IMG/VR virus record: IMGVR_UViG_3300027733_000001
Source: a virus
Length of the DNA: 64,000 nt
Reading direction: 5' to 3' (one strand)
In this document: positions 1 through 64,000 of the stretch, one piece after another
Layout: every line of letters begins with the position of its first letter
Numbering within the stretch: the stretch's first letter is position 1
Notes under the pieces: generated by a model
The model's input: the letters and a program-made list of their open reading frames with translations, nothing else
Told to the model about the DNA's origin: nothing
Databases searched by the model: none
Made by a program: the position numbers and the translations under genes

Positions 1-109
1 CGGCTGAGATACTCGATGTTCCGCCGAAAACCAATTCGTACTTCTGCACCACAGATTCTATAGCGCGCAGGTTGATATTACTCAATAGAGATGCAAAATG
101 ATTAACCAT
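1..109 (-). CDS. Hypothetical tail/baseplate-region protein, N-terminal part only (runs off window)
   Basis: ATG at 109, two bases after the TAA of the 112..558 gene; reads MVNHFASLLSNINLRAIESVVQKYELVFGGTSSISA to the window edge without a stop. Confidence 0.6.
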   Translation of the reverse strand, partial: MVNHFASLLSNINLRAIESVVQKYELVFGGTSSISA

Positions 110-111
110 AA

Positions 112-558
112 TTATAATCCGTGGTTAACTACAGAAAACGCGAAGTTGAATTGTGCCATGGTATCTGGGTCACCTACAAGATTGACTTGGGCGCTCGTCA
201 TTATCGCTGTCACCACGATGCCGCCAATATCTACAGGCTGCTCTTTTCCTCTCAAGTTACCCAGAGCGGCTTTAAATTTCGCCAAGCCAGGTATACTACC
301 ATAACAATCTCCATACAATGTGCCCTCCACAGTGAGTGCACCTACACCCTTACCGAAATGAATAAACTTGATTACGTCGTCGAAAGTTAAAAAATACTGA
401 ATGGTTTCACCTAGCTGTAGGCTAATAGTGTTATATACTGCCAAACCATCCTTTTGAACAATATTGTCCACTTCAGGTATCGAGATTAAAGATTGGCCTC
501 CCCCAATATTCTGTTTGAATACGTCGTTATTACTTAATGCAAAAAAAGCGGCTGGCAT
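112..558 (-). CDS. Tail tube-like baseplate/tube-initiator protein
   Basis: 148 aa directly downstream of tape measure; alternating beta-strand pattern (FIHFGKGVGALTVEGTLYG, AQFNFAFSV) like tube-fold proteins. Confidence 0.45.
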   Translation of the reverse strand: MPAAFFALSNNDVFKQNIGGGQSLISIPEVDNIVQKDGLAVYNTISLQLGETIQYFLTFDDVIKFIHFGKGVGALTVEGTLYGDCYGSIPGLAKFKAALGNLRGKEQPVDIGGIVVTAIMTSAQVNLVGDPDTMAQFNFAFSVVNHGL

Positions 559-559
559 A

Positions 560-3500
560 TTATAGTTGCTGTATAGCTGTTATGAGTGATGTTAGTCCTC
601 CCCCCAGGACGTCGCCGCTGCTGAGAGTTTCTGTCAACTTATTCATGGCGTCACTCAGGTCTTTCCTGGACTGCAACTCAGGGCTGGTTTCGTTTAATGC
701 TCCTGCACGTTGGGAAGCGATATTTATCTTATCTTGCGTAGTGTTGAGTGCTCCTGCCGCAGTACTACTCGACCAATAATCTCCCCACTCATCTTTATTG
801 AAGGCTCCTTCTCCTTTGTTTTTATCTTTGAGCATCTTCGTCAAGTCCACCTTGCCGTCATTAGATGTATAGTAGTTCTTGAGATATTGCGCATCCCAAC
901 CGCCTCGTTTGCCTGAGGCTTCAAGTGCATTCAGTTGAGAACCTAGTTGATCTGTAAGTTCAGTCCTCTCGGCCTCAAAAAGCTTTTTATAGTTTGCTCC
1001 TGCAGCCGCCTGCATTGCTGCCCCTGAAAGTGCGTTGACTCCTCCTCGCTGGGCAATGTTCAAGGCTCGAGTATCGTCGAGTACTCCTAGCTTTTTATAG
1101 GCCCGTAATGTAGTTAGTCTATTTCTACTGCCGGCGTATTCTCTCGAATTCCAATTTTTATTCGAGGTGGATTCTTTCTCAAGCTTTTCTAACTCAGCCA
1201 AACCTTCTTCAGAACTTTTTAAACGCATCTGTCCGCCCATCTTTGAGGTAGTCAGTAGTTCCTCTATGGTTAATGTGCCAAGATTTTCGGTAGAGGCAGT
1301 ATCTCCAGAGGCCGTTCCTGCTGCTTTTCTGGCGGTTATAAATTCGTTTAAAGCGTCTTTAAATCCGCCACTCTTGATCTTGGTCTCGTCCGACAAACCC
1401 TTCTTACCTACCACCTCAGACATTTTTTCGCCGGCCTTCTGTGCGGATTCTAGTGCAGCATTGGCATTGTCGGTGTTTTTGTTACTAGTGGCGAAAATAT
1501 GTGTAAGTGCGCCGGTAATGTCTTTAGATGTTGTTCCTGAACTCAGAGCGTCCACAACTTGAGTAACTATAGGGGCGTATTTCGAGCCGTACTTCTTATC
1601 CATTTCGGCTTCGTCTTTAGCGCTCTCATCTCTAAGTGCTTCGAATTTTGCATACGCAGACTTCTCGTCGTCAGTACGCGTACCATTCTCCAGCATTTCT
1701 TGCACACCTATTTTAGAGTGCTCCCATACTCGCTTATCTTGAGCAGTAACCAAATATCTTCTAACCTTAGCATCTACCTGGCTAAAGTCCCCTTTAGAAT
1801 TCTTGTACATTTCCTGCATCTGTTCGGTAGATAAACCTACACGGTTCAAATGTTGAAACATTGCAGATGTAAGGGCTGGCTTAGCTGCATTGAACACGGT
1901 ATTCGCCGTGTCCTTATCTTTCATGGCCTCAGCCAATAATTCAGGATTATCAGAAGAAAGGCGGTATAACTGACCCACACTCATGCCTCTTATTTTGGCC
2001 ATACCTGCACGAAGACCTTCATCTAGAGATCTGCCAGTAACTGGTTTATTTTTAAGTAGCTCCTTCAATTGAGCTTTTTCTTCGTCGGTAGCACCATAAT
2101 ATGCGGCAGCAATAGTTGCACCTACCGGACCAGCAGCAAATTCTTGTGCTGTCTTCATTTCTCGAGAAGCTATACCTTGGGCGCCTCCAGCTTTACGATA
2201 ATCGGCAGCAGACATTGTAGCGCCTAGCGAGGCTGCAGTACCCACAGCTTTCATACCTAGTTCAGCTATGGCTGCACTGCTGGTGGATTGTAATGCAGGG
2301 TGATTTGCAGCCAGCTGTTTACCTGCATCAATAATAGATAACATTGTCTTGATGCTTATGCCAGCTACGCGCGCCGTTGCATTTACTTTGCGCAGCAAAC
2401 CTTCTACCTCACCTGCACCTTTTTCACTACCTAAATCTACCTCTGTACCGGCGATATTACTTATCTTGGACACTAATTCAGCTCCTGACTTATTACCGAA
2501 TACTGCTCTTGCTGCAGACATTGCTCCTCCCGAGGCGCTAACATAATCAGCCATGCTGGCAGCCATGCCTGCACCCTTGCGATCCCCGAGCATGCGCAGA
2601 TCCGCCGCTTTAATGAAGCCTGATGTAAAATCTTCCAGTTTAAAACCTCTGGATTTTTCAAAATCAAATCCCTTGACGGCTCCTCCAGCCTTTTGGGAGG
2701 CTGCTCCTTTTTCCTGTAAAGCAGATAACGGAGAGCCTGACCTCAAGCCCTCCATCTCTTTCCTGAAAGCGTCCACATCTACTTCACCGAGGTACTTCTG
2801 TGCTCCACCCACTGTACCTCTTGTAGCCTCGGTCTTAAACTTGTCTAGCTCCCTATCAGATATTTTGAGTACATCTTTTACGCGTTTGAGTAGCCCCTCG
2901 CTAACGTCCTCTGTAATCTTACCTCCCCCCTCTTTAAGAGCTTTCTCTAAATCCGCAGAAAGCATGTCTGCCTGTGCGCTCTTAGCTGATGTTTGACTAG
3001 CTATTCTCTGCGCAACAGGATCGTTTTCATCTACTACATTAAAATTTTTGATTAGTTCTTCGCCTTTCGCATTGAGTTTACCTTCCTTATCGGCCTCAAT
3101 ACCTTTAAAGCCCATGTCTCTAAAAATCTTATTAGCATCAGGACCCTTGGCAATATTTCTAAGAACTTCCTTACCTTGAGCATTAAGGTCTTCTCTTACT
3201 CCGCCTGGGCCTTCGTAGTTTTGCCTCTTATAAAACTGCTTCTCTAGAGACTGCATTATTTCTTCTGTTTCGCCTGAGGATACGGCACCCATCCTACCGA
3301 AATTACCCATGACGCCTGCACCAGCCAATCCGGCGTACAACTGCATCTGGGCAGCCATTGGGTTGCCCCCCATGAACGGAGACATGGTGCGAGCCATCGC
3401 GCTGTCTGGTGTCGCAAATTCTCCCAGTATCCCTAGTAAAGGATTTCCGCCAAGTCCTACCCTGGAGGCCATCCCATTATTCATGAGACCTGACCTCTGC

Positions 3501-3703
3501 AGGTTTAGAAACTCTGTTGAGCGGTTGCGCTGCAACATAGCTTCATACATACTCTGTCCATTATCGGACGCAGGCATGTAATTTTGCCCAAACATCATCC
3601 GCATGGCCGTATTCATCCATGGGTGACCAAAATTTCTACCCAATGGAGAATACGACGAATACAGATTATCGGAAGAGTCGAACGAGTCTACATCATTATA
3701 CAT
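560..3703 (-). CDS. Tape measure protein
   Basis: 1047 aa, Ala/Gly/Lys-rich helical; lies immediately after a frameshifting chaperone pair and after tube and sheath genes. Confidence 0.7.
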   Translation of the reverse strand: MYNDVDSFDSSDNLYSSYSPLGRNFGHPWMNTAMRMMFGQNYMPASDNGQSMYEAMLQRNRSTEFLNLQRSGLMNNGMASRVGLGGNPLLGILGEFATPDSAMARTMSPFMGGNPMAAQMQLYAGLAGAGVMGNFGRMGAVSSGETEEIMQSLEKQFYKRQNYEGPGGVREDLNAQGKEVLRNIAKGPDANKIFRDMGFKGIEADKEGKLNAKGEELIKNFNVVDENDPVAQRIASQTSAKSAQADMLSADLEKALKEGGGKITEDVSEGLLKRVKDVLKISDRELDKFKTEATRGTVGGAQKYLGEVDVDAFRKEMEGLRSGSPLSALQEKGAASQKAGGAVKGFDFEKSRGFKLEDFTSGFIKAADLRMLGDRKGAGMAASMADYVSASGGAMSAARAVFGNKSGAELVSKISNIAGTEVDLGSEKGAGEVEGLLRKVNATARVAGISIKTMLSIIDAGKQLAANHPALQSTSSAAIAELGMKAVGTAASLGATMSAADYRKAGGAQGIASREMKTAQEFAAGPVGATIAAAYYGATDEEKAQLKELLKNKPVTGRSLDEGLRAGMAKIRGMSVGQLYRLSSDNPELLAEAMKDKDTANTVFNAAKPALTSAMFQHLNRVGLSTEQMQEMYKNSKGDFSQVDAKVRRYLVTAQDKRVWEHSKIGVQEMLENGTRTDDEKSAYAKFEALRDESAKDEAEMDKKYGSKYAPIVTQVVDALSSGTTSKDITGALTHIFATSNKNTDNANAALESAQKAGEKMSEVVGKKGLSDETKIKSGGFKDALNEFITARKAAGTASGDTASTENLGTLTIEELLTTSKMGGQMRLKSSEEGLAELEKLEKESTSNKNWNSREYAGSRNRLTTLRAYKKLGVLDDTRALNIAQRGGVNALSGAAMQAAAGANYKKLFEAERTELTDQLGSQLNALEASGKRGGWDAQYLKNYYTSNDGKVDLTKMLKDKNKGEGAFNKDEWGDYWSSSTAAGALNTTQDKINIASQRAGALNETSPELQSRKDLSDAMNKLTETLSSGDVLGGGLTSLITAIQQL

Positions 3704-3705
3704 TG

Positions 3706-4059
3706 CTATTTTTTGTTAGCGTGCTGTAAGAATGTTCTCCATTCGTCTAGCTCGTCTTTAGATAATTCTTCTTTTTTCTTTATTGTATCTTTTGGAAGAG
3801 CAGAAGGCAATTTTAATCCTATTAACGATCTAGAAGTATCGAATATTGGAGCCAAAACGTCTTTGTTTCTGACGTCTAGCGTAGCGCGCAGCACAGTTTC
3901 CATTAGCAGCTTGTGCTCTAGCAAAGAATATAGTCGCTCATCTTGAACATAGTTCAAAATGAGCTCTTCTCTAAGATATGAAGATGGTTGCGGATACTCA
4001 AAAGTCAGCCAGCCGCGCAGGTAGCCTTCAGTGAGGCACTTTACACGCTGGCTTTCCAA
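3706..4059 (-). CDS. Tail assembly chaperone, frameshift extension (gpT-like)
   Basis: ORF opens only with TTG, lies in the -1 frame of 4041..4556, and follows slippery heptamer A AAT TTT. Confidence 0.7.
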   Translation of the reverse strand: MESQRVKCLTEGYLRGWLTFEYPQPSSYLREELILNYVQDERLYSLLEHKLLMETVLRATLDVRNKDVLAPIFDTSRSLIGLKLPSALPKDTIKKKEELSKDELDEWRTFLQHANKK

Positions 4060-4065
4060 AAATTT
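4007..4065 (-). other. Programmed -1 ribosomal frameshift signal
   Basis: A_AAT_TTT (4065..4059) fits X XXY YYZ in the frame of the upstream ORF; 5 nt later AGCCAGC (4053..4047) can pair with GCTGGCT (4013..4007). Confidence 0.75.
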
Positions 4066-4556
4066 TGGGTATGTACCTCTTTAGAAAGCTTGAGAATCTT
4101 GGCTTCAAAGAGCTGGAAGGCGTCCAGGTATGCTGAGAGTTTGAGTGTAGGCCAATTAAGGGTTTCTTTGGCTCTAGCTCTTACATAAGAGGTATTATCG
4201 TCTAAAGCAATGAACTTGTCTTTGGTGATAGCTGAAAACGGCCTGTCGTCCACAGAAACCAAAGACAGTGCCAACCTATATGTGGATATCGTGATTAGAT
4301 AGGCGTCATTGTCTGCAGCCACACCGCTAGACCTATCCATGACAATCTGGTTTACCACATCTGTATTTTCCTGCACAGTCAGCGCCTTAAACTTAAGGGT
4401 GAGTTGCGCATCAAACAAAGAAACTTCCTCAGTATAGGGAGTGTCTGCCAATACACTTTTCAAATAGCGCTCTTTATCCCCGGCGGACAGTTCAACATTT
4501 TTAACTGTCTCTGTGTTTGTCTCTATAGATGGGTTGATGATCGGTTGCTCTTCCAT
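4041..4556 (-). CDS. Tail assembly chaperone (gpG-like)
   Basis: 171 aa, position upstream of tape measure, ends with slippery site just before its stop. Confidence 0.7.
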   Translation of the reverse strand: MEEQPIINPSIETNTETVKNVELSAGDKERYLKSVLADTPYTEEVSLFDAQLTLKFKALTVQENTDVVNQIVMDRSSGVAADNDAYLITISTYRLALSLVSVDDRPFSAITKDKFIALDDNTSYVRARAKETLNWPTLKLSAYLDAFQLFEAKILKLSKEVHTQNFWKASV

Positions 4557-4557
4557 A

Positions 4558-6936
4558 TTAGTTGTTGTATACTTTGTAATTTTGCAGTGAGTCTAGTGTA
4601 ATTTCACCTGGTTTTTTGTCTGCATCGGCCTTACTGAAATAGGCCTCACCTGACTCATTAGGTTCCAGATTAACAGGCTTTGCTGCAGAGTAATAGAAGT
4701 TTTCAAATAAATCTTTGCCTGGATATGGTAACGAGGCATTGATCTCCTGTTCCTCCCAGGCTTTCAGATCATACATTTGGGTGAGTAGATCGTCTTGCTG
4801 CGCTAGTGTCGTCGGTATAGCGTCCTGTTCAGGAACAAGTGTTCCGTATTGATATGATGACAAAAACTTAAACTGTAGGTCTGTAAACTTAGATTCTTCC
4901 TGGAAAACAGTTTGGTTAAGAATGTCTTCCTTAGCAGACCTAATGTCTGAGAGCTGCTCTGTTAGCTTGGATACCTCTAAGCAGCCATAGAGCACATCAA
5001 TGAAAGGATTTGGTGTATCACCATACAGGTCATATCCTACCCCTAGCGGTTGGTCCTTCTGCCCTATAGAGGTCGATACAGCGCCAGCCAATACCACAGC
5101 GCTGTCAGAGAGCAGCTCTGTCACATTCGTAGAGTGTAACAGTATGCTCGTATCAGCGAGCATGATTGTGTTAGATTTACTGTGCGTGATTAGTGAATCA
5201 TGAGCAATAATGTCTATGTTATTTAGGGACTGAAACAATAGGCTGTTTTTTGCGTAGTTCACTATCTGATTTTCTGCATAATTGTAGATACTTAACTTCG
5301 ACTTTAATACGATGCCTCCGATGTCCTCTACTGCAGCTTCGGTAGGATCTGGAGAACCTGGTGTAGCTGTTTCTCCGTTAGACTCTAGTATTATCCCTGA
5401 CTTATTACTGTAGCAGTACAATGCTTTCTCTGCCTTAAGTCGCATGCCTTCTTCTGAAGAAGCGAGATCTAGATGCTTCTTGCAGGTCATGTTTATGTTT
5501 CCACCAGCCTTAACAATATTGTTTCTCAAGGGCTGAGACACAAGGTCTTTAGCGGGCTGCAGATAAATGTTTCCTCCCTCCATGACGATTGCAGAATTCC
5601 ATGCATCTCGTATAGTGATTCCGCCGTTGGGCATTATGTATATACCTGCTGTACGCTGGACATATTCTTTTAAGTTTAATGGTGTCTCCTGATCTACCTG
5701 ATCTAGATCCTTTAGGCTAGTTTCAGAGTCAATTTGGTCGTTTACGTAGAAATCTTTCTCGTGCTTTTTAAAGTTCTGATACCCTAGCTTTTCATTCACG
5801 TAAGCTACATAGTCTCTGAGCTGTAGTGCATAATTAAACGGATTGTCTTTAAAGTTATAGTCGTTCTTGAATTCGAACGGCTCCTTCTTATCATATTTTA
5901 ATTCCTCTGCATTGTCACCATTGGGGTCATCTGGTGCAGCCTTTCTTAGAGGTACACGAATCCAGTTAGTCTTTTCTATGAAGATTTCTTTCACGCTGCG
6001 TAGATGAAAAGCCCCGTCTGTACCTATATGAGCGTCCCATAGGCCTGTGTCTGGCTTCTCAGGAGTGTATTCAGGATCTAGCTTGCGTACTTCTTTCTCA
6101 TCCGGACATACCAGGAACACATGTAAGAAGTCTCCCAGCCCTCCTAGAAACCATTTGAACCGTTCGATAGCTTTAACCCGCTCGTCTTCTTTGATTGAGA
6201 AATAATCGGATTTGTCGTCAACAGTATGTCCACCCTTCTTCTCAAACATAGGGTCCTGTGAGTCGGTCTTTACTGCAGGTCTACCATAAGATTCAGCAGG
6301 TTTGTGAGTGGCTCCAAACTCAGCCATTATACTTTTACCGTCGTGGTAAACACTATACTCTCCTAGCGCTGTATAGTGTTGAAAGTTATGACTAATCACT
6401 CTTACGAGATCGTCCAGTAAGTGGCATTGAATCTGTGCTAGTTCAGAGGCTTTTAGGGTAGCCAGCTGCTGATACAACCCTAGTAATACTCCAAACTCAT
6501 TACTTACAACATGCTCACCTTCTACTACGTCTGATGGTCTTCGATGATCGTATAGGTCCGGCGTATTACGCATGTGACCTGCCTTATTGGCTTCGTCAGA
6601 AATTGCGTTACCTGCACCAATACATGTTCTAGCGGGAAGCGCGACTTTCTTAGTAATAGTGTTCTGTGGAATCATTCCCACAATAAAACAACCTGCACCT
6701 GTACCATCCTCAACACACAACACTCTAGAACCAGGCTGAGGCATTGTAGACTCTTTGAACCCTAGGAAAGCAGATAGAGTCGAGACCACCATGATGCCTT
6801 GCATGCGCATGCCGCCATCGGCTGAGTTTGCACCAGCATAAGACTCTCTGATGACTGTTACTGCATTAGATCCTGCATTGGATGTGATTACGAATCCAAC
6901 AAAAACACCTGATGACTTTTGTTTAGTTAGCGACAT
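4558..6936 (-). CDS. Baseplate central spike (gp5/VgrG-like)
   Basis: N-terminal OB-fold-like segment (GFVITSNAGSNAVTV...PQPGSRVLC...FIVGMIP) and beta-helix-like repeats of about 8 aa (NIYLQPAKDLVSQPLRNNIVKAGGNINMTCKKHLDLAS); tail cluster context. Confidence 0.55.
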   Translation of the reverse strand: MSLTKQKSSGVFVGFVITSNAGSNAVTVIRESYAGANSADGGMRMQGIMVVSTLSAFLGFKESTMPQPGSRVLCVEDGTGAGCFIVGMIPQNTITKKVALPARTCIGAGNAISDEANKAGHMRNTPDLYDHRRPSDVVEGEHVVSNEFGVLLGLYQQLATLKASELAQIQCHLLDDLVRVISHNFQHYTALGEYSVYHDGKSIMAEFGATHKPAESYGRPAVKTDSQDPMFEKKGGHTVDDKSDYFSIKEDERVKAIERFKWFLGGLGDFLHVFLVCPDEKEVRKLDPEYTPEKPDTGLWDAHIGTDGAFHLRSVKEIFIEKTNWIRVPLRKAAPDDPNGDNAEELKYDKKEPFEFKNDYNFKDNPFNYALQLRDYVAYVNEKLGYQNFKKHEKDFYVNDQIDSETSLKDLDQVDQETPLNLKEYVQRTAGIYIMPNGGITIRDAWNSAIVMEGGNIYLQPAKDLVSQPLRNNIVKAGGNINMTCKKHLDLASSEEGMRLKAEKALYCYSNKSGIILESNGETATPGSPDPTEAAVEDIGGIVLKSKLSIYNYAENQIVNYAKNSLLFQSLNNIDIIAHDSLITHSKSNTIMLADTSILLHSTNVTELLSDSAVVLAGAVSTSIGQKDQPLGVGYDLYGDTPNPFIDVLYGCLEVSKLTEQLSDIRSAKEDILNQTVFQEESKFTDLQFKFLSSYQYGTLVPEQDAIPTTLAQQDDLLTQMYDLKAWEEQEINASLPYPGKDLFENFYYSAAKPVNLEPNESGEAYFSKADADKKPGEITLDSLQNYKVYNN

Positions 6937-6947
6937 ATATGTACGTG

Positions 6948-6986
6948 AAAAGACCTCAGTCTTAATATACTAGACTGAGGTCTTTT
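6948..6986 (-). terminator. Intrinsic terminator after tail tube gene (perfect 15-bp inverted repeat)
   Basis: AAAAGACCTCAGTCT-9 nt-AGACTGAGGTCTTTT, 22 nt downstream of tube stop. Confidence 0.7.
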
Positions 6987-7008
6987 AGCAAGTAAATAGC
7001 GCTTATGC

Positions 7009-7443
7009 TTAGCCTGCACTCAGCTGCAAGAATTCAATAGTCACATTGTCCATGACTGTAAGACTTTCTGCCTCTGCCTGGATAGAGAACTGAGACACGA
7101 TACAACCCGAGGCTGTATATGTGCTGGATGCACCTCTGTCGCATCCTCCGGCAAGCTGCAGTGTGATAGTGCCCGGCAAACAGGCCTGCCATCCTGGAGC
7201 AGAGAACAAACCAGCGCTGTCTGTAGTCAAAAGGCGCTGGATAGAAATTTGACCGTTAGGCATAGCTGCCCAAATAACAGCTGCCTTGTTACCGATAGTA
7301 CGGCGGCGATTAACCTGCTGAGCATAGGTAACAGATACCTGAATAGCTCCGGTTACGACCTGCCCCCAAATGAGTGTGGCCTTGTCGGCTGTAATCGGCG
7401 TGGCCGGTGTGTATGCATTAAATCCAAATACGTCGTTTGCCAT
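7009..7443 (-). CDS. Tail tube protein
   Basis: 144 aa after sheath; tube-like pattern (AIQVSVTYAQQVNRRRTIG...GCIVSQFSIQAEAESLTVMDNVTIEFLQL); own promoter and terminator imply high expression. Confidence 0.7.
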   Translation of the reverse strand: MANDVFGFNAYTPATPITADKATLIWGQVVTGAIQVSVTYAQQVNRRRTIGNKAAVIWAAMPNGQISIQRLLTTDSAGLFSAPGWQACLPGTITLQLAGGCDRGASSTYTASGCIVSQFSIQAEAESLTVMDNVTIEFLQLSAG

Positions 7444-7471
7444 ATATTTTTATGTGTTGTTTGTTTTTACT

Positions 7472-7500
7472 ATTATAACCAAGATAAACCAAAGGCGCAA
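7472..7500 (-). promoter_or_regulatory. sigma70-type promoter of tube gene
   Basis: TTGCGC-17-TATAAT. Confidence 0.65.
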
Positions 7501-7513
7501 TATTCCAGATAAA

Positions 7514-7717
7514 CTATTTTAGTAGCCCTAGAGCTGTAGCTATTTCGTTAAAATTAGGGTCTTCTCCTTTGGTGTACCTTATCCAGCCTTTGCCGTCTCC
7601 CACAATACGATAGATCACGTTGGGTTTACCGTCATCTGAGTATATGAGAATGCCTGTAGCTTTATCGGTATCTAACAGTAACGGCTCTCTAAAATCCCCA
7701 GTGACGACAACTTTCAT
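7514..7717 (-). CDS. Small hypothetical protein (67 aa)
   Basis: ATG at 7717 one base after upstream TAG (MKVVVTGDFREPLLL...); start revised from ORF track. Confidence 0.6.
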   Translation of the reverse strand: MKVVVTGDFREPLLLDTDKATGILIYSDDGKPNVIYRIVGDGKGWIRYTKGEDPNFNEIATALGLLK

Positions 7718-7718
7718 A

Positions 7719-7958
7719 CTATAACTGAATCTTTTTAGCTGCAGTCTCCATATCACTATGAACCAAGTGCTGTTTGAGTAGGTCCGTCAAGGCAGCTAGG
7801 TTATCAGGAGATTGGTTATGTTGCTCCTCATCCAGATCTTTAAACATTGCTTGCGCTCCTGGATATTCCATAGCTCGCTTGAGTATGTGGACTCCCTGTT
7901 GTTCGGAGAGTCCACATTCCTCAGCGTATTTTATGAAACCCGCCTCGAAAGAGTTCAT
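7719..7958 (-). CDS. Small K-x-A motif protein
   Basis: MNSFEAGFIKYAEECGLSEQQGVHILKRAMEY resembles the linker motif of 16745..18106. Confidence 0.65.
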   Translation of the reverse strand: MNSFEAGFIKYAEECGLSEQQGVHILKRAMEYPGAQAMFKDLDEEQHNQSPDNLAALTDLLKQHLVHSDMETAAKKIQL

Positions 7959-7960
7959 AA

Positions 7961-10840
7961 TTAGACTCCACCGATAAGCTTCAATGTGAGGTAATTCAGC
8001 GGGTAAGGGAGATGCAATCTAACCGACACATTCACCTTATCTTTGCTGACCGGGTCAGTATCGAGGCTCAAGATGTCTGAAGGACTGAAGCTAGTGAGCT
8101 GATTACCTGCACGCACAGTCGCTGTACTGGTAGCTCTATAGTTCAACTCTTCTGTAATAGCTGCACGAATCACTGCGAGGTTTTCTACGTTAATGTTGTA
8201 GCGTCCTACGAAAGGAGCCAACACGTCACGCAGAGCGTAACTCATACTGTCCACATTCGTAGTGATAGAATCTTCCGAGGTATTCAAGCTAGACTCATCT
8301 GTAGTGAGCTGATGTCTAACATACGGAGTACTGCCGATAACAGACTGAGTAATGAGCCAGATACCTGCAGCGGCCATAGTGTCGAGCTCATCCTGACCAA
8401 ACTCAATAACCACTTTGCTGAGGTCGTAGGCACCAAGGAACTCACTGTTAGTTAAGCCCTGGTGAGGTACGACACCCGAACGGAGGCCGGCCAGTGCTGC
8501 AGCTGCAACATAGCCAGGCTTGGACACACCCTTGCTGTCCTTGTAATAGTCAGGAAACACCACGCGAACGCGGCGATTATTGTATCCTCCACCGATTCCT
8601 GCGATGTTGCGCGCACGTTCAGCTTTGGTGTAGCTACGCACGAGCTGGACCTTCACAGAAGTGTAGGTCTGCGGGGTCGGTGTAGCGATAACGAAAGTAG
8701 TGTTGGTTACAACATGATCGACCAGATATTCATCATAAACAGGTACACCGTCAGCGTTGATGGTGAAATTAATACGCATCATGTCGTTAGGGCGGAGTTT
8801 AGTTCCACCAAACCCGTCACTTGCTAAGAAATCTGCACCTGGGACAGTAACGTAAGTTAGCTGCGTACCTAAAGCTGCAGGATTGGCTGCAACTGTAGCT
8901 GTATAGTCTGCGCCATTAGCTTTGAGGTTGTATGTAACGGCAGTAGGTTCGTCTTTGACTCCTAACCAAGCAATTCTCCAGCGGGCCACTTCAGGCGTAC
9001 TGAAAGCATTTACGTGAGACACCACAGCTTCCTGAATTTCTCTATCGAAAGTCATGGGGACAAAGCTATAAACCTTATCACTCTTTTCGGCGATCTTCAA
9101 AGCAGCTAAATAACCATCCAGATCATCTGTGGCTACAGAAATGAAATAAACGCGCTGATTGGTAGAGTTTAAAACTGCATCATATACGCCCTGAGCGATA
9201 GGGTTATCTGGATCAATAGTATTCAGCTTAGATGTAACATCTGAAGCACTATCAACATAATTAATAGCGTTGACGTTGTCCTGAAGCAAATCGCGATGTT
9301 CAACATACAGATCACCAGAAACAATCGGCAAGCGTGCAGGAAGCGCACTCGCAACCAACTTAGAATCGTAGGTTGTGATACCTGCCTTAATAGTGATTTG
9401 ATTTGCGTTCTGTACCCAGTTCTTGGTCTGGTAGAGCTGACTACGCACAGCTGGGACACTGACAGAAGTCTGCTGCAAATATAGTTTAGAGGACAAGGAA
9501 TTCTTGGCCGCTAAAATTGTAGCGTTTGTAATTGTTTCTGCCAGCACAACTGTCTTCACTGCGCCTGCTGCAGAAGCGGTAGCAGCAATATAATAAACAT
9601 CACCCTTAATCAGGGCGTTATTTGAACCATTCACAATGCTGCCTGCGGTAAACTTAGCACTGACACCGAAGCTACCAATGCTGAACACTGTATCTTTCTG
9701 AGGAAGCACAACTGTCTGTGTGTCCAGTGCAGAACCTGTGATGATAAGGCGGGCGCAGGTGTCGGCGTTTGTGGTGTCGTAAAGGGCACCACCACGATCA
9801 ACAACCAGACTGTAGACCATGTCTGTGGGTCCTGTGAATGTGCCGGACTTAACTAACGTAGAGGACGTAACAGGTACCACAGCTGCAGTTACGGTTACTG
9901 TCCAAGAAGAGCCATAAACAAATGCTCCTGTAGCTGAAGAGAAGTCGATCTTGACGCTATTTGTTCCAACGCTTTCGACAGAATTGTCGAGAGTCAATAC
10001 GCCCGAAACCAGAGCCTGATCTGTTTTTGTGGCGAAGGCCCCATTCGCAGAACTGATAGAGAACCTGCAGGTGGTCTTATCTCCTGCCCCTGAAGCTGTA
10101 GTGACTGTAACAGTATATGTATCCGCAGTAATACCTTTGGAGGCATAGCCATAATAAGCGTTAGCTGCAGAGACATAGGTAGGTGTAACATTGGTGTTGC
10201 TACCAGAAGACGCAACATAGGTAGGACCTGTATGTGCAGAAGTTAAGGTGCCTACGTTGGTAGATGCAGATGTGGCGTTGGCAATAGAAGAAGCAGTTAC
10301 ATCGGCAATCAGTTCAGTGATTCTAGCGCGAACTGTGCTAGATCCGCCGAGCACATCGATATAATCACCCACCTGCACATCGCGACCATAAAACTCTGTA
10401 GATCTAGAGTAGCCTGAAGTGGACTTAAGAACAGCGTTGGTGAATCTTACACGATTAGGGTAATAGACTCCAGAACCCGTGAAAGTCTCGATAAGAGTAA
10501 CTGTATCGTGACCTACAGTAACTCCAAGTTCAGCGTTCGGGAAATACTGAGCGATGGCGTTTTCGACGTAAACTTTAGTATATGTAGGATCTACAGCACC
10601 ACCAAGAGGAATGTTAGGAATGTCGTAGTTTGTATCTACAGCATATTGATAAGCATTGGCTGTAGTGATTGCCACACCGTTGAACAGTGTTGGGGCAGTT
10701 GTGAGCTTCTCTGCATCCACACTATAGCGAGCCAGATGATAATGTGGCCCGATAATGAACGCAGCCAAAGCGCGTGTGCTGTAGACTGGAAGCTGCTCGA
10801 ACTCCTGCTGAATCTGAACTCTGGGTGTGATGTAAGACAT
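7961..10840 (-). CDS. Contractile tail sheath protein with large insertion
   Basis: 959 aa; sheath C-terminal features (AAAALAGLRSGVVPHQGLTN, LDTMAAAGIWLITQ, VRHQLTT, NVDSMSYALRDVLAPFVGRYN, VRLHLPYPLNYLTLKL); central Thr/Ser/Gly-rich beta-strand insertion. Confidence 0.8.
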   Translation of the reverse strand: MSYITPRVQIQQEFEQLPVYSTRALAAFIIGPHYHLARYSVDAEKLTTAPTLFNGVAITTANAYQYAVDTNYDIPNIPLGGAVDPTYTKVYVENAIAQYFPNAELGVTVGHDTVTLIETFTGSGVYYPNRVRFTNAVLKSTSGYSRSTEFYGRDVQVGDYIDVLGGSSTVRARITELIADVTASSIANATSASTNVGTLTSAHTGPTYVASSGSNTNVTPTYVSAANAYYGYASKGITADTYTVTVTTASGAGDKTTCRFSISSANGAFATKTDQALVSGVLTLDNSVESVGTNSVKIDFSSATGAFVYGSSWTVTVTAAVVPVTSSTLVKSGTFTGPTDMVYSLVVDRGGALYDTTNADTCARLIITGSALDTQTVVLPQKDTVFSIGSFGVSAKFTAGSIVNGSNNALIKGDVYYIAATASAAGAVKTVVLAETITNATILAAKNSLSSKLYLQQTSVSVPAVRSQLYQTKNWVQNANQITIKAGITTYDSKLVASALPARLPIVSGDLYVEHRDLLQDNVNAINYVDSASDVTSKLNTIDPDNPIAQGVYDAVLNSTNQRVYFISVATDDLDGYLAALKIAEKSDKVYSFVPMTFDREIQEAVVSHVNAFSTPEVARWRIAWLGVKDEPTAVTYNLKANGADYTATVAANPAALGTQLTYVTVPGADFLASDGFGGTKLRPNDMMRINFTINADGVPVYDEYLVDHVVTNTTFVIATPTPQTYTSVKVQLVRSYTKAERARNIAGIGGGYNNRRVRVVFPDYYKDSKGVSKPGYVAAAALAGLRSGVVPHQGLTNSEFLGAYDLSKVVIEFGQDELDTMAAAGIWLITQSVIGSTPYVRHQLTTDESSLNTSEDSITTNVDSMSYALRDVLAPFVGRYNINVENLAVIRAAITEELNYRATSTATVRAGNQLTSFSPSDILSLDTDPVSKDKVNVSVRLHLPYPLNYLTLKLIGGV

Positions 10841-10868
10841 ATGGTTATTATTCCTCTAATTTGTATTA

Positions 10869-10897
10869 AGTTTAGTTGAAATTCTGACTGATGGCAA
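10869..10897 (-). promoter_or_regulatory. sigma70-type promoter of sheath gene
   Basis: TTGCCA-17-TAAACT, plus GAGG Shine-Dalgarno before ATG. Confidence 0.65.
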
Positions 10898-10912
10898 TTC
10901 TTTTTAGAACAT

Positions 10913-11593
10913 TTATTGACCTAACAACTGACTAGTCATGCAGTTTGTGAACACTGCGTACGAGACAGTCTTAAGCTTCAAATCATCCCCCTTAATCACT
11001 GCCCCCATGTCAAATACTGACTGTAGTAGGACATTAACTACGAAGTGATCTTTACTCTCTAAGTATAATGTAGGTTCGCTTAGCGATACCAGCTTTAATT
11101 GGCGCAAACAAAAGTCATTTTTTATAACTTCTTGATAGCGTAAGAAGACCTTGAAAACATACTCTGCAAGCTGTTCTGTAAAGCCTACGTTGGTAGCAAC
11201 AACAGCAAGATTCACAGGCATCTCCAGCATGGCATATCTTGACTTCTCCGACTCCTTGGGATTGCTACCTATCAGCTGGTTGAGAGTGGGAAATCTGAAA
11301 GTTGTTTCGCCTCTAGAAACGTATATGCCTGGTCTTTTCTGGATAACTGTATCTTTATAATGATAAGCTATTTCTAAAGAAATATCTGACTCTAAATCGT
11401 CTGGATTATATTTCTGAGTAAATGCATACCCTTCGTTTTGCGGAGGGTTTGCGGTCATGTAGTTCTTCAGAACCTCATAACAGATATTTTGCACCGTCCA
11501 AGGGGTCAATACCATTTCATGCGCATCTCTCGCATCCCATTCTCTTTCCTGAGGTGTAGGTTCAATGCCTGGCGTACAAAGCAACGTAGTCAT
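10913..11593 (-). CDS. Tail terminator / neck protein
   Basis: 226 aa between head-closure-like gene and sheath; QKRPGIYVSRG motif and alternating strands typical of tail-completion proteins. Confidence 0.5.
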   Translation of the reverse strand: MTTLLCTPGIEPTPQEREWDARDAHEMVLTPWTVQNICYEVLKNYMTANPPQNEGYAFTQKYNPDDLESDISLEIAYHYKDTVIQKRPGIYVSRGETTFRFPTLNQLIGSNPKESEKSRYAMLEMPVNLAVVATNVGFTEQLAEYVFKVFLRYQEVIKNDFCLRQLKLVSLSEPTLYLESKDHFVVNVLLQSVFDMGAVIKGDDLKLKTVSYAVFTNCMTSQLLGQ

Positions 11594-11597
11594 ATAG

Positions 11598-12416
11598 CTA
11601 GACTGGAATAGGGATGGGTATGCTGTAGGTCGAATCTGTGTTAGGTATCAGATTGATTGTTGCACGTTGCGTTAGAGTGATATTTGTTCCTGGGAACTGC
11701 TTGGCGCCTCTTGACTGAACGCTATACCTATAGCCGTCTCGTGCTTCACATATAATATCTCTTACTTCAATGATAGGATAGCCTGGCAGGCGTATTTGAG
11801 ATACATAGTTTTCTTTAACTCCAAGACCATGAGGGTCGAGCTGTTTGTCTTGTGTAGAATTATCTACATAGAATAGACACGGAACAGGTGCGAAATATCC
11901 TCCGTCTACACCCACCCCATAGTCTTCATTCTTTGTATCTGCTATAGGTACGCCTGAGACAGGATCTACATATTTTGAAGTAGAGGCGCTCCTTGTGCCG
12001 TAGGACTTTCTGCGTAACAACCAACCTTCTGTACCTACATACCTAGCTAGAAGTATTTCTTTCCTAGTTATTTCTGCAGCCATCGCATATTTGCGGGCGT
12101 CATGTCTGGTAGAACCAAACAGGACAGGCTGGGAATAGTATTTCTTACCGTTAGCTGTAGTAAGCCTTATCCTGTACAGATAATTGGGTGTCCAAGACTG
12201 TTTGATTTTTGTATCGTCTACAGCAAAAAACACATCGCCCAGATTGTCTTTAACTGCCGCTATTTCTGAAAAATCTATAGTTTCAGATATTTCTAGCGCA
12301 AAGTTATATGGTCTAGTTCCTCTAAAAAAAGGATCTAGCTGCCATTGTATAAAATGCCCTCGTACCCAGTCGGGTATTACATCAATTTTTCTAAAGACTT
12401 TTCTAGGATCGTACAT
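11598..12416 (-). CDS. Head closure / neck protein
   Basis: 272 aa downstream of adaptor; FN3-like N-terminus (IQWQLDP...YLYRIRL) and C-terminal GYPIIEVRDIICEARDGYRYSV. Confidence 0.45.
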   Translation of the reverse strand: MYDPRKVFRKIDVIPDWVRGHFIQWQLDPFFRGTRPYNFALEISETIDFSEIAAVKDNLGDVFFAVDDTKIKQSWTPNYLYRIRLTTANGKKYYSQPVLFGSTRHDARKYAMAAEITRKEILLARYVGTEGWLLRRKSYGTRSASTSKYVDPVSGVPIADTKNEDYGVGVDGGYFAPVPCLFYVDNSTQDKQLDPHGLGVKENYVSQIRLPGYPIIEVRDIICEARDGYRYSVQSRGAKQFPGTNITLTQRATINLIPNTDSTYSIPIPIPV

Positions 12417-12564
12417 CTTGGTTCCAGTTGACCAGCTTTTTAAGCTTTCTACGTTGTCTGTAGAAAGTTCTCTTCAACTTAAAAGTAGTCTTATGCTTAA
12501 GGGTAGAGATTAACTCTCCTAGCGTATTAAGCTGCTGCGTTAATGATTGTTGTTGCTGACTCAT
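12403..12564 (-). CDS. Small basic hypothetical protein (53 aa), not in ORF track
   Basis: TAATG coupling to adaptor stop; MSQQQQSLTQQLNTLGELISTLKHKTTFKLKRTFYRQRRKLKKLVNWNQDVRS fills the intergenic gap. Confidence 0.5.
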   Translation of the reverse strand: MSQQQQSLTQQLNTLGELISTLKHKTTFKLKRTFYRQRRKLKKLVNWNQDVRS

Positions 12565-13010
12565 TAGTATCGACGTCTGTAGATATATTCCGAGTGCTTG
12601 ACTCCATAGATCTGGGCAATGTTTTGATTCATTTTGATCTGCTGCCCAAGCTCTTTAAATTCCTGCTGCAAATCTTTTGAAAGAGACATGAATATCTGAG
12701 CCTTGTCTTTGTCGTTTACCTGTACCCCGTCCGCTGCGTATGTAAGCTGATTGGCTGCCTCGTTGATAGAGCTAGAGCGCAGTAGATAGGCGGCTGTACC
12801 CAAAAGTAGCAGTGAGCGGTATGGAAAGTTTTCCAGACTATACATCGTACCTATAGGCGGATTCATCAAGTTATAGTAATCTACAGTATTGATCATTGCC
12901 TGCTCGATCATTTCTGGAGTGAACCTAATACCTAACAGCAAAGTATTCAATTCTTCTCTGTCCTGCAAAAACAGCCTAACCTCTTCACTAGTTAATATAG
13001 GGCTAGCCAT
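12564..13010 (-). CDS. Head-tail adaptor (neck) protein
   Basis: 148 aa helical (EEVRLFLQD...FTPEMIEQAM...LLLLGTAAYLLRS), typical adaptor position downstream of capsid gene. Confidence 0.6.
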   Translation of the reverse strand: MASPILTSEEVRLFLQDREELNTLLLGIRFTPEMIEQAMINTVDYYNLMNPPIGTMYSLENFPYRSLLLLGTAAYLLRSSSINEAANQLTYAADGVQVNDKDKAQIFMSLSKDLQQEFKELGQQIKMNQNIAQIYGVKHSEYIYRRRY

Positions 13011-13013
13011 AAT

Positions 13014-13385
13014 TTATTTTTTTGTAGAAGGATTGAAGCTTGTGGCCTTCATCGGTTTGCTTGTGTTTGTGCTAGGTTTTGGAGTCTGAGTAGGTGCGTA
13101 ATTATTAGCCTGCGGTAACCCACCTATCCTAGGAGGACTAGCGGAGACTACGGTAGGAGATACTAGCGATGAGGTTTGATTTTGGTTTGTGGCGGTAGTG
13201 GGCGCCTGCATTTGAGGTGCAGCAGTTATGGTTGTGGCTGCTGGGGGTTGCTGCACCTTAGGTATTGCTGCCGCTGTTGGAGTTTGTTGTGCTCCTGACA
13301 TTACTGAGGGTGCCGGAGCTTGCACCACTACCGCAGACTTCTCAAGAAAAGCTGTAAACTCCGCCAATATATTATCGCTACTCAT
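13014..13385 (-). CDS. Pro/Thr/Ala/Gln-rich low-complexity K-x-A protein
   Basis: Start revised to ATG 13385, 6 nt after TATAAT; MSSDNILAEFTAFLEKSA then disordered P/T/A/Q tail. Confidence 0.6.
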   Translation of the reverse strand: MSSDNILAEFTAFLEKSAVVVQAPAPSVMSGAQQTPTAAAIPKVQQPPAATTITAAPQMQAPTTATNQNQTSSLVSPTVVSASPPRIGGLPQANNYAPTQTPKPSTNTSKPMKATSFNPSTKK

Positions 13386-13391
13386 GTTCAT

Positions 13392-13420
13392 ATTATAAAT
13401 AATAAACTCTACGATATCAA
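13392..13420 (-). promoter_or_regulatory. sigma70-type promoter, probably leaderless transcript
   Basis: TTGATA-17-TATAAT-6-ATG. Confidence 0.7.
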
Positions 13421-13436
13421 GAGCCATGTAGGCAAT

Positions 13437-13464
13437 AAAAAGGGGACCCGAAGGCCCCCTTTTT
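13437..13464 (-). terminator. Intrinsic terminator after major capsid gene
   Basis: GGGGGCC-TTCG-GGTCCCC-TTTTT (UUCG tetraloop). Confidence 0.85.
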
Positions 13465-13488
13465 GTTATCTGAGTAGTTATTTAAACC

Positions 13489-14463
13489 TTAGCCGTTGAA
13501 GTCGACCTTCACGACACCCTTCACGTTACCGATGGCAAGTGAGAGGTTCATGTACTGGAAGTATTCCAGGAAGTAGGCTTCATTCTTCATGAACACGGTG
13601 AGCGGCTGCAGTCTGTAGTACTTGCCGAAGAATTCTTCGGAAGAGAACAGGTAGATCACGCCGTCAGGAACGAGATCACGCTTGATCGTGTAGATAGGCT
13701 TCACACCCAAGAGAGTCTTGGAAGGAAGACCGTTTACCCACATTTCCTGTGCGAGATCGCCACCAACTTCGCTACGGCTCATCTTGACGAAATCGTCAGC
13801 AGTAACGTTGTTCATGAGCATCACACCTTTGGTTTCTCCACCATCAGGCTGAGAAGGACCAAAGGGAACCTTAAGGCGCTTGATAACCTTAAAGGCTTCT
13901 GCGACGTTTTCGCGGGTGATGCCGCCAGAGATGCCGACGTGCTGGGGAAGGTTGAGTCCGTTGATGGACACACCGTTCGCCATATTTACAGCGTTCTTCG
14001 TGCCGACGATGCTGTCGACGCGGGCCATGAAACGCGTATCGATTTCAGTTGCGATGTCCTTGGTGGACAACTCAAGCATGATCGCACGGATATCATAGTC
14101 ATAGCTGCGGAGCTGATCGATATCCTTGTTATACTTCGGACTCGTGATGCGAGTGAAGTAGGAAGGATAACGTGTACCATTGAACTGATACATATCAGGC
14201 ACAACACCGAGAGGGATAGTTACTGCAGGGGCAGTATCAGGCTCACGGTCATTCCACTTGACGAGCAGTTCAGGGTTTTCAGCCTTGTCGAGATCATCAT
14301 TAGCGATGTCGATAGGGGTGAGGATTTTTTCAGTGAAGCTTTCTTCACGAAGCTTCATGCGGGTGAAAGACTGCGCGCTGACAGCGGCCTTCTTTTCTTC
14401 ACCAGCCTTTACCATCTCAAGGAAGGTATCATTAAACACTCTCTGATTTGCAATTTTTTCCAT
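13489..14463 (-). CDS. Major capsid protein (HK97 fold probable)
   Basis: 324 aa with strongly biased codons, followed by terminator; MCP-like segments (RMKLREESFTEKILTP, ITSPKYNKDIDQL, STKDIATEIDTRF, C-terminal GNVKGVVKVDF); protease-scaffold-decoration-capsid-adaptor order. Confidence 0.8.
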   Translation of the reverse strand: MEKIANQRVFNDTFLEMVKAGEEKKAAVSAQSFTRMKLREESFTEKILTPIDIANDDLDKAENPELLVKWNDREPDTAPAVTIPLGVVPDMYQFNGTRYPSYFTRITSPKYNKDIDQLRSYDYDIRAIMLELSTKDIATEIDTRFMARVDSIVGTKNAVNMANGVSINGLNLPQHVGISGGITRENVAEAFKVIKRLKVPFGPSQPDGGETKGVMLMNNVTADDFVKMSRSEVGGDLAQEMWVNGLPSKTLLGVKPIYTIKRDLVPDGVIYLFSSEEFFGKYYRLQPLTVFMKNEAYFLEYFQYMNLSLAIGNVKGVVKVDFNG

Positions 14464-14484
14464 ATAATTATTCCTTGTTTAAAC

Positions 14485-15021
14485 TTAGATAGCCAATTTG
14501 ATGCTGATGACGCTGACGGAGGTCTGGAAGTTACCGGTACCGAATGCGGCGGTTGCTTTGTTTTCAAGGACGTGAGCAGCTTCCACGACCTGACCAATGA
14601 TTTTGGATGTAGGGTCGTTTGCAGTCTGTGCGTCAGCAACAGAAGCACTAGCATCTGTAAGAGCCACAAGCTGACCAGCAGCATTTGTGGTGACATACTG
14701 ACCTACTGTAGGTGTGCCAGTGTACTGATCGGTTTCGATCACGGTAGCGCCGTCAAGGGCATAGATACCGATTTTACCAGATTCGATAACATCGCCAGAT
14801 GTGCTGCTGTTGATAGCGATACCATAGACAGCGCCAGAGGCCAAGTTACCTAAACCTGATGTAATTGTGCCGCCGGAACCATTGCTGAATCCGCGATAGG
14901 CCAAACCATCAGCTGCACTAATTCTAACTACCATACCAGCCGTGATAGACTCAGGGCCGACAGGTGCCACGTAGTTTGTCTGATGCAAACTAAGGGCAGA
15001 TCCTTTTTTGAAATTAATCAT
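14485..15021 (-). CDS. Capsid decoration/cement protein
   Basis: 178 aa small-residue beta protein just upstream of MCP (GKIGIYALDGATVIETDQY...VGQYVTTNAAGQLV); AAGGAG SD. Confidence 0.6.
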   Translation of the reverse strand: MINFKKGSALSLHQTNYVAPVGPESITAGMVVRISAADGLAYRGFSNGSGGTITSGLGNLASGAVYGIAINSSTSGDVIESGKIGIYALDGATVIETDQYTGTPTVGQYVTTNAAGQLVALTDASASVADAQTANDPTSKIIGQVVEAAHVLENKATAAFGTGNFQTSVSVISIKLAI

Positions 15022-15126
15022 ACTAAATTACTCCTTATTGTTTTGTTGTTGATTTTGTTTTTGTGCTTCCCACCCCGAGCACCGGCCAAGGTCGTTTCGG
15101 AAATGTTCTGCGAAAGTTATATTAAT

Positions 15127-15155
15127 ATTGTCGGTAAAAAAGCTGCTTTAGTCAA
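15127..15155 (-). promoter_or_regulatory. sigma70-type promoter of decoration-capsid operon
   Basis: TTGACT-17-GACAAT, about 100-nt leader. Confidence 0.5.
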
Positions 15156-15163
15156 CAATATTT

Positions 15164-15568
15164 TTAAAATTCATTATCTGTATCCAGCAGATTGTAGTTA
15201 CCTCCAAGACCGAAAGCTCGACGCATGACTGGGTCCTCAGACTGCGTGGAAGATTTGACGGTAGCTACTTTACCCATATAAGCCACATCGGCAGCATTAC
15301 ATACACGTTCAACTACCTGAGCCAAATATTTAGAATCTTCCTTGGCCTTCTTCACAAACAACGACTTTTCTTCTTCGTCGTTAATGAAGTCTGAGTTGTA
15401 CATGGCTTCTGCAGCCTTTTTAAGTACAGCGTCTAATTCACGATCTTCTTGAGCCAAATCTGCAGCTTGTTTAACTTGAATTGAAGTTAGCTTGTGTTGC
15501 AGATCTGTAATTTCTGCTAGAGCAACTTTAACAAACTCTTCAATCTTGTGTAGTGCTTGTTTGGTCAT
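15164..15568 (-). CDS. Scaffold-like K-x-A protein
   Basis: 134 aa coiled coil, MTKQA...KVA...KQAA...KKAA. Confidence 0.6.
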   Translation of the reverse strand: MTKQALHKIEEFVKVALAEITDLQHKLTSIQVKQAADLAQEDRELDAVLKKAAEAMYNSDFINDEEEKSLFVKKAKEDSKYLAQVVERVCNAADVAYMGKVATVKSSTQSEDPVMRRAFGLGGNYNLLDTDNEF

Positions 15569-15726
15569 TTTTTGCGTTCTCTAAAGTTATTAAACTGGCG
15601 ATGTATTCTAGCACCTTACGTTTATCCTCATCATCAAGATGAGCTAGTGCTTTAACTGACTGTTGCTCCACAGTAGGCATATAGTAACTATGGAGCAACA
15701 GCGGTTAACACAAACACCAATACAAA

Positions 15727-16689
15727 TTACTTAGCGTCGCCTGCGGCGATTTCAGACTTGAGCTTATCCAAGACTGTATCGGCAACAGAAGAAGCCAACT
15801 TGGCCTGATAGGCCTCAGTAGCCTGCTCAGCTTCGGCCTGCTTGAAGAAGCTTTCGTATTCAGCGAGCTTAGCTTTGAGCTGCTCATTTTCTGTGGCTGC
15901 TTCTTCGAGGGCGGCCTGCTTCAAGATGTTTTCAAAATCGGAAGCACCAGCGGCTTCGGCTTGTTCAAGAGCAGCCTGCTTTTCAACGATTTCGTCAAAA
16001 TAAGCATAACCAGCGGCTTCGGCTTCTTCGAGAGCGGCCTGCTTTTCAGTGCCTTCGAGATCTTCAGCAGCCTGAGCGATCAGGATGTCAAAATCACGAC
16101 GACCTGCTTCCTTCATAAGCGCGATGTCTTCAGAATCTTCCTGTGTTCCGGCGGCTTTAAGTAAGGCGGCGCAGAATTGACGACCCAATTCATAAGAAGC
16201 AACCTTGGCGGCAAGGTCTTCAACTTCAGAAGCCTTTTTAGCAGAAGCTAAAGGCTTCGAGGAATCAGTGGAGTCTTTCTGTCCATAATCCTGCTTGTTT
16301 TTGTCGGCTTTCACAGAATTTTTGTCGACCTTTTCCTGTTCATCACTAACGCTTTCTGCGTTGTTTGTGTTAGGTCCACCGTCGACAGAAGACTGAGCTT
16401 CGGCCTGCTTACGGATCAAGTCGAGAATCTCTGCACCGAGATCGCCAGCAGACTTGGTGCTGGAGACAGGCTTAGAGGGGTCGTCGGAGGGTTTCTGATG
16501 ATATCCCTGGGCAACATTCTCAGGACCGACAGAGTTCTTGTTAGTGGTTTCATGCTCGTCACTCACGCTGGTAGGTTTTGTATCAGCGCCTGGAGTACCA
16601 GAAATGTTTTTCTGGGCTTCTTCAGCTTGCTTCTTCACCATACTGTGAAGCTGTGTGAGTACTGCGGCATGTTTAGTTAATTTGGCCAT
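15727..16689 (-). CDS. Capsid scaffold / internal head protein with repeats
   Basis: 320 aa acidic coiled coil upstream of MCP; two similar units of about 60 aa and three KQAALE repeats; AGGAG SD. Confidence 0.6.
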   Translation of the reverse strand: MAKLTKHAAVLTQLHSMVKKQAEEAQKNISGTPGADTKPTSVSDEHETTNKNSVGPENVAQGYHQKPSDDPSKPVSSTKSAGDLGAEILDLIRKQAEAQSSVDGGPNTNNAESVSDEQEKVDKNSVKADKNKQDYGQKDSTDSSKPLASAKKASEVEDLAAKVASYELGRQFCAALLKAAGTQEDSEDIALMKEAGRRDFDILIAQAAEDLEGTEKQAALEEAEAAGYAYFDEIVEKQAALEQAEAAGASDFENILKQAALEEAATENEQLKAKLAEYESFFKQAEAEQATEAYQAKLASSVADTVLDKLKSEIAAGDAK

Positions 16690-16710
16690 ATTTATCTCCT
16701 AATTTTTTGA

Positions 16711-16739
16711 ATTTTATATTGGGTTAGTGTTGTTGTAAA
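16711..16739 (-). promoter_or_regulatory. sigma70-type promoter
   Basis: TTTACA-17-TAAAAT. Confidence 0.6.
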
Positions 16740-16744
16740 CTATT

Positions 16745-18106
16745 TTATAAGTTAGCTTCGGCTTGCTGTGCGAACTGAACAGCTTCTTCTTCAGAAAAGC
16801 CGTAATCCATTGCACGCTTGAATACACCTTCAAGGTATGCAGCCTTCTTTTCTTTGTCGGAAGATTTTCCGGCAGCATGTCCAATAGCTAGACCTGCGGC
16901 CCCGGCACCGATTCCGGTGTAAGTAGCTTTATTTGATCTCAGGTGCTCTTGTGCTCCTGCGGCTGCACTGGCTGCACCTCTTCTAACACCTTCAGTTTTC
17001 TTGCTGATGTAGTTTTTGGCACCTTCAGCTTTATTACTGACGTAATTTTTAGCACCTTCAGTTTTCTTGCCGATATAGTCTTTTGCCCCTGCAGTGGCTT
17101 TAGATGCAGCGCGCATAGTCTTTTTGCCTGCGATTCTAGCTAACTGCTTACCTTTATCATAGAGCCCTTTGTTAGCTGCGTCTTTAACGATAGCTGCAGC
17201 TTCATCTTCTGAGAAACCGTAAGCCAAGGCTTGTTTAAACATACCTTCAAAATAAGCTGCTTCTTTTTCATTATTGGAAGATTTTCCAGCAAGATAGCCT
17301 GCGCCGGCGGCAGTTCCAGCTGCACCTAGAGCAACGGCTGCGGTGCGTCCTGGATGAGTACCAGCACTTAAGGCAGCATCTTCGTAACGCTTCTTTGCTC
17401 CAGCCCTAATATCTTTTGCCTTATCACCAACATACTTAGCAGCTGAGTTGGCTTTGTCTGAAACAGCTTTGCCTACTGCTCTAGACTTGTCTGTAATAGA
17501 CTTACCTACTGCTTTTGATTTATCCGTGACATATTTTCCTGCTGTGCTGGCTTTACCTGCAATATAATTTTTAGCTCCTCTGAATGCGTCACCAATACCG
17601 GCTTCCTTCTTCATAGCGTCGACAGTGGTGGTGAGTGCGTTATCGTACATACCCACTGCTTGATCTACATCAAGACCATAATCTAAAGCCTGCTTAATGA
17701 AACCTTCGATGTAATGCGCAGACTTAACAAAGTCCAAAGCTGCAGCTTTTTCTGGTTCTGCGCCAGGCACCTGAGCTTCTGGGTTCTGAGCCAAATGAGA
17801 TTCAATGTCTTGAGAAAGACCGGCGACATCATCGCCGCCATGGTCAGGGGCGCCTTCTGTAGGATGTCCGCCAGCAGACAGCTGAGAAATCAATTCCTGC
17901 AGTTCTTCAGGAGAAAGCTGAGACAAAAGCTGTTCAACATCAACACCACCAGGACCATCGCCATGGGGATGTTCTTCGCCGCCCACACCCATAGCATGCT
18001 CAAGCTCTTCAGCGCTTGGGGTTTCGGCGGCCTCATGCCCAGGACCTTCTTCGGCCTGTTTGGAGAGGTAGTTAGCGATCAATGATTGGATTTGGTCTTT
18101 TGTCAT
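16745..18106 (-). CDS. Modular internal head protein (K-x-A linkers plus basic 11-mer repeats)
   Basis: Three Y-x-EG-x-[FI]-K-x-A-x-x-YG linkers separating two basic repeat modules. Confidence 0.6.
   Translation of the reverse strand: MTKDQIQSLIANYLSKQAEEGPGHEAAETPSAEELEHAMGVGGEEHPHGDGPGGVDVEQLLSQLSPEELQELISQLSAGGHPTEGAPDHGGDDVAGLSQDIESHLAQNPEAQVPGAEPEKAAALDFVKSAHYIEGFIKQALDYGLDVDQAVGMYDNALTTTVDAMKKEAGIGDAFRGAKNYIAGKASTAGKYVTDKSKAVGKSITDKSRAVGKAVSDKANSAAKYVGDKAKDIRAGAKKRYEDAALSAGTHPGRTAAVALGAAGTAAGAGYLAGKSSNNEKEAAYFEGMFKQALAYGFSEDEAAAIVKDAANKGLYDKGKQLARIAGKKTMRAASKATAGAKDYIGKKTEGAKNYVSNKAEGAKNYISKKTEGVRRGAASAAAGAQEHLRSNKATYTGIGAGAAGLAIGHAAGKSSDKEKKAAYLEGVFKRAMDYGFSEEEAVQFAQQAEANL
16980..17575 (-). 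repeat. Two blocks of basic 11-aa tandem repeats
   Basis: AGKYVTDKSKA/VGKSITDKSRA/VGKAVSDKANS and AKDYIGKKTEG/AKNYVSNKAEG/AKNYISKKTEG. Confidence 0.8.
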
Positions 18107-18128
18107 ATGGGGTCGAGTTATTGTTTAA

Positions 18129-18157
18129 ATGTTAGCTGAATTTTCTGACTATTCCAA
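18129..18157 (-). promoter_or_regulatory. sigma70-type promoter
   Basis: TTGGAA-17-TAACAT. Confidence 0.55.
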
Positions 18158-18164
18158 GTGTTTT

Positions 18165-19604
18165 TTATCGATTTTGAACCAGGGCATTACACATGGTATC
18201 ATAATCGAGCTTATCTTGAGCGTCAAGATAGCGTAACGCAGCGAGTTTATATGATGCGTATTGTTTAGCTAATTGCTTGATTGCTGCCTCCTTAGAAATT
18301 TCGTCCTTGCGCTCTAATTTAGCGTGAGGGAGCCTCTTGACGATAGTGATCTTCATAATACGGCCGTGAACAGGCTTATCGAATAATGAATGATCATCGA
18401 AAAGATTGCGAACTATTTTTAGTAAATCTTTAGGTACACTGTGACTGTGTGAGGGTTCATATTTATCTTCGTTGACTTCCTCATCACCATCTTCTTCCAT
18501 GTCAGAAAACATAGAAGGAAGATGTTGGCGTATTTTACTAAACATGTCTTCAGATTTATGACCCATCGATTTAGCGCCAAACAGGTACTTAACAAAGTCT
18601 TCAGGGGAGAAGATAATTCCTTGATCTGCAAGAGCCTTCAACAACTGTGAGGGTTCAAATTTACGCAACTCACTCATTGTATCTTCCGATATATTATCAG
18701 AATGCTTCAGCTTCGATTTTTGTTCAGCAATATACTTCTCTGAAGAATCTTTAGGTCCCTGTTTAGCGATTCCGTCGATATGCTTTTCAATAGCTGCAAG
18801 TTTTTTAACCAGGTTACGTTTCTCTTCCGCATACTTAGATATGCGCAGCACACCTTCATCATCGTCAGGTACTACAAATCCTGGATATAGGGTTTTATAG
18901 TCGCTAGCTGTTTTGATGTATGTATTGTCTGAAGCCAGTTTAAGTGACATACCTATACGATCTGCGGGACGCCCTACGATAGACAATTCGAACCAGCGTG
19001 GATTAATGTTATCCATACTGCACATCTCTCCCTGCTTGTTTATCTCACCAAGACTTTTCGGGATATGTTCACAACGATGATTGTCTGTCTTGGCTTCGTG
19101 TCCGCACCAGGTGCACTTATCATAGGCTACCTTAGCAGCCATACTCACATTAATCTGTTTACCTTCAGCCAGTTTTTGAATTTCTTCTGCACACTTGTCG
19201 TTATCCATTCCGATAACCAACTCAATGCGCTTCATCTTACTATTATATGCGGCGGCCTTGATGTTTCCGTACTTAGGGTCTTCAGGCTTATTCTTGTGGT
19301 GGCGGTTTAAAGCTCTACCATCATACTTACCGTCTTTCTTGCTTCCGGATTTGATGAATGTTTTGTAGTGCTGAATACAGGCGGCTTCCTTGAAGATGTC
19401 GCCATTTCTATTTGCTCCTGTACCCTCATACGCCCCCAAAGCGATAACCAAAGCATCTGTCTGGCCTGCAGTCTTCTCGACGCGAAGCTCGGAGTTATCT
19501 GAGCCTGCCTTGGTTAGGGTGTTGACGTTATGAATCAACTGAACAGGATCCACATCCCAGTTCCAGTCTTGTGTGGCACTGAATTTAATTAATCCTTTGT
19601 ACAT
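18165..19604 (-). CDS. Prohead (capsid maturation) protease, assemblin/HK97-type, with Zn-finger insert and C-terminal extension
   Basis: NRNGDIF, NRHHKN (His), INVSMAAKV (Ser nucleophile), CTWC...C.H insert, FELSIVGRPAD; upstream of scaffold and MCP. Confidence 0.75.
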   Translation of the reverse strand: MYKGLIKFSATQDWNWDVDPVQLIHNVNTLTKAGSDNSELRVEKTAGQTDALVIALGAYEGTGANRNGDIFKEAACIQHYKTFIKSGSKKDGKYDGRALNRHHKNKPEDPKYGNIKAAAYNSKMKRIELVIGMDNDKCAEEIQKLAEGKQINVSMAAKVAYDKCTWCGHEAKTDNHRCEHIPKSLGEINKQGEMCSMDNINPRWFELSIVGRPADRIGMSLKLASDNTYIKTASDYKTLYPGFVVPDDDEGVLRISKYAEEKRNLVKKLAAIEKHIDGIAKQGPKDSSEKYIAEQKSKLKHSDNISEDTMSELRKFEPSQLLKALADQGIIFSPEDFVKYLFGAKSMGHKSEDMFSKIRQHLPSMFSDMEEDGDEEVNEDKYEPSHSHSVPKDLLKIVRNLFDDHSLFDKPVHGRIMKITIVKRLPHAKLERKDEISKEAAIKQLAKQYASYKLAALRYLDAQDKLDYDTMCNALVQNR

Positions 19605-19606
19605 AT

Positions 19607-20932
19607 TTATTGTATCTTGTCTGCTCCTTCAAAATCTCCTCCAGACTGAAGCAGAGTCTTTTTCCAGTCCTTAATCTGATCCTCAGAATAGGCTTTGTCC
19701 TGGATAGCTTTGATTAATTTGTAGAGGCCTGCTCCTCCTGCGGCGATACCAGCTCCCGCCAATAAAGGTGTTCTATGGCGAACTAAAGATCTCCTCAATC
19801 CTGATGCCTGATGTTTAAGGTCATTGGCTCTGGCATAACCTGTATCCATGATGGCACGCATACGAGGACTGTTAGGATCTATACCTAGATTGTGAGCTAG
19901 AATATTTTTTGTCAGTTCTCTATCTAGCGGTCCAGAGGATGACATATGTCTCTTCTCTAGAAGATCCATAGCTCCCTGGTCTTGACTAGGTGCAAAATAT
20001 TTACGGAACCAATTTTGTAGGCGGCCTCCTTCCTTACCTGCAGTATTCAAGCTCTCTCCCCAATATTTTCCAAACCCTCCTTTTTGCTTAGCGTCCTGCA
20101 ACGAGTGATGTAGGTCTACATGTTTACCTAATCCCTGGAAACCCTGACTAGCATGCGCTTCATCTACAATTTTTTTAATAGCTGCTTCGCGCTCAGCCAG
20201 CTGAACTTTATGCAATGCTTCGGCAGAGGCTCTTTGTTCTTTGAGATGGCCAGATCTAGCTTGTTGAACTTTAGGGTCGAGGTGCGATACTTCGGTAGCG
20301 CTGTCGATAGCCTGCATCTTACCTTTATGTAGCTCCTCTAAATCTTTTTTAGCTTGGACTGCTGCGTTATACTTGGCGCTGAAACTTTCTGGAGTAGCAG
20401 GGTCTAGTTTTTCTAGACGGTCAATCAAGTTTAGTCTGGTTCCAGGAGTCTTTTCCATATCGCCGAAAATATCAGCGATATCAGGAGCAACTGGACTGTC
20501 TTTTTTAGCATGCAACGCATCTAATGGATGTTTGCGGTCTACACCAGGATTCTTTTCCCGAGACATACTGGCCGGCTCGGTTTTCTTCATGTTTTTGTGC
20601 TGAGTAAGCAAATTAGAAGCTATTCCCAGACCGGCGACACCTGCACCAATACCTGCAGAATTCTTCAATGCGTCTGTAATTACAGCCTGGGCAGGATGAG
20701 CATCATAGAAGGTTTCGCCAGAGTTTTGCTTCAACCCTGTCAGATACTCCAAACCTACCAAACCCTTACGTACATCTTCATTAAGACCTTTTATATTTTC
20801 TGCGTCTGCACCTGTAGCCTGAGCATCAATATCTGAAGAAATCAGGGGCTTGACCGCCTTGTACAGGTCTGAGTTTGTGCCTGAATCTGGGTCGTTTAAT
20901 GCTTTCCTAAATTGAGTATCTTTGAGATTCAT
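19607..20932 (-). CDS. Hypothetical probable virion protein
   Basis: 441 aa with two Gly/Ala-rich hydrophobic stretches (GIGAGVAGLG, LLAGAGIAAGGAG). Confidence 0.55.
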   Translation of the reverse strand: MNLKDTQFRKALNDPDSGTNSDLYKAVKPLISSDIDAQATGADAENIKGLNEDVRKGLVGLEYLTGLKQNSGETFYDAHPAQAVITDALKNSAGIGAGVAGLGIASNLLTQHKNMKKTEPASMSREKNPGVDRKHPLDALHAKKDSPVAPDIADIFGDMEKTPGTRLNLIDRLEKLDPATPESFSAKYNAAVQAKKDLEELHKGKMQAIDSATEVSHLDPKVQQARSGHLKEQRASAEALHKVQLAEREAAIKKIVDEAHASQGFQGLGKHVDLHHSLQDAKQKGGFGKYWGESLNTAGKEGGRLQNWFRKYFAPSQDQGAMDLLEKRHMSSSGPLDRELTKNILAHNLGIDPNSPRMRAIMDTGYARANDLKHQASGLRRSLVRHRTPLLAGAGIAAGGAGLYKLIKAIQDKAYSEDQIKDWKKTLLQSGGDFEGADKIQ

Positions 20933-20950
20933 ATTTATTAAAATTGCGGG

Positions 20951-21256
20951 TTACTGCTGTGTGCTAGGAAGCAACCTGCTAGTCACAGCATCTGTAACCG
21001 GCATCATAGCCATATGCAATCCTGTCTGCGCAATATTTCCTTTAACTCCAGGAGCAGCTAATACATTGTTCGCCTTTGTTGCGACATTCCCTAAAAGACC
21101 TTTATTCTTCATAAGCCTAGGTAAAAGTCTAGAGCTGACTAGGCTTGAAGCGACCATAGGGGCAACCATCTGAGTTAATTGAGGAATGAAAGCTTCTTTC
21201 TCAAGAGCGCACTTGCGCATGCCTCGCATAAAAGCTTGTTCAAATTCGTTATCCAT
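20951..21256 (-). CDS. Small K-x-A protein
   Basis: MDNEFEQAFMRGMRKCALEKEAF then Met-rich amphipathic region. Confidence 0.6.
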   Translation of the reverse strand: MDNEFEQAFMRGMRKCALEKEAFIPQLTQMVAPMVASSLVSSRLLPRLMKNKGLLGNVATKANNVLAAPGVKGNIAQTGLHMAMMPVTDAVTSRLLPSTQQ

Positions 21257-21260
21257 ACTC

Positions 21261-21647
21261 TTAATTCAGGGTTACTACTCTTTCTCCGGAAAATGTATCA
21301 GTCAAGGAGCGTAATGCAGTGAATGCTGCTTGATACCTGGAAATAAAGGTATCTTCATACAGTAATGCTTTGGCCTGTGTGTTAGTCATGAAGTCAGCCG
21401 ACTTCGCATCAAACAACTGAGTATAGGGCATGTCTGTACGTACAAGAATAAATGCTTCAGGTAATGTATAAGAGAAAGCAGTAGGGTAGGTAGGATCTGC
21501 AAAAGTTCCACCTACATTGATTGTAGGTTCCCCGAACTTACGCATCAACTCTTTATCGCTTTCGGGAAGAGCCGCCAGATCTAGCGAAAAGGTGATGCTC
21601 CAGATTTCATTAACTATAGATCTTTTGATTCTTAATAGCGTAGCCAT
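21261..21647 (-). CDS. Hypothetical protein
   Basis: 128 aa, tightly packed in operon. Confidence 0.6.
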   Translation of the reverse strand: MATLLRIKRSIVNEIWSITFSLDLAALPESDKELMRKFGEPTINVGGTFADPTYPTAFSYTLPEAFILVRTDMPYTQLFDAKSADFMTNTQAKALLYEDTFISRYQAAFTALRSLTDTFSGERVVTLN

Positions 21648-21650
21648 ACA

Positions 21651-23102
21651 TTAAATTCTAAATTGTTCGATGTTGCCTTTGTTAAACTCGGTAGTTGCGA
21701 TGCGGCGTTTAAGCATACCTACATCCAGCTTGGTCAACTGATCTGCTTCAAAAGTGCTAAGAGCCTGTGCAGACACCATTGCTCGCAAGTTAGCGCGAAC
21801 AACTTCCTTCTCTTTAGAGATCTCTGGAGATAATCGAAGAATCTGCTCAAAAGCTCTAACCACTTTAACTGGGTTAACTTTAGAGAGGATTGGATCGGTG
21901 TGCATCAATTCCTGTAACAGAAGCTTACGCTCCATGTTGTCCAGGGTTAGATTAGTTGATGCGCCGAACGGAGCCTGTTTTTTTTTAAACCCGGCGTTAA
22001 ATGCCTCGGTCACAGGCTCCCGTAACAACTCCCCCAATAAACTACGTGATCCCCCAAAGGCCTCCTTTTCCATGGCCTGCTTAACGACAGGATCTTCAGT
22101 ATAGCTTCCTCCGACAACATAAGACGAGTCGGCTGCCTTTTTCTGCATCTCGACTAATACAGGGTCTGTATATTCTTCGTCGACCTGCGCTACAGCTGCA
22201 GCTTTCTCAGGCATGCTTGCTTTAGTCGCTGTAATGTTGCACAAAGAGGCAGCTTTACCCATAGCTATGTGGCAATCTTTCAGGTAGGCATTCTCAAACG
22301 CTAAATTTTCGTCGGCTTCTGCAGCCTGTTTTTCGGTAGTTACAAGCGCCTCGCCAGCCTTCATCAATTCATCGAACATTGCGGCTTCTTTGCACTGATC
22401 AAACATCATATAGCCTGAATCGTGAACGCCGCGCTCTTCGGTAGGGCAGGCTAGCTTATGAAGAAGGTCGAGATAGGGTTCTGAGGCAGAACCGTGCTTT
22501 GCAAAAACCTGCGATTCAAATTCTTCAAAAGATGTGCGGTGCCCTTCATCTCTCCTAAATGTGTCCGACAAATTACAAAACTTCTCATTTAGAGAAATCT
22601 CCGCAGCTGTTTTATCTACAGCTGCCTGAGCTGCAGTTTTTTGAAGTCGATCAATGTAGTTGGCAGATTTCTGATAGATTGTGTTGAGCGTCACGCTATT
22701 TGGTTCATCGTTTCCTTCAGCTGAAGCAATCTCCAAAAAAGCGCGCTTATATACAGGGTTGCTCAACATACGGTTGTAGTTAAACACCGTATCTGTCAAA
22801 TCACTGACTGAAAAGTTCTCTGCAGCATATTCTGCGGCTGTCTTTTCTGTGCATGCAAAAGTATCTTCTATGGCTTTACCGATATCAGCAATTTCAAACT
22901 CAGCAGAACGATCGGAAGCAGATTTAAAGTGCTTGTAGTGTAATGCAACGTTTAATGCTTCTCCAGTGCGCTGAATATAGTTCGGATTAAGATCTAGTTC
23001 ATTAGCCACCTTCTTTAATGCCTCTGTTGGAGACACCCCCGAATTTACCTGCTGCACTGCCTCGGTCAGTGCTGTTTTAATGAGAATATTTGGCTCTTCC
23101 AT
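21651..23102 (-). CDS. K-x-A-rich helical probable virion protein
   Basis: 483 aa with many KTA/KSA/KQA/KEA/KAA sites. Confidence 0.6.
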   Translation of the reverse strand: MEEPNILIKTALTEAVQQVNSGVSPTEALKKVANELDLNPNYIQRTGEALNVALHYKHFKSASDRSAEFEIADIGKAIEDTFACTEKTAAEYAAENFSVSDLTDTVFNYNRMLSNPVYKRAFLEIASAEGNDEPNSVTLNTIYQKSANYIDRLQKTAAQAAVDKTAAEISLNEKFCNLSDTFRRDEGHRTSFEEFESQVFAKHGSASEPYLDLLHKLACPTEERGVHDSGYMMFDQCKEAAMFDELMKAGEALVTTEKQAAEADENLAFENAYLKDCHIAMGKAASLCNITATKASMPEKAAAVAQVDEEYTDPVLVEMQKKAADSSYVVGGSYTEDPVVKQAMEKEAFGGSRSLLGELLREPVTEAFNAGFKKKQAPFGASTNLTLDNMERKLLLQELMHTDPILSKVNPVKVVRAFEQILRLSPEISKEKEVVRANLRAMVSAQALSTFEADQLTKLDVGMLKRRIATTEFNKGNIEQFRI

Positions 23103-23137
23103 AAGTTATTGTTACCATTTATAGCACGTTTCGGATA

Positions 23138-24220
23138 CTAGTTCAATTCTGTAATTAATTTATATTCCGGAGTGGGGTTATCCTTCAATGCAAGTTTGGA
23201 TATGAGCTCCATTGCAATTCGATCTTCTTCCTGCAGGCCTGTGTCGTAGTCGGTACGGTCATTCACAATTCTGGCAGTGCTAGCGTCCAGATTTCTAACT
23301 TTAGACCTATAGTAATTGATCTCTTCCCTCTTGATAAAGAAAGAGGCTAAGTTGTTTATCACACCATTATATGCCAGAGCGTCCTTCTTGTCCTCTATTG
23401 CAAAATACAACGAGGCAACATTATCAACCATTGAGTCCGCGAGATACGCATTCAATTTATCTTTCTCGTCTATCGACAGACATGAGGGATCTACCCCGGC
23501 CTTAAGACCTAGCTCACCTAGAGAGCCTATAATTTTGAAATACCTCCTATCGACATCACTTATAATCTGATTGTCGGCTAGCTGAGTGAAATATGCCGAC
23601 CTCGCTACCACATCTGTGGGAGCGCTAGAGAAGTCAAAAAACAGCTCACGAATAGCTTTTACTTGAGTAGGGTAAAGCTTGTGTCTGTAAGCTATAGCAA
23701 CATCCGATAAACCTGCAAATATGCAATAACCTATAACACAAAAAGTTCTCTGGTGTTCTGGTGAATTTCTATATTTGACTGCAAACTCGTACTCAGGAGA
23801 ATACTCTAGCTTTATCACGTGACGCAAAAAATTCTGCAGAGGCTTATCAGTAATCAGTGCAATATGTTTCTCGTTCCAAACTTCTACATCTTCGTTATAG
23901 GTAGGAATGAAAATTTTTTTATCTCCCTGCTGACGAAGTTTGTCATTAAATAGCTTGTAGAAGGTGTGCTTTTGCTCAGCGGTCATTTTCTCAAGAGCCT
24001 TCTTAAAGAAAGGGGTGAATGAGAATATCACCGTGGATCTTTCGGCCAGTTCTTTATGATCGTGCAGGTAACGCTTCAAGCATCCTGCACCACTGTCTGG
24101 TTTTCTGCGGCAATAGGCTAGATTAGCTCTATGCGGTTCCAGATAGATCAAATAGCGCCAATTAGGGAAGTTGTAAAATGACCCTACCTGATTAAGTCTA
24201 ATGGGGGCCAAGGTTTTCAT
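23138..24220 (-). CDS. Hypothetical helical protein with possible HTH
   Basis: 360 aa; GLSDVAIAYRHKLYPTQVKAIRELFF resembles a helix-turn-helix; aromatic-rich, unlike neighbours. Confidence 0.5.
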   Translation of the reverse strand: MKTLAPIRLNQVGSFYNFPNWRYLIYLEPHRANLAYCRRKPDSGAGCLKRYLHDHKELAERSTVIFSFTPFFKKALEKMTAEQKHTFYKLFNDKLRQQGDKKIFIPTYNEDVEVWNEKHIALITDKPLQNFLRHVIKLEYSPEYEFAVKYRNSPEHQRTFCVIGYCIFAGLSDVAIAYRHKLYPTQVKAIRELFFDFSSAPTDVVARSAYFTQLADNQIISDVDRRYFKIIGSLGELGLKAGVDPSCLSIDEKDKLNAYLADSMVDNVASLYFAIEDKKDALAYNGVINNLASFFIKREEINYYRSKVRNLDASTARIVNDRTDYDTGLQEEDRIAMELISKLALKDNPTPEYKLITELN

Positions 24221-25316
24221 ACTCGTCTACCAATGGGTTATTTGAGGACAAGGCTCCTGCTAATCCTCCAAAGCCTGCACCCCAAGCCGTAGCCATCGGA
24301 ACGTCCTTTTTGATATGAGAACGTATCGTGCTCCCTACCCCATTCATTAACGGATTAGTATTGGCGTTAGCCTTCAAAAAGCTATTTATTCTAGCTGAGC
24401 CTACGTTCGGGATCTTGGAGGCTAATCGTCCTAGGGCATTTGCGGAAAACTTACCTGCGCCTGAAAGAACTGCAGGAATTATGGCTGTTGGTAATGCAGT
24501 GAGTGCTCCTAGGCCTGTACCTAACAAAGTGTTCTTTATTCTTTGCGTGTTAGTTAGAGGTGTTTCACTTTTACGCTGACGAATAGCGCTCAACATTTCG
24601 GCTGCAGGCAAACTAGTAATGTATGGGTCTTTTTGCATGACCTGCTTTGCTTCCTGCAGGGCATCATCGGATAGCTCATAGTTACCTGCAAGCATAGGGA
24701 CAGCTACACCAGCTGCCCCTGTCAAAACACCTGAGGCCAGGGCATTATTGGCTACATCTTTTACTGTGTTTTTAAGGTGGGCTTTATGCCTTGCTTTAGC
24801 CAACCACCACTGGTTTGCACCAGGCAGCTGGTTTTTTCCGTATCCTCCAGCATTTGGAAGTGCGTGCGCTTTTGTGGAGATAAGCTTTTTAATTGCCTGA
24901 ATCGGGGCAACGGGGGACTGCAGCTTCCATGAGTTTTCTTTAAAGGGGGATCTAATACCTAACAGTGCCGAAGCTAGACCGAAAGTTAATCCTGCTTTAG
25001 CAGATTCCGGTACAAGATGTGTAACGTTGTGCCACATCTCTCCAAGCAATTTAGATTTAGACTTCTTGGAGGCTTTGATCCTTTCGATAGCTGCATCAAT
25101 CTGCTTATCTCTTTCCTCTGGATCTTTTGAAATGATGGCTGCGGTAGGAAGAACGTTTTTAAGTATTGGAGCTACAGCTCTGGCTGATCCTGGTAAGTCT
25201 TCTGCGATATCTGTATAAGCGTACCTTTTAGGGTCGCTATAAAACATGTTCTCCCGCAGCAGCTTCAAGGCTACCAGCCTATCCTGATATGATGTTCCCT
25301 GTGGTGCTTCAGGCAT
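24198..25316 (-). CDS. Gly/Ala-rich probable virion/ejection protein
   Basis: 372 aa with several GxxxG hydrophobic segments. Confidence 0.55.
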   Translation of the reverse strand: MPEAPQGTSYQDRLVALKLLRENMFYSDPKRYAYTDIAEDLPGSARAVAPILKNVLPTAAIISKDPEERDKQIDAAIERIKASKKSKSKLLGEMWHNVTHLVPESAKAGLTFGLASALLGIRSPFKENSWKLQSPVAPIQAIKKLISTKAHALPNAGGYGKNQLPGANQWWLAKARHKAHLKNTVKDVANNALASGVLTGAAGVAVPMLAGNYELSDDALQEAKQVMQKDPYITSLPAAEMLSAIRQRKSETPLTNTQRIKNTLLGTGLGALTALPTAIIPAVLSGAGKFSANALGRLASKIPNVGSARINSFLKANANTNPLMNGVGSTIRSHIKKDVPMATAWGAGFGGLAGALSSNNPLVDEYENLGPH

Positions 25317-25329
25317 ACCTTAAGATATG

Positions 25330-27579
25330 TTAGACGTCTAAGCTGTCAGATTTAGCCATGTTGATGGATAACTCTGGAGACTTGCGTTTAAGGAAAATAA
25401 TAAGCTCACCGGTGTTTTTAAATACGTTTGTAACCAGCTCAACTAGTTCAGGCAAGTCACCGCGCCCATACATTTCTTTAAACTTGTCGGTTTCCCAATG
25501 CAGCAAGAAAAGGATGCGTCCAAGGCGGTCCATAGACTCGACCAGGGATGGGAGATATTCTGAGATTTTGTCGCCCACAGAAACATATTTTGCGAGAGCA
25601 CCAATAGTGTGCGTATCGAAAATTTCTTTCTGTCCGTTCTGTGCGAGCGCCACAGCCTGCTGCACAATTTTTGGGTCAATGCCTTTTACTTCAGACATGG
25701 TACCTAAATCCTGACGGGTTGGGTTGCCTACATAACTGTCAAAGTTAGACAACGTGTTTTCTTGTCCAATTCCTACTGTAGTAGGTTGACCGAACTCGTT
25801 AGTGTAGGGCTGTTCTTCAAACGGCTGAGGATATACATCCCCAGTAAATGCCAATTTGATGTGTCCTTTTTTAGTGAAGCTAGGTACAAGAGAGTCGACC
25901 AGCTCTGAAGCTACTTTTTCATCCAAGCCAAGGTCCATAACCATTGCAATCTTGGCTTGTAGAGGATCGTCGTATCTTTTCTTAGCTCCGTTGATATCTA
26001 CGAAATATTCGCTTCCGTTTGTATGCACACTCATAGGGAACACATTTTTGTGTGCAAGGAAAGCGTTTAACGATGCTGGAGAACCTGGTTCAGCTTTAAA
26101 GATTTTTTCTTTAGCTGTCTCAGCCTCACGTTTAACTTTGTCCTGATCCTTTTTCTCTTTCTTGGATGTGCCGAAATCCATCGAAGGATACGTGGGCATG
26201 CTGCAGCAACCAGAGACCACAGGCGAAAGCTTAAGCAGCTTATAGCCTACAGGGACATAGATCATATTGTCTCTGTATTCAAGCCGGTCGCCCTGACGCT
26301 TTGTCATCACCAAACAAATCTCTCTCGCCTTTTTTGGGTGAGTGTAGAAGTTACCTCTGGGAAGGGCATGCACACTGCCTGGGCGATCTGTCTTACCAGC
26401 ATACTCACGATCTCTACCTTCAGCATGTTCTGAGTACGGCTCTACACAAATTCTACGGATTCCTGAAGCATCTTTAAAATTAGCATTAATTCTAAAAGGC
26501 TGTGTTACCTTCAGGTTCTCGTTAATTAATACGTAGGTGTTTGTATACCCTGGCTGTCCTTCGGCCGCATCAACCATCATCTTATGTATGGCAGAATAGT
26601 CCTGTACCTTGATCTGATCTTTAATGAATACCTGCTTCTGATCTTTGATGAAGGTTGTGCCTTCGTTACCCTCAAGGTCAACCACTAACACGTCATCTAC
26701 AGAAAAATCCTGCTGCAGTTGTTTTGGACGTACAAGAATCAACCCGTAACGTAAACCTCCAAGTCTAGTGATATATGAATAGAAGCCTGATTCGGTGGGA
26801 TTGGCGAACTTCTTAACGTAGTCTACTACCCCAAAAGAAGATTTTTCCCCAGCGTCGCGATCGTCAATGATTACATACCCTTGTGTGAGGAGTTTTTGCT
26901 TATCCTCTTTACCGAGTTTTTTAGCCTCGGCAGTATCTGTAGTCTTAACCAGTTTGAGTTTTTTTGTAGCTTCTGGAGATTTGCGATAGTCATCTCCGTC
27001 ATCAAGAGCAATTGCTTCAGCAATTTTTTCCAGTGTATAGAAACGTAGAAGAGCTTCACAGAACTCGGCATCCTTCTCAATCAACTCTGTGAAAGCTTTT
27101 TTGGTAGGATTACCCACATCTTTCACATAATCAATCACAGAAGCGATAGCGTAACGCCCTGTTCTAGGAGGCACACTCATCTGGCGATAGTCGCCCTGAG
27201 TAGCGTCTCGCATAATATCTGTCCTGTTCTCTTTAGAATTTTCACCCAGACCCAAGAGCTCATCCTTGATAAACATCTCAGCAAAATCTTCATTTAAGGG
27301 GTAGAACTGCTCGTTATTCTTACTATACAACAAATCTAGATTTTTAACCTTACCGTTAATAAAAAACGCCGGCACAAACAAAATTTGCCCATTCTTGGAT
27401 CTAAAGCCAAAAACTCCTAAAGCTTTAGTATTGCCCTCGTTCTTTTTAACAATCTCAAACCCTACAAGGTAAGGAATCAAGTTTTTAAGTGTGTCTTGCA
27501 ACCGCTGATACGCGAGCTGAAAAAACGCGCCCTCGATCTGGTCGTCCGCTGCGTACTTGGTTAAATTAGGTTTGCGCAT
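25330..27579 (-). CDS. Large K-x-A protein of unknown function
   Basis: 749 aa, begins MRKPNLTKYAA; own promoter. Confidence 0.6.
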   Translation of the reverse strand: MRKPNLTKYAADDQIEGAFFQLAYQRLQDTLKNLIPYLVGFEIVKKNEGNTKALGVFGFRSKNGQILFVPAFFINGKVKNLDLLYSKNNEQFYPLNEDFAEMFIKDELLGLGENSKENRTDIMRDATQGDYRQMSVPPRTGRYAIASVIDYVKDVGNPTKKAFTELIEKDAEFCEALLRFYTLEKIAEAIALDDGDDYRKSPEATKKLKLVKTTDTAEAKKLGKEDKQKLLTQGYVIIDDRDAGEKSSFGVVDYVKKFANPTESGFYSYITRLGGLRYGLILVRPKQLQQDFSVDDVLVVDLEGNEGTTFIKDQKQVFIKDQIKVQDYSAIHKMMVDAAEGQPGYTNTYVLINENLKVTQPFRINANFKDASGIRRICVEPYSEHAEGRDREYAGKTDRPGSVHALPRGNFYTHPKKAREICLVMTKRQGDRLEYRDNMIYVPVGYKLLKLSPVVSGCCSMPTYPSMDFGTSKKEKKDQDKVKREAETAKEKIFKAEPGSPASLNAFLAHKNVFPMSVHTNGSEYFVDINGAKKRYDDPLQAKIAMVMDLGLDEKVASELVDSLVPSFTKKGHIKLAFTGDVYPQPFEEQPYTNEFGQPTTVGIGQENTLSNFDSYVGNPTRQDLGTMSEVKGIDPKIVQQAVALAQNGQKEIFDTHTIGALAKYVSVGDKISEYLPSLVESMDRLGRILFLLHWETDKFKEMYGRGDLPELVELVTNVFKNTGELIIFLKRKSPELSINMAKSDSLDV

Positions 27580-27603
27580 AGTATGTAATCTGAGATTTAC
27601 TTA

Positions 27604-27632
27604 ATTTTATGAATTTTCTCCTTGTATATCAA
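27604..27632 (-). promoter_or_regulatory. sigma70-type promoter
   Basis: TTGATA-17-TAAAAT. Confidence 0.65.
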
Positions 27633-27655
27633 GAACCATCTCGTTTTTAAAAAGG

Positions 27656-29506
27656 TTAACTCTTTTCTCCAAAACCTACACCATACGCTAGTCCTGGAAT
27701 GGGACTGGCGCCTTTTAAGTCTGATGTAGCGCCTTTATTAACCATATTAACGAAACGTTTGGCTAGATTGGTGCTGTTTAAAACATGCATCCAATCGTCA
27801 TGGTGCTCTGGAATATCTACAAGACGCACCATCACAGGCTCAAAATTAGGATGCTCGTCATGAACAAGCACAGCTTCGATATTATGCTTTTTAAGCTCCG
27901 AGATGACGGCTGAGGTGACCTTTGTACCTATAGTGTAGTGAAGTTCGGGCTTTTCTAGATATTTACCATATGCCAGATCAAGCCTAAGCATCTTTGCCGC
28001 AGGTCTAGGTACATAGTCTTTTTCTATCGCTGAATAGGATACTACCTGGTCGGGGAGATAGTCACCCATTCCTTCAGGGTCGGTGATCTTTACATGATCG
28101 ATAGCTGCCTTAGCTATCAATTCAAAATTACGCCTGTTGACTGGAAGTTTGCTATCGTCGAAAGCTTTCTTCATAGCCTCCATATAATACTTCCTTCCAT
28201 CACCAATTCCACGGTACTTTACCACTTCTCTAGGGTCTACTAGACCAGAACTGAGTACTTGTCCTTGCTCTACACGGTCACCCAGTTTCACAGTAGGAGT
28301 TTGATCTATACCTATGTAATGTTCATGGTCGTTTACCGAAATAAAATGTCCACCTGCAGCTGCTGGCGCAAGCTTGGTGACAAAACCATCTTCCTGAGCT
28401 AGAGGCGCTCTACCTATGAATGTTTTGGGTACATTCGCAAGCTGATTAATAAGCTTAAAGCCCTGCTGACCCCCTAGACTGGTTGCTGCCCCTCCAGAAT
28501 GCCTAGCTTTCATGGCGCTTTCTGTGAGAGGTTCTGCCACAGCCGTACCTGCAACTAGACCTATATAACTGTCCATCGCAGCCATACCCTTTTCACGCTT
28601 ACCTACACACATCTGACATAATCCGCCGGAATGATGCTTTTTATTTGACTGACACGTCATCGGAGAACGTATGAATATGTGGGACACTCCTTTGTTTTTA
28701 AGGTCTGCCAACATCTTTGCGGTAACCTCATTGTTACGGTTGTGTCCGCCCACAGTTTTGGCTAGATACGCTCCTATAGACTCACGATCACTTATAGGGA
28801 TATCTATACCGTTCAAAGTTTCGCAGTCAGCTTCAACGATCTGCAAAGGCATTAGCGCTCTAGCAAACTGTTTTGATCCGTAACCTCCTTGAGCTACCGA
28901 AATTTTCTTCAGTACCTCTCCAGATCTAGTACCGTAGGCTGTAGTCAAATATTCAGGAAGAGTTAGGCCTTCTGCGAAAGAGCTCTTGATAGGTATATCC
29001 ATCTTGGGCTTACCTGACGCATCGACAACTATACCTTGCGTAGCTATAGTGCCCCTATACTGTGCAGGGGAGCCTCGGGAACCTGCCAGAATAATCTTAG
29101 CCAAAGATTTATTATCCTTGAGTCCTTTATCCAGGATGTCTCGTTCAATACTAGACATCATGTTATTGTAATGATCAAAAATCTGCTTATCTTTTAGAGC
29201 CTGAGAATCGTTGGAAGATTCTACTGTGGTTTTAAATTTCTCAAAATTATCCCATAGCTTGTTCTTGTCTATCGGGGATATCAGATCCTTGAGCGTTATA
29301 GATGTACCCTGTCTGGTGGATATTTCAAAACCTAGCCTTGTCAGATCAGATGCTATCTTACTGTATTCGTTTGGAGCCTTTTCAGCCAGCTCGGCAAACA
29401 ACTTGGATATGCCTTTCCCGTCAAGCATAGCCCCATCAACAAGCTCATGAAATTGATGAGGTATGAAGAATTTCAATAAGACTCTTCCAACAGTCGTGGT
29501 TGCCAT
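27656..29506 (-). CDS. rpoC: DNA-directed RNA polymerase beta-prime subunit, C-terminal part
   Basis: TTVGR, AGSRGS, IKSSFAEGLTLPEY, bridge-helix region, DCET...SPMTC...LCQMC Zn site, trigger loop EPLTESAMKARHSGG, SBHM-like insert. Confidence 0.9.
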   Translation of the reverse strand: MATTTVGRVLLKFFIPHQFHELVDGAMLDGKGISKLFAELAEKAPNEYSKIASDLTRLGFEISTRQGTSITLKDLISPIDKNKLWDNFEKFKTTVESSNDSQALKDKQIFDHYNNMMSSIERDILDKGLKDNKSLAKIILAGSRGSPAQYRGTIATQGIVVDASGKPKMDIPIKSSFAEGLTLPEYLTTAYGTRSGEVLKKISVAQGGYGSKQFARALMPLQIVEADCETLNGIDIPISDRESIGAYLAKTVGGHNRNNEVTAKMLADLKNKGVSHIFIRSPMTCQSNKKHHSGGLCQMCVGKREKGMAAMDSYIGLVAGTAVAEPLTESAMKARHSGGAATSLGGQQGFKLINQLANVPKTFIGRAPLAQEDGFVTKLAPAAAGGHFISVNDHEHYIGIDQTPTVKLGDRVEQGQVLSSGLVDPREVVKYRGIGDGRKYYMEAMKKAFDDSKLPVNRRNFELIAKAAIDHVKITDPEGMGDYLPDQVVSYSAIEKDYVPRPAAKMLRLDLAYGKYLEKPELHYTIGTKVTSAVISELKKHNIEAVLVHDEHPNFEPVMVRLVDIPEHHDDWMHVLNSTNLAKRFVNMVNKGATSDLKGASPIPGLAYGVGFGEKS

Positions 29507-29934
29507 TATCTTTTAAGCCGGTTTTGAAGTACATCAAACAACGATACTTGAGCAGTCTTACTTACCTGGTTATGCACCTGGCCCACTCCAGGAAAGTCTT
29601 TAGAGTCTGCGGCATCTAGAGAAAGTTTCTTAGTGTCCTGTTGTTTGTTAGGAAGGACTATTTCTTCTTTTTCTTTCTGCATCTTATTCAGTGCATCAAA
29701 TTCCTTAAACGCATCACCCATCAATTCTCCCTCAGTATTAGACTCAGCTTGTTGGTCGGGGGTAGCCATAGTAATATCGTTATCACCAAGCTCCTCATCC
29801 TCGGAGTTATTGATTGTTCGGGGATCTGAAAAATCCTCAGCTATCTTTGATTTGATAAAACAGGCAAGATCATAATTTTCATCCTCGCGAGCGAAGGAAT
29901 CCAAGTAGGATGCTAGTTTTGTAAAGTCCGGCAT
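29506..29934 (-). CDS. Acidic K-x-A protein
   Basis: MPDFTKLAS...SKTAQ; stop overlaps rpoC start (TAATG). Confidence 0.6.
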   Translation of the reverse strand: MPDFTKLASYLDSFAREDENYDLACFIKSKIAEDFSDPRTINNSEDEELGDNDITMATPDQQAESNTEGELMGDAFKEFDALNKMQKEKEEIVLPNKQQDTKKLSLDAADSKDFPGVGQVHNQVSKTAQVSLFDVLQNRLKR

Positions 29935-29945
29935 ACAATTAAAGA

Positions 29946-30836
29946 TTATGAGCCCATTGGGGTAGGGTATATGCCTCCTCCACCCATCATGCCTTGCTGA
30001 TCAGTTTGCTGCTGTTGTTGCGCCTGCTGCTGGGCAGCGTCTGCTTTCTGCTTACTCTGATCCATTTTCTGCTTATGAGTGTCCGCTAATTGTTTAACCT
30101 TCAACAAAGAGGCTGTAGCTGTGCCCTTACCTACAAGGTCTAGCAGCTCGCGAACAGTTAATGTAACCTTAACGTTATCCAGCTCATTCTTTGCTTCGAT
30201 GGCCGAAGCTTCCGCTTGAGAAGCGTCTTCTTGCGTCGCGTCTTGCCCCTGCTGTGCAGACTCCTGTGGCTGCTGAGGCATACCTTCTCCGCCGCCCATC
30301 ATTTCTGGGGAATATCCTCCACCTCCACCCTGTAAAGCTGCATATAAATCTTCTTCAGTAGATGCCTGCGCAACCATCCCTCCTTGCTGAGGCATTCCCT
30401 GCTGCGGCTGAGGTTGTCCTTGCGGTGCTCCTCCCTGCTGAGCCATTTGGGCTTCTTGTGCCTGTATCTGCTGCATCAAGGCCATCAATTGCTGCTGCTG
30501 CTGGTCAGGGGGCAGATTCTGTAGCTGCTGCAGAGTGGGAGCAATCTGCTGCTGAACTTCAGGAGGAAGATTTTGCGCCTCAGCCATAACTTGACTCATC
30601 AGATCTTGACCTGCAGGCTGCTGCGCTTGCTGCGGAGCCTGTGCAGCTTGAGGCGGTTGTGCTGGTGCAGCTGCTGCTTGCGGTTGAGCTTGCTGCTGTT
30701 GAGGTGCGCCCTGTTGCTGAGCCTGTTGCTGTTGAGCCATGGCATCAGGATTAGGCACAAATGCTTTTTTTACCACCGGCTTAGAAGCCTTTTTAGTGAT
30801 ATTGTTATAGTTTTCGATTAGTTCGGCAATTTTCAT
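29946..30836 (-). CDS. Gln/Pro/Ala-rich disordered K-x-A protein
   Basis: 296 aa with polyQ runs; MKIA...TKKAS...VKKAF at N-terminus. Confidence 0.65.
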   Translation of the reverse strand: MKIAELIENYNNITKKASKPVVKKAFVPNPDAMAQQQQAQQQGAPQQQQAQPQAAAAPAQPPQAAQAPQQAQQPAGQDLMSQVMAEAQNLPPEVQQQIAPTLQQLQNLPPDQQQQQLMALMQQIQAQEAQMAQQGGAPQGQPQPQQGMPQQGGMVAQASTEEDLYAALQGGGGGYSPEMMGGGEGMPQQPQESAQQGQDATQEDASQAEASAIEAKNELDNVKVTLTVRELLDLVGKGTATASLLKVKQLADTHKQKMDQSKQKADAAQQQAQQQQQTDQQGMMGGGGIYPTPMGS

Positions 30837-31033
30837 GTAGCGTTCTCCAGTTCAATTATCTTAAAAATTTTTTCACGTAAGTCTTTTCTTATAGTAGACA
30901 GTTTGCCTTGTGCTGCGGTGTTACTAAGTTCATGACGGCCTTTTTCAATAGCGATAAACGTATTTAAGTACATCTGCAACTCATCAAGCTTTTCATTTTC
31001 ACTCAACTGCAGCCATATATTTTCATCAAGCAT
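30833..31033 (-). CDS. Small helical hypothetical protein
   Basis: 66 aa, 4-nt overlap with next gene. Confidence 0.55.
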   Translation of the reverse strand: MLDENIWLQLSENEKLDELQMYLNTFIAIEKGRHELSNTAAQGKLSTIRKDLREKIFKIIELENAT

Positions 31034-31065
31034 AACGCAAACCTAGGTAAGAATAAAGATTATTA

Positions 31066-31086
31066 TTGTGCGCCTGCTCCGCACAA
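31066..31086 (-). terminator. Stem-loop after RNAP fusion gene
   Basis: TTGTGCG-7-CGCACAA; weak U tract. Confidence 0.3.
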
Positions 31087-31093
31087 CTAATAC

Positions 31094-34087
31094 TTATACA
31101 TCCACCCGATCGCCAACATCAAGCTTTCCCGCTAAAAAATCTTTCACAACTTCTTGAGCCGAAGAATATTTCTTGGGAGTATTTTTCTTGTCTTCGAAAC
31201 TAGCTGCAAACAATCCGGTCGCAGATTCGTTTGATGGGGTATACATCGGACCAAAAGTCCTGTGATAGATTAGGTTTTTCTCGGGCAGCAATTTCTCTTT
31301 AATTTCCTCCTTGGCTTCATCCGTAGCCGGGAGCTGCACATTGAGCTGGTCTCCGTCAGAGTCTGCTCCATAACCTTTAAACACTAGTGGACTCATCTTT
31401 ATAGAGAAGTCCTTGGGATCTGGGTTCATCTTCAGGTACATTCCCTGAAAATTGTATTTTGATAGCTGTGGATCTCTAGTCACGATACCCGGCCGATCTT
31501 CCATCTCTAGATGTAGAGCAGTCAAGGCTAACGGATGCTTTTTCTCGAGATATTCTCTAGCTTTTGTGGCAGGTACTCCTTGGCGCACAAGTCGACGAAT
31601 AATGAACGGTCCAAAGATATTCCAGGCCAGCGGCTGAGGAATACTTGCCTGATTAAGATCTAGTTTAGCGTCAGGTAACAATACAGCTCTACCTACCAGG
31701 TCAATAGGTTTGTTAACAACCTTCGCCTGGAACATAGACTCTTTCGCTGATCCGCCTTGAAGGCCTAGAGCCGAAGCAAGCAACCCTTTATATTTTTTCT
31801 CAATACTTTTCTGTTTGATGGGACCGCCGAGACCATACACAGCCTTAAGCCCGTTATAGATTTGTTTTCTTGCGGTGTGTAAATGCTCCGGATCAGTGTC
31901 TGGATTGTCTTTTGCCTGTCCTAGCGAGTTGTTAACAAGCATAAGATCTTTATACAGCTCATTAACATCTGCAGTTAATGCCTGATCTCCCTGAACCATG
32001 ACAGGGCGATATTGGGCAGGAATGACCGGGATGTTAGACAACAGTATGTCATCTAGCTTAAGATTATTGCTCTTAAGCATTGTAAGGAAGCTCAGACTTT
32101 TAAGTGCGTTGTCTCTCCCTGTCTTGCGTTTAGATTTTACCAAATTCTTAAGCTCTGTAATCTTATGATCGATATCTATACGTTTAATTTCTTTCTCAAG
32201 TTTGCCTGAGGCAATAGCTTCCTCGAAAGCGACTTTTGTCATGTTAAGTAATTTACGCAAATGATCTTCAACCATAGGATTTGGGATCCTATGGTGTAAT
32301 GCCACATGATTGTAATGGTCGCCATGAATACCTACAAGGGTAGGGTCAAATAGTCCGTTGTCTTCTGGAACTAGCTCATCTTTTTTGATTTTATAGCTGA
32401 GAGGTTCTTTAATTTCTCCTCGAGACATAGCTACAATGTCTTTGTCTGTCTGAGGTAGAATATGGAATTTAGAACCTTCTTGCTGCACATTTACACCTGC
32501 CCCTTTAAGGTGACCTATAAATTTTCCAAAGATAAACGGCACTTTAGGGGGAGGAGGAGGCTGACCTAGTTTTAAAGCAGTCCAATACTCGTCATTCTTT
32601 GTAGCCCGTACTGTGGCAATATCTCGTAGCACAGCTGTAGCATCATTAGATAATGCCACTGTGGTAGCTAGATTACCGACACGCTTAGCTTTTTCGTGAG
32701 AGCCTGCCTTGCTCGGCTGCATATTAATATCGTACGTAGTGGCTGCAGACCTCGTAGATACTTTGTCTTCTGCTATATGATGTAGCCGGTTAAAATATAA
32801 AGGGCCTGTCAAAACATCGATATGCTTACCTGATTGAGGGTCATAGAGTTTTTCTGTATCTTTGACTCCGTGCTTATCGAGAATATCTATGACTTTCTGT
32901 ACGGCTGAACCTTCTGTGAACCCTGTCATCTTAAGAGGTTTGCCTAGCTTTTGAGCGAGTTTGCCTAGTCCGATAGTGTTAACCAATCCTGGAGCTACAC
33001 GAGATGTAACACTCATCGAATTAAGCATTACATCTATGGGCTTACCGTCCTCTCCTTGAGGCATGTGAGTATCTGGAATGATATGTACGACACCTTTTGC
33101 ACCGAAAGGCATATTAAGCTTATCTCCGAAGCTCATCGGTCTTTTTGTTTTAACAGTAACAGCAATCAGCTTACCTGAGTTAGATACATCCGTTACCTCT
33201 CCATCATATTCATACTCCCAGGGGATGGATACATCCGAAAATGCATTACGAATTACCTTTGCCAGCTTACCTAGCTGGATATCTACCGATTTAAGTGTCT
33301 TTGGCTGAAAAGCCAGAATGACAGGGTCTCCGTGCTTTAAAATAGTTCCTTTTTTGGCTACACCTGCCGAATCTACGCTGACCAGCTGATCATTATAGTA
33401 CTTGTTTGGGAACAGTGATACATACTTATCCTTGTCGACAATCACTCCACGGGCAACCTCCATTCTCACAGGTATCAACTGCTCTCCCTCTAGCTTTTTT
33501 GCTGCAGATTCGGAAATTGCCAGAGAATCTTCAAAGTTTAAAGATCTGAAAGGCATAATCGCCGTTTTGAGGTTCATTCCAAGACTTAAAGAACCTTTGT
33601 GGTCTGAATAGTTTGAAGTAGCCAGCAACTGTCCTGTCTTTACCTTATCTCCTACTTTTACTGTCGGTGTATGGTGGAGATAACTCTCTCTGCCAATAAT
33701 GTAGTTACTGTAGAGATCGTGATGATGCTCTTTTCCGTCAGCATCCTTAATTATCAGCGAATCGTCACTAATGTGATGTACTGTACCTGTTGTTTTGGCA
33801 GAAAGGCTGACCAGCTTACCGAAAGATTCGTTGAAGCTCTGCTTGCTTCCTTTGGCAGAAGACTGAACAAGTGGAGCCTCCCTGTTCACAAGAGTCATGG
33901 CCTGCAATGAAGATTTGTCGCCAATTAGTACACGGGAACCCGACACAGAGCTGAGCCCAGGGATTAGATTTGTAACAGGACTGAAAAACTCTGAAGGATC
34001 AGGAATTCTGTACTTAGCCTTTGTAGATGCTGGGACTTTGGTCAGCTTACCGTGCTGAAGTATATATTTGTGACCTTGGGTAGACAT
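31094..34087 (-). CDS. rpoB-rpoC: RNA polymerase beta C-terminal / beta-prime N-terminal fusion containing the catalytic centre
   Basis: beta motifs NLIP...QAM, NFEDSLAISE, GDKL...GAKG, DVMLN...SRV, RLHHIAEDK; then beta-prime SRGEI, GLFD, IPVIPAQYRP, KPIDLVGRAV, TRDPQL, GADSDGDQ; start revised to ATG 34087. Confidence 0.92.
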   Translation of the reverse strand: MSTQGHKYILQHGKLTKVPASTKAKYRIPDPSEFFSPVTNLIPGLSSVSGSRVLIGDKSSLQAMTLVNREAPLVQSSAKGSKQSFNESFGKLVSLSAKTTGTVHHISDDSLIIKDADGKEHHHDLYSNYIIGRESYLHHTPTVKVGDKVKTGQLLATSNYSDHKGSLSLGMNLKTAIMPFRSLNFEDSLAISESAAKKLEGEQLIPVRMEVARGVIVDKDKYVSLFPNKYYNDQLVSVDSAGVAKKGTILKHGDPVILAFQPKTLKSVDIQLGKLAKVIRNAFSDVSIPWEYEYDGEVTDVSNSGKLIAVTVKTKRPMSFGDKLNMPFGAKGVVHIIPDTHMPQGEDGKPIDVMLNSMSVTSRVAPGLVNTIGLGKLAQKLGKPLKMTGFTEGSAVQKVIDILDKHGVKDTEKLYDPQSGKHIDVLTGPLYFNRLHHIAEDKVSTRSAATTYDINMQPSKAGSHEKAKRVGNLATTVALSNDATAVLRDIATVRATKNDEYWTALKLGQPPPPPKVPFIFGKFIGHLKGAGVNVQQEGSKFHILPQTDKDIVAMSRGEIKEPLSYKIKKDELVPEDNGLFDPTLVGIHGDHYNHVALHHRIPNPMVEDHLRKLLNMTKVAFEEAIASGKLEKEIKRIDIDHKITELKNLVKSKRKTGRDNALKSLSFLTMLKSNNLKLDDILLSNIPVIPAQYRPVMVQGDQALTADVNELYKDLMLVNNSLGQAKDNPDTDPEHLHTARKQIYNGLKAVYGLGGPIKQKSIEKKYKGLLASALGLQGGSAKESMFQAKVVNKPIDLVGRAVLLPDAKLDLNQASIPQPLAWNIFGPFIIRRLVRQGVPATKAREYLEKKHPLALTALHLEMEDRPGIVTRDPQLSKYNFQGMYLKMNPDPKDFSIKMSPLVFKGYGADSDGDQLNVQLPATDEAKEEIKEKLLPEKNLIYHRTFGPMYTPSNESATGLFAASFEDKKNTPKKYSSAQEVVKDFLAGKLDVGDRVDV

Positions 34088-34141
34088 AGAAGTGATCGTA
34101 CGGCACGAGATAAAAAATATCAATCTGCTTATTCAGATCTG

Positions 34142-34441
34142 TTAAGAGTCTGACTCATCCTGGAAGCGTAGCCCGCATCTCCACAAAGCTTCAGCCATGT
34201 CGTCGGAGATCTCATCCACGACGTCGTTCTGTATTTCCCACAGTGCGCAATGAATGAACTCGTCGATGAGGGTAGATAGCAGCTCTTTGCCTTTTTCCCT
34301 CTCGTCGATATAGACGGTCTTATTCTTGGTTTCAGGATGCTCGCACATCCCACGCGCTCCTTTGAGGCGAGTAACCACAAAGTTATACCTCTTTCCTCTG
34401 ATGGTAATGGTCTTGATCTGCTTTAGGGCCTTTGCGCTCAT
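34142..34441 (-). CDS. Small zincin-like protein (DExxH variant)
   Basis: GMC...VYID...LSTLIDEFIHC resembles phage minimal metallopeptidases; start revised to ATG 34441. Confidence 0.5.
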   Translation of the reverse strand: MSAKALKQIKTITIRGKRYNFVVTRLKGARGMCEHPETKNKTVYIDEREKGKELLSTLIDEFIHCALWEIQNDVVDEISDDMAEALWRCGLRFQDESDS

Positions 34442-34448
34442 AAAAAAC

Positions 34449-34477
34449 ATTATACCTGGGTTTCAGAGGCTTGGCAA
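34449..34477 (-). promoter_or_regulatory. sigma70-type promoter heading the leftward operon, probably leaderless
   Basis: TTGCCA-17-TATAAT-7-ATG. Confidence 0.75.
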
Positions 34478-34603
34478 CACCTCCCAGAGATGGTGGGGTG
34501 CGCTAGGCCTGTATTTAGTTGATAGTCCTCCAAAACTCCCCAACTCATTCTCATCTTTACTCGTGACATTCCCTACCCCATCGTACATCTCTAGATAGTT
34601 CTC

Positions 34604-36238
34604 ATGATCATTCCAAAGGCTAGAATCTCCAGCGCAGATGTAGACGCTCTCATAAGCTGCGCAAGCATTGACGACTCCTATAGCTTCTCTTCTGCTGAAA
34701 CTGAGGCTCATGATGTCTCTCTCACTCCTGACTCTTTTGACTACGACTATACCTATGCGAAAACTGTACCTGCTCCCTCTGACAGTCTCATAGAGAAGTT
34801 TAACTCTCACTCTAGTGACCTATACAATGCTGCTTGTAGTGTTCGCTCCTCTAGGAAGGTTGTCTCTAGATATGACATTAACTGGACTAGCATCGAAGAC
34901 TATACGATGCACTGGAATCTCCTAGATAAAGAGTCTCAGGTCTCTATTCGCTCTCTGGTTCTGAGTGACCATGCTAACGCTAACAGGTTTGGTCTGAAAA
35001 AACGAAATCTAGAATCTCATCTCTTGCTTCATATAGGCTGTGACATGGACAACATTGTAAACAACGGCGGTGAGAGTGTTCGCTCTAATCTCAAGTCTCC
35101 AGATCCTAAAAGCCCCAACAAGGGCTATTCAAGGTCCTGCCTGCACAACCGTACTGTAGACGCTAAAACAGCTCTCAGGGCATACAAGAAGTTCGACAAA
35201 GAGTTCTCTCCTGCTCATCTCTTCAAACTAGGCTTTGTTGCCTATCAGGCTGTAATCACTCCCAAGAACTCTCTAGCTCTGGATATTGACCCTCACAAAA
35301 CCAAGGAAGCTATCCACAGCTTCTTTCGCAAGAACACAGAGTTCCTGAGCAAGCTAGCCAACAAAAGGCGCAAGATCATGAGCTATGCCTACAGTCATGA
35401 AATCAGTGTAGATTCTATCCTCGACAGTGTGTACCGGCCTCATACCCATGTACTCTTCTTTGTGAAAGCAGACAGATATGCTATCGAGGAAAGCCAGCGC
35501 TTTGTAGAGAGTCTAGAGGAATCTATCAATCTAGAGCTAGCTGACAGAAACTGGAGCACCCACAAGCTGTCTGTAGACGGAGAGATGCTTCCATCTGTAG
35601 CCAGAAAGTATTCTGAGATAGAAAGAAGCTTCGAGTACTTCCATCGCGCATACAGTCTAGCTGACCAGTATATGCGTGAAATCAGAGAAGACAACGTACG
35701 AGAGCTCAACAAAGCCACAGTAGAAGCCTATAGAAACCTGATCTGGTTCTTCAGGGGCGAGGAGGGTGGAGCTGGAAGAAGAGGAATCGCCAGATTCAGA
35801 TCAAGTCACATCCCTAGAAAGGACGAGACTAGCAATTACCTACATCCACTATTGTCAAAAGCTAAAAAAACCACTACAATCAAGAAAGAAAAATTAAAAG
35901 TCAAGAACTATGCCCATAGTGTGGCTGCTTCTACAGTTGTAGAACCATCTATCCTAGAGGCTAAAAATACTCTACCTAGCTATGCAAAGACTGAACGAAG
36001 AGCCTCAAGAGCAGGAAAAATCTGCATCGCTTCAAGAGTATCTGAACTACTTGCGCCTAGAACTACACAAGCAGGCACAAGAGCTTGGAGAAGACTGCCC
36101 ATACAGCAAAGAAAGAATCGACGAGATCACCAGCAGTGCCGAGAGCTTCGAGAAGGCTGCACAGGAAGAGGCTCAGTGTGTCTGGGCAGGAATCGAAGAC
36201 GTCTTGCGCAAAGAGGGAGCAGATCAAGACTTCATTGA
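34604..36238 (+). CDS. HUH endonuclease, rolling-circle Rep-like
   Basis: Motif 1-like AVITPKN, motif 2 SYAYSHEISV...YRPHTHVLFF (35432..35461), candidate motif 3 FEYFHR; last 257 nt overlap next gene. Confidence 0.6.
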   Translation: MIIPKARISSADVDALISCASIDDSYSFSSAETEAHDVSLTPDSFDYDYTYAKTVPAPSDSLIEKFNSHSSDLYNAACSVRSSRKVVSRYDINWTSIEDYTMHWNLLDKESQVSIRSLVLSDHANANRFGLKKRNLESHLLLHIGCDMDNIVNNGGESVRSNLKSPDPKSPNKGYSRSCLHNRTVDAKTALRAYKKFDKEFSPAHLFKLGFVAYQAVITPKNSLALDIDPHKTKEAIHSFFRKNTEFLSKLANKRRKIMSYAYSHEISVDSILDSVYRPHTHVLFFVKADRYAIEESQRFVESLEESINLELADRNWSTHKLSVDGEMLPSVARKYSEIERSFEYFHRAYSLADQYMREIREDNVRELNKATVEAYRNLIWFFRGEEGGAGRRGIARFRSSHIPRKDETSNYLHPLLSKAKKTTTIKKEKLKVKNYAHSVAASTVVEPSILEAKNTLPSYAKTERRASRAGKICIASRVSELLAPRTTQAGTRAWRRLPIQQRKNRRDHQQCRELREGCTGRGSVCLGRNRRRLAQRGSRSRLH

Positions 36239-36821
36239 CGGATTCAAGAAAGAAGCTTTCGTAGGAGCTATGCTCAGGGGGGCAGGAAAACTAATTCCTG
36301 CCGCAGGCAAAGCAATAGGAAGAGGACTAGGTAAGGTAGGCCCTGCACTAGGAAGAGGTCTAGAGCACGGCATGTATGGTTCTATGGTAGGAAGCTTGAT
36401 TCCAGGAGTAGGAACCACTGTAGGCGGGCTTGCTGGACTAGCTGGAGGAACTCTAGGATATGGCAAAGCAGGTCTGCTTGCCGGAGGAGCGCTAGCTGGA
36501 GGAGCTATGCTAGGAAGAGGAGCTTTTGGAGATTCAGGAAAAGACACTACAGGACTAGAAGCATCCAGAAACAGAGCTCTTCCTTTCGCATCAAACAAAA
36601 CTACTGGGGCAGTAGGAGGAGCATTGCTGGGTTCGCTGCTTGCCAACGAAATGGGTGTGAGCGGTGCAGGTGCATGGATGATGCCTGTGCTTGGAGGTCT
36701 TGCAGGCTATCATCATCTTCCTAACCTGATGGACAAATGGAAAGATCCATATGGCTATGGTGTGAACGCTATAGGTGCTGGTGCAGCAGGTATGAACAGA
36801 GCAATGCCACTAACAGAATAA
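35982..36821 (+). CDS. Gly/Ala-rich K-x-A protein, probable virion/ejection protein
   Basis: EKSAS, KQAQ, EKAA, FIDGFKKEAF followed by long GxxxG hydrophobic region. Confidence 0.6.
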   Translation: MQRLNEEPQEQEKSASLQEYLNYLRLELHKQAQELGEDCPYSKERIDEITSSAESFEKAAQEEAQCVWAGIEDVLRKEGADQDFIDGFKKEAFVGAMLRGAGKLIPAAGKAIGRGLGKVGPALGRGLEHGMYGSMVGSLIPGVGTTVGGLAGLAGGTLGYGKAGLLAGGALAGGAMLGRGAFGDSGKDTTGLEASRNRALPFASNKTTGAVGGALLGSLLANEMGVSGAGAWMMPVLGGLAGYHHLPNLMDKWKDPYGYGVNAIGAGAAGMNRAMPLTE

Positions 36822-36822
36822 T

Positions 36823-37635
36823 ATGACTGAACTATACCTTCCTGCATTCTATCTCGGAGTTTCAGAAGAACTAGCCAAGCAGGCAGGCATGCAGGTTGAC
36901 AGCATGCCCTTGAACGAGAACATACTTCCTACTATCTCAAAGCAGACCAAGTGGCGGTATGTTCGCACAAAAGACGGACTCAAGCTTACTGACGGAAACC
37001 TGGTATACAGCTTCGGAGGACTTCCTGAAGAGTTTCCTGCTGAAGACGCTAGAATCAGCAGACATGCCGACGACAACATTCTAAACTTCGACAAAGACGC
37101 TGTCTCTAAAGGCACAGCACAGATCCACAGGGCCAGCCCAGATAACATCTATATGACTCTGGCCAACGGCAGTCAAAACCCTACTTTCATGCTTCAGCAC
37201 GAGGGAGGCAAAAACTGGAGATATTCTCCTGCTAAAAAGTTTGTGCAAAAATTAAAAGCTCTTCAGGAAAAAACTCCTCTTCCAGAAGAGCCAGTGAGTG
37301 TAGATCCTACTGCCCTGATCGAAGGAGCTCAGGACACAGTCAAGCAGGCCTCTATGCTGAGTCTTCCTGGTCTAGGAGCAGGAATGCTTACAGCAGACAC
37401 TGCAGCGCTAGGACTCAACAACATCGGTCAAAACCTACTGCAGGCAGGTCAATGGATGGGAAAGCATCCTGTAGCTAGCGGGCTAGGTATGTATGGACTG
37501 GCTAGAACGGCTGTTCCTAGCTTTAGGAAAAACATACTCTCTCATCCTGAGCAATATTATAGAACTAGAGATACTCTGCTGCCTATAGCTGCTGCTGCAG
37601 TTCCTGCTACTCTAGCGTCTGCAATCATGAAATAA
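36823..37635 (+). CDS. K-x-A protein of unknown function
   Basis: FYLGVSEELAKQAG; beta-rich domain; VKQAS then hydrophobic tail. Confidence 0.6.
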   Translation: MTELYLPAFYLGVSEELAKQAGMQVDSMPLNENILPTISKQTKWRYVRTKDGLKLTDGNLVYSFGGLPEEFPAEDARISRHADDNILNFDKDAVSKGTAQIHRASPDNIYMTLANGSQNPTFMLQHEGGKNWRYSPAKKFVQKLKALQEKTPLPEEPVSVDPTALIEGAQDTVKQASMLSLPGLGAGMLTADTAALGLNNIGQNLLQAGQWMGKHPVASGLGMYGLARTAVPSFRKNILSHPEQYYRTRDTLLPIAAAAVPATLASAIMK

Positions 37636-37636
37636 T

Positions 37637-38038
37637 ATGGATCAAGGAATGCTCACATCTCTACCTATCGCTGCCTATTCGCGCAGAGGTATGAACATGT
37701 ATGACCCTAGAATAAGTCTGCATGAGCAAAACGTACTAGATGAGCATACCAACATATTGCATAACCTGGTGCAAAAAGATCATGGGCTGGACAAACATCA
37801 AAAGCATCATCTGACCACAATGCTCAACAGTCCAGAGTATGTAGAGCATCTTTTGGCTGGAGGCACAGGCACAATGCTCATGCACTCTATCCATCACTAT
37901 TCAAAGCTTCCCCGCCCAGTACAGACACTATTGAGCTTGGCTGGTTTTGGAATAGGTAATATAATCTATAATGAATTTCACGAAGACAGATTTTCAGAGC
38001 ATCATCCTCATTCAGGCAAATCTAGAATAAAGTATTAA
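37637..38038 (+). CDS. His-rich hypothetical protein
   Basis: 133 aa, 15 His, one hydrophobic segment. Confidence 0.6.
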   Translation: MDQGMLTSLPIAAYSRRGMNMYDPRISLHEQNVLDEHTNILHNLVQKDHGLDKHQKHHLTTMLNSPEYVEHLLAGGTGTMLMHSIHHYSKLPRPVQTLLSLAGFGIGNIIYNEFHEDRFSEHHPHSGKSRIKY

Positions 38039-38039
38039 T

Positions 38040-38411
38040 ATGGAACTTTCAAAATGTGCACAAGCTATTAAAGACGAGCTGATCCTCGAGCTGCAAAAAG
38101 CCGGATCTTCTCTTCGGGAATTCGAGGAGGGACTAGCCAACATCAACACTGGAGAAGGAGTATACAAGATTGCCAAAGACGGAGGCAGTATATTGAACTC
38201 CTATCTAGACAAAGGAATGGGTATGGCCGGAAGCATACCTGAAGTAGCACTCAAAGGTTCTCTGGCTGGCGGGGCACTGGCAGGACTTACACTGGATGAA
38301 GCAGACAAATCTGTAGACGTACTCAACAAATCTCTTGATAGAGAAAGGGAGAAGGTTAACCTTGTTCGCAGGATTACCAACAACCTAAGAAGAGAACATG
38401 GACTTATTTAA
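38040..38411 (+). CDS. K-x-A protein
   Basis: MELSKCA...YKIA, GSLAGGALAG, C-terminal coiled coil. Confidence 0.6.
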   Translation: MELSKCAQAIKDELILELQKAGSSLREFEEGLANINTGEGVYKIAKDGGSILNSYLDKGMGMAGSIPEVALKGSLAGGALAGLTLDEADKSVDVLNKSLDREREKVNLVRRITNNLRREHGLI

Positions 38412-38796
38412 TTCAGACAGAGACGTTAAAGCTACCGAGCACTTTGATTTTGGCGCCAGCGCCAACGATCTTTTGATTACCGGCAGCAAAAAACGCAACG
38501 TACGCAGCGAGATCACCAACAAGGGTTTTGATCCTGAAGTGGTAATCGATGCGTTTGAGCAGGCCAAAGGTATCAAGCGCAGACCCAAAGTCTCAGACCT
38601 GTCAGACTACACATTCAAAAACATCGTCCTAGATCCTGAGAAACAGATGGATCAAGACATGCTGAACGAGCTCATGAACAACAAAAAGTACATGATTGCT
38701 CTATGGAAAGATACATGGACACAACACGGCAACTTCAGAGTGTTTGTGGTCTACGGTACGAAGAAAGAAAAAGAAGAAAGTAATCAACCAAAATAA
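38398..38796 (+). CDS. Hypothetical protein
   Basis: 132 aa, overlaps upstream stop. Confidence 0.55.
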   Translation: MDLFNSDRDVKATEHFDFGASANDLLITGSKKRNVRSEITNKGFDPEVVIDAFEQAKGIKRRPKVSDLSDYTFKNIVLDPEKQMDQDMLNELMNNKKYMIALWKDTWTQHGNFRVFVVYGTKKEKEESNQPK

Positions 38797-38800
38797 CGCA

Positions 38801-39901
38801 ATGAGCTATAGCCTAACCAAAAAAGCAGCCACCCCTATTCCACTGTCTCCAGACGAGCAGTATGAAGCCTCTCAGCTTTTCGGTAAAAGCTTGTTCAGCG
38901 CTCTGCAGCTTGTGAGAGAGCAGCAGAGAAGAAAAAACATGTTGATGAGTGGCGCAGAGGGACAGGGAGGAGACGATAAGGTTTTGAGAATTCCTATTCC
39001 TGAGCATATGATGCCTAGCAGCAAAACAGCTCAGGACGAGGATGCTCCTTACACTACTTTGCAGGATCCATATGAACCTGTAAAAAATCCAGGCATACTT
39101 GCACACATCAAAAGAAATCTAGGCAAGTACATCGGCAGTTATGGTGGCGCACTAATCGGCGGAGGACTAGGCGCTAGAAAGGTTATGAAAAATAATCCTG
39201 CTGCAGGTGTGATCGAGGCTTTGAAAGGTGCTGGTAGGTCTGGAGTTAGAGGAGGTGTAGTAGGAACGATAGCCGGATCTATGATGGATGATGCGGTTAA
39301 AGACAGCTATCGCGAAGATCTAGTGAATGCGCAGAGACAGCATGACATGATGCAGAACATGTACGGCTATAAGCAAGGTAGCGAAACTGACGAACCTGCT
39401 CCAGGACTTCTAGGTAGAGCTTTCAAAGCGCAGCAGAATCCTATTCGCTTGCTTGTAGGCGGGCAGTCAGGATTCAGAGACGCTAAGCAAGACTATTATA
39501 TGCGTCAACGTCACCTAATCAATCAAGAGCTAGAGAATGCTCAGCGTGAGTATGTAGATCTACTCGGCAAGATCAAGAAGGGCTCGGACGATAGTGAAGA
39601 AACACCATATACGGACGCTTTTTGTAACGGTATCGCATATGCTACACTTTTCGGTAAAGAAGCTGAGGCTGAAGATGTGGATATTTCCGACGGTTCCATG
39701 AAACGCTTGATGGGTGGTGTGCTTGATCAGGCCAAGAAACCCTTTCAGCCTGTGGTAGACACCGCCGCTAGCGGGCTACTAGGTACAGGTACAGGTTCAG
39801 CATACCTTACATATCTGTTGAGGAAATCTATGCGCGAGGAACCAGACAGATACATGCAGGAAGGTCTTCCTACCCGCGTCGAACTTCAACCCTACACCTA
39901 G
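38801..39901 (+). CDS. Gly-rich K-x-A protein
   Basis: Start revised to ATG 38801 (MSYSLTKKAA); SKTAQ, GKEA; GxxxG segments. Confidence 0.6.
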   Translation: MSYSLTKKAATPIPLSPDEQYEASQLFGKSLFSALQLVREQQRRKNMLMSGAEGQGGDDKVLRIPIPEHMMPSSKTAQDEDAPYTTLQDPYEPVKNPGILAHIKRNLGKYIGSYGGALIGGGLGARKVMKNNPAAGVIEALKGAGRSGVRGGVVGTIAGSMMDDAVKDSYREDLVNAQRQHDMMQNMYGYKQGSETDEPAPGLLGRAFKAQQNPIRLLVGGQSGFRDAKQDYYMRQRHLINQELENAQREYVDLLGKIKKGSDDSEETPYTDAFCNGIAYATLFGKEAEAEDVDISDGSMKRLMGGVLDQAKKPFQPVVDTAASGLLGTGTGSAYLTYLLRKSMREEPDRYMQEGLPTRVELQPYT

Positions 39902-39902
39902 C

Positions 39903-40691
39903 ATGAAACTAGATATAGACCAACTTAATAAGGGTATTGAGGCTGAAATGAGTAAGACATCGATGATGTCTGTAGGTATTCCCGCCGCCGCCAGAGCTGC
40001 AGCTCCTTCAATTGCTGGTACAGCTGGTAAAACAGTAGCCAAGTATGCTCCAGTTGTAGGTGGACTTGTACATGGAGGTCTCGCAGTCAATGATGCTATG
40101 AACGGAGACTGGACCGGCGCAGCAATGAATACCGGGTCAGGTATAGCCTCAGGCCTAGGACTTACACCATTATCTGTCGGCCTGGATGTTGCCAATGCTG
40201 GAAGATCGATGGTGGGTAGTGCAGGTAACTGGGCAGGTAACGCTATAGGTAACACTGTAGGTAAATATGCGCCGTTGGCTATGGCAGGCATAGCCGCTTT
40301 GGGCGGCGGCAACAAAGCGCGACAGTCTCCGATGTATGCTCTACCGTATAATGGTCCCAGACCTCAGTCTATTATAAATCCGTCCTCAGACCCTCACTCT
40401 CTCGCAGCACCGCAAATGTTCCAGGAAAGTCTTGCAGGTACTCCACAACCATATCAAGGAAAGCTGGCTTCTTATGTAGAGAAAACATCCGGGGTCATGG
40501 ATGCATTTGCCGGCGCGGCTGCCCGTAAAGCTGTCGATAATGTTTTCAATGCAGCTGTTACGCCTGAGCAACCTGCTCCAGCAGAGCACAAAGAAAAAGA
40601 GCTCGAGATTACTTCACAGTACCCTGAGATTGCAGAGCTTCTTAAAGACGAGCAGAACAAAGCCTACCTCCAAAAGCTTTTAAACACATAA
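39903..40691 (+). CDS. Gly/Ala-rich probable virion protein with internal duplication
   Basis: AGKTVAKYAPVVGG and IGNTVGKYAPLAMAG; GKLAS. Confidence 0.6.
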   Translation: MKLDIDQLNKGIEAEMSKTSMMSVGIPAAARAAAPSIAGTAGKTVAKYAPVVGGLVHGGLAVNDAMNGDWTGAAMNTGSGIASGLGLTPLSVGLDVANAGRSMVGSAGNWAGNAIGNTVGKYAPLAMAGIAALGGGNKARQSPMYALPYNGPRPQSIINPSSDPHSLAAPQMFQESLAGTPQPYQGKLASYVEKTSGVMDAFAGAAARKAVDNVFNAAVTPEQPAPAEHKEKELEITSQYPEIAELLKDEQNKAYLQKLLNT

Positions 40692-40738
40692 ATCTTTGCT
40701 TGCTTTGCTAGCGGTAGACTATTAGGGTAGGACTAATT

Positions 40739-40969
40739 ATGTCAGCCGCAAATAAACAAATTTACATCCCTGAGATCAGTATCAAAGGCTCATTCATGGA
40801 AGAAATTGGTAGCGTTGAAGATAAAGTTATGTATCCAGGCCCTACGTTTGACATTTCTTTATCTGCAGACGACTTTGCAAATGCAGAGGAATATCATACC
40901 ACATGGATCAACATCACTAGAGCCGTAAAAACTAAACTCAACAAGAATGCATCAGTCCGAGCCTCCTAA
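40739..40969 (+). CDS. Small hypothetical protein
   Basis: 76 aa immediately upstream of RNAP beta N fragment. Confidence 0.5.
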   Translation: MSAANKQIYIPEISIKGSFMEEIGSVEDKVMYPGPTFDISLSADDFANAEEYHTTWINITRAVKTKLNKNASVRAS

Positions 40970-41612
40970 AAATACTCGCGCGTTTTTCGATCCTGAAAAA
41001 CTGCGGCACATGCTATTCAATACGGCTGTCGATTCTTTCGGTAAGAAGATCAATTCGATCGAGACTCAGGACTATAAACTCAGTGTCAAAAACCTGAAGA
41101 TGGACATCCCTCATGTCACATCTACAATGCAAAAAAAGCTGGTGCTTGAGAAGAAGGATTTGACTGCTCCACTGAAAGGTACAGTAGAGCTAATACACAA
41201 GGCTTCAGGTAAAGTAGTTGAATCTAAACACACTACGATAGCTCACATTCCGTATGTTACTAATCATAATACTGTTATCTATAATGGTTCTGAATATGAG
41301 GCAGTAAATCAGCAGCGGCTTTTACCTGGCATCTATTCAAGAATTCGTCAAGACGGTATACCTGAAGCGCACATCAATCCTGAAGCACGTACAGGGCAGT
41401 CGGGCAGAATTCTTTTCTTACCTGACAAGCAACTTTTTGTACTAATGGTGCGTAACTCTCAGGTTCGATTATATGGCATCCTTAGGGATATGGGTATAAC
41501 TGATGCCGCATTAAAAGACGCGTGGGGTGAGCAGATACTGAACGCTAATCGGACACAATACAAGGGAGACGAGATCGACAAACTTTACACAATCCTAATT
41601 GGCGATGAATGA
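40947..41612 (+). CDS. rpoB: RNA polymerase beta subunit, N-terminal fragment
   Basis: LTAPLKG...IAHIPYVT..NTVIYNGSEYEAVNQQRLLPGIY matches the beta N-terminal Y.APL / G.IP.MT..GTFIINGTERV.VSQL.RSPGV pattern. Confidence 0.8.
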   Translation: MHQSEPPKNTRAFFDPEKLRHMLFNTAVDSFGKKINSIETQDYKLSVKNLKMDIPHVTSTMQKKLVLEKKDLTAPLKGTVELIHKASGKVVESKHTTIAHIPYVTNHNTVIYNGSEYEAVNQQRLLPGIYSRIRQDGIPEAHINPEARTGQSGRILFLPDKQLFVLMVRNSQVRLYGILRDMGITDAALKDAWGEQILNANRTQYKGDEIDKLYTILIGDE

Positions 41613-42009
41613 GATCATTATAGATAACGATGACGCCCCTCACACATATGTGAAGGAGAGCACAGTTGAGGGCTATGGGCTTTTTGCTGCAAAAGACTTT
41701 ATCAAGCATGAGCTAGTCATTGACTACAGGCTTTTTCCTAGAGACTGGAAGAAAAAATTGTTCACAGAACTCTCAGAAGAGCAAATTAGAAAAAACTGGT
41801 ACGTGATGCTGAGCGATGAGGAATGTATCGCTAGCGATAAATGGAGCAAATTCAGCTATATCAATCACTCCAGAGAACCAAACTGTGCTTGGGTGCTGAG
41901 CATTCACAAAATTATCGCTAACAGGGACATAAAGAAAGATGAAGAGCTATTTATTGACTATCGGCTTGAGCCCAGACCAAACAGAGTATGTTACCCAGAA
42001 TGGATTTGA
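41605..42009 (+). CDS. SET-domain lysine methyltransferase
   Basis: GYGLFAAKDF, YINHSREPNC, ANRDIKKDEELFIDY; no post-SET Cys cluster; start overlaps the rpoB-N stop. Confidence 0.85.
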   Translation: MNEIIIDNDDAPHTYVKESTVEGYGLFAAKDFIKHELVIDYRLFPRDWKKKLFTELSEEQIRKNWYVMLSDEECIASDKWSKFSYINHSREPNCAWVLSIHKIIANRDIKKDEELFIDYRLEPRPNRVCYPEWI

Positions 42010-42012
42010 CGC

Positions 42013-42041
42013 TTGCCTTGTCTGGGACTTTATGCGATTAT
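42013..42041 (+). promoter_or_regulatory. sigma70-type promoter
   Basis: TTGCCT-17-GATTAT with TGn extension. Confidence 0.45.
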
Positions 42042-42150
42042 TAGCCTAGCAATGGAGTAGATCAGCGATCCTCTGGAGACTTACTAAAAAGTCTCTGTTG
42101 CATCCCAGGCTTTCCTTGTAACTTAGTAAACAACAAAACAAAACAAAAGT

Positions 42151-42822
42151 ATGCCTACAGCAGTAACTACAAAATACGTCAAGAAAATGTCCGCATCCTC
42201 TTCCGATGTTGCAGGACTCAAAAGCACTCGCTATGAAAAGCTTCAGGTGAGCTACGGCTCAATCGAAAGAGGCTTTTCGGGAACAGGCTCTATCGCAGGC
42301 ACCGTTCTCACGGTAGCCACAGTCACATCAGGGTCCATCCAGATCGGCACGGTAATCTCCGGCACAAACGTCACACCTACTACCCGTGTCGTTTCTTTTG
42401 GAACAGGCACCGGTGGAGCTGGAACCTATAACATCGTGACTGCCGATACCCAGACTGCTGCCCTCGGTAATATTTTCGGCACCTCCTATGCTTTCGGAGA
42501 CACACTTGTGTTTTCTGAAGTGCCCAGCCAAGACATCGTCAGGGCTACTATCGTCGCCCATGCTGGTGCCGCTGGTCCTGCCGTGCTCGATATCTACCCT
42601 GGTTCAGATAACTCTGGAACATTCACATTGGGGCTGACTGACGCCACTGGAGCGAACACTACTCCTCCGAAGATCAGCTATATCATTGAATATGTGCGTG
42701 GTACAGGTAGAGTAGGTCCCAGTACCTATGAGTCTGGTGAAGGTGAACTCCTCAAAGTGATCATCGCCAATACTGGCGGCGGCGCTTCAGACGCTATCGC
42801 TGAAGAGCAGGTTTCTGCATAA
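42151..42822 (+). CDS. Abundant virion surface protein (fibre/decoration-like)
   Basis: Contains GSIAGTVLTVATVTSGSIQIGTVISGTNV...GTGTGGAGTY module typical of phage structural proteins; biased codons; own terminator. Confidence 0.55.
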   Translation: MPTAVTTKYVKKMSASSSDVAGLKSTRYEKLQVSYGSIERGFSGTGSIAGTVLTVATVTSGSIQIGTVISGTNVTPTTRVVSFGTGTGGAGTYNIVTADTQTAALGNIFGTSYAFGDTLVFSEVPSQDIVRATIVAHAGAAGPAVLDIYPGSDNSGTFTLGLTDATGANTTPPKISYIIEYVRGTGRVGPSTYESGEGELLKVIIANTGGGASDAIAEEQVSA

Positions 42823-42843
42823 TTAGTGGTTAGTTTAAAAATC

Positions 42844-42878
42844 GAGACGCATCCTTAACCGGGTGCGTCTCTTTTTTT
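42844..42878 (+). terminator. Intrinsic terminator
   Basis: GAGACGCATCC-TTAACC-GGGTGCGTCTC-T7. Confidence 0.9.
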
Positions 42879-42959
42879 GCAAAAATTCGTTGCACCTTAT
42901 CTTGGTTGCAGCGTATATTGGATACCTGACGCCAACAAGCGTCTTTAGAAACCCTATAT

Positions 42960-43127
42960 ATGTCTGAGCAAGAACCATCTAAAGAAGAAAAGATCTACAA
43001 CCTGGTGATCGAACTTGAGATTGCCAAACGCAACAAGCGTGACGTTGTAAAAGCACACAACGAAGAAGTGAAACGGATTCAAGCCGAGATCAAAGAACTT
43101 TTAACCGACAACCAAGAACTAAACTAA
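42960..43127 (+). CDS. Small coiled-coil protein (55 aa), not in ORF track
   Basis: MSEQEPSKEEKIYNLVIELEIAKRNKRDVVKAHNEEVKRIQAEIKELLTDNQELN; preceded by TTGCAC-18-TATATT; stop 1 nt before next ATG. Confidence 0.7.
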   Translation: MSEQEPSKEEKIYNLVIELEIAKRNKRDVVKAHNEEVKRIQAEIKELLTDNQELN

Positions 43128-43128
43128 T

Positions 43129-43386
43129 ATGAGTAACCGAGTAGAACTACCTATTGTGACAGAAACTGCCCCGGAGAATACGCATGTATCTTTGCTGCTC
43201 ATTGCGGACGGATTGCGTCAGGCTGAGCAAAATCTGAAAGAGCAGGAAGAGAATGTAAGGAAATTGTCAGAACAGCTCAATCAGCTGCAGCAGCTACGTG
43301 TTGCTACTACTGCACAAAGAAACCTATTATCTGATCTTCAAAACAAAATTATAGAGCTGTCAAACACGCAGCCTCCTACTAAATAG
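43129..43386 (+). CDS. Coiled-coil hypothetical protein
   Basis: 85 aa heptad-rich. Confidence 0.6.
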   Translation: MSNRVELPIVTETAPENTHVSLLLIADGLRQAEQNLKEQEENVRKLSEQLNQLQQLRVATTAQRNLLSDLQNKIIELSNTQPPTK

Positions 43387-43389
43387 CTT

Positions 43390-43728
43390 ATGTTTACGAT
43401 TGTCGCTGTAGCTTTCATCGTAGGTTATCTTATGCTCTTATGGCTCAAGACAGATGCCTTTGCAGAGTATATGAACCTTTTAAGGTTGAATGATTGGTTG
43501 CACCTGGATGAGTACAATCAACTTCATCGTGAAGGCTACAGCGGCAACTATCCTGATTTTTTGTACGAATACTACAAGGATAAGTTTTTTGTAAGATTGG
43601 TTACCTGTCCCATGTGCTTAAGTTTCTGGACAGGCATTATCTCAGCACTATACATAGACTCATTCAGTGGGTTGCTGTGCGCTCCTTTGATCTTGTTTTC
43701 TTACTTGTTATTTAATAAGATGCTTTAA
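43390..43728 (+). CDS. Membrane protein with CxxC (DUF1360-like)
   Basis: N-terminal TM, LVTCPMCLSFW, further hydrophobic segments. Confidence 0.5.
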   Translation: MFTIVAVAFIVGYLMLLWLKTDAFAEYMNLLRLNDWLHLDEYNQLHREGYSGNYPDFLYEYYKDKFFVRLVTCPMCLSFWTGIISALYIDSFSGLLCAPLILFSYLLFNKML

Positions 43729-46694
43729 TGTCGCTAAAAATTGATCCTACGTCGGTACATCTAGGTAAGAACGCTGGAGGAGCTATAGACAATGTTTATG
43801 TCGCCAGTTACGTTCCCACCGATCCTGCCACGTTACCAATTACATGTAATCTTCCGCCTGCATTAAATTACACTCCAGGCAGCGCGACACTGATACCGCT
43901 TCAACCATCTTGTACATACAATTTTGCTGATGTGTTGGGAATTCCCCCAACTCCTCCTCCCCCTAATCCTGTACCATATAAAGCTTGTGAGTCGCTAACA
44001 GCTACTTCAAATATTATAACCACAGAGGCTACCAAAAATTCTTCATTAAGCCTCGTTGCCAGTGGTCCTATTATATCTGAAACCGGTACAGCCGACTGTA
44101 CAATAAAGTTGGTGGGTATTTTAGATATTTCCGCCTGTAGTGACTTTTCAGCCAACTCTATAGTTTCTTTCAGCAATGCAGCTGCAGGTTCTTCTCTAGC
44201 AGTAACTGCAGCTAGTGCTCCTCATTGTGGAGTCACTCTTATAGGTAACATAGATATTAGCGCTTGCGAAAGTTTTACAGCTACCTCAAAAATTACATAC
44301 GGAGGAGCACTGCAAGGCTCGTATCTGAACTTTGTTTCTCGAAGTATCCCAGATTGTGGTTTCGACCTGACCGGCGCATTCAATATTGATGCGTGTGAAA
44401 CGTTTAACGCTCAATCGAATATTGCCATCACTGGGGCAGCAGTCAAAAGAAGTATTTTTGAAATATCTCCTCAGTCTACACCAAATTGCGGATTTGTGCT
44501 GACCGGTGACGTAGTCATTGACGCCTGTACAGACTTTACAGCGACAGGAGGAATTAACTTTTTAGGCGCCGCAGTGAAATCTAGTTCGGTTAAAGTTGTT
44601 GCTGCAGAACAACCTAACTGCGGACTGGTATTATCTGGAGATGTAGTCATTGATGCTTGCGCCACGTTCACAGCAGTAAACAACTTTAAAATCACTTCAT
44701 CTAGTGGTGTAGTGAATACGATTACACCAATATCAATCGTATCGCAAAGTACTCCAGACTGCGGGTTTACTCTCAACGGTGAAGTCAGTATTGACGCTTG
44801 TGCTAGTGCAAACGTAAGCATCATTCCAGACCCTCAACAGCTAGGTTTTATAAACTTAAGGATAGGTGTGCCTCAAGGGCAACCAGCTAGTGCCGGATTG
44901 ATATATTCTTCAGCACCATTGTCTTTACGTAGTAGCACAGTCTATCAGGAAGGATGCAATACGACCTTATCCATCTCGATGGACTCTATTGACCTCCAGC
45001 TTCCTGGATACCCTGCAGTTATCGACTATACTCCGGGTGTTCTGGATGGATGTATGTGGGAGGAAAATACGGACGGTATATACCTATATCAAGATCCGTA
45101 CAGCGAAGCTTTATACATCGCTGGAGCTATACCGAAACCTTGTTTTGTATGCGATTCGAGCAGCTATAAGCAGGCAGATGGGCAGGTTCGACCTTTTGTT
45201 TATACTGACCTAGAACTGAACACTCTCAGCGTTAATAAACTTGTTGCTCCGCAATGCTGCACGATCAATGCAGATAATCTACTAGACCTCTGTAACGGGT
45301 ATTTTCAATTCCTAGATATTAACGGCGCTCAGGTAAACATAGAGTCCAAATCTATCCAGATATCTTCAGATGCATACAACTATACGCAGATCTATCCATC
45401 AGATATTCGTGTAGCTGACGCCTACCGTAATGCTCAGCTAGAGTCTGGGTCACTCACACTAGACGATACATCTCTGCCCAACTCGTTCATGTATGCTACC
45501 GCTCATTCATTGAGCTACTCTGATGCACTTAACGATGAGTTTAATCTAACTGCGCAGCAGCTCTCGTTCACTGCTCCGGACTTGAGCAATGTCATTGTTA
45601 ATACGGAAGGTGTGTATGCTAACTCTTGTGCAGGCAACTACGCCGCGATGCAGGACAATGCACTCACTATGGCTCCTTTTGTTGGTTCGGCCACCTATAT
45701 GCAGTTAACCAGCAGTATTCTTAGTCTAGTGTCGAGTGGTACAACCTACGCAAATCACGCACCCAACTACTCGTACCTCTATACACCCACGTATTACAAC
45801 TACATGGATAGTTACGGTTTAATGACTAACACCATAGGTACAGGTCAAATCGCAAAAGTCCGCCCTACAGGGTTTTATGTGGAGACGGATGTAAATCATG
45901 GAGCCTGGATGCAACCTGACTATATGGGTATAAAGGCGTCTAACGAAACTTGGACCAGAGTTGATCCCTACCAGGTGGCTGTATATGGGCTAAATAGTTT
46001 AGGTGCAGCATCTGCTGCCAACATAACACCTACTAATGTATATGTTGGAGGTCACTCTGGAGGCTACCCGTACACATATATGGCAGACAACTATTTTTCT
46101 GCCAATGAGTCAGATCTTAAATATTCAAGCATTACGCCAACCACGCTATATATCCAGGCTGACAACAATACATATTCCTATGTTTCTCCGTACGACATAA
46201 AAGCGGTTAAAATTGACGGTAATGGAACACATCAAGCATACCACAACCCCTGGGAGTTCAGAGTTACAGCAGCCAATAACATTAGATATGCTAATTTATC
46301 TGAAGGCAGCGTATATGTACAACAGGACACTAGCAACTATTCCTATCTCGCTTCGGGCGAAATAAAATCTGTCAGTGGTGTATGTTATACGTACCAAAAT
46401 CCTTGGGAACACAAAGCCTCAAGTACCGACTCTACCGATTACGGTTCTCTAGGACGCACGTGGGTGCAAGTAGGGAAGGACAGTACTAAAGGTACCCTAA
46501 CTAAAGACACACTAAAATTAGAAACCAGTAACATATCGTATACGCAGATGACCCACGGCACGATAACTATTAACGGTAAAAACGTATATCTTGAGCCCAA
46601 AAATGCTAATAACGCCTATTTCAGAGCTCTAACTGTATGTACAAACGTATCTACTGGTGCAACCGCCACTATATACGTATTGGCTCACGACTAA
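43728..46694 (+). CDS. Tail fibre/spike with Cys-containing repeats and beta-helix-like C-terminus
   Basis: 988 aa, six 43-50 aa repeats with paired Cys, Tyr/Ser-rich strand repeats, C-terminal FRALTVCTN. Confidence 0.6.
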   Translation: MSLKIDPTSVHLGKNAGGAIDNVYVASYVPTDPATLPITCNLPPALNYTPGSATLIPLQPSCTYNFADVLGIPPTPPPPNPVPYKACESLTATSNIITTEATKNSSLSLVASGPIISETGTADCTIKLVGILDISACSDFSANSIVSFSNAAAGSSLAVTAASAPHCGVTLIGNIDISACESFTATSKITYGGALQGSYLNFVSRSIPDCGFDLTGAFNIDACETFNAQSNIAITGAAVKRSIFEISPQSTPNCGFVLTGDVVIDACTDFTATGGINFLGAAVKSSSVKVVAAEQPNCGLVLSGDVVIDACATFTAVNNFKITSSSGVVNTITPISIVSQSTPDCGFTLNGEVSIDACASANVSIIPDPQQLGFINLRIGVPQGQPASAGLIYSSAPLSLRSSTVYQEGCNTTLSISMDSIDLQLPGYPAVIDYTPGVLDGCMWEENTDGIYLYQDPYSEALYIAGAIPKPCFVCDSSSYKQADGQVRPFVYTDLELNTLSVNKLVAPQCCTINADNLLDLCNGYFQFLDINGAQVNIESKSIQISSDAYNYTQIYPSDIRVADAYRNAQLESGSLTLDDTSLPNSFMYATAHSLSYSDALNDEFNLTAQQLSFTAPDLSNVIVNTEGVYANSCAGNYAAMQDNALTMAPFVGSATYMQLTSSILSLVSSGTTYANHAPNYSYLYTPTYYNYMDSYGLMTNTIGTGQIAKVRPTGFYVETDVNHGAWMQPDYMGIKASNETWTRVDPYQVAVYGLNSLGAASAANITPTNVYVGGHSGGYPYTYMADNYFSANESDLKYSSITPTTLYIQADNNTYSYVSPYDIKAVKIDGNGTHQAYHNPWEFRVTAANNIRYANLSEGSVYVQQDTSNYSYLASGEIKSVSGVCYTYQNPWEHKASSTDSTDYGSLGRTWVQVGKDSTKGTLTKDTLKLETSNISYTQMTHGTITINGKNVYLEPKNANNAYFRALTVCTNVSTGATATIYVLAHD
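43983..44801 (+). repeat. Six tandem 43-50 aa two-Cys repeats
   Basis: Consensus AC-x2-F-x-A...S-x-P-x-CG-x2-L-x-G-x3-ID. Confidence 0.85.
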
Positions 46695-46706
46695 AACAAT
46701 AAGCTT

Positions 46707-47717
46707 ATGCCTCAGCTACCGGCAGTCGGAAATTCCTGTAAGTGTGATTGCAAAAAAATAGATCCGCCTGTAATCACTAGCGCAGGAAGTGCATCTGGTG
46801 AAGCTAAAAAAGCTTTTTCTTACACCATAACTGCAACAAACAGTCCGACTTCTTATAATGCTACAGGCTTACCGGCAGGGCTGAACATCAACACATCCAA
46901 TGGAGTTATTAGCGGAACACCTACAACAGCAGGTACGTACACTATAACAATATCTGCAAAAAATGATGGAGGTACAGGAACAAAAACACTTACACTGACT
47001 GTAGCTGCTGCCGTAATACCTGCGACTTGGCTACGCATCCAGGCTACATTCGACCTCGGCGGCTTATCAGCTATGGCGCGCCTGAGTAGTGTAGCTGGAC
47101 AATACGCTGGTGCCGAAGCGGTGAGTAACGGCTATCGCGATTGTATGCAAACTTCTCTTCTAAATAATTCTACATATATTAAATTTACAGGTTACACACC
47201 GGCCTGGACAATAACATGGTTAAACGGACGCACTTTTTATGACTCAGAGCGTTATTCAGGCAATCTTGCTTTTACTGCTGATGCTGCTCTTTACAAAGAG
47301 GTACAATTAGGCGGGTACCCAAATTACAGCTGCTCTTATCTATGGGATATAAACGTAGCCTTATGGCGACAATATAACCCAACTGTTCAATTCATGAACG
47401 GTACCATACCTGGTATTTGGCGCCACGACGCAGGAAACTATGGGAACCCAAGCCTAGGAAATTTTAATATATGGTCTGCTTTTTATACAGCGGCACCATT
47501 AACAGGTTATGATAACCCTAATGGAATTAGGCAGCCCAATGCTTCCGCCAGTTGGATTAGAGGTACCGAAAAATCTTTCGGTGTACCTTCAGGTTGGTGG
47601 TCTGGAAAGGGTAGCTGGTGTTACTATTTTGTATATGCCAGAAATTTTTCGTTTTCCGGGAACAATACGGCCGCATTTTCAATAGATACCTGGAACAGTA
47701 CTTACACATTGAGCTAA
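46707..47717 (+). CDS. Putative Ig-domain (He_PIG) virion protein
   Basis: PVITS...FSYTITATNSPTSYNATGLPAGLNINTSNGVISGTPT; N-terminal CKCDC; aromatic-rich C-terminal domain. Confidence 0.75.
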   Translation: MPQLPAVGNSCKCDCKKIDPPVITSAGSASGEAKKAFSYTITATNSPTSYNATGLPAGLNINTSNGVISGTPTTAGTYTITISAKNDGGTGTKTLTLTVAAAVIPATWLRIQATFDLGGLSAMARLSSVAGQYAGAEAVSNGYRDCMQTSLLNNSTYIKFTGYTPAWTITWLNGRTFYDSERYSGNLAFTADAALYKEVQLGGYPNYSCSYLWDINVALWRQYNPTVQFMNGTIPGIWRHDAGNYGNPSLGNFNIWSAFYTAAPLTGYDNPNGIRQPNASASWIRGTEKSFGVPSGWWSGKGSWCYYFVYARNFSFSGNNTAAFSIDTWNSTYTLS

Positions 47718-48406
47718 TGCTCTGGTACGTCCACTGTAGAGCTTAAAAATTCCTGATGATCAATCCATACAGGTTTTCCTGTAGAGTTATCTATCACTTG
47801 TCTGTATAACTTACCGTCGTCTCCTTTACGGATGTTATTCACAAAGAAATTTACTACACCGATTGTGGTGGCTTCTACAGTTTGAATAGGGTCCAACAAA
47901 CCAAATTGAGATTCATTAACCTCTCTAGAGCTATCTGGAATTGCCTCAGTAGATCCTATGCCTCCAGCCCCCATCTTGGTTACTTTGTGGGCTAGCATAT
48001 ATTGCTCCATAGGATTAACCCCTTCGATGTTTTGAGCCAGTGAGTTTCCTACAAAAACACTCTTTACTTGGGGAGAAAAAAACCCTGCATGTAACCAAGA
48101 AAGATTTCTTTTCTGCCTAAGTTTGCTCTTAGCTTTAAACTGTACCTTACCTGCATCATGGTCGATATGCTCTTTCAGATAGTCTTCTGCTCCTAGAAAT
48201 TTAGAAAAAATTACATTGTCTCGATCGTCTGCTTCTACATGACGTCCAAAGACTTTTAATAGCTTTTTTGACGCATCTAGTATCAGTTGAGGAGTTACAT
48301 AGCTGATACTATTGCCTAGTGTGCGTCCCATGACCCCTGCATCAAGCTTCATGTTCTTGAAGTAGGTTTTCAACTCATTTATTTTTTCTTGTTTACTTAT
48401 AGCCAT
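47714..48406 (-). CDS. rpoB: RNA polymerase beta subunit, middle fragment
   Basis: SLAQNIEGVNPM...KVTKMGAGGI...SREVNESQFGLLDPIQTVEATTIG matches QLSQFMDQ.NPL...LSALGPGGL...RDVH.SHYGRICPIETPEGPNIG. Confidence 0.88.
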   Translation of the reverse strand: MAISKQEKINELKTYFKNMKLDAGVMGRTLGNSISYVTPQLILDASKKLLKVFGRHVEADDRDNVIFSKFLGAEDYLKEHIDHDAGKVQFKAKSKLRQKRNLSWLHAGFFSPQVKSVFVGNSLAQNIEGVNPMEQYMLAHKVTKMGAGGIGSTEAIPDSSREVNESQFGLLDPIQTVEATTIGVVNFFVNNIRKGDDGKLYRQVIDNSTGKPVWIDHQEFLSSTVDVPEH

Positions 48407-48414
48407 ATTTAGCT

Positions 48415-48443
48415 ATAGTAGATGAAAATTAGTATAAACTCAA
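48415..48443 (-). promoter_or_regulatory. sigma70-type promoter of beta middle fragment, near-leaderless
   Basis: TTGAGT-17-TACTAT-8-ATG. Confidence 0.65.
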
Positions 48444-48637
48444 AACAAATGACGTTCGAATTTGACTACAACCTAGACACCGACGAAATATCGATCGTCT
48501 ATGAAGGCTCATTCGTTCTTAAGGCAGAGTTTGATGGCGAGCGTCCAACTTTTCGTAATTTTGAAAAGGTTAAAGACGAAGAGATCGAAGCTATGCTAAA
48601 GAACCTTTGCCGTGCTGCGTTCAACGTGCTAGCCTAG
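48422..48637 (+). CDS. Small acidic hypothetical protein
   Basis: 71 aa, divergent from rpoB middle fragment. Confidence 0.55.
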   Translation: MKISINSKQMTFEFDYNLDTDEISIVYEGSFVLKAEFDGERPTFRNFEKVKDEEIEAMLKNLCRAAFNVLA

Positions 48638-48643
48638 CACCGT

Positions 48644-49087
48644 ATGAATAACACAGAAAGGATTCGTCCCAACTGGGATCAGTACGGTATGGTTTTGGCT
48701 TATGCTGCAGCTACTAGATCTCCAGACCCTTACGTGGCGGTAGGCGCAGCCGCATTTAGAAAAGATAGGTCTACTGTGGCTACAGGCTATAACGGAGCAC
48801 AAAGCGGGGTGGAAGTAGACTGGAGCGATAGAGATGCTCGCCGGCCTTTCGTAATACATGCAGAGTGCAACTGTTTGAAGTATTCCAAGCCTGGAGAGAT
48901 ATACTACCTATACGTTACACTTTCTCCCTGCTCGAACTGCATGGACTTGATAAAAGCTCACGGGGTACAAGAGGTCATATACGACGAACTGTACGAGAGA
49001 GATACAGCTGCATTTGAAAAAGCTAAAGAGTATGGCATACTCCTAAGGCATTGCTCCCTACCAGATGATTACGAAAAAACAATATAG
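48644..49087 (+). CDS. dCMP deaminase
   Basis: ATRSPDP..AVGA, ATGYNG, HAE, VTLSPCSNC. Confidence 0.9.
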   Translation: MNNTERIRPNWDQYGMVLAYAAATRSPDPYVAVGAAAFRKDRSTVATGYNGAQSGVEVDWSDRDARRPFVIHAECNCLKYSKPGEIYYLYVTLSPCSNCMDLIKAHGVQEVIYDELYERDTAAFEKAKEYGILLRHCSLPDDYEKTI

Positions 49088-49724
49088 CCTAGGTCCGAAG
49101 GCATATGTCAGTGCTGTTTCGTTAAAAACGAACATAGTTCTGCATGGCTCTTTTTCTAGAACCAAGTACAGTTACAATTCAGTACAGTCGGCAGAAACTT
49201 GCTTGATGGATAAGTGGAACACTACCGCTGATGCTTGCGGAGGCCACTATGTTATTGGACGAGACGGTACAATATACTCGTGCATTGATCCTCTATATTG
49301 GTCGAGTCATGTAGGGGCAGGCAAATATTTTCAGCAAGTCAACAGACGTACTATAGCTGTATTCCTGGTTAACGAGCTTTTTCTGGAGAAGTCTAACAGT
49401 CAGTATTATGCCTTCGGCTTTAAAGACCTGCATAGCAGCTTATACAAAGGTAAGGTGTTCGAGTCCTCGTTTAAAGGATACACATACTGGGCAGACTATG
49501 ATGAAGCACAGATACAGTCGCTTGCCCAATTACTCAAAGAGCTGTCTAGGGAGCACAGCATCCCTCTGACCATGCTGGGTAAATCTGCAGGGTATATGCA
49601 AGACGCTGACCTTAAAGCAGGTATAGTCTCGGGTTCAAATCTGAACAAATCTTCATATAGTTTGCCGCTACCTTCATGGGCAATTTCAAGCCTTGAAATG
49701 GAAGGCATTCAGATATTGAGATAA
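49065..49724 (+). CDS. Amidase_2 (N-acetylmuramoyl-L-alanine amidase) fold protein, probably catalytically inactive
   Basis: IVLH, HYVIGRDGTIY, WSSHVG, Y.EAQIQSLAQLL present; catalytic Glu and last two Zn ligands replaced. Confidence 0.75.
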   Translation: MITKKQYSLGPKAYVSAVSLKTNIVLHGSFSRTKYSYNSVQSAETCLMDKWNTTADACGGHYVIGRDGTIYSCIDPLYWSSHVGAGKYFQQVNRRTIAVFLVNELFLEKSNSQYYAFGFKDLHSSLYKGKVFESSFKGYTYWADYDEAQIQSLAQLLKELSREHSIPLTMLGKSAGYMQDADLKAGIVSGSNLNKSSYSLPLPSWAISSLEMEGIQILR

Positions 49725-49838
49725 AGGCAAGATTTAAATTTTCGCACCAGAAATTTAAGTTCTTGTAGGCAAAACCTAATTTTTGTTACTATATTAGGTC
49801 TACTAGGTGGCTAGTAGACAACCAAAAATAGTACACAT

Positions 49839-51689
49839 ATGAGCAAAGACTTTTTAAGTAAATTGGTGCATTACAGAACGTACGCAAAGTACCTCCCTGA
49901 GGAGATGAGGCGGGAGAGCAAGAACGAAACTATTAAGAGGAACATGGATATGCACATCCGTAAGTTTCCTCACCTGGCTGAAGCTATCGAAAAAGCCTAC
50001 GAGCAGGTTTATGCAGGTCGTGTAGTTCCTAGTATGCGTAGTTTCCAGTTCGCAGGAGAGGCTATCGAGCGTCGTAACAACAGAATGTTTAACTGCAGCT
50101 TCATCAACATCACCAAGTTCAGAGATTTTGCAGACTTGTTCTATATGAGCATGAGTGGTGTAGGTGTGGGTTTCAGTGTTAAAAAAGCTCACATCAAGCA
50201 GCTGCCTGCTATTCCTGATGGTGCTGTAGAAGCTCCGTATGTAATTGCAGATTCTGCAGAAGGCTGGTGCGACAGCTTGATGGAGCTTTTCCGTAATCCT
50301 GACCTACAGTTTGATTATACTGCAATCAGACCTATGGGTGCCGCTTTGAGTACAGGAGGCACAGCCAGCGGGCCGAAGGCACTGATCAAAATGCACGCCA
50401 ACGTTCGAGCTATCCTTAGAAAAGCTGTAGGCCGACAATTGACACCTTTTGAATGTCATCGTATCTCTTGCCTGATTGCTGATTGCGTTGTTGTGGGTGG
50501 TGTACGTAGAGGAGCACTAATCAGTTTGTTTGATGTAGATGATGAAGAGTTGTTGAACTGCAAGGCAGGCAATTGGTGGGATAAATATCCTGAACTCGCC
50601 AGAGCGAACAACTCGGCGGTTCTACGCAAAGACGATCCAGCGTTTAAGGAAAAGGCTGGTAAGGTAATCGATGCTTGTTTTGCTGGAGGGCAGGCTGAAC
50701 CTGGCCTAAGCTTAACTAACGATGATGAGATGGGCTTTAATCCCTGTCATGAGATCGCACTCAAAAGCATGGGTGTGTGTAATCTTACAGAGATCAATGC
50801 TGCTCAGTGCTTTAGCAAAGACGACTGGCTCAAAGCTGTGGTAAGTGCGACAATCATAGGCACTCTTCAGGCTACCTACACAGATTTTAAATATGTGCAG
50901 CCTGAGTGGAAAAAGAATGCGGATGAAGAGGCTTTGCTGGGTGTGAGTATTACTGGTCAGGCTGAAGCTCAGGCTATCCTTACTCCTGAAAACCTGTCCG
51001 AGGGAGCCAAGGCAGCTGTCGAAGTAAACAAACTCTGGGCATCGAAGCTAGGAATTAATCCAGCCAAGAGAATTACCACAACCAAACCGTCTGGCACCAG
51101 CAGTAGTTGGTTGGGTACAACTGCAGGCGTACACGCAGGTCATGAAATTAGATATATCCGCAGGGTACGCATGGATAAAGGCAGTGCACTAGGTAAAGCA
51201 TTGAGTAAGCGTTTCCCTGCCTTTGTTGTCGAAGACCCATTCAACAACAACGACATGATCATGCAAGTTCCTGTTAAATTGTATGACACAACATTGTTGC
51301 GCAATCAGGAAACTGCTGTACAGTGTCTTGAGCGTGTTAAGTCACTATATGACAACTGGATTGTTCCTGGCCATGTAGAAGGACCTAATACGCATAACAT
51401 CAGTCTAACGATCAACTATCACGAACATGAAAAAGACGCCATCAGAAGATGGATGTTGGATAACAGAAATTCTTATTATGGTATTAGTCTTATTCCATAT
51501 GATGGGGGTGACTATAAGTATTTGCCTTACAGCCAGCCTCCGCATCCTGAAGTATTTGAGATCCTCGATAAAGCTTTTGCATTGATTACAGAAGACTTCC
51601 GTTTCGAAGACATCAAAGAACGTAAAGATAACACCGATTTTAAAGGAGAGGCTGCATGTGCCGGTGGAGCTTGTACCCTAGAAATCTAG
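49839..51689 (+). CDS. nrdJ: Class II (adenosylcobalamin-dependent) ribonucleotide reductase
   Basis: FNCSF, GVGVGFS, VVVGGVRRGALI, NPCHEI, CNLTEIN, KPSGT, C-terminal CAGGAC; no NrdB partner. Confidence 0.92.
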   Translation: MSKDFLSKLVHYRTYAKYLPEEMRRESKNETIKRNMDMHIRKFPHLAEAIEKAYEQVYAGRVVPSMRSFQFAGEAIERRNNRMFNCSFINITKFRDFADLFYMSMSGVGVGFSVKKAHIKQLPAIPDGAVEAPYVIADSAEGWCDSLMELFRNPDLQFDYTAIRPMGAALSTGGTASGPKALIKMHANVRAILRKAVGRQLTPFECHRISCLIADCVVVGGVRRGALISLFDVDDEELLNCKAGNWWDKYPELARANNSAVLRKDDPAFKEKAGKVIDACFAGGQAEPGLSLTNDDEMGFNPCHEIALKSMGVCNLTEINAAQCFSKDDWLKAVVSATIIGTLQATYTDFKYVQPEWKKNADEEALLGVSITGQAEAQAILTPENLSEGAKAAVEVNKLWASKLGINPAKRITTTKPSGTSSSWLGTTAGVHAGHEIRYIRRVRMDKGSALGKALSKRFPAFVVEDPFNNNDMIMQVPVKLYDTTLLRNQETAVQCLERVKSLYDNWIVPGHVEGPNTHNISLTINYHEHEKDAIRRWMLDNRNSYYGISLIPYDGGDYKYLPYSQPPHPEVFEILDKAFALITEDFRFEDIKERKDNTDFKGEAACAGGACTLEI

Positions 51690-51721
51690 CCTGTTTAATT
51701 CGACGGGATTAGCTGATAGCT

Positions 51722-51769
51722 AAAAAAAAGAGCCGCTTGCCCAATACCCTGGGCGGCGGCTCTAGTTTT
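51722..51769. terminator. Terminator between convergent genes
   Basis: A8 then AGAGCCGC...GCGGCTCT stem followed by AGTTTT. Confidence 0.75.
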
Positions 51770-51777
51770 GTTAAGGG

Positions 51778-52650
51778 TTACATTGACGGGTCACACGTGT
51801 TCTTGATCACGCCCGGGATTGCGACAAGGCGCTCCAAGAGCAACGGTGCTTTCGCAGCCATCGCTCTACCTGTCTCTCCCTCGTAAAACGCCGTGATCTC
51901 CGCAATTTCCAGCGGTGTGTAGATCTCATGCGCTTCCATGATCAATTCCCACGTTTTGAGTTTAACTTGCTCAGGCAGCATGCTGAGCATCGGCTTCAGC
52001 ATATCCATCATCCCTGTCGCCTCCATCAGCTTTGTTACGGCAGAGGCTGAGGCTTTTCCAGTTGCAGGGGCCAGAGCAGGAGCAATGATCACCTTATCCT
52101 TCCACTCGTCCCATGACGCCCTGATCATCTCCAACTTCTCCTCAGCAGTCTTATTTTCAGCCACCAGCGTACCTCCACTACCACCAAACAGGTTGTAGAG
52201 TAAGCCGTCTAGCGCCTGAGGCTGATTAGGATCACTTAACGCCCTGAACGTGACAATCTCCCACTCTGCCTCCGTAGAAGCATCCTGCTTGAGCTTTTCA
52301 TGGGTGTACAGGATCACATCTGCAGCCACCACCGGGTCAGGTGTCAACGAATGGTGCCCCCGGATGTTTTTCCTAGGATCTTCCTGAACCCCTTTCCGGG
52401 GCTCAAAAGAAGCCACCAAGGTTTCGCCTCCTTTCAGTGTTACCAGCTCTCCTTTGACCAAAGCAGGGTTGATTGGGACAATCAATATTCCCGGCTCTTT
52501 GCTCACCCCCTTTTCCCAGTTAGACTGCACTTCGGTCAGGAGGTCGCTCCATGTGCAGTTCAATGCATGTTCACGTTTTTTAGCGTAGTTGTTAATCTCG
52601 ATCATGTTTGTGGTTGTGGTGGTTGTTGTGGTTGCCGTCTTCATGTTCAT
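51778..52650 (-). CDS. DUF3228-like domain fused to DUF2059-like domain
   Basis: ADVILYTHE...EWEIV...LYNLFGGSGG...SWDEW; C-terminal YTPLEIAEITAFYEGETGRAMAAKAP. Confidence 0.55.
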   Translation of the reverse strand: MNMKTATTTTTTTTNMIEINNYAKKREHALNCTWSDLLTEVQSNWEKGVSKEPGILIVPINPALVKGELVTLKGGETLVASFEPRKGVQEDPRKNIRGHHSLTPDPVVAADVILYTHEKLKQDASTEAEWEIVTFRALSDPNQPQALDGLLYNLFGGSGGTLVAENKTAEEKLEMIRASWDEWKDKVIIAPALAPATGKASASAVTKLMEATGMMDMLKPMLSMLPEQVKLKTWELIMEAHEIYTPLEIAEITAFYEGETGRAMAAKAPLLLERLVAIPGVIKNTCDPSM

Positions 52651-52749
52651 GTTATTGCTTGGTTGGTTAACAGCTAATTAGCTAGCCAAATTATTATCCC
52701 ATTTTTCGACTGGTTATTGGGGGAGGGGAGGGGTATCATTCTTTTAGAT

Positions 52750-53448
52750 ATGCCGAAGCCGAAGCCTCTGTTTTTAATATATGCAGAGCACCCGATGTGT
52801 AGCATAGACTGCGTGGACGGTGTTCGCGATGTGCTCGAAAGCTCGAGAGAATACTCTGCTTTGCTGGTAGGTCCTCATAGCTTCCCGTACATGGAACTTA
52901 CGGAAGATATACTTGCTGAAACAGCGTGTTTGGTAATTCCAGGAGGACTAGGAGATTCAGACCAATACGACACTTCGGAATTGAGACCTCACGCAGCACT
53001 AATAAAAAGCTATGTAGCTTCAGGCGGCAGGTATCTGGGTATATGTATGGGAAGCTATCTAGCGGGATATCACTACCTGGATATTCTCAAGAAGAACACT
53101 AGAGCGGTGCAATACGTTCAACGTAAAGGTCGCACAATAAACCACGAGAAACCTGATGTGGTTGAATTGATGTGGGGAGATAATATAGAACCGATGTATT
53201 TTTTTGATGGGGCTACCTTTGTACCCAGAAAAGGCTACGCATCTATCTCTGGAGATATTGTTGCCCGCTATCTTAATGGAGATCCTGCAGCCGTAATTCA
53301 AGCCTACAAGAAAGGAAAGGTAGGTGTGATTGGGCCCCACCCAGAAGCACACAAATGGTGGTTCTATATAGAGAAAAACATACGTGACAGATGGCAAGAT
53401 TGCGTAAAACACCATCTTCTACTAGACTTCGTAGAAAAGCTGCTGTAG
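52750..53448 (+). CDS. Class I glutamine amidotransferase-like protein (BPL_N family)
   Basis: LVIPGG, GGRYLGICMGSYLA, GPHPE; start revised to ATG 52750. Confidence 0.8.
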   Translation: MPKPKPLFLIYAEHPMCSIDCVDGVRDVLESSREYSALLVGPHSFPYMELTEDILAETACLVIPGGLGDSDQYDTSELRPHAALIKSYVASGGRYLGICMGSYLAGYHYLDILKKNTRAVQYVQRKGRTINHEKPDVVELMWGDNIEPMYFFDGATFVPRKGYASISGDIVARYLNGDPAAVIQAYKKGKVGVIGPHPEAHKWWFYIEKNIRDRWQDCVKHHLLLDFVEKLL

Positions 53449-53457
53449 TTTGTATGC

Positions 53458-54033
53458 ATGAGTATTGCAACAAAAACAGGAGACAAAGGAACAACTGGAA
53501 TGTTGTTCGGCGCAAGAGTAAGTAAGTGCGATCAACGCATTGCAGCTGTGGGAGATATCGATGAATTGAACGCGGCTATAGGTTTAGCTAAACGTCAATT
53601 ATCTGGTAATGAAAACTATACCTGGACCTGGGCACTTGACCGTCTCAATAAGATACAACGGCAACTGACCTGGCTTATGGGTGAAGTAGCTACTGAGCCG
53701 GATAAGCGTGCAGAGTATGTGAACAAATATCCTTATGTAAATCTAGCTCATCTAGAAGAAATGGAGGATGCTCTGCACAATTACGAAAATAGTACTAACA
53801 CTAAACAGACAGACTGGGTTATGTATGGTAACAGCGATATTGGTGCCTCGCTCGACTACGCTTCTAAAGTTTGCAGAAGAGCCGAAAGAACTTTTCTTGC
53901 AGCCAAAGAAGCAGAACAGCTAGAGTCGGTCGATTGTCAGTATAGACCTTTGCTCACAATGTACTTGAACAGGTTGAGTGATTTGCTATATGTAATGGCT
54001 AGGTATTTTGATTTCGTTGTAACAACCAACTAG
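53458..54033 (+). CDS. pduO: ATP:cob(I)alamin adenosyltransferase, PduO type
   Basis: IATKTGDKGTT, RVSK...GDIDELNAAIG, VCRRAER, YLNRLSDLLYVMARY. Confidence 0.92.
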   Translation: MSIATKTGDKGTTGMLFGARVSKCDQRIAAVGDIDELNAAIGLAKRQLSGNENYTWTWALDRLNKIQRQLTWLMGEVATEPDKRAEYVNKYPYVNLAHLEEMEDALHNYENSTNTKQTDWVMYGNSDIGASLDYASKVCRRAERTFLAAKEAEQLESVDCQYRPLLTMYLNRLSDLLYVMARYFDFVVTTN

Positions 54034-54039
54034 TAAAAT

Positions 54040-54411
54040 ATGCATTCAACAAACAACAAAAAACAAACAGTAGCCAGGCAGTTGCAGCACTTTAAAGAAA
54101 GTCTCAACACCATCAAAAAGTTCCTTCAGAAAAAAGACGTACAGCAAGAAGGATGCTGCGAATGCGGCAGTCCTGCATGTATCTGGAGCAAATACGATCA
54201 GTATGTTAACGAAGATGTGCGATCTGAAAATAGCCCTATTTCTGAAGTAAGCAACGTTATGTTTACAGCGGGAGCCACTGTCGAAGACGCGGAGGTTTTT
54301 GTCAATAACACTAAAATTACAGGAGTAACTAAAGCCGCCCTAGAGTACGATCCTGAATTTGGGCTTCCTGTGCTCAAACTCGAGATTGTGTCACCACAAG
54401 TTCGCCTCTAG
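54040..54411 (+). CDS. Hypothetical protein
   Basis: 123 aa with CCECGSPAC. Confidence 0.55.
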   Translation: MHSTNNKKQTVARQLQHFKESLNTIKKFLQKKDVQQEGCCECGSPACIWSKYDQYVNEDVRSENSPISEVSNVMFTAGATVEDAEVFVNNTKITGVTKAALEYDPEFGLPVLKLEIVSPQVRL

Positions 54412-54432
54412 TTAAAGCATTCCTCCCAACCC

Positions 54433-54471
54433 AACCAGCCCATAGTCCTAGTGATTATGGGCTGGTTTTTT
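54433..54471 (+). terminator. Intrinsic terminator
   Basis: AACCAGCCCATAG...TTATGGGCTGGTT-TTTT. Confidence 0.8.
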
Positions 54472-54497
54472 GTTGCCGTATATAGTATTATAGTTTA

Positions 54498-55679
54498 ATG
54501 ATATTTACAATACTCGTAGCATTTTCAGCGTTATTTGTTGCAGGTTGCGCAGCTTTTTTCAGTATTAAGGGCCTAATCGTCCTTTTTTCGGGCAGTGCGC
54601 TAGCGATAGGTATAATGGCCAGCTCGCTTGAGATAGGGAAGCTTGTGGCTGCGTCCTTTCTACACACCCACTGGCACAGAATTAACTATCTGTTAAAAAC
54701 ATATCTGTGTGTGGCTGTATTTGTGTTGATGTGTATTACCAGTCTAGGAATATTTGGGTTTTTGACCGGGGCCTACCAAGTACACTCAGCAAAAGTCGGA
54801 ACTTTTGATACTCAGATCGCAGCTCTGGCTAGTGAAAAAGCTACCATAGAGGCTGAGATTCTCGAATACGCTAATCGTGTCAAAACACTGACAGATTTAC
54901 GCACAACTCAAGAAGAACGACTGCAAGCTGCAGGTAATCTCAAGGCTCCTAGAGAGCAGGCCTATAAAGCTATTGCTGAAGCCAACCAGGAAATTCAGAA
55001 AAAAGAAGCTGAGATGTCTCAAGGAAGACAGCGCAGCATAGCTATTGAAAAAGAGCTCTCAACTCTCAAGATTTCATTAAACACTACAACAGATATAGGG
55101 TCGTTTAAGTTTATTGCTGATGCTTTACACACCTCAGTAGATACGGCAGTGCAATATTTCATATTCCTGCTTATATTTGTATTTGATCCATTGGCAGTTA
55201 CACTCGTCCTTGCATGGAATAACCTAGTGGAATACAGAAAAGTACTAAAGAGACAGGAAGAAGAGGAATACCTGGCAAATCTACGGAATGTTTCGGTCAG
55301 TGCAGTGATAGACTCTGTTGCACCTGCTTCTGTGTCGGCCCCCATAGTTGTTGCCAGTTCAGCTCCTGTGTCTCCAGCAGTAGAATTGGCTGATATGGCT
55401 GTACAAAAAGACGTCCATGTACATGTATTGGCGCAAGATGAAGTTGAGTCAGCTGCCGTAAAAATTGAAGAGGTTTTAACTTTACCTAGCATTGCACCAG
55501 CCTCTATCGAACCCGCAATAGAGGTTGCGCAACCTATATCAGCTACAGCGCCTGTAGTATTTGCTACAGATTTTGAAAACGACCCGAATTTCTTAAAGCT
55601 CACTGAAGAGCAAAAGAATATTGAACGTGCCCGCAGACGAGTCAAAACAGGCAACAACGACTCGGTAGTTACTGCTTAG
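54498..55679 (+). CDS. Phage membrane protein (multi-TM, coiled coil, TM, disordered tail)
   Basis: N-terminal TMs (ALFVAGCAAFFSIKGL, LEIGKLV, LMCITSLGIFGFL), long coiled coil, FIFLLIFVFDPLAV. Confidence 0.75.
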   Translation: MIFTILVAFSALFVAGCAAFFSIKGLIVLFSGSALAIGIMASSLEIGKLVAASFLHTHWHRINYLLKTYLCVAVFVLMCITSLGIFGFLTGAYQVHSAKVGTFDTQIAALASEKATIEAEILEYANRVKTLTDLRTTQEERLQAAGNLKAPREQAYKAIAEANQEIQKKEAEMSQGRQRSIAIEKELSTLKISLNTTTDIGSFKFIADALHTSVDTAVQYFIFLLIFVFDPLAVTLVLAWNNLVEYRKVLKRQEEEEYLANLRNVSVSAVIDSVAPASVSAPIVVASSAPVSPAVELADMAVQKDVHVHVLAQDEVESAAVKIEEVLTLPSIAPASIEPAIEVAQPISATAPVVFATDFENDPNFLKLTEEQKNIERARRRVKTGNNDSVVTA

Positions 55680-56424
55680 CTGCTGGATGCAACATATTAG
55701 CGTTGTCGTCGAACGTTTTGACAATGAACTTACATAGTTCAGACCTCATAATGTCGTCGTTATTGAACGCTAGGCTGTAGATACCAAATGCTGCTGCTGC
55801 GTCGGTATTAAACATGTGTGAGATCTTCTCAAACCCTCCCTGTTTGGCTTTAGGTAGATCAGACTGAGCATTATCTGCACACAAGATCATTTTAGTAAAC
55901 TTCCCTATACGAGTAAGCAGCGTTTGAATTTCATTGATTGTCAAATTCTGTGCTTCATCCACACAAATGAACCTAGCAGTCCAGCTCGCTCCTCGACAGA
56001 AATTGACAGGCTGGTACGTTACTCTATTTTCGCCCTTGAGTCGCTTTACTTCGCCTACAGGCAGCAGTTCTTCAAGCTTATCCTCAAACGGTCCCATATA
56101 GGGTTCGTACTTTCCCGCAATGTCGCCAGGCAAATAACCGAGCTTAGAGTCCGCAGACTCTACAGCTGCTCTTACGAATACAAGATCGGAGACTTTCTTC
56201 TTATTTAGCAACTCTAGACCTATACGTACAGCTGTGAGTGTTTTACTACTCCCTGCAGGACCAGACAGAAAAATTATACGACTGTCTTTGTTTGCCCCCA
56301 GATCAATCAAGACCTGCTGCTTTTCGGTCCATGGCAGCTCTCGGATATGTAAATCAAAGTCTATTTTTTCCCTCTGATATACTTTAGGACTGTTATCTGG
56401 TTTTGGTGTTTTAGGTTTAGGCAT
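55669..56424 (-). CDS. phoH: PhoH-like ATPase
   Basis: GPAGSSKT, LGYLPG, RGASW, VDEAQNLT, LLTRIG, RSEL; TATAAT 6 nt before ATG. Confidence 0.9.
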   Translation of the reverse strand: MPKPKTPKPDNSPKVYQREKIDFDLHIRELPWTEKQQVLIDLGANKDSRIIFLSGPAGSSKTLTAVRIGLELLNKKKVSDLVFVRAAVESADSKLGYLPGDIAGKYEPYMGPFEDKLEELLPVGEVKRLKGENRVTYQPVNFCRGASWTARFICVDEAQNLTINEIQTLLTRIGKFTKMILCADNAQSDLPKAKQGGFEKISHMFNTDAAAAFGIYSLAFNNDDIMRSELCKFIVKTFDDNANMLHPAAKQ

Positions 56425-56462
56425 AAGTTGATTATATGGTATCTTTGCTTTGTCTGATAGTT

Positions 56463-56495
56463 AAAAAAAGGCCTGAGAACCGAAGTTCCCAGACC
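56463..56495 (-). terminator. Intrinsic terminator
   Basis: GGTCTGGGAAC-TTCG-GTTCTCAGGCC-T7. Confidence 0.85.
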
Positions 56496-56502
56496 CATAT
56501 GA

Positions 56503-56751
56503 TTATTTTTTCTTGCTAGGGTGACCTGCTAGATGTTTACCCAACTCTATTCGCAGATCCTCTAAATCGTCCTGAACATGCATCAGTTCTGTGCATGTAT
56601 TTTCAAGTTGTGTTAGTCTTGTTTGTAGTTCTGTGAGGTCTTTTAATCTTACGTTTACTTGTACAGATTTGAAGGATCCTATTGCTCCTGCCGTCAAAAC
56701 AATAATTAAAACAATATTATCAAGAATCTGTTGTTTGACTTTTTGTAACAT
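56503..56751 (-). CDS. Small single-TM coiled-coil protein
   Basis: IVLIIVLTAGAIG then heptads. Confidence 0.6.
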   Translation of the reverse strand: MLQKVKQQILDNIVLIIVLTAGAIGSFKSVQVNVRLKDLTELQTRLTQLENTCTELMHVQDDLEDLRIELGKHLAGHPSKKK

Positions 56752-57181
56752 ATTTTGTGTATTTACGGCTTAGATTTTCAGCCAGTATAATGTTCACGTA
56801 CATGCCTGCTTTTTGTAGAGCCTGTTTAATTTTGTATGGTCTCCGGAAATTACTTCCGTCGTCTAGATACTCACTTTTAAACTCTAGGTCATATAGAGCA
56901 AAAATCTCTAGCCATACTTTTCTACGGTTATAGAACTCTTGCACAGCCGCCATACACCCCCACAGATAGAAGTCTCTACCTGTGCTTTGATATATCCACA
57001 TAGCTATCCCGAATATTACTTGCTGCAGCTCCAGATATGCTTCAGCTAGTGCTAACCTACTCAAGGCTTCAAGCACCTCAAATATTTCTTTCACACAATG
57101 CTTTACGTAATAATCTGCAGTATGCTCTTTTCCGCCAAGAATATCCCTGTACACAGTGGAAGCTCTGCGAGAAGGAATCAT
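56720..57181 (-). CDS. Hypothetical protein, weak MazG-like pattern
   Basis: KEIFEVLEA...EAYLELQQV loosely resembles all-alpha NTP pyrophosphatases. Confidence 0.35.
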   Translation of the reverse strand: MIPSRRASTVYRDILGGKEHTADYYVKHCVKEIFEVLEALSRLALAEAYLELQQVIFGIAMWIYQSTGRDFYLWGCMAAVQEFYNRRKVWLEIFALYDLEFKSEYLDDGSNFRRPYKIKQALQKAGMYVNIILAENLSRKYTKYVTKSQTTDS

Positions 57182-57825
57182 TTGATTAGTTTGTGTGCTG
57201 CAGGACCCATATAGTCTGGTCCATGCATCGACGTATGTTCTAGAGTTATCACTGGGTCAGATCCGAACGTAGATTTATAGCTACCTGGATGTATATCGTG
57301 ATCAGTAAGCTCTAGATAATGCTGCCCGTCGTGTTTGCCTAGGTATCTAAAAGCACTGGGATTTACTTTGGCTCCAATCTCCTCATGCAGCTCTCTGGTA
57401 GCTGCCTCGATAGGTGTTTCGCCTTTTTCGATTCCTCCCCCGATATGTCTAACCTTACCAATATTAGTAGGCCATTGAGGATTGTTCAATCTTTCAAGAA
57501 GATATTGCCCTTTATAAGGCAATACAACTCTAACTCGTTCCTGAGCTGCTGTTTTACTACTCATACGTTTTTCAACATCGATAGGTATTAGCATCTTGGG
57601 GGCATGTATTTTAAACCCGCTAGGTTTGTGTGTAAGCCCTACATACTTACCATCAGCTGCAGTGCTGTCCACCTTGAACTGTTGCGGATATTTTTGCATG
57701 AGGCTAGCTAAAATCTCATGCTTACCTCCATAATCGTTTTTATCGGAAAGCTCCTTGGCCTCGATAAGCTTTTTTAATGCATATGACTTAGCCAGCTTTA
57801 CTAGGTTTAGTGGGAACACTAGCAT
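57178..57825 (-). CDS. Nudix hydrolase with N-terminal extra domain
   Basis: Nudix box GGIEKGETPIEAATRELHEEIG; domains joined at SKTAA. Confidence 0.85.
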   Translation of the reverse strand: MLVFPLNLVKLAKSYALKKLIEAKELSDKNDYGGKHEILASLMQKYPQQFKVDSTAADGKYVGLTHKPSGFKIHAPKMLIPIDVEKRMSSKTAAQERVRVVLPYKGQYLLERLNNPQWPTNIGKVRHIGGGIEKGETPIEAATRELHEEIGAKVNPSAFRYLGKHDGQHYLELTDHDIHPGSYKSTFGSDPVITLEHTSMHGPDYMGPAAHKLIK

Positions 57826-57890
57826 AAGTATTTTACATTACCGTAAGATTATACCAATTTATAGTTATAATGTTCTGGAGCGTATGGAGC

Positions 57891-60800
57891 CTATCCTCCA
57901 CAAGCTGCAACAGCTTCTTCCTGGCTAGAATAAAATGTGCCGCCGCACGCCCACAGCGAACCATACGTTCCACCGGTCCAAGGATTCTGATTTACTCCGG
58001 AGTTATTATTTGCCCAAGTCGAAGATGCTGAATCATATGCAAGTCCCTCTGAACCATACCAACCTGTATTACCTATAGCCCACTGTTCTGTATATGTCCC
58101 ACCATAAGGATTTTTCTCAATTGTGTAGCCATTTTTACCGGCTAACCAGTCACTTGCCGCGTTGTCCCTGGCCTCCAATTCAGAACCCATCCAGTTGTTG
58201 TTGTAAGCCCACTGACTAGCGTGAATGCCGTAGGACGAAGGAAACTGGCGTACTCCACCCATAGCATCATTTATCCAACTGTTTGCGTAAGCGTCAGCGG
58301 CATCGTTTGCTGTGTCGTACCAGCCATTATTGAACCAGACCCATTTATTGTTGTAGCTTCCTCCACCTATCCATTGATTGATGCCTAGATTAGTATCTTT
58401 CCAAACGCTTGCCAAACCATCATCGCGATAGTTATTCGCATCAGTTTCATTCTCGAACCAGCCTTGATTAGAGTACGCCCACTTTCCGTTATGTGTACCT
58501 GCTCCAGAATATTGATGCACACCTGTATTTGCAGCTAGCCAGTAAGCTTCGTTTGCTTCTTCTTCGGTGCTATACCATCCATGATTGTTCCATGCCCACT
58601 GCGAACCGTATGTACCCCCGGTCCAAGGGTTCTGATGTACTCCTGTATTACTGGTTAACCAGGCCGAAGATGCTGCATCATAAGCCAGTCCCTCGTAATA
58701 ATACCATCCATGATTGTTCCATGCCCAACCATTCGCACCTGCGTAAGCAACACTTCCTGCCCAAGGGGTTTGCGCTACACCTGAATTTGTAGTTAGCCAC
58801 GCTGCAGATGCAGCATTTCTAGCAGCATCTTCAGAATCATACCAGCCGTGAGTATCCCAAGCCCATTTATCTCCATATATTCCTCCTCCAGTAAATTGAT
58901 GTATACCTGTATTAGCATCTAAAAAAGCCGTAGCTCCTGCGCTAGCTGCTTCTGTAGCTGCAGCTTGAGAAGCATACCAACCATTATCATTATAGGCCCA
59001 CTTATTGTTGTTGGTTCCTCCTCCAGTAAATTGATTTATCCCTGTGTTTGCTGCTAGCCAAGCCACAGAATACGCATCCTGTGCATCCGTTAAGCTATTA
59101 TACCAATCGTGATTGTAAGCATACTGGTTGTTGTGAGTTCCTCCTCCAGTCCACTCATGCACACCTGTATTAGCGGCTAACCATGCCGCAGCATTGGCGT
59201 CGTTCCAAGAATTATACCAATCATGCATATATCCCCATTTAGTATAATAGGTCCCATTGCCCAAAAATTGATTGACACCGTTATTGCTTCCTATCCAGGC
59301 GTCAGCATAAGCGTCTTGTGCCGCTCCTTGACTATCGTACCAAGACTGATTAAAGGCCCATTGGTTTTGGTGCGTTCCACTTCCAGTAAATTTATTGACT
59401 CCTGTATTTGCCGCTAACCAAGAAGCTGCGGCAGCTTCTTGGTTAATGTCCCTGTCGTATACAGCATCCCACATATAGCCAAACCATCCATGATTATCCC
59501 AAGCCCATTTCTCGCTATTTGTTCCCCCACCATGCCATTGGTTAACACCTACATTAGCAGCCAGCCACAACCCAGCGTGATAATCATTATAAGCCAATAA
59601 TGTATCGGCTTGCTCTGCAAACCATCCATGATTATCCCATGCCCATTTATTGTTATTGGTTCCGCCGTAAGGATTCTGATGTACTCCTGTATTAGTGGTT
59701 AGCCATGCCTCAGATGCGGCATCTCTAGCCTCTAACTCTGAGATATATGCTATACTGTTGTAGGCCCATGTAGCATTATAGCCCATATCATTATTCGGAT
59801 CGTAAGGAAAATGGTTAAGTCCCACATTATACTGTGTCCAATTACTATAGGCATCGGCCACCGCCATGGCAGCAGCCTGAAACCAGCCGTGAGTGCCCCA
59901 GGCCCATTCTTGACTGTGACTTCCTCCTCCCGTCCATTGATTTACGCCCACATTTGCATTTAACCAGCTATCCTGGGCAAAATTATTTGCTTCTTCCGCA
60001 CTATTATACCAACCATAATTATCGTATGCCCATTTATTGTTGTAGTCTCCTCCCCCAGTCCATTGGTTTGTGCCGGTATTAATTGCACGCCATGCCTCAG
60101 CTGCGGCGGTCCCTTGAGAGTTATACCACCCATGGGTATCCCAAGCCCACAGACCAGCATATGATCCCCCTTGCCAAGGGTTCTGATTTACTCCACTGTT
60201 TTGAGATAACCATGAATTTGAATAATCTGAAGCTGAATTATTGGCATTAGCTTCGCTATCATACCAACCTGTATTACCTATAGCCCACTGATTGTTGTAG
60301 TTTCCTCCACCTGTCCACTGATGTACTCCTGTATTTACATTATATAGCCAGTCGAGTGCAGCTGCATCCGCAGCGAAATTATACGAATTGTAGAAATTTG
60401 AATTAAACGCCCACTTATTATTGTCTGGACCTCCACCCGTCCATTGATTTAACCCTACATTCGACATAAGCCAAAGGGCAGGAACGCCATTATTTGGGTC
60501 GTTCTCAGGAGAATACCATTCATTGTTATACGCCCATCTATTAGCGTATATCCCTACAGAATAAATATTTTTGTGTACTCCTGTATTGCTGGCAAGCCAA
60601 GAGAGTGATGCGTAGTCATATGCATTTGACTCAGAAGCCGTCCACGTATTGTTGTAGGCCCACTGCCCGTTATGTGTACCTGCTCCAGAATATTGATGCA
60701 CGCCTGTATTTGCAGCTAGCCATTCGGCAGCATTAGCTTCTGCATCAGAAGACATCCAGGCATTATTATAAGCATACTGGTTGTTGTGTGTTCCTCCTCC

Positions 60801-61754
60801 AGTCCATTGGTTTGTGCCGGTATTAGTCGCCAGCCAAGCTGCTGCAGCTGCATCTTGCGCAGCCGTCTGACTAGTGTACCAGCTTGTGCCGTAGGCCCAC
60901 TTATTGTTGTTGGTTCCTCCTCCAGTAAATTGATTTATCCCTGTGTTTGCTGCTAGCCAAGCCACAGAATACGCATCTAACGCCAGTGTTTCTGTCGCAT
61001 ACCAGACCTGATTATACGCCCACTGATTGTCGTGTGTTCCTCCTTCAGTAAATTGATGTATTCCTGTGTTTGATGCTAACCAAACAGCTGCATTAGCGTC
61101 GGCTTCTGAGTCATACCAAGTGGTACCATATGCCCATTGATTTGCATGAGTGCCACCATAGGGATTTTGATGCACATTTATGTTGGCCGCCAACCAAACA
61201 GCCGTAGCGGCGTCCCTGGCTGCGAGTTCTGATGAGTACCACGTTGCGTTATACGCCCACTTATTGTTGTTGGGTCCGCCGCCTGTCCATTGATTTACAC
61301 CCGTATTTGCTAATAGCCACCATTCTGTAATGGTTACTTCTCCGGCACTGTTAGTATCAATATCTCGCTCATACTCTCTGAATGACTTTGAAGCGGCTAC
61401 TGTAGGACCAGAGGACGTAGTATATAGTATCGAATTATTCACCAAAATTTCAACAGCCGCAAAATAGTTATTGTGTGGATATGGGTATGTCGAAACTGTG
61501 CCAGAAGTTCCAGAAACCGTAGCAGCTACCCAAGCAGTCCCGTTCCATTGAAGTAACTGTCCAGCTGTAGGTGTAATAGACGCGATTGGGTTGCCTCGTA
61601 GATAGTATGCATTCGCATTAGTGTTGGGATGCACGTGATCTTCTCGTGCATACTTGACAGAGGTTCCTACTGCAGCTGTTCCTGCCTCTGAAGGCGTCGC
61701 AGTACCTGCAGCATCAAGCATATATCCTGTTGGTTTATTTAGAGAGTTTGACAT
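57891..61754 (-). CDS. Fibre/adhesin-like protein with 27 Trp-rich repeats
   Basis: N-terminal phage fibre motifs (GTAAVGTSVKYAREDHVHP, PTAGQLLQWNGTAW) then tandem 38-49 aa repeats. Confidence 0.7.
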   Translation of the reverse strand: MSNSLNKPTGYMLDAAGTATPSEAGTAAVGTSVKYAREDHVHPNTNANAYYLRGNPIASITPTAGQLLQWNGTAWVAATVSGTSGTVSTYPYPHNNYFAAVEILVNNSILYTTSSGPTVAASKSFREYERDIDTNSAGEVTITEWWLLANTGVNQWTGGGPNNNKWAYNATWYSSELAARDAATAVWLAANINVHQNPYGGTHANQWAYGTTWYDSEADANAAVWLASNTGIHQFTEGGTHDNQWAYNQVWYATETLALDAYSVAWLAANTGINQFTGGGTNNNKWAYGTSWYTSQTAAQDAAAAAWLATNTGTNQWTGGGTHNNQYAYNNAWMSSDAEANAAEWLAANTGVHQYSGAGTHNGQWAYNNTWTASESNAYDYASLSWLASNTGVHKNIYSVGIYANRWAYNNEWYSPENDPNNGVPALWLMSNVGLNQWTGGGPDNNKWAFNSNFYNSYNFAADAAALDWLYNVNTGVHQWTGGGNYNNQWAIGNTGWYDSEANANNSASDYSNSWLSQNSGVNQNPWQGGSYAGLWAWDTHGWYNSQGTAAAEAWRAINTGTNQWTGGGDYNNKWAYDNYGWYNSAEEANNFAQDSWLNANVGVNQWTGGGSHSQEWAWGTHGWFQAAAMAVADAYSNWTQYNVGLNHFPYDPNNDMGYNATWAYNSIAYISELEARDAASEAWLTTNTGVHQNPYGGTNNNKWAWDNHGWFAEQADTLLAYNDYHAGLWLAANVGVNQWHGGGTNSEKWAWDNHGWFGYMWDAVYDRDINQEAAAASWLAANTGVNKFTGSGTHQNQWAFNQSWYDSQGAAQDAYADAWIGSNNGVNQFLGNGTYYTKWGYMHDWYNSWNDANAAAWLAANTGVHEWTGGGTHNNQYAYNHDWYNSLTDAQDAYSVAWLAANTGINQFTGGGTNNNKWAYNDNGWYASQAAATEAASAGATAFLDANTGIHQFTGGGIYGDKWAWDTHGWYDSEDAARNAASAAWLTTNSGVAQTPWAGSVAYAGANGWAWNNHGWYYYEGLAYDAASSAWLTSNTGVHQNPWTGGTYGSQWAWNNHGWYSTEEEANEAYWLAANTGVHQYSGAGTHNGKWAYSNQGWFENETDANNYRDDGLASVWKDTNLGINQWIGGGSYNNKWVWFNNGWYDTANDAADAYANSWINDAMGGVRQFPSSYGIHASQWAYNNNWMGSELEARDNAASDWLAGKNGYTIEKNPYGGTYTEQWAIGNTGWYGSEGLAYDSASSTWANNNSGVNQNPWTGGTYGSLWACGGTFYSSQEEAVAACGG
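57894..61319 (-). repeat. 27 tandem Trp/Tyr/Asn/Gly-rich coding repeats
   Basis: Consensus WLAANTGVNQWTGGGTxNNxWAY-x2-3-WYxSExxAxxAAxxA, counted by hand. Confidence 0.9.
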
Positions 61755-61767
61755 AACTATTTAATAT

Positions 61768-61796
61768 ATTCTAGCACACACCTATCTGGATGGAAA
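61768..61796 (-). promoter_or_regulatory. sigma70-type promoter of Trp-repeat gene
   Basis: TTTCCA-17-TAGAAT with TGn extension. Confidence 0.6.
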
Positions 61797-61814
61797 TGGA
61801 AAACTAGCCAGTCT

Positions 61815-64000
61815 CTAGACTACTGCAGGTAAACATAAGAACCGAAGCTCTTGAAGATTTTCTATTTTACGTCCCTTATATACTGCAGAATACGTTACCT
61901 CTTTTTCCTGATTAATTGTTGCAGAGATGATGTTTGTGGCGAGTACATGCTGCGAGTTATAGTCCGCTTTCATCTGTATGTATTTGACAGGATCCTGGAG
62001 ATAGTCCACAATTTCGTTCAATTTATGGTAATTTATTTTTTTACACCTAGCTGCAACATCCATAGGTAGTGGTTCAAGTTTAGCTAGATGTAGCTCAACA
62101 GTGTCCAGATCATCTAAAGACAGCTGAGTTAGTATTTTCTCATAGTTAGAAAGCCTACGTTTTTTGATGATGGACATGTTGCCAGTCATTCTTTTCCGTA
62201 AGTCTGTTTTATCTAGATGAAGAATTAATAAATTTGGTAGTGCCTTTACTCCGGGCACATCTTTACTATGGCAAAGATTTACTCCTGGACCACCAGCACT
62301 ATTGAATACATTTGCTTTGGAACTGACTACAACTTTACCGTGACGCACACACTCGCTTAGATTGTATGGATTTAATTTAAAATGCTTGAACTTCTCGATG
62401 CTCGGCTCAAACAGATCCTCTAATCTAGGTGAATTACTAAGCCACAAACCACTCAACGCAGAATTACCTTCGTGTTTCTGTAATACCTCCAAAAACGAGT
62501 TGAAGCTGAAGCTGTTTAGTGCTGGATCAAAATACGCTATAAATTCGTCGGTATCTAAAAAGCACAAGAACTTAGCGGTAGCTCGCACCAAGTCATAAAA
62601 ACTTTGATTGAGTTTGGTGTCGGGGAGTACAATGGGATTACCTTCGAAATTAAATAGTGTATATGGCTTGTCTTTGTACTTTTCATACACAGCCAGCGTA
62701 TATGGGCAGTCGCTACCATTATCTACAACCACTATATTATGCCAGCCGACCAAAGCTGCGTGATACTGTAACCAAGCATCAAGTAACGCACCTTCATTTT
62801 TTGTTTTGAGTATTATCTTGAGCAATGAACGCTCGTCTTTTGCTGCAGGTGTACTGTTCACTGTTCTCAACGCCTGCTGAATCGCAGCATCTATATTGCT
62901 GTATTCAATATTTTTTATTTTTGATACTTCTGCCAGTAGTCCACTTAACCTGTTCGTATGTACTCGATCATTTAATTTTGCAGATACAAAAGAATTGAAT
63001 ATCTTCGGAAACGGAGAACTAAAACCTCTCAACTTTGTAGTGGGAGACCTTCCGTCAATAGTGGCTTGAATGACATCAGTGTATAAGAAAGGTTGATCTT
63101 TTGGAGTACTGAGGTTGAGTAGATACTCGGCAGGATTTTTGTAATACTCTGAAATTTCTCGGTTGTTATGCTTCCAGTTCTCTTTGATAGATTCGTTCTT
63201 ATCAAAAAACTCTGCGATACTCCATTCAGGATTCTCGGACATGACGTGATTTATCTTACTTTTAATTCTATCTTCAATCTGTGTTTTATGGAGGTGTAAC
63301 ATCAATAGTTCCGGACAATAAGTAAGGTCGCGGCTGATGCTGTTGTGTGTACGCATACTGTTCTCCGTACTATTCAAGAAAATTGCTTTTCCTTTTACAA
63401 TATCCCACCAAGGGTTGGTTACAGAAAAGTCAGTTACATCCACTATATTCTCGTAGTCTTTCCCGTAGTAGTTATTGAATATCCAGCTTGTAGTCAGTGT
63501 GTGATTATTCTTATTCTGTTTTAAGAACGGCACTAATTTAGAGTTATCTATTACCTCTCTTTCATAGTCATAAAAACAAAGATACTCGTCGGTATCTAGA
63601 ATTGCATGGAATAGACTGCATTTTTGTATGTCTTCGTAAAAGTTTAAAAACCTGCGAGAGTTACACAAATGCTCGTGGAAGCCGTCGAACGGATATACAA
63701 GTACATTGTATTTTTTATAGATATCCTGCACCTTTTGACTAGTGCTGTTGTTGTCTATTACTATGATGTTATGGTTACCCACAAGAGCTATGTGGTACTG
63801 TAGCCAAGGCTCTAATAAAAACTCTTCGTCTTTTGTTTTGAGTACCAGTTTTAAAGCTGTGTGCTTATCTGGAGCATAAAAGCTACCTGTTCTTTTGCCT
63901 AGATAAGATAGCCAGTGCTTGTAAGCAGCTCTATCGTCGTTAAATTTTATGTTTAGGCTCTTGCTGTAAAAAACCGCATCAAACTCAGGGTCTACACAGT
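61815..64000 (-). CDS. Tandem GT-A (family 2-like) glycosyltransferase, 5-prime truncated by window
   Basis: Frame stays open to 63998; two domains (LKTKDE...WLQYH...IIVIDN...LDTDEY and LKTKNE...WLQYH...VVVDNGS...LDTDEF); upstream FDAVFY...HW..LG motif. Confidence 0.8.
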   Translation of the reverse strand, partial: CVDPEFDAVFYSKSLNIKFNDDRAAYKHWLSYLGKRTGSFYAPDKHTALKLVLKTKDEEFLLEPWLQYHIALVGNHNIIVIDNNSTSQKVQDIYKKYNVLVYPFDGFHEHLCNSRRFLNFYEDIQKCSLFHAILDTDEYLCFYDYEREVIDNSKLVPFLKQNKNNHTLTTSWIFNNYYGKDYENIVDVTDFSVTNPWWDIVKGKAIFLNSTENSMRTHNSISRDLTYCPELLMLHLHKTQIEDRIKSKINHVMSENPEWSIAEFFDKNESIKENWKHNNREISEYYKNPAEYLLNLSTPKDQPFLYTDVIQATIDGRSPTTKLRGFSSPFPKIFNSFVSAKLNDRVHTNRLSGLLAEVSKIKNIEYSNIDAAIQQALRTVNSTPAAKDERSLLKIILKTKNEGALLDAWLQYHAALVGWHNIVVVDNGSDCPYTLAVYEKYKDKPYTLFNFEGNPIVLPDTKLNQSFYDLVRATAKFLCFLDTDEFIAYFDPALNSFSFNSFLEVLQKHEGNSALSGLWLSNSPRLEDLFEPSIEKFKHFKLNPYNLSECVRHGKVVVSSKANVFNSAGGPGVNLCHSKDVPGVKALPNLLILHLDKTDLRKRMTGNMSIIKKRRLSNYEKILTQLSLDDLDTVELHLAKLEPLPMDVAARCKKINYHKLNEIVDYLQDPVKYIQMKADYNSQHVLATNIISATINQEKEVTYSAVYKGRKIENLQELRFLCLPAVV

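Follow-up and report, generated by a model that had tools for sequence, protein, structure and literature searches.

Does a viral genome in which pieces of a bacterial-type RNA polymerase (RNAP) lie far apart and on both strands encode a complete enzyme core, or only what is left of a host operon? This question is raised by the 64000-nucleotide stretch of DNA from a large uncultured phage analysed in the present study (hereafter the window), for which the original prediction proposed a four-subunit core with its own split pattern. All four pieces were found as intact ORFs at the predicted places and on the predicted strands, and together they represent a complete bacterial-type RNAP core in scattered genes:

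40947–41612, plus strand: βN, 221 aa, the N-terminal part of β (approximately E. coli/Salmonella β residues 50–229)
47714–48406, minus strand: β-mid, 230 aa, the remaining lobe/protrusion, fork and Rif-pocket region, ending at approximately β residue 620
31094–34087, minus strand: the βC–β′N fusion, 997 aa, β residues ~630–1341 plus β′ residues 18–551
27656–29506, minus strand: β′C, 616 aa, β′ residues ~572–948 plus 1186–1286, including the bridge helix and trigger loop but lacking SI3

The fusion ORF is open up to a TTG at 34123, and the most likely start is the ATG at 34087, which gives a protein of 997 aa that matches its homologues. A search with domain models, which the original prediction had suggested as a check, detected Rpb1 or Rpb2 domains in three of the four pieces: Rpb2_3 in β-mid (47714–48406), Rpb2_6, Rpb1_1 and Rpb1_2 in the fusion ORF (31094–34123), and Rpb1_3 and Rpb1_5 in β′C (27656–29506). 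The Pfam search of βN (40947–41612) gave no match. This piece matched the NCBIfam rpoB model over positions 40–214, and was aligned with Gp206 of Salmonella phage Arash over residues 36–222 (E 6e-18) and with Thermus β over residues 85–148 (E 2.5e-5). On these alignments, βN is the N-terminus of β despite the silence of Pfam. The pieces are only ~25% identical with any bacterial RNAP, and the curated NCBIfam equivalog cut-offs were missed (158 bits compared with 896 for rpoB, and 184 bits compared with 963 for rpoC). Judged by sequence, they are rpoB/rpoC homologues and not orthologue-grade members. Nevertheless, their best 60 PDB sequence matches were all bacterial β or β′ chains, and the predicted structure of the fusion (mean pLDDT 80) had bacterial β chains as its best fold matches.

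We analysed how the pieces fit together using a family profile of 1453 positions, on which βN covers positions 5–216, β-mid 223–449 and the fusion 454–1450. Since only six positions separate βN from β-mid and four separate β-mid from the fusion, the earlier statement that the pieces tile the bacterial β and β′ sequences in order with no obvious gap is borne out. βN ends within the lobe, where proteobacteria have the SI1 insertion. At the fusion junction, the residue equivalent to Salmonella β 1341 passes directly to the equivalent of β′ residue 18. Joining of the pieces by split inteins or trans-splicing was rejected, since each piece takes up the Arash chain precisely at the point where the previous one leaves it, no residues being added, and the genes of the window gave no intein match. 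Full inteins are carried by several relatives.

The βC portion of the fusion includes the flap and the β barrel, and its β′N portion includes the clamp helices and the second barrel. Both double-psi barrels and the DxDGD triad are therefore located on one polypeptide, as predicted, with GDK...GAKG and GADSDGD both present on the fusion chain. The β barrel with its two catalytic lysine residues was detected as Rpb2_6 (E 1.4e-43), and the segment GDKLNMPFGAKG of the fusion could be aligned with the corresponding Arash motif. Among 27 sequences, Lys323 and Lys331 were invariant, as were Asp909, Asp911, Gly912 and Asp913 of the GADSDGD motif in the β′ barrel. The bridge-helix and trigger-loop segments of β′C align with Salmonella β′ residues 572–948, and all of the catalytic motifs and residues are kept across the pieces. 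The clamp-helix segment of the fusion aligns well with E. coli β′. The Cys4 zinc-binding domain of the β′ N-terminus is deleted in the fusion; in the family consensus, GGlFD leads directly to the GHIEL-equivalent segment, with no cysteine residues.

A scattered arrangement over both strands, together with the loss of the zinc-binding domain, would fit genes without function, either the decaying remains of an rpoBC operon captured from a host or an assembly artefact. We regard this as having a negligible probability, as it is already refuted by the arrangement in relatives and by the selection data. Intact ORFs in the same scattered arrangement were found in no fewer than 15 independent contigs and five near-complete related phage genomes of 165–204 kb (four of the five estimated to be at least 93% complete, and one with terminal repeats). 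All four pieces were single-copy in each of the five, and they occurred together in every related genome tested. βN has standalone homologues in relatives, standalone β-mid genes were 69–94% identical in 22 loci, and the 997-aa fusion occurred in >120 clusters of metagenomic proteins. For βN and β-mid, pN was 0.04–0.30 compared with a pS of 0.7–0.9, with synonymous sites saturated, showing that both are under strong purifying selection. No essential domain is absent and every catalytic residue is kept, and the low identity with any bacterial RNAP indicates that the pieces are not host fragments nested within a bacterial clade. Thus the proposal of a four-subunit core with its own split pattern is supported, with the qualification that the four-gene split is a conserved trait of a clade and not private to the source genome, and that the β/β′N fusion is common to cultured phages.

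By sequence comparison, the RNAP of the source genome is a member of a very large phage family that has barely been described, βN being matched by 1092 clusters at 50% identity. The usual form of this family is a whole β fused to β′N (~1450 aa) with a separate β′C (~610 aa). Single-chain forms accounted for 54 of the best 150 βN matches among the 1092 clusters, and none of the 54 contained β′C. The source genome shares the seamless junction between the β C-terminus and β′N in one chain and the separate β′C, but its β is divided among three genes instead of lying whole in the fused chain; therefore it carries a split variant of the family. Its clade has two further splits in β, one in the lobe and one near E. 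coli residue 620–630, and a complete 481-aa βN-plus-mid gene represents an intermediate form. In the architecture tree, the root of which depends on one long outgroup branch, the 997-aa split forms grouped as a single clade with an SH-aLRT of 100, surrounded by single-chain forms, and in the βN tree split forms arose at least three times. No split form was found among 50697 phage records, and a related-locus search with the deep-branch fusion P0081 retrieved no locus. Some GenBank records label family genes as ‘hypothetical protein’.

Cultured members of the family exist. Arash (Gp206 and Gp216) and Vibrio phages D69, D148 and D181 encode polymerase pairs that are 27–33% identical over their full length, and share with the source genome the seamless β/β′N junction, the same β′ split, σ factors and the gene order from β′C to the capsid gene. 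In these phages, however, the whole of β and β′N form one chain of ~1525 aa (1525 aa for Arash Gp206; the D69 genes encode 1527 and 609 aa), whereas in the source genome β is in three genes on two strands. The Arash proteins were named β and β′ in the original paper without description of the fusion (PMC10585845), and the Vibrio pairs are unannotated. A full-text literature search found no description of the four-piece β/β–β′N architecture, and the only mention in Chaban et al. (2024) is a general one, of ‘derivatives with fused DPBB domains’. We refer to the family here as the Arash-like phage RNAP family.

The phiKZ/AR9 enzymes are also phage-encoded, lack α and ω, and have β and β′ split into several genes, and their β′ cut is no more than a few tens of residues away from that in the source genome according to PHROG alignment offsets. 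However, they have no β/β′ fusion and no σ70-family factor (gp68/gp226 instead), and usually occur as two enzyme sets (PMC7824862 and PMC13282480), whereas the source genome has three σ-family ORFs, and each polymerase piece occurs once. The divergence of the phiKZ/AR9 enzymes from bacterial RNAP is also much greater, and none of their chains was among the best 60 PDB matches. The deep-branching aquatic phage lineage mentioned in the original prediction corresponds to mReC, a group of metagenomic tailed phages with an RNAP readily alignable with bacterial β and β′, but the parallel does not extend to architecture, as mReC phages have ordinary separate subunits. Weinheimer and Aylward (2020) list separate adjacent β (~960–1430 aa) and β′ (~900–1200 aa) proteins in their supplementary table and require an NADxDGD motif; their main text makes no mention of σ and refers to a fusion only for crAssphage, and the one passing mention of σ in the supplement is an anti-σ zinc-finger annotation. 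The source genome instead has the fusion, the splits and a GADSDGD motif, and does not have separate β and β′ of at least 800 aa each with NADxDGD. Identity with an mReC phage was rejected, as the sample identifiers were unmatched and the architecture different.

Among cellular enzymes, the rpoBC fusions of Helicobacter and Wolbachia similarly join the β C-terminus to the β′ N-terminus in one chain, and the best NCBIfam match of the fusion was the Helicobacter-type model PRK09603 (184 bits compared with a cut-off of 5372). Those proteins, however, are full-length (~2850 aa) and work in cells with α and ω, whereas the source-genome chain begins in mid-β and ends in mid-β′. The β′ cut lies ~70 residues before the cyanobacterial γ/β″ split, and the β-mid/βC cut lies within ~30 residues of the archaeal B″/B′ boundary by model offsets. 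These positions, which are profile coordinates only, are similar and not identical, and the enzymes cut there are cellular and have a complete set of subunits.

The original prediction recognized no α, ω or σ in the window. For α and ω this holds across the whole 167.8-kb record, in which PF01193, PF01000 and PF01192 had no match although all 14 control genomes were matched; for σ it does not, as the genome encodes three σ70-family factors outside the window, two ECF-like and one RpoD-like. The RpoD-like factor is present in all five relatives and is homologous with Arash Gp10. As the record is 86% complete, the missing part could contain a gene for an α-like or fifth subunit; alternatively, such a subunit could be too diverged for recognition. 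Because redirection of the host polymerase is a common function of phage σ factors, the σ genes are not in themselves proof of serving the phage core. The surroundings of the polymerase genes contain the following features:

29506–30836, minus strand: a pair of small genes separating the fusion from β′C, without family matches and partially conserved in relatives
25330–27579, minus strand: a 749-aa homologue of Arash Gp218, which always follows β′C
41599–42009, plus strand: a SET-domain methyltransferase gene overlapping the βN stop codon
34449–34477, minus strand: a σ70-like promoter (TTGCCA-17-TATAAT, 11 of 12 matches; a consensus match only) upstream of the fusion operon
31065–31087, minus strand: a terminator-like hairpin (a pattern match only) directly after the fusion stop codon

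The two small genes encode a 296-aa Q/A/P-rich protein starting MKIA and a 142-aa acidic protein. An α-like subunit at this position was considered and rejected, since the products are of low complexity or acidic and matched no family; they are probably internal virion proteins and not polymerase subunits. The SET gene is a possible accessory to the polymerase, with a linkage to βN that is inconsistent in relatives. It adjoins βN in only five of ~15 relatives, so that a role of the protein as a fixed fifth subunit is not supported, and phmmer found no similar SET protein among 150 representatives. Promoter-like sites in the region were not enriched over shuffles, and an analysis of 9-mer enrichment in intergenic DNA for a shared promoter motif gave nothing useful. 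The presence of the Gp218-like gene after β′C links the polymerase genes with the structural module, where they lie amid virion-protein genes on the capsid-gene strand. The order of β′C, the Gp218-like gene, a Gp222-like gene and the major capsid protein gene is conserved and common to Arash. A protein-atlas search with the Gp218-like protein gave no usable match.

The explanation that we consider highly probable is that the products of the four genes form the catalytic core of the phage's own bacterial-type RNAP, which would use σ factors and is probably packaged. We infer that the four polypeptides assemble into this core, the usual family chain, in which β is fused head-to-tail to the N-terminal half of β′, having been cut twice more in β; the covalent β–β′ link would take over part of the assembly job of the α dimer. 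Promoters would most likely be read by the phage's own three σ70-family factors, as the σ docking sites (the β′ clamp helices and the β flap) are retained. The enzyme and one σ factor are probably packaged in the capsid, as judged by analogy with Arash and by the location of the genes in the virion-protein module, and would be delivered with the DNA to start transcription without the host. This σ-dependent, probably virion-packaged mechanism is proposed because the Arash polymerase and a σ factor rank among the most abundant proteins of the virion: more spectra came from Gp206 than from any other protein in virion MS, which also detected Gp216 and Gp10, and Gp218 was abundant (PMC10585845).

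The enzyme may instead be a non-virion RNAP, expressed from host-type promoters once infection has begun and transcribing middle or late genes only, like the phiKZ/AR9 nvRNAP, which we judge unlikely but by no means far-fetched. The near-consensus promoter that precedes the fusion operon could allow the host polymerase to transcribe it early. The genome has a single polymerase set, whereas a second, non-virion set also occurs in those phages studied in which a multisubunit RNAP is packaged (PMC7824862), and the Arash authors themselves cautioned that abundant enzymes may co-purify with virions (PMC10585845). Yet the fused subunit of Arash gave more spectra than the capsid protein, and the location of the genes among virion-protein genes, on the strand of the capsid gene, also favours packaging. 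It is more doubtful still that the phage pieces form a hybrid with host α and ω, with a set that is not self-sufficient and phage σ factors that may act on the host core. Such a hybrid would fit the absence of α and ω from a record searched with matching controls, as well as an enzyme far closer to bacterial RNAP than those of phiKZ/AR9. On the other hand, known phage multisubunit RNAPs function without α and ω and do not bind the host subunits (PMC13282480), the covalent β–β′ link offers an alternative assembly route, and the identity with any bacterial RNAP is only ~25%.

Returning to the phage-own, σ-using core, a wider generalization can be put forward tentatively, at somewhat less than even chance: the family may be a major undescribed class in which an α/ω-less core with a β–β′ link is combined with a σ cascade and injection from the capsid, its genes breaking and re-fusing freely (as one, two, three or four), and its β lobe serving as a docking site for pyrophosphatase, 2H phosphoesterase, SET and GNAT enzymes.

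Phage multisubunit RNAPs are understood almost entirely from phiKZ and AR9, with enzymes that are σ-less and very diverged. The Arash-like family is nearer to the bacterial enzyme and has real σ factors, without α and ω. It thus offers a natural experiment on the minimum needed for assembling and programming a two-barrel polymerase, on the cut sites that β and β′ tolerate, and on whether a covalent β–β′ link can stand in for the α scaffold. The family is abundant in metagenomes, and its cultured members, such as Arash and Vibrio phage D69, allow these questions to be addressed directly.

All four RNA polymerase ORFs of the original prediction were there, uninterrupted:

40947–41612 (+), betaN, 221 aa
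47714–48406 (−), beta-mid, 230 aa
31094–34087 (−), betaC–beta′N fusion, 997 aa
27656–29506 (−), beta′C, 616 aa

A search with RNA_pol Rpb1/Rpb2 domain models (Pfam) recognised three of the four: the 230-aa ORF is Rpb2 domain 3, the long ORF runs from Rpb2 domain 6 into Rpb1 domains 1 and 2, and the 616-aa ORF is Rpb1 domains 3 and 5. The Pfam search gave no match for the 221-aa ORF; it aligned with residues 36–222 of Gp206 of Salmonella phage Arash, with Thermus beta 85–148 and with C. difficile beta 115–241, matched positions 40–214 of the NCBIfam rpoB model and is, judged from these alignments, the beta N-terminus. On a family profile of 1453 positions, made from eight single-chain relatives (whole beta plus beta′N in one protein), betaN covered positions 5–216, beta-mid 223–449 and the fusion 454–1450. 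The tiling without obvious gap was thus borne out, the three beta-bearing pieces leaving just 6 and 4 profile positions uncovered between them. Salmonella beta occupied the same profile with residues 50–229, 420–932, 1049–1146 and 1196–1341, and beta′ 18–551 followed beta 1341 directly, with no linker; the beta′C gene spans beta′ 572–948 and 1186–1286. Relative to Salmonella the pieces lack three proteobacterial insertions (SI1, SI2, SI3) as well as the Cys4 zinc-binding domain of beta′, the latter a deletion common to the whole phage family, whereas the catalytic lysines, GADSDGD triad, bridge helix and trigger loop are kept. For the fusion gene, the most probable start codon is the ATG at 34087, which gives 997 aa and matches the length of the homologues; the AlphaFold model of the fusion has a mean pLDDT of 80, and the closest folds are bacterial beta chains.

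Beta-mid stands alone at 69–94% identity in 22 IMG/VR loci and, in those reaching far enough, betaN lies on the opposite strand 4–8 kb away, with the same intervening genes. The pieces had been expected to co-occur in related genomes, and one fusion gene and one beta′C gene were found in each of five (165–204 kb; four estimated to be at least 93% complete, one with terminal repeats). More distant genomes carry a standalone betaN, 41–48% identical, 6.5–7.5 kb from a divergent fusion gene. Between the window and its relatives pS was 0.7–0.9 (saturated) and non-synonymous differences were 0.04–0.30. The intact pieces conserved in relatives, together with saturated pS against low pN, therefore ruled out both an assembly artefact and decaying gene fragments. 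The four pieces are homologous to the bacterial enzyme, complete, conserved and under selection, which upholds these parts of the proposed four-subunit core.

That the four chains would join into one enzyme is our inference, and we hold it very probable. Each cut falls at a place where these subunits accept splitting, whether natural or engineered. One is the lobe SI1 site; of the others, one is close to the archaeal B″/B′ boundary and one precedes the gamma/beta″ boundary of cyanobacteria by ~70 residues. When E. coli beta is divided within its dispensable regions, the parts come together again as active enzyme.

The statement that no alpha, omega or sigma could be recognised stood for alpha and omega, whose models found no match in the 167,754-bp phage record (estimated 86% complete in IMG/VR) while matching 14/14 controls. 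For sigma, the record has three sigma-70-family ORFs, all outside the window:

~2.5 kb beyond the window's start, RpoD-like sigma, 210 aa
outside the window, two ECF-like sigma factors, 203 and 173 aa

The RpoD-like protein shares 34% identity with Arash Gp10 and occurs in 5/5 relatives, and the sigma-docking sites (beta′ clamp-helix segment and flap region) align well with the bacterial enzyme. The phage's own sigma factors would probably direct the phage core. We speculate that the covalent beta–beta′ link would make up for the absent alpha scaffold.

The nearest cultured relatives are Arash and Vibrio phages D69, D148 and D181, the only four of 50,697 phage records matched by betaN. In Arash, Gp206 (1525 aa) is whole beta plus beta′N and Gp216 (606 aa) is beta′C; the corresponding two proteins of D69 are 1527 and 609 aa long (locus L043, 7567–12150 and 12789–14618). 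The polymerase genes of the three Vibrio phages are annotated in GenBank just as hypothetical proteins. The window and Arash share the order beta′C, Gp218-like, Gp222-like, major capsid protein. Packaging of the polymerase into the capsid is moderately favoured, because Gp206 gave the most spectra of any protein in Arash virions, with Gp216 and Gp10 also detected, and because the window's polymerase genes sit inside a virion-protein module; the Arash authors warn that abundant enzymes may carry over (PMC10585845). A further fusion gene, 67% identical to that of the window, lies on L044 (JBEIIR010000023.1, 10,996 bp), the sole match in 185,579 prokaryote genomes; this short contig was binned into a Gammaproteobacteria MAG, at best a weak hint at the host.

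Several neighbouring genes were noted:

29946–30836 (−), Gln/Ala/Pro-rich protein starting MKIA, 296 aa, with a small conserved core at 203–254
29506–29934 (−), acidic protein, 142 aa
48644–51689 (+), beta-mid neighbours: dCMP-deaminase-like protein, Amidase_2 (cell-wall amidase) and a protein of 616 aa that matches ribonucleotide reductase weakly

The 296-aa and 142-aa genes both sit between the fusion and beta′C, and their products look, in sequence, like internal head proteins. The −10 element of a near-consensus promoter at 34449–34477 (−) overlaps the annotated ATG of a 102-aa ORF (34142–34450), pointing to either a start codon further downstream or a leaderless transcript; no obvious Shine–Dalgarno sequence was seen at any polymerase gene start. 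In more distant relatives an SNF2-family helicase gene faces the fusion gene (loci L033, 7108–8508; L034, 7500–9290; L035, 3638–5875), whereas the window has at 34604–36238 (+) a 544-aa ORF with no Pfam match and no similarity to these helicases.

The phiKZ/AR9 enzymes are split, not fused, lack sigma factors and as a rule come in two sets (PMC7824862, PMC13282480); splitting is common to both, and of the two only the window's phage has the fusion and sigma genes. The mReC phages have full-length, separate, adjacent beta and beta′ genes (PMC7481178 supplement) in place of fusion and splits. Helicobacter and Wolbachia fusions join full-length subunits in a cellular setting, whereas this one is in a phage and joins partial subunits. 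We found no paper describing the window's polymerase architecture.

With betaN as query, 1092 clusters (50% identity) matched at E ≤ 0.001 among 1.84 billion representative proteins. Among the best 150 of these, betaN is at or near the N-terminus, and 54 are single chains of 1445–3350 aa with betaN, beta-mid, betaC and beta′N, none containing beta′C. One complete gene of 481 aa is betaN plus beta-mid alone, and the 997-aa betaC–beta′N form comprises >120 clusters (52–90% identity, contigs of 150–290 kb).

The longer single chains contain inteins and homing-endonuclease domains. Many family members have at least one intein (LAGLIDADG or homing-endonuclease domains) within polymerase genes, in proteins of up to 3350 aa (family proteins P0078, P0098, P0220 and P0271; L035 132–3548); the window's polymerase genes have none. 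Other single chains (P0203, P0220, P0245 and others; family alignment A1) carry enzyme domains in frame at the betaN/beta-mid junction, the beta-lobe site. Among 16 scanned proteins with a large insert there, inorganic pyrophosphatase was found in six, 2H phosphoesterase in five, and SET, GNAT and DUF5661 in one each. The window has an intact SET-domain gene (41599–42009, +; NHS and EELFIDY motifs) overlapping the betaN stop codon by 14 nt; single-chain P0245 carries a SET domain in frame, betaN before and beta-mid after it. The SET gene adjoins betaN in just ~5/15 related loci.

On the betaC–beta′N tree the 997-aa forms are one clade (SH-aLRT 100) lying within the single-chain forms, among which Arash is the earliest branch; the extra beta cut is therefore most simply a derived state, although a single long bacterial branch roots this tree. 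On the betaN tree the window's gene and five further standalone copies group together (support 98), yet the split states require at least three changes overall. Gene fission in the family seems recurrent, and the finding belongs to a large, under-described family of phage polymerases.

Follow-up and report, generated by a model that had tools for sequence, protein, structure and literature searches.

Rolling-circle Rep nickases typify small plasmids, ssDNA viruses and, among tailed phages, a few small ones. For tailed dsDNA phages, the textbook example of an HUH initiator is protein A of P2, which nicks an origin located within its own gene. The family Phage_GPA (PF05840) is listed among the viral HUH families (PMC5714925), and the dso nick motif of the Rep_1 family (PF01446) is CTTGATA (PMC10378824). 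Here we describe a Rep-like HUH protein encoded in a stretch of 64,000 nucleotides (the window) that belongs to a phage contig of 167.7 kb, which lacks a terminal repeat and has a 42-nt tandem repeat at its end. Divergent but with its catalytic residues intact, this Rep belongs to the fixed core genes of uncultured phages of ~150-210 kb that form one clade and also have a split RNA polymerase, a helicase and a polymerase of their own.

The ORF of the original prediction proved to be real and is the first rightward gene, and the promoter of the leftward region, claimed to lie back to back with it, was recovered as a promoter-like site (Table 1), the TTGCCA box of which is also present in locus L001. 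The head/RNA polymerase block lies on one side of the Rep gene, and genes for a series of small Gly-rich proteins lie on the other. In L001, L003, L004, L005 and L024, too, Rep adjoins the gene of the RNA polymerase beta/beta' fusion. Genes for a DnaB-like helicase and a PolA-like polymerase are situated ~80 kb from the Rep gene, and Rep is outside the replication module.

Table 1. Positions in the window of the Rep gene, its motifs and the neighbouring features.
Feature	Position	Strand	Remarks
RNA polymerase beta C-terminal half fused to beta' N-terminal half	31094..34123	-	synteny anchor; Pfam Rpb2_6 (1.4e-43), Rpb1_1 and Rpb1_2
Divergently transcribed 102-aa protein, zincin-like fold	34142..34450	-	DEFIH replaces HExxH
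Promoter-like site of the leftward genes	34449..34477	-	TTGCCA-17-TATAAT, 11/12 positions
Unique conserved DNA element GTATTTAGTTGATAG	34511..34525	+	contains GTTGATA; ~90 nt upstream of the Rep ATG
Rep-like HUH protein ORF	34604..36238	+	544 aa
Motif 1, AVITPKN	35249..35269	+	residues 216-222; first strand of the HUH sheet, residues 211-220
Glu266 (SHEISVDS) and HUH motif proper, H280-T281-H282	35399..35449	+	invariant residues; hhalign pairing
Tyr345, candidate catalytic tyrosine	35636..35638	+	helix 340-347; invariant in homologues
Overprinted C-terminal Rep tail	35924..36235	+	104 aa, net charge +18; frame kept open, sequence unconserved
ORF2	35982..36821	+	279 aa; joined in frame to the end of the Rep core in five relatives

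The structure of Rep was predicted with a pLDDT of 85.2 and a pTM of 0.81. Residues 1-57 are variable, unconserved and modelled with low confidence; they are followed by a helical N-domain (58-205), the HUH nuclease domain (206-410), a conserved basic end, PLLSKAKKTTTIKK (415-428), and a basic tail without conservation (441-544). In the predicted structure the nuclease domain has a five-stranded antiparallel sheet with the beta-alpha-beta-beta-alpha-beta core of the HUH superfamily. The HUH triplet H280-T281-H282 is placed on its central strand (276-288), E266 on strand 260-271 as the candidate third metal ligand, and Y345 on a helix after the sheet.

The three Rep-type motifs are found in the order that had been claimed, each on the expected structural element of the model. 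The second (SHEISV...YRPHTHVLFF, residues 264-287) spans the strand pair 260-271 and 276-288, and the third (FEYFHR, residues 343-348) is carried by helix 340-347. The reading of U as Thr was correct, as T281 is nearly invariant. AVITPKN lies on the first strand, but its Asn varies among homologues; Q215 and V217 are nearly invariant. Likewise, the Tyr of the third motif is invariant, but the Arg of the proposed YxxR is variable (R, N or K). None of the 46 close and 30 distant homologues departs from H280, H282, E266 or Y345, which stay constant over 40-60% sequence divergence and down to 22-33% identity, and Y350 and Y356 are less conserved than Tyr345. An HUH fold is thus predicted and the two His are invariant together with the Glu and the Tyr, which leaves the original assignment to the HUH endonucleases standing.

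The Rep family comprises ~80 metagenomic cluster representatives (46 close and about 35 distant homologues). The Rep_1 profile scores 12.8-13.2 bits, below its gathering threshold of 33.2, and is matched by 2 of the 30 distant members. REP_ORF2-G2P (PF23343) is weakly matched by 15 of these 30 (E 0.001-1, all below 27.8 bits), and the window Rep itself gave no match to it. When the family was aligned with a pUB110/pC194 alignment, hhalign returned a P of 5e-4 and a probability of 30%, pairing the Glu and HUH motifs with ATEVT...QHMH of pUB110 Rep and E266 with E163. Since the matches to Rep_1 and REP_ORF2-G2P are below the Pfam cut-offs, Rep is, as judged from sequence, a previously undescribed HUH family and not a member of Rep_1. 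The predicted fold is nearest to the Rep_1 (pC194/pUB110) and G2P rolling-circle initiators. Foldseek against the PDB gave no match at E <= 1e-3, with Helitron, AAV Rep and MVM NS1 among the weak rows, and the sole match in a PDB sequence-profile search with Rep was spurious and of low complexity. No match was found in INPHARED phages by tblastn and megablast, and none of the PHROGs families covered Rep, ORF2 or the small proteins downstream.

Upstream of Rep, the GTATTTAGTTGATAG element is the sole invariant block in the alignment of the intergenic region. Its PWM has the top score in the whole 167.7-kb genome (21.1 vs 17.0 for the runner-up) and is top also in the loci whose own site built the PWM, and no strong match was found at the corresponding position in L004, L006, L007 and L010. 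A search allowing up to 3 mismatches returned 7 matches in the window, the other six all with 3 mismatches, a total at chance level. GTTGATA is present in the window, L001 and L008, and other loci show ATGATA, TCAATA or GATAGTA; the likeness to CTTGATA amounts to six bases only. We regard the element as a candidate for a nick site, a binding site or a control site specific to the operon, and it could alternatively be a promoter or operator. A general promoter was rejected because the element is unique in the genome. Folding of the element as ssDNA in seven loci gave no significant hairpin (z -1.3 to +1.2), and a 6-bp ATATAG/CTATAT palindrome that flanks it in L003 and L005 is absent from the window.

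Along the full 167.7-kb contig the GC-skew, which had been proposed as a check, tracks gene orientation, and at Rep it shows no turning point of the kind expected at an origin, giving no signal of the nearby origin that had been suggested. The missing skew signal and the position outside the replication module count against a role as initiator.

The long form of Rep is single-copy and syntenic in 12 fetched phage contigs of up to 211 kb, including the short duplicate L002 and L013, the second copy of one sequence type. The expected presence and synteny in related phages were thereby confirmed, with the same gene order at the 12 fetched loci; at all 13 loci, the window included, the rightward genes start with Rep, next to the RNA polymerase beta/beta' fusion. 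Short Rep homologues adjoin integrase, HTH_17 and AAA_25 genes in small elements of Verrucomicrobiota and were found in Spartobacteria and Chthoniobacteraceae MAGs. In the tree they split from one phage clade with 96% support. An ancestor of the ~150-210 kb phage clade may thus have captured Rep from small integrative rolling-circle elements of its host lineage, probably Verrucomicrobiota, after which the gene would have become fixed as a core gene heading the rightward operon. This fits the suggestion of a domesticated Rep captured from a small element, but the invariance of the catalytic residues makes the inert relic that had been offered beside it unlikely. A selfish HUH element, a further suggestion, is unlikely as well, the gene being single-copy, in fixed synteny and without strong inverted repeats; a short-range scan (<=200 nt) of positions 34000-36400 gave weak repeats only.

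Downstream, the Rep tail overlaps the next gene by exactly 257 nt, as reported at the outset, with the next ORF in the +1 frame. Basic and serine-rich, the tail reads codons 1-85 of ORF2 in their -1 frame. Relative to Rep, ORF2 lies in frame +1 at 9/9 unfused loci (10/10 when the tail-less L006 is counted) and in frame -1 at none, and at 9/9 loci no stop interrupts the Rep frame for 84-169 codons beyond the ORF2 ATG, compared with a median of 5-20 after shuffling (P <= 0.002 at each unfused locus). ORF2 ranks first among 110 genes of the window genome for an open overlapping frame. An assembly indel that removed a stop, the artefact considered in the original prediction, is rejected by the recurrence of the statistically non-random open tail at nine independent loci. 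In the L006/P0014 lineage Rep stops right after the core, with stops in the Rep frame, and the tail is therefore dispensable in that lineage.

In-frame fusions of Rep and ORF2, which the original prediction had not mentioned, were found in P0049 (on 8 contigs), P0052, P0055, P0070 and P0103. Fused and unfused forms switch at least 4 times on the tree, and a single base separates one close pair. The ATG at the start of ORF2 is kept at every locus, fused forms included, and in the unfused forms a stop is located 4-13 codons upstream of it. The Shine-Dalgarno sequence is uninformative for this start, as most genes of the window genome have none. It appears that translation would continue past the Rep core over the ORF2 start, in most lineages in the -1 frame to give the basic, serine-rich tail, and in some lineages in the frame of ORF2 to give a Rep-ORF2 fusion. 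Because of this run-on into ORF2, as overprinted tail or as fusion, we propose that Rep and the Gly-rich ORF2 protein are functionally linked. A complex prediction for the Rep core and the ORF2 N-region scored 0.00, which is evidence neither way. ORF2 itself has a conserved helical N-region (...FEKAAQEEA...KEGADQDFIDGFKKEA), a Gly-rich hydrophobic part and a conserved WKDPYGYG end. Its resemblance to a Gly-zipper is a lead only.

We infer catalysis by Rep, its nick site and its role in replication, and the reading we prefer, at roughly an even chance, is that a catalytically competent HUH nicking-joining Rep was captured, became a core phage gene and starts rolling-circle synthesis. His280, His282 and Glu266 would hold a divalent metal, and Tyr345 would attack one strand at a specific site, becoming linked to the 5' phosphate, with the GTATTTAGTTGATAG element 90 nt upstream of Rep as the best candidate for this site. 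From the freed 3'-OH the phage replisome would then be able to produce concatemers by rolling-circle (sigma-type) synthesis.

Other readings of the locus differ in probability. It is extremely unlikely that the protein is no HUH nuclease but a ferredoxin-like alpha/beta domain in which HxH and Tyr occur by chance. Every sequence match is indeed under the curated cut-offs, but HUH nucleases top the VIA list in the structure comparison and the named Atlas matches are Rep_1 clusters, two independent Pfam Rep families recur across members, and it is precisely the metal ligands and the tyrosine that are invariant, with the spacing of pUB110 Rep. A captured mobile element could also have left Rep behind as a passenger or relic, with a role for the phage that is absent or merely selfish, as the nearest non-phage relatives of Rep are Reps of small integrated elements and the gene is outside the replication module. 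This is made very unlikely by catalytic residues that are invariant over 40-60% divergence, by the single-copy, strictly syntenic occurrence in contigs from many samples, by the absence of an integrase nearby and of strong repeats within the <=200 nt range around the gene, and by the lineage-specific overlap or fusion with a phage gene that Rep has gained. With regard to the overlap, we consider programmed +1 ribosomal frameshifting or equivalent recoding, by which some ribosomes would make a Rep-ORF2 fusion, to be unlikely. The invariable +1 position of ORF2, the Rep frame that stays open deep into ORF2 and the repeated alternation of fused and unfused forms, down to a pair one base apart, would all agree with it. 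On the other hand, no slippery or prfB-like site (e.g. CUU UGA C) was found in the dual-open region, the stop codons (TGA or TAA) and the codons preceding them differ in all nine loci without a common motif, the kept ATG and the upstream stop of the unfused forms fit independent initiation of ORF2, and L006 carries stops in the Rep frame. An A7 run (35865-35871) as a site of slippage into ORF2 was rejected because the frame leading there has stops at 35895, 35940 and 35955.

A small but real chance is given to the HUH enzyme being a virion-linked or early-acting DNA-end protein and not a replication initiator. Rep would be tethered to, or co-expressed with, the Gly-zipper ORF2 and its neighbours as head-internal or ejection proteins; it would be packaged or act at the membrane, sitting covalently on a phage DNA end as pilot or for circularisation or end protection, and the neighbouring zincin-like mini-protease would later remove it. 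The five in-frame fusions speak for this reading, as does the position of the gene between the head/RNA polymerase block and the small Gly-rich proteins, remote from the replisome genes. So does the highly conserved 102-aa zincin-like protein, always the divergent neighbour, which adjoins Rep in every phage locus examined and has Wss1 and SPRTN among its fold matches; the HExxH zinc-binding motif of zincin metallopeptidases (SprT/Wss1-like) is absent from it. In addition, K-x-A near N-termini clusters at 13.5-39.9 kb of the window, ORF2 included, but this enrichment is modest (27 genes vs 19.6 +/- 3.8). Also against this reading, an HMM of the conserved ORF2 segment found no paralogue in the contig and a common leader is unconfirmed, and the fusion state flips between near-identical phages, so that tethering may be neutral. 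A capsid-targeting leader common to ORF2 and other proteins was rejected, as neither the segment HMM nor an all-against-all BLAST of N-termini, which retrieved tail-fibre-like N-termini only, gave support. It is quite unlikely, though conceivable, that Rep, ORF2 and the zincin-like protein work together as a module by which a covalent protein-DNA end is made and, later, resolved. In that case the HUH enzyme might attach itself to a specific phage DNA site, the Gly-zipper ORF2, fused to Rep or co-translated with it, might carry Rep to the capsid interior or membrane, and the DExxH mini-protease, with a fold like that of the DNA-protein-crosslink proteases Wss1 and SPRTN, might strip Rep off; the overprinted basic tail might then add a second coding layer, under selection, to codons 1-85 of ORF2.

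If, as in the preferred reading, Rep starts replication, a large phage would be borrowing the initiation device of a small replicon, with a defined candidate origin site. The Rep/ORF2 pair is a clean natural case of a long overprinted frame that selection keeps from closing and that alternates with an in-frame fusion through single-base indels. The homologues in Verrucomicrobiota elements provide a lead to the host of these phages, and new HUH enzymes with new site specificity may find practical use as protein-DNA coupling tags.

Among the known systems, Rep_1 (RepA of pC194 and RepU of pUB110, initiators of rolling-circle plasmids) has the motif order in common with the window Rep. The folds agree over window residues 69-412 (Atlas TM by target 0.58-0.72), the Glu is 13-14 residues ahead of HUH, the Tyr-bearing helix follows the sheet, and GTTGATA in the upstream candidate site of the window, L001 and L008 recalls the Rep_1 nick motif at six bases. 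In contrast, the Cys cluster in the N-region of Rep_1 (C56, C79, C84 and C87 in the pUB110/pC194 alignment) is missing from the phage family, where C146 is the only nearly invariant Cys, and the E-x-x-K-Y motif of Rep_1 is missing from the window Rep. Unlike Rep_1, the window Rep is encoded by a phage of roughly 170 kb and is ~200 aa longer, with the basic overprinted tail or, in relatives, the fused Gly-rich protein. The weak matches to REP_ORF2-G2P (gene II protein of filamentous phages and related small replicons) span the region from HUH to Tyr, covering profile positions about 11-93 of 99, the best with an E of 1e-3 and 14-15 bits vs 27.8. The HUH domains of parvovirus NS1/Rep and Helitron are 9-13% identical to the window Rep, and these proteins carry an SF3 or Pif1 helicase domain, whereas the window Rep has no helicase domain.

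There was no sequence match between the window Rep and Phage_GPA (PF05840; protein A of P2 and phiX174). The P2 and phiX A proteins have a Y-x3-Y pair where the window Rep has the single invariant Tyr345, P2 is a 33-kb phage without a replisome of its own comparable to that of the window phage, and its A gene, unlike the window Rep, neither overlaps nor is fused to a Gly-rich protein. As a Rep of a tailed phage, P2 A nevertheless provides the precedent, and in the proposed model an HUH initiator would likewise nick a dsDNA phage genome so that rolling-circle synthesis begins.

Judged from its conservation, the ORF of the predicted HUH protein (Rep) encodes a real protein. A word-indexed search returned 46 metagenomic proteins at 37-62% identity, on contigs of up to 207 kb, and HMMER, run exhaustively over 1.84 billion representatives, returned 80 homologues. 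No match was found among cultured-phage records or in PHROGs, and a keyword search of 8.4 million papers found no description of this family, which does not prove its absence. The conserved core extends from residue 58 to about 430. F240, E266, S268, S271, I272, Y277, H280, H282, D314, R315, Y345, L352, Y356, R358 and E359 are invariant across the 46 close sequences, and K132, E266, P279, H280, H282, Y345 and N369 across 30 distant sequences of only 22-33% identity. The distant set represents the HUH histidines, one Glu 14 residues ahead of them, and one Tyr.

The original prediction had placed a rolling-circle Rep-like endonuclease at the main strand switch of a large phage, as the first rightward gene, back to back with the promoter of the leftward region and overlapping the next gene (ORF2) by 257 nt. 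This observation was confirmed: a long leftward block precedes Rep, a promoter-like site was found for the adjoining leftward gene, and with ORF2 in the +1 frame the ORF coordinates give the 257-nt overlap (see table). The whole virus record comprises 167,754 bp (86% complete by CheckV estimate), with Rep at 35.5-37.2 kb in contig coordinates. At its end (167645-167754, outside the window) the contig has a 42-nt tandem repeat, and the two contig ends share no terminal direct repeat.

Features of the window and of the Rep model (nucleotide positions in the window unless residues are stated)
Feature	Position	Strand	Detail
RNA polymerase beta' C-part gene, separate	27656-29506	-	Rpb1_5
RNA polymerase beta C-terminal half/beta' N-terminal half fusion gene	31094..34123	-	Rpb2_6 (1.4e-43), Rpb1_1, Rpb1_2
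102-aa protein	34142-34450	-	always divergent from Rep; 153 nt upstream of it
Promoter-like site of the 102-aa protein gene	34477..34449	-	TTGCCA-17-TATAAT, 11/12 positions
Conserved element	34511-34525	+	GTATTTAGTTGATAG; Rep strand, about 90 nt ahead of Rep ATG
Rep ORF	34604..36238	+	544 aa
Sigma-70-like site	35852-35880	+	TTGTCA-17-TACAAT, 10/12 positions; inside Rep, ~100 nt before ORF2 ATG
ORF2	35982..36821	+	+1 frame relative to Rep
Imperfect direct repeat	36066-36163	+	36 nt, 78% identity, spacing 62 nt; inside Rep-ORF2 overlap
Gene at SET-domain position of relatives	41599-42009	+	in PHROGs, matched an unnamed family only
655-aa protein	61815-63782	-	weak ubiquitin C-terminal hydrolase (UCH) match; family 2 glycosyltransferase domain
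Modelled strand	Rep residues 211-220		AYQAVIT
Modelled helix	Rep residues 230-254		after strand 211-220
Modelled strand	Rep residues 260-271		SYAYSHEISVDS
Modelled strand	Rep residues 276-288		YRPHTHVLFFV
Modelled helix	Rep residues 294-311		followed by three short strands
Modelled helix	Rep residues 340-347		Y345

Synteny in related phage contigs, proposed originally as a check, held in every contig examined: the beta' C-part gene comes first, separated by two to four small genes from the beta/beta' fusion; next is a minus-strand gene of 100-133 aa, and then, on the plus strand, come Rep, ORF2 and a series of genes for small proteins. The same RNA polymerase split, with fusion and separate C-part, was present in all of these contigs. 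Rightward genes beyond ORF2 are small and Gly-rich, without known families, and the likeness of ORF2 to Gly-zipper proteins is a lead only. In related contigs the gene at the position of window 41599-42009 encodes a SET (lysine methyltransferase) domain (L001, 16229-16633; L003, 14024-14425). K-x-A occurs in the first 25 residues of 27 of 169 gene products (shuffled, 19.6 +/- 3.8), clustering in window 13489-39901 (head region, ORF2 and neighbours), a modest signal for a common N-terminal processing or targeting motif. Few genes in the whole window have a Shine-Dalgarno sequence, the exceptions being a few head genes (14485, 15727, 18165); the majority have an A-rich leader or lie directly against the preceding stop.

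In a FastTree phylogeny, whose midpoint root serves only for drawing, a set of 26 forms, most of them short (330-420 aa, without the tail), is separated from a single clade containing 61 phage forms (local support 96%). The genes for the short forms are located in small elements. At one locus (L014) the homologue follows a tyrosine integrase, HTH_17 and AAA_25, with a Planctomycete-type cytochrome gene as neighbour; another locus (L016) has HTH_17. Three copies (L017-L019) are found in Spartobacteria and Chthoniobacteraceae MAGs, two within one MAG; one adjoins a phage-type integrase, and another has flagellar genes on one side and a polysaccharide lyase on the other. These short forms and the fixed phage gene order fit a history in which Rep would have been captured from a small element of the rolling-circle type that belonged to the host lineage, and would then have become fixed in the phage clade. 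As the tree is not firmly rooted, this direction of transfer is our inference. The MAG copies provide Verrucomicrobiota as a host lead.

Rep sequences cannot be aligned beyond residues 415-428, a basic end that is still conserved (PLLSKAKKTTTIKK). Five relatives (P0049, P0052, P0055, P0070 and P0103; P0049, of 1093 aa, on 8 contigs) have a single polypeptide of Rep core, variable linker and ORF2 protein, the last with its signature (...FEKAAQEEA...KEGADxDFIDG..KEA and C-terminal WKDPYGYG) and with a Met kept at the position of the ORF2 start. Both parts are present at 12 loci, with an in-frame fusion at three of them, ORF2 in the +1 frame at nine and ORF2 in the -1 frame at none. At all nine unfused loci an ORF2-frame ATG lies 0-60 nt beyond the Rep core end, and the Rep frame remains open for a further 104-178 codons. 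At seven of them the stretch open in the ORF2 frame starts no more than about 40 nt from the core end; L007 and L012 have this frame open as early as about 150-175 nt upstream, within the core.

When synonymous codons of ORF2 were shuffled for the nine unfused loci, the observed Rep-frame open length in ORF2 was 84-169 codons against a shuffled median of 5-20 (P <= 0.002 in 9/9 loci). The third frame closes within 0-10 codons, and within the genome ORF2 was the most extreme of 110 genes (84 codons, median of 7). The P values and this rank indicate that the overlap is selected, and neither chance nor an assembly indel; the suspicion that an indel had removed a stop at 35850..35980 was dismissed, as all nine loci keep the frame open. 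The tails are Ser/Thr-rich and basic (net +9 to +28 in 8/9), and their sequence is not conserved. The fused state has changed at least four times on the tree. P0052 (fused) and P0038 (with tail) share 88% DNA identity and differ by one extra A 2 nt ahead of the ORF2 ATG. In the L006/P0014 lineage a stop directly follows the Rep core.

A programmed +1 frameshift would join Rep to ORF2, which lies in that frame at every unfused locus, but no slippery site or stop context common to these loci was found, and we consider it improbable. The A7 run at 35865-35871 was rejected as a slippage entry, because stops at 35895, 35940 and 35955 in that frame keep it from reaching ORF2. In our reading ORF2 initiates on its own, and the C-terminal extension of Rep, either a basic overprinted tail or ORF2 itself, is tolerated or useful. 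The sigma-70-like site inside Rep may serve ORF2 as an internal promoter.

Intergenic regions from eight loci gave a poor alignment except for one block (consensus GTATATAGTTGATAGTT). A weight matrix of the eight instances has a single strong match in the 167.7-kb genome (21.1; next best 17.0), and at those other loci whose own site contributed to the matrix, this site is by far the strongest match; L004, L006, L007 and L010 have no strong match at this position. Uniqueness in the genome argues against a general promoter. No significant hairpin was found at the element, which is a lead as a candidate nick site; an operator or operon-specific promoter would look identical.

The most likely role, in which we have about even confidence as a composite claim, is that Rep would nick the phage DNA site-specifically and prime rolling-circle-type synthesis. 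The context cuts against a simple initiator: a DnaB-like helicase and a polymerase (family A, divergent) are encoded at contig 116-119 kb, ~80 kb from Rep, and GC skew tracks the direction of transcription. Chief among the alternatives is that Rep would act at DNA ends or as a pilot, in connection with ORF2 and the divergent 102-aa neighbour. The latter is present in 13/13 loci, two being duplicates of others, and at 62-83% identity among related phage loci is more conserved than Rep. Its model (pLDDT 67, modest) matches almost only zincin metallopeptidases (abylysin, CapP and PprI, also Wss1 and SPRTN), with an invariant helix motif DEFIH in place of HExxH. Wss1 and SPRTN are DNA-protein-crosslink proteases; such a protease-like fold, as modelled, beside an enzyme predicted to form covalent DNA adducts is suggestive, if weak.

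The motifs of Rep were located in an AlphaFold2 model of residues 1-440 from the 46-sequence alignment (mean pLDDT 85.2, pTM 0.81). Foldseek against PDB gave nothing significant, its weak rows including Helitron, AAV Rep (probability 0.98) and MVM NS1. In the ESM Atlas the sole named neighbours were three separate Rep_1 (PF01446) clusters, aligned over 226-241 residues (TM by target 0.60, 0.72, 0.58); as the alignments span query residues 69-412, the helical N-domain belongs to the shared Rep_1-like fold. The model, these neighbours and the invariant His, Glu and Tyr bear out the predicted Rep-like assignment, and an HUH fold with intact active site is well supported.

Profile matches were weak, for the window protein to Rep_1 at E 0.06-0.08 (13 bits vs the 33-bit cut-off, with residues 248-294 aligned to profile positions 77-122), and to PF23343 (REP_ORF2-G2P) independently for 15/30 distant members (best E 1e-3, all below cut-off). 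With hhalign, the Rep family matched a small Rep_1 alignment, made up of pUB110 Rep, pC194 RepA and a further ten relatives, at P 5e-4 and a probability of 30%. The match pairs SHEISVDS...PHTHVLFF with ATEVT...QHMHVLVC, and Rep motif 3 falls no more than five residues from the tyrosine of the pUB110 E-x-x-K-Y motif. We read Rep as an HUH superfamily member structurally closest to Rep_1/G2P, and its family as separate and undescribed, outside Rep_1. Rep_1 proteins carry an N-terminal Cys cluster, whereas phage Rep has none. The nick site of Rep_1 initiators is CTTGATA, in an origin region (dso) that lies upstream of rep (PMC10378824); the conserved element has ATGATA or TCAATA at other loci and GTTGATA in the window, which shares with the Rep_1 motif a core of six bases only.
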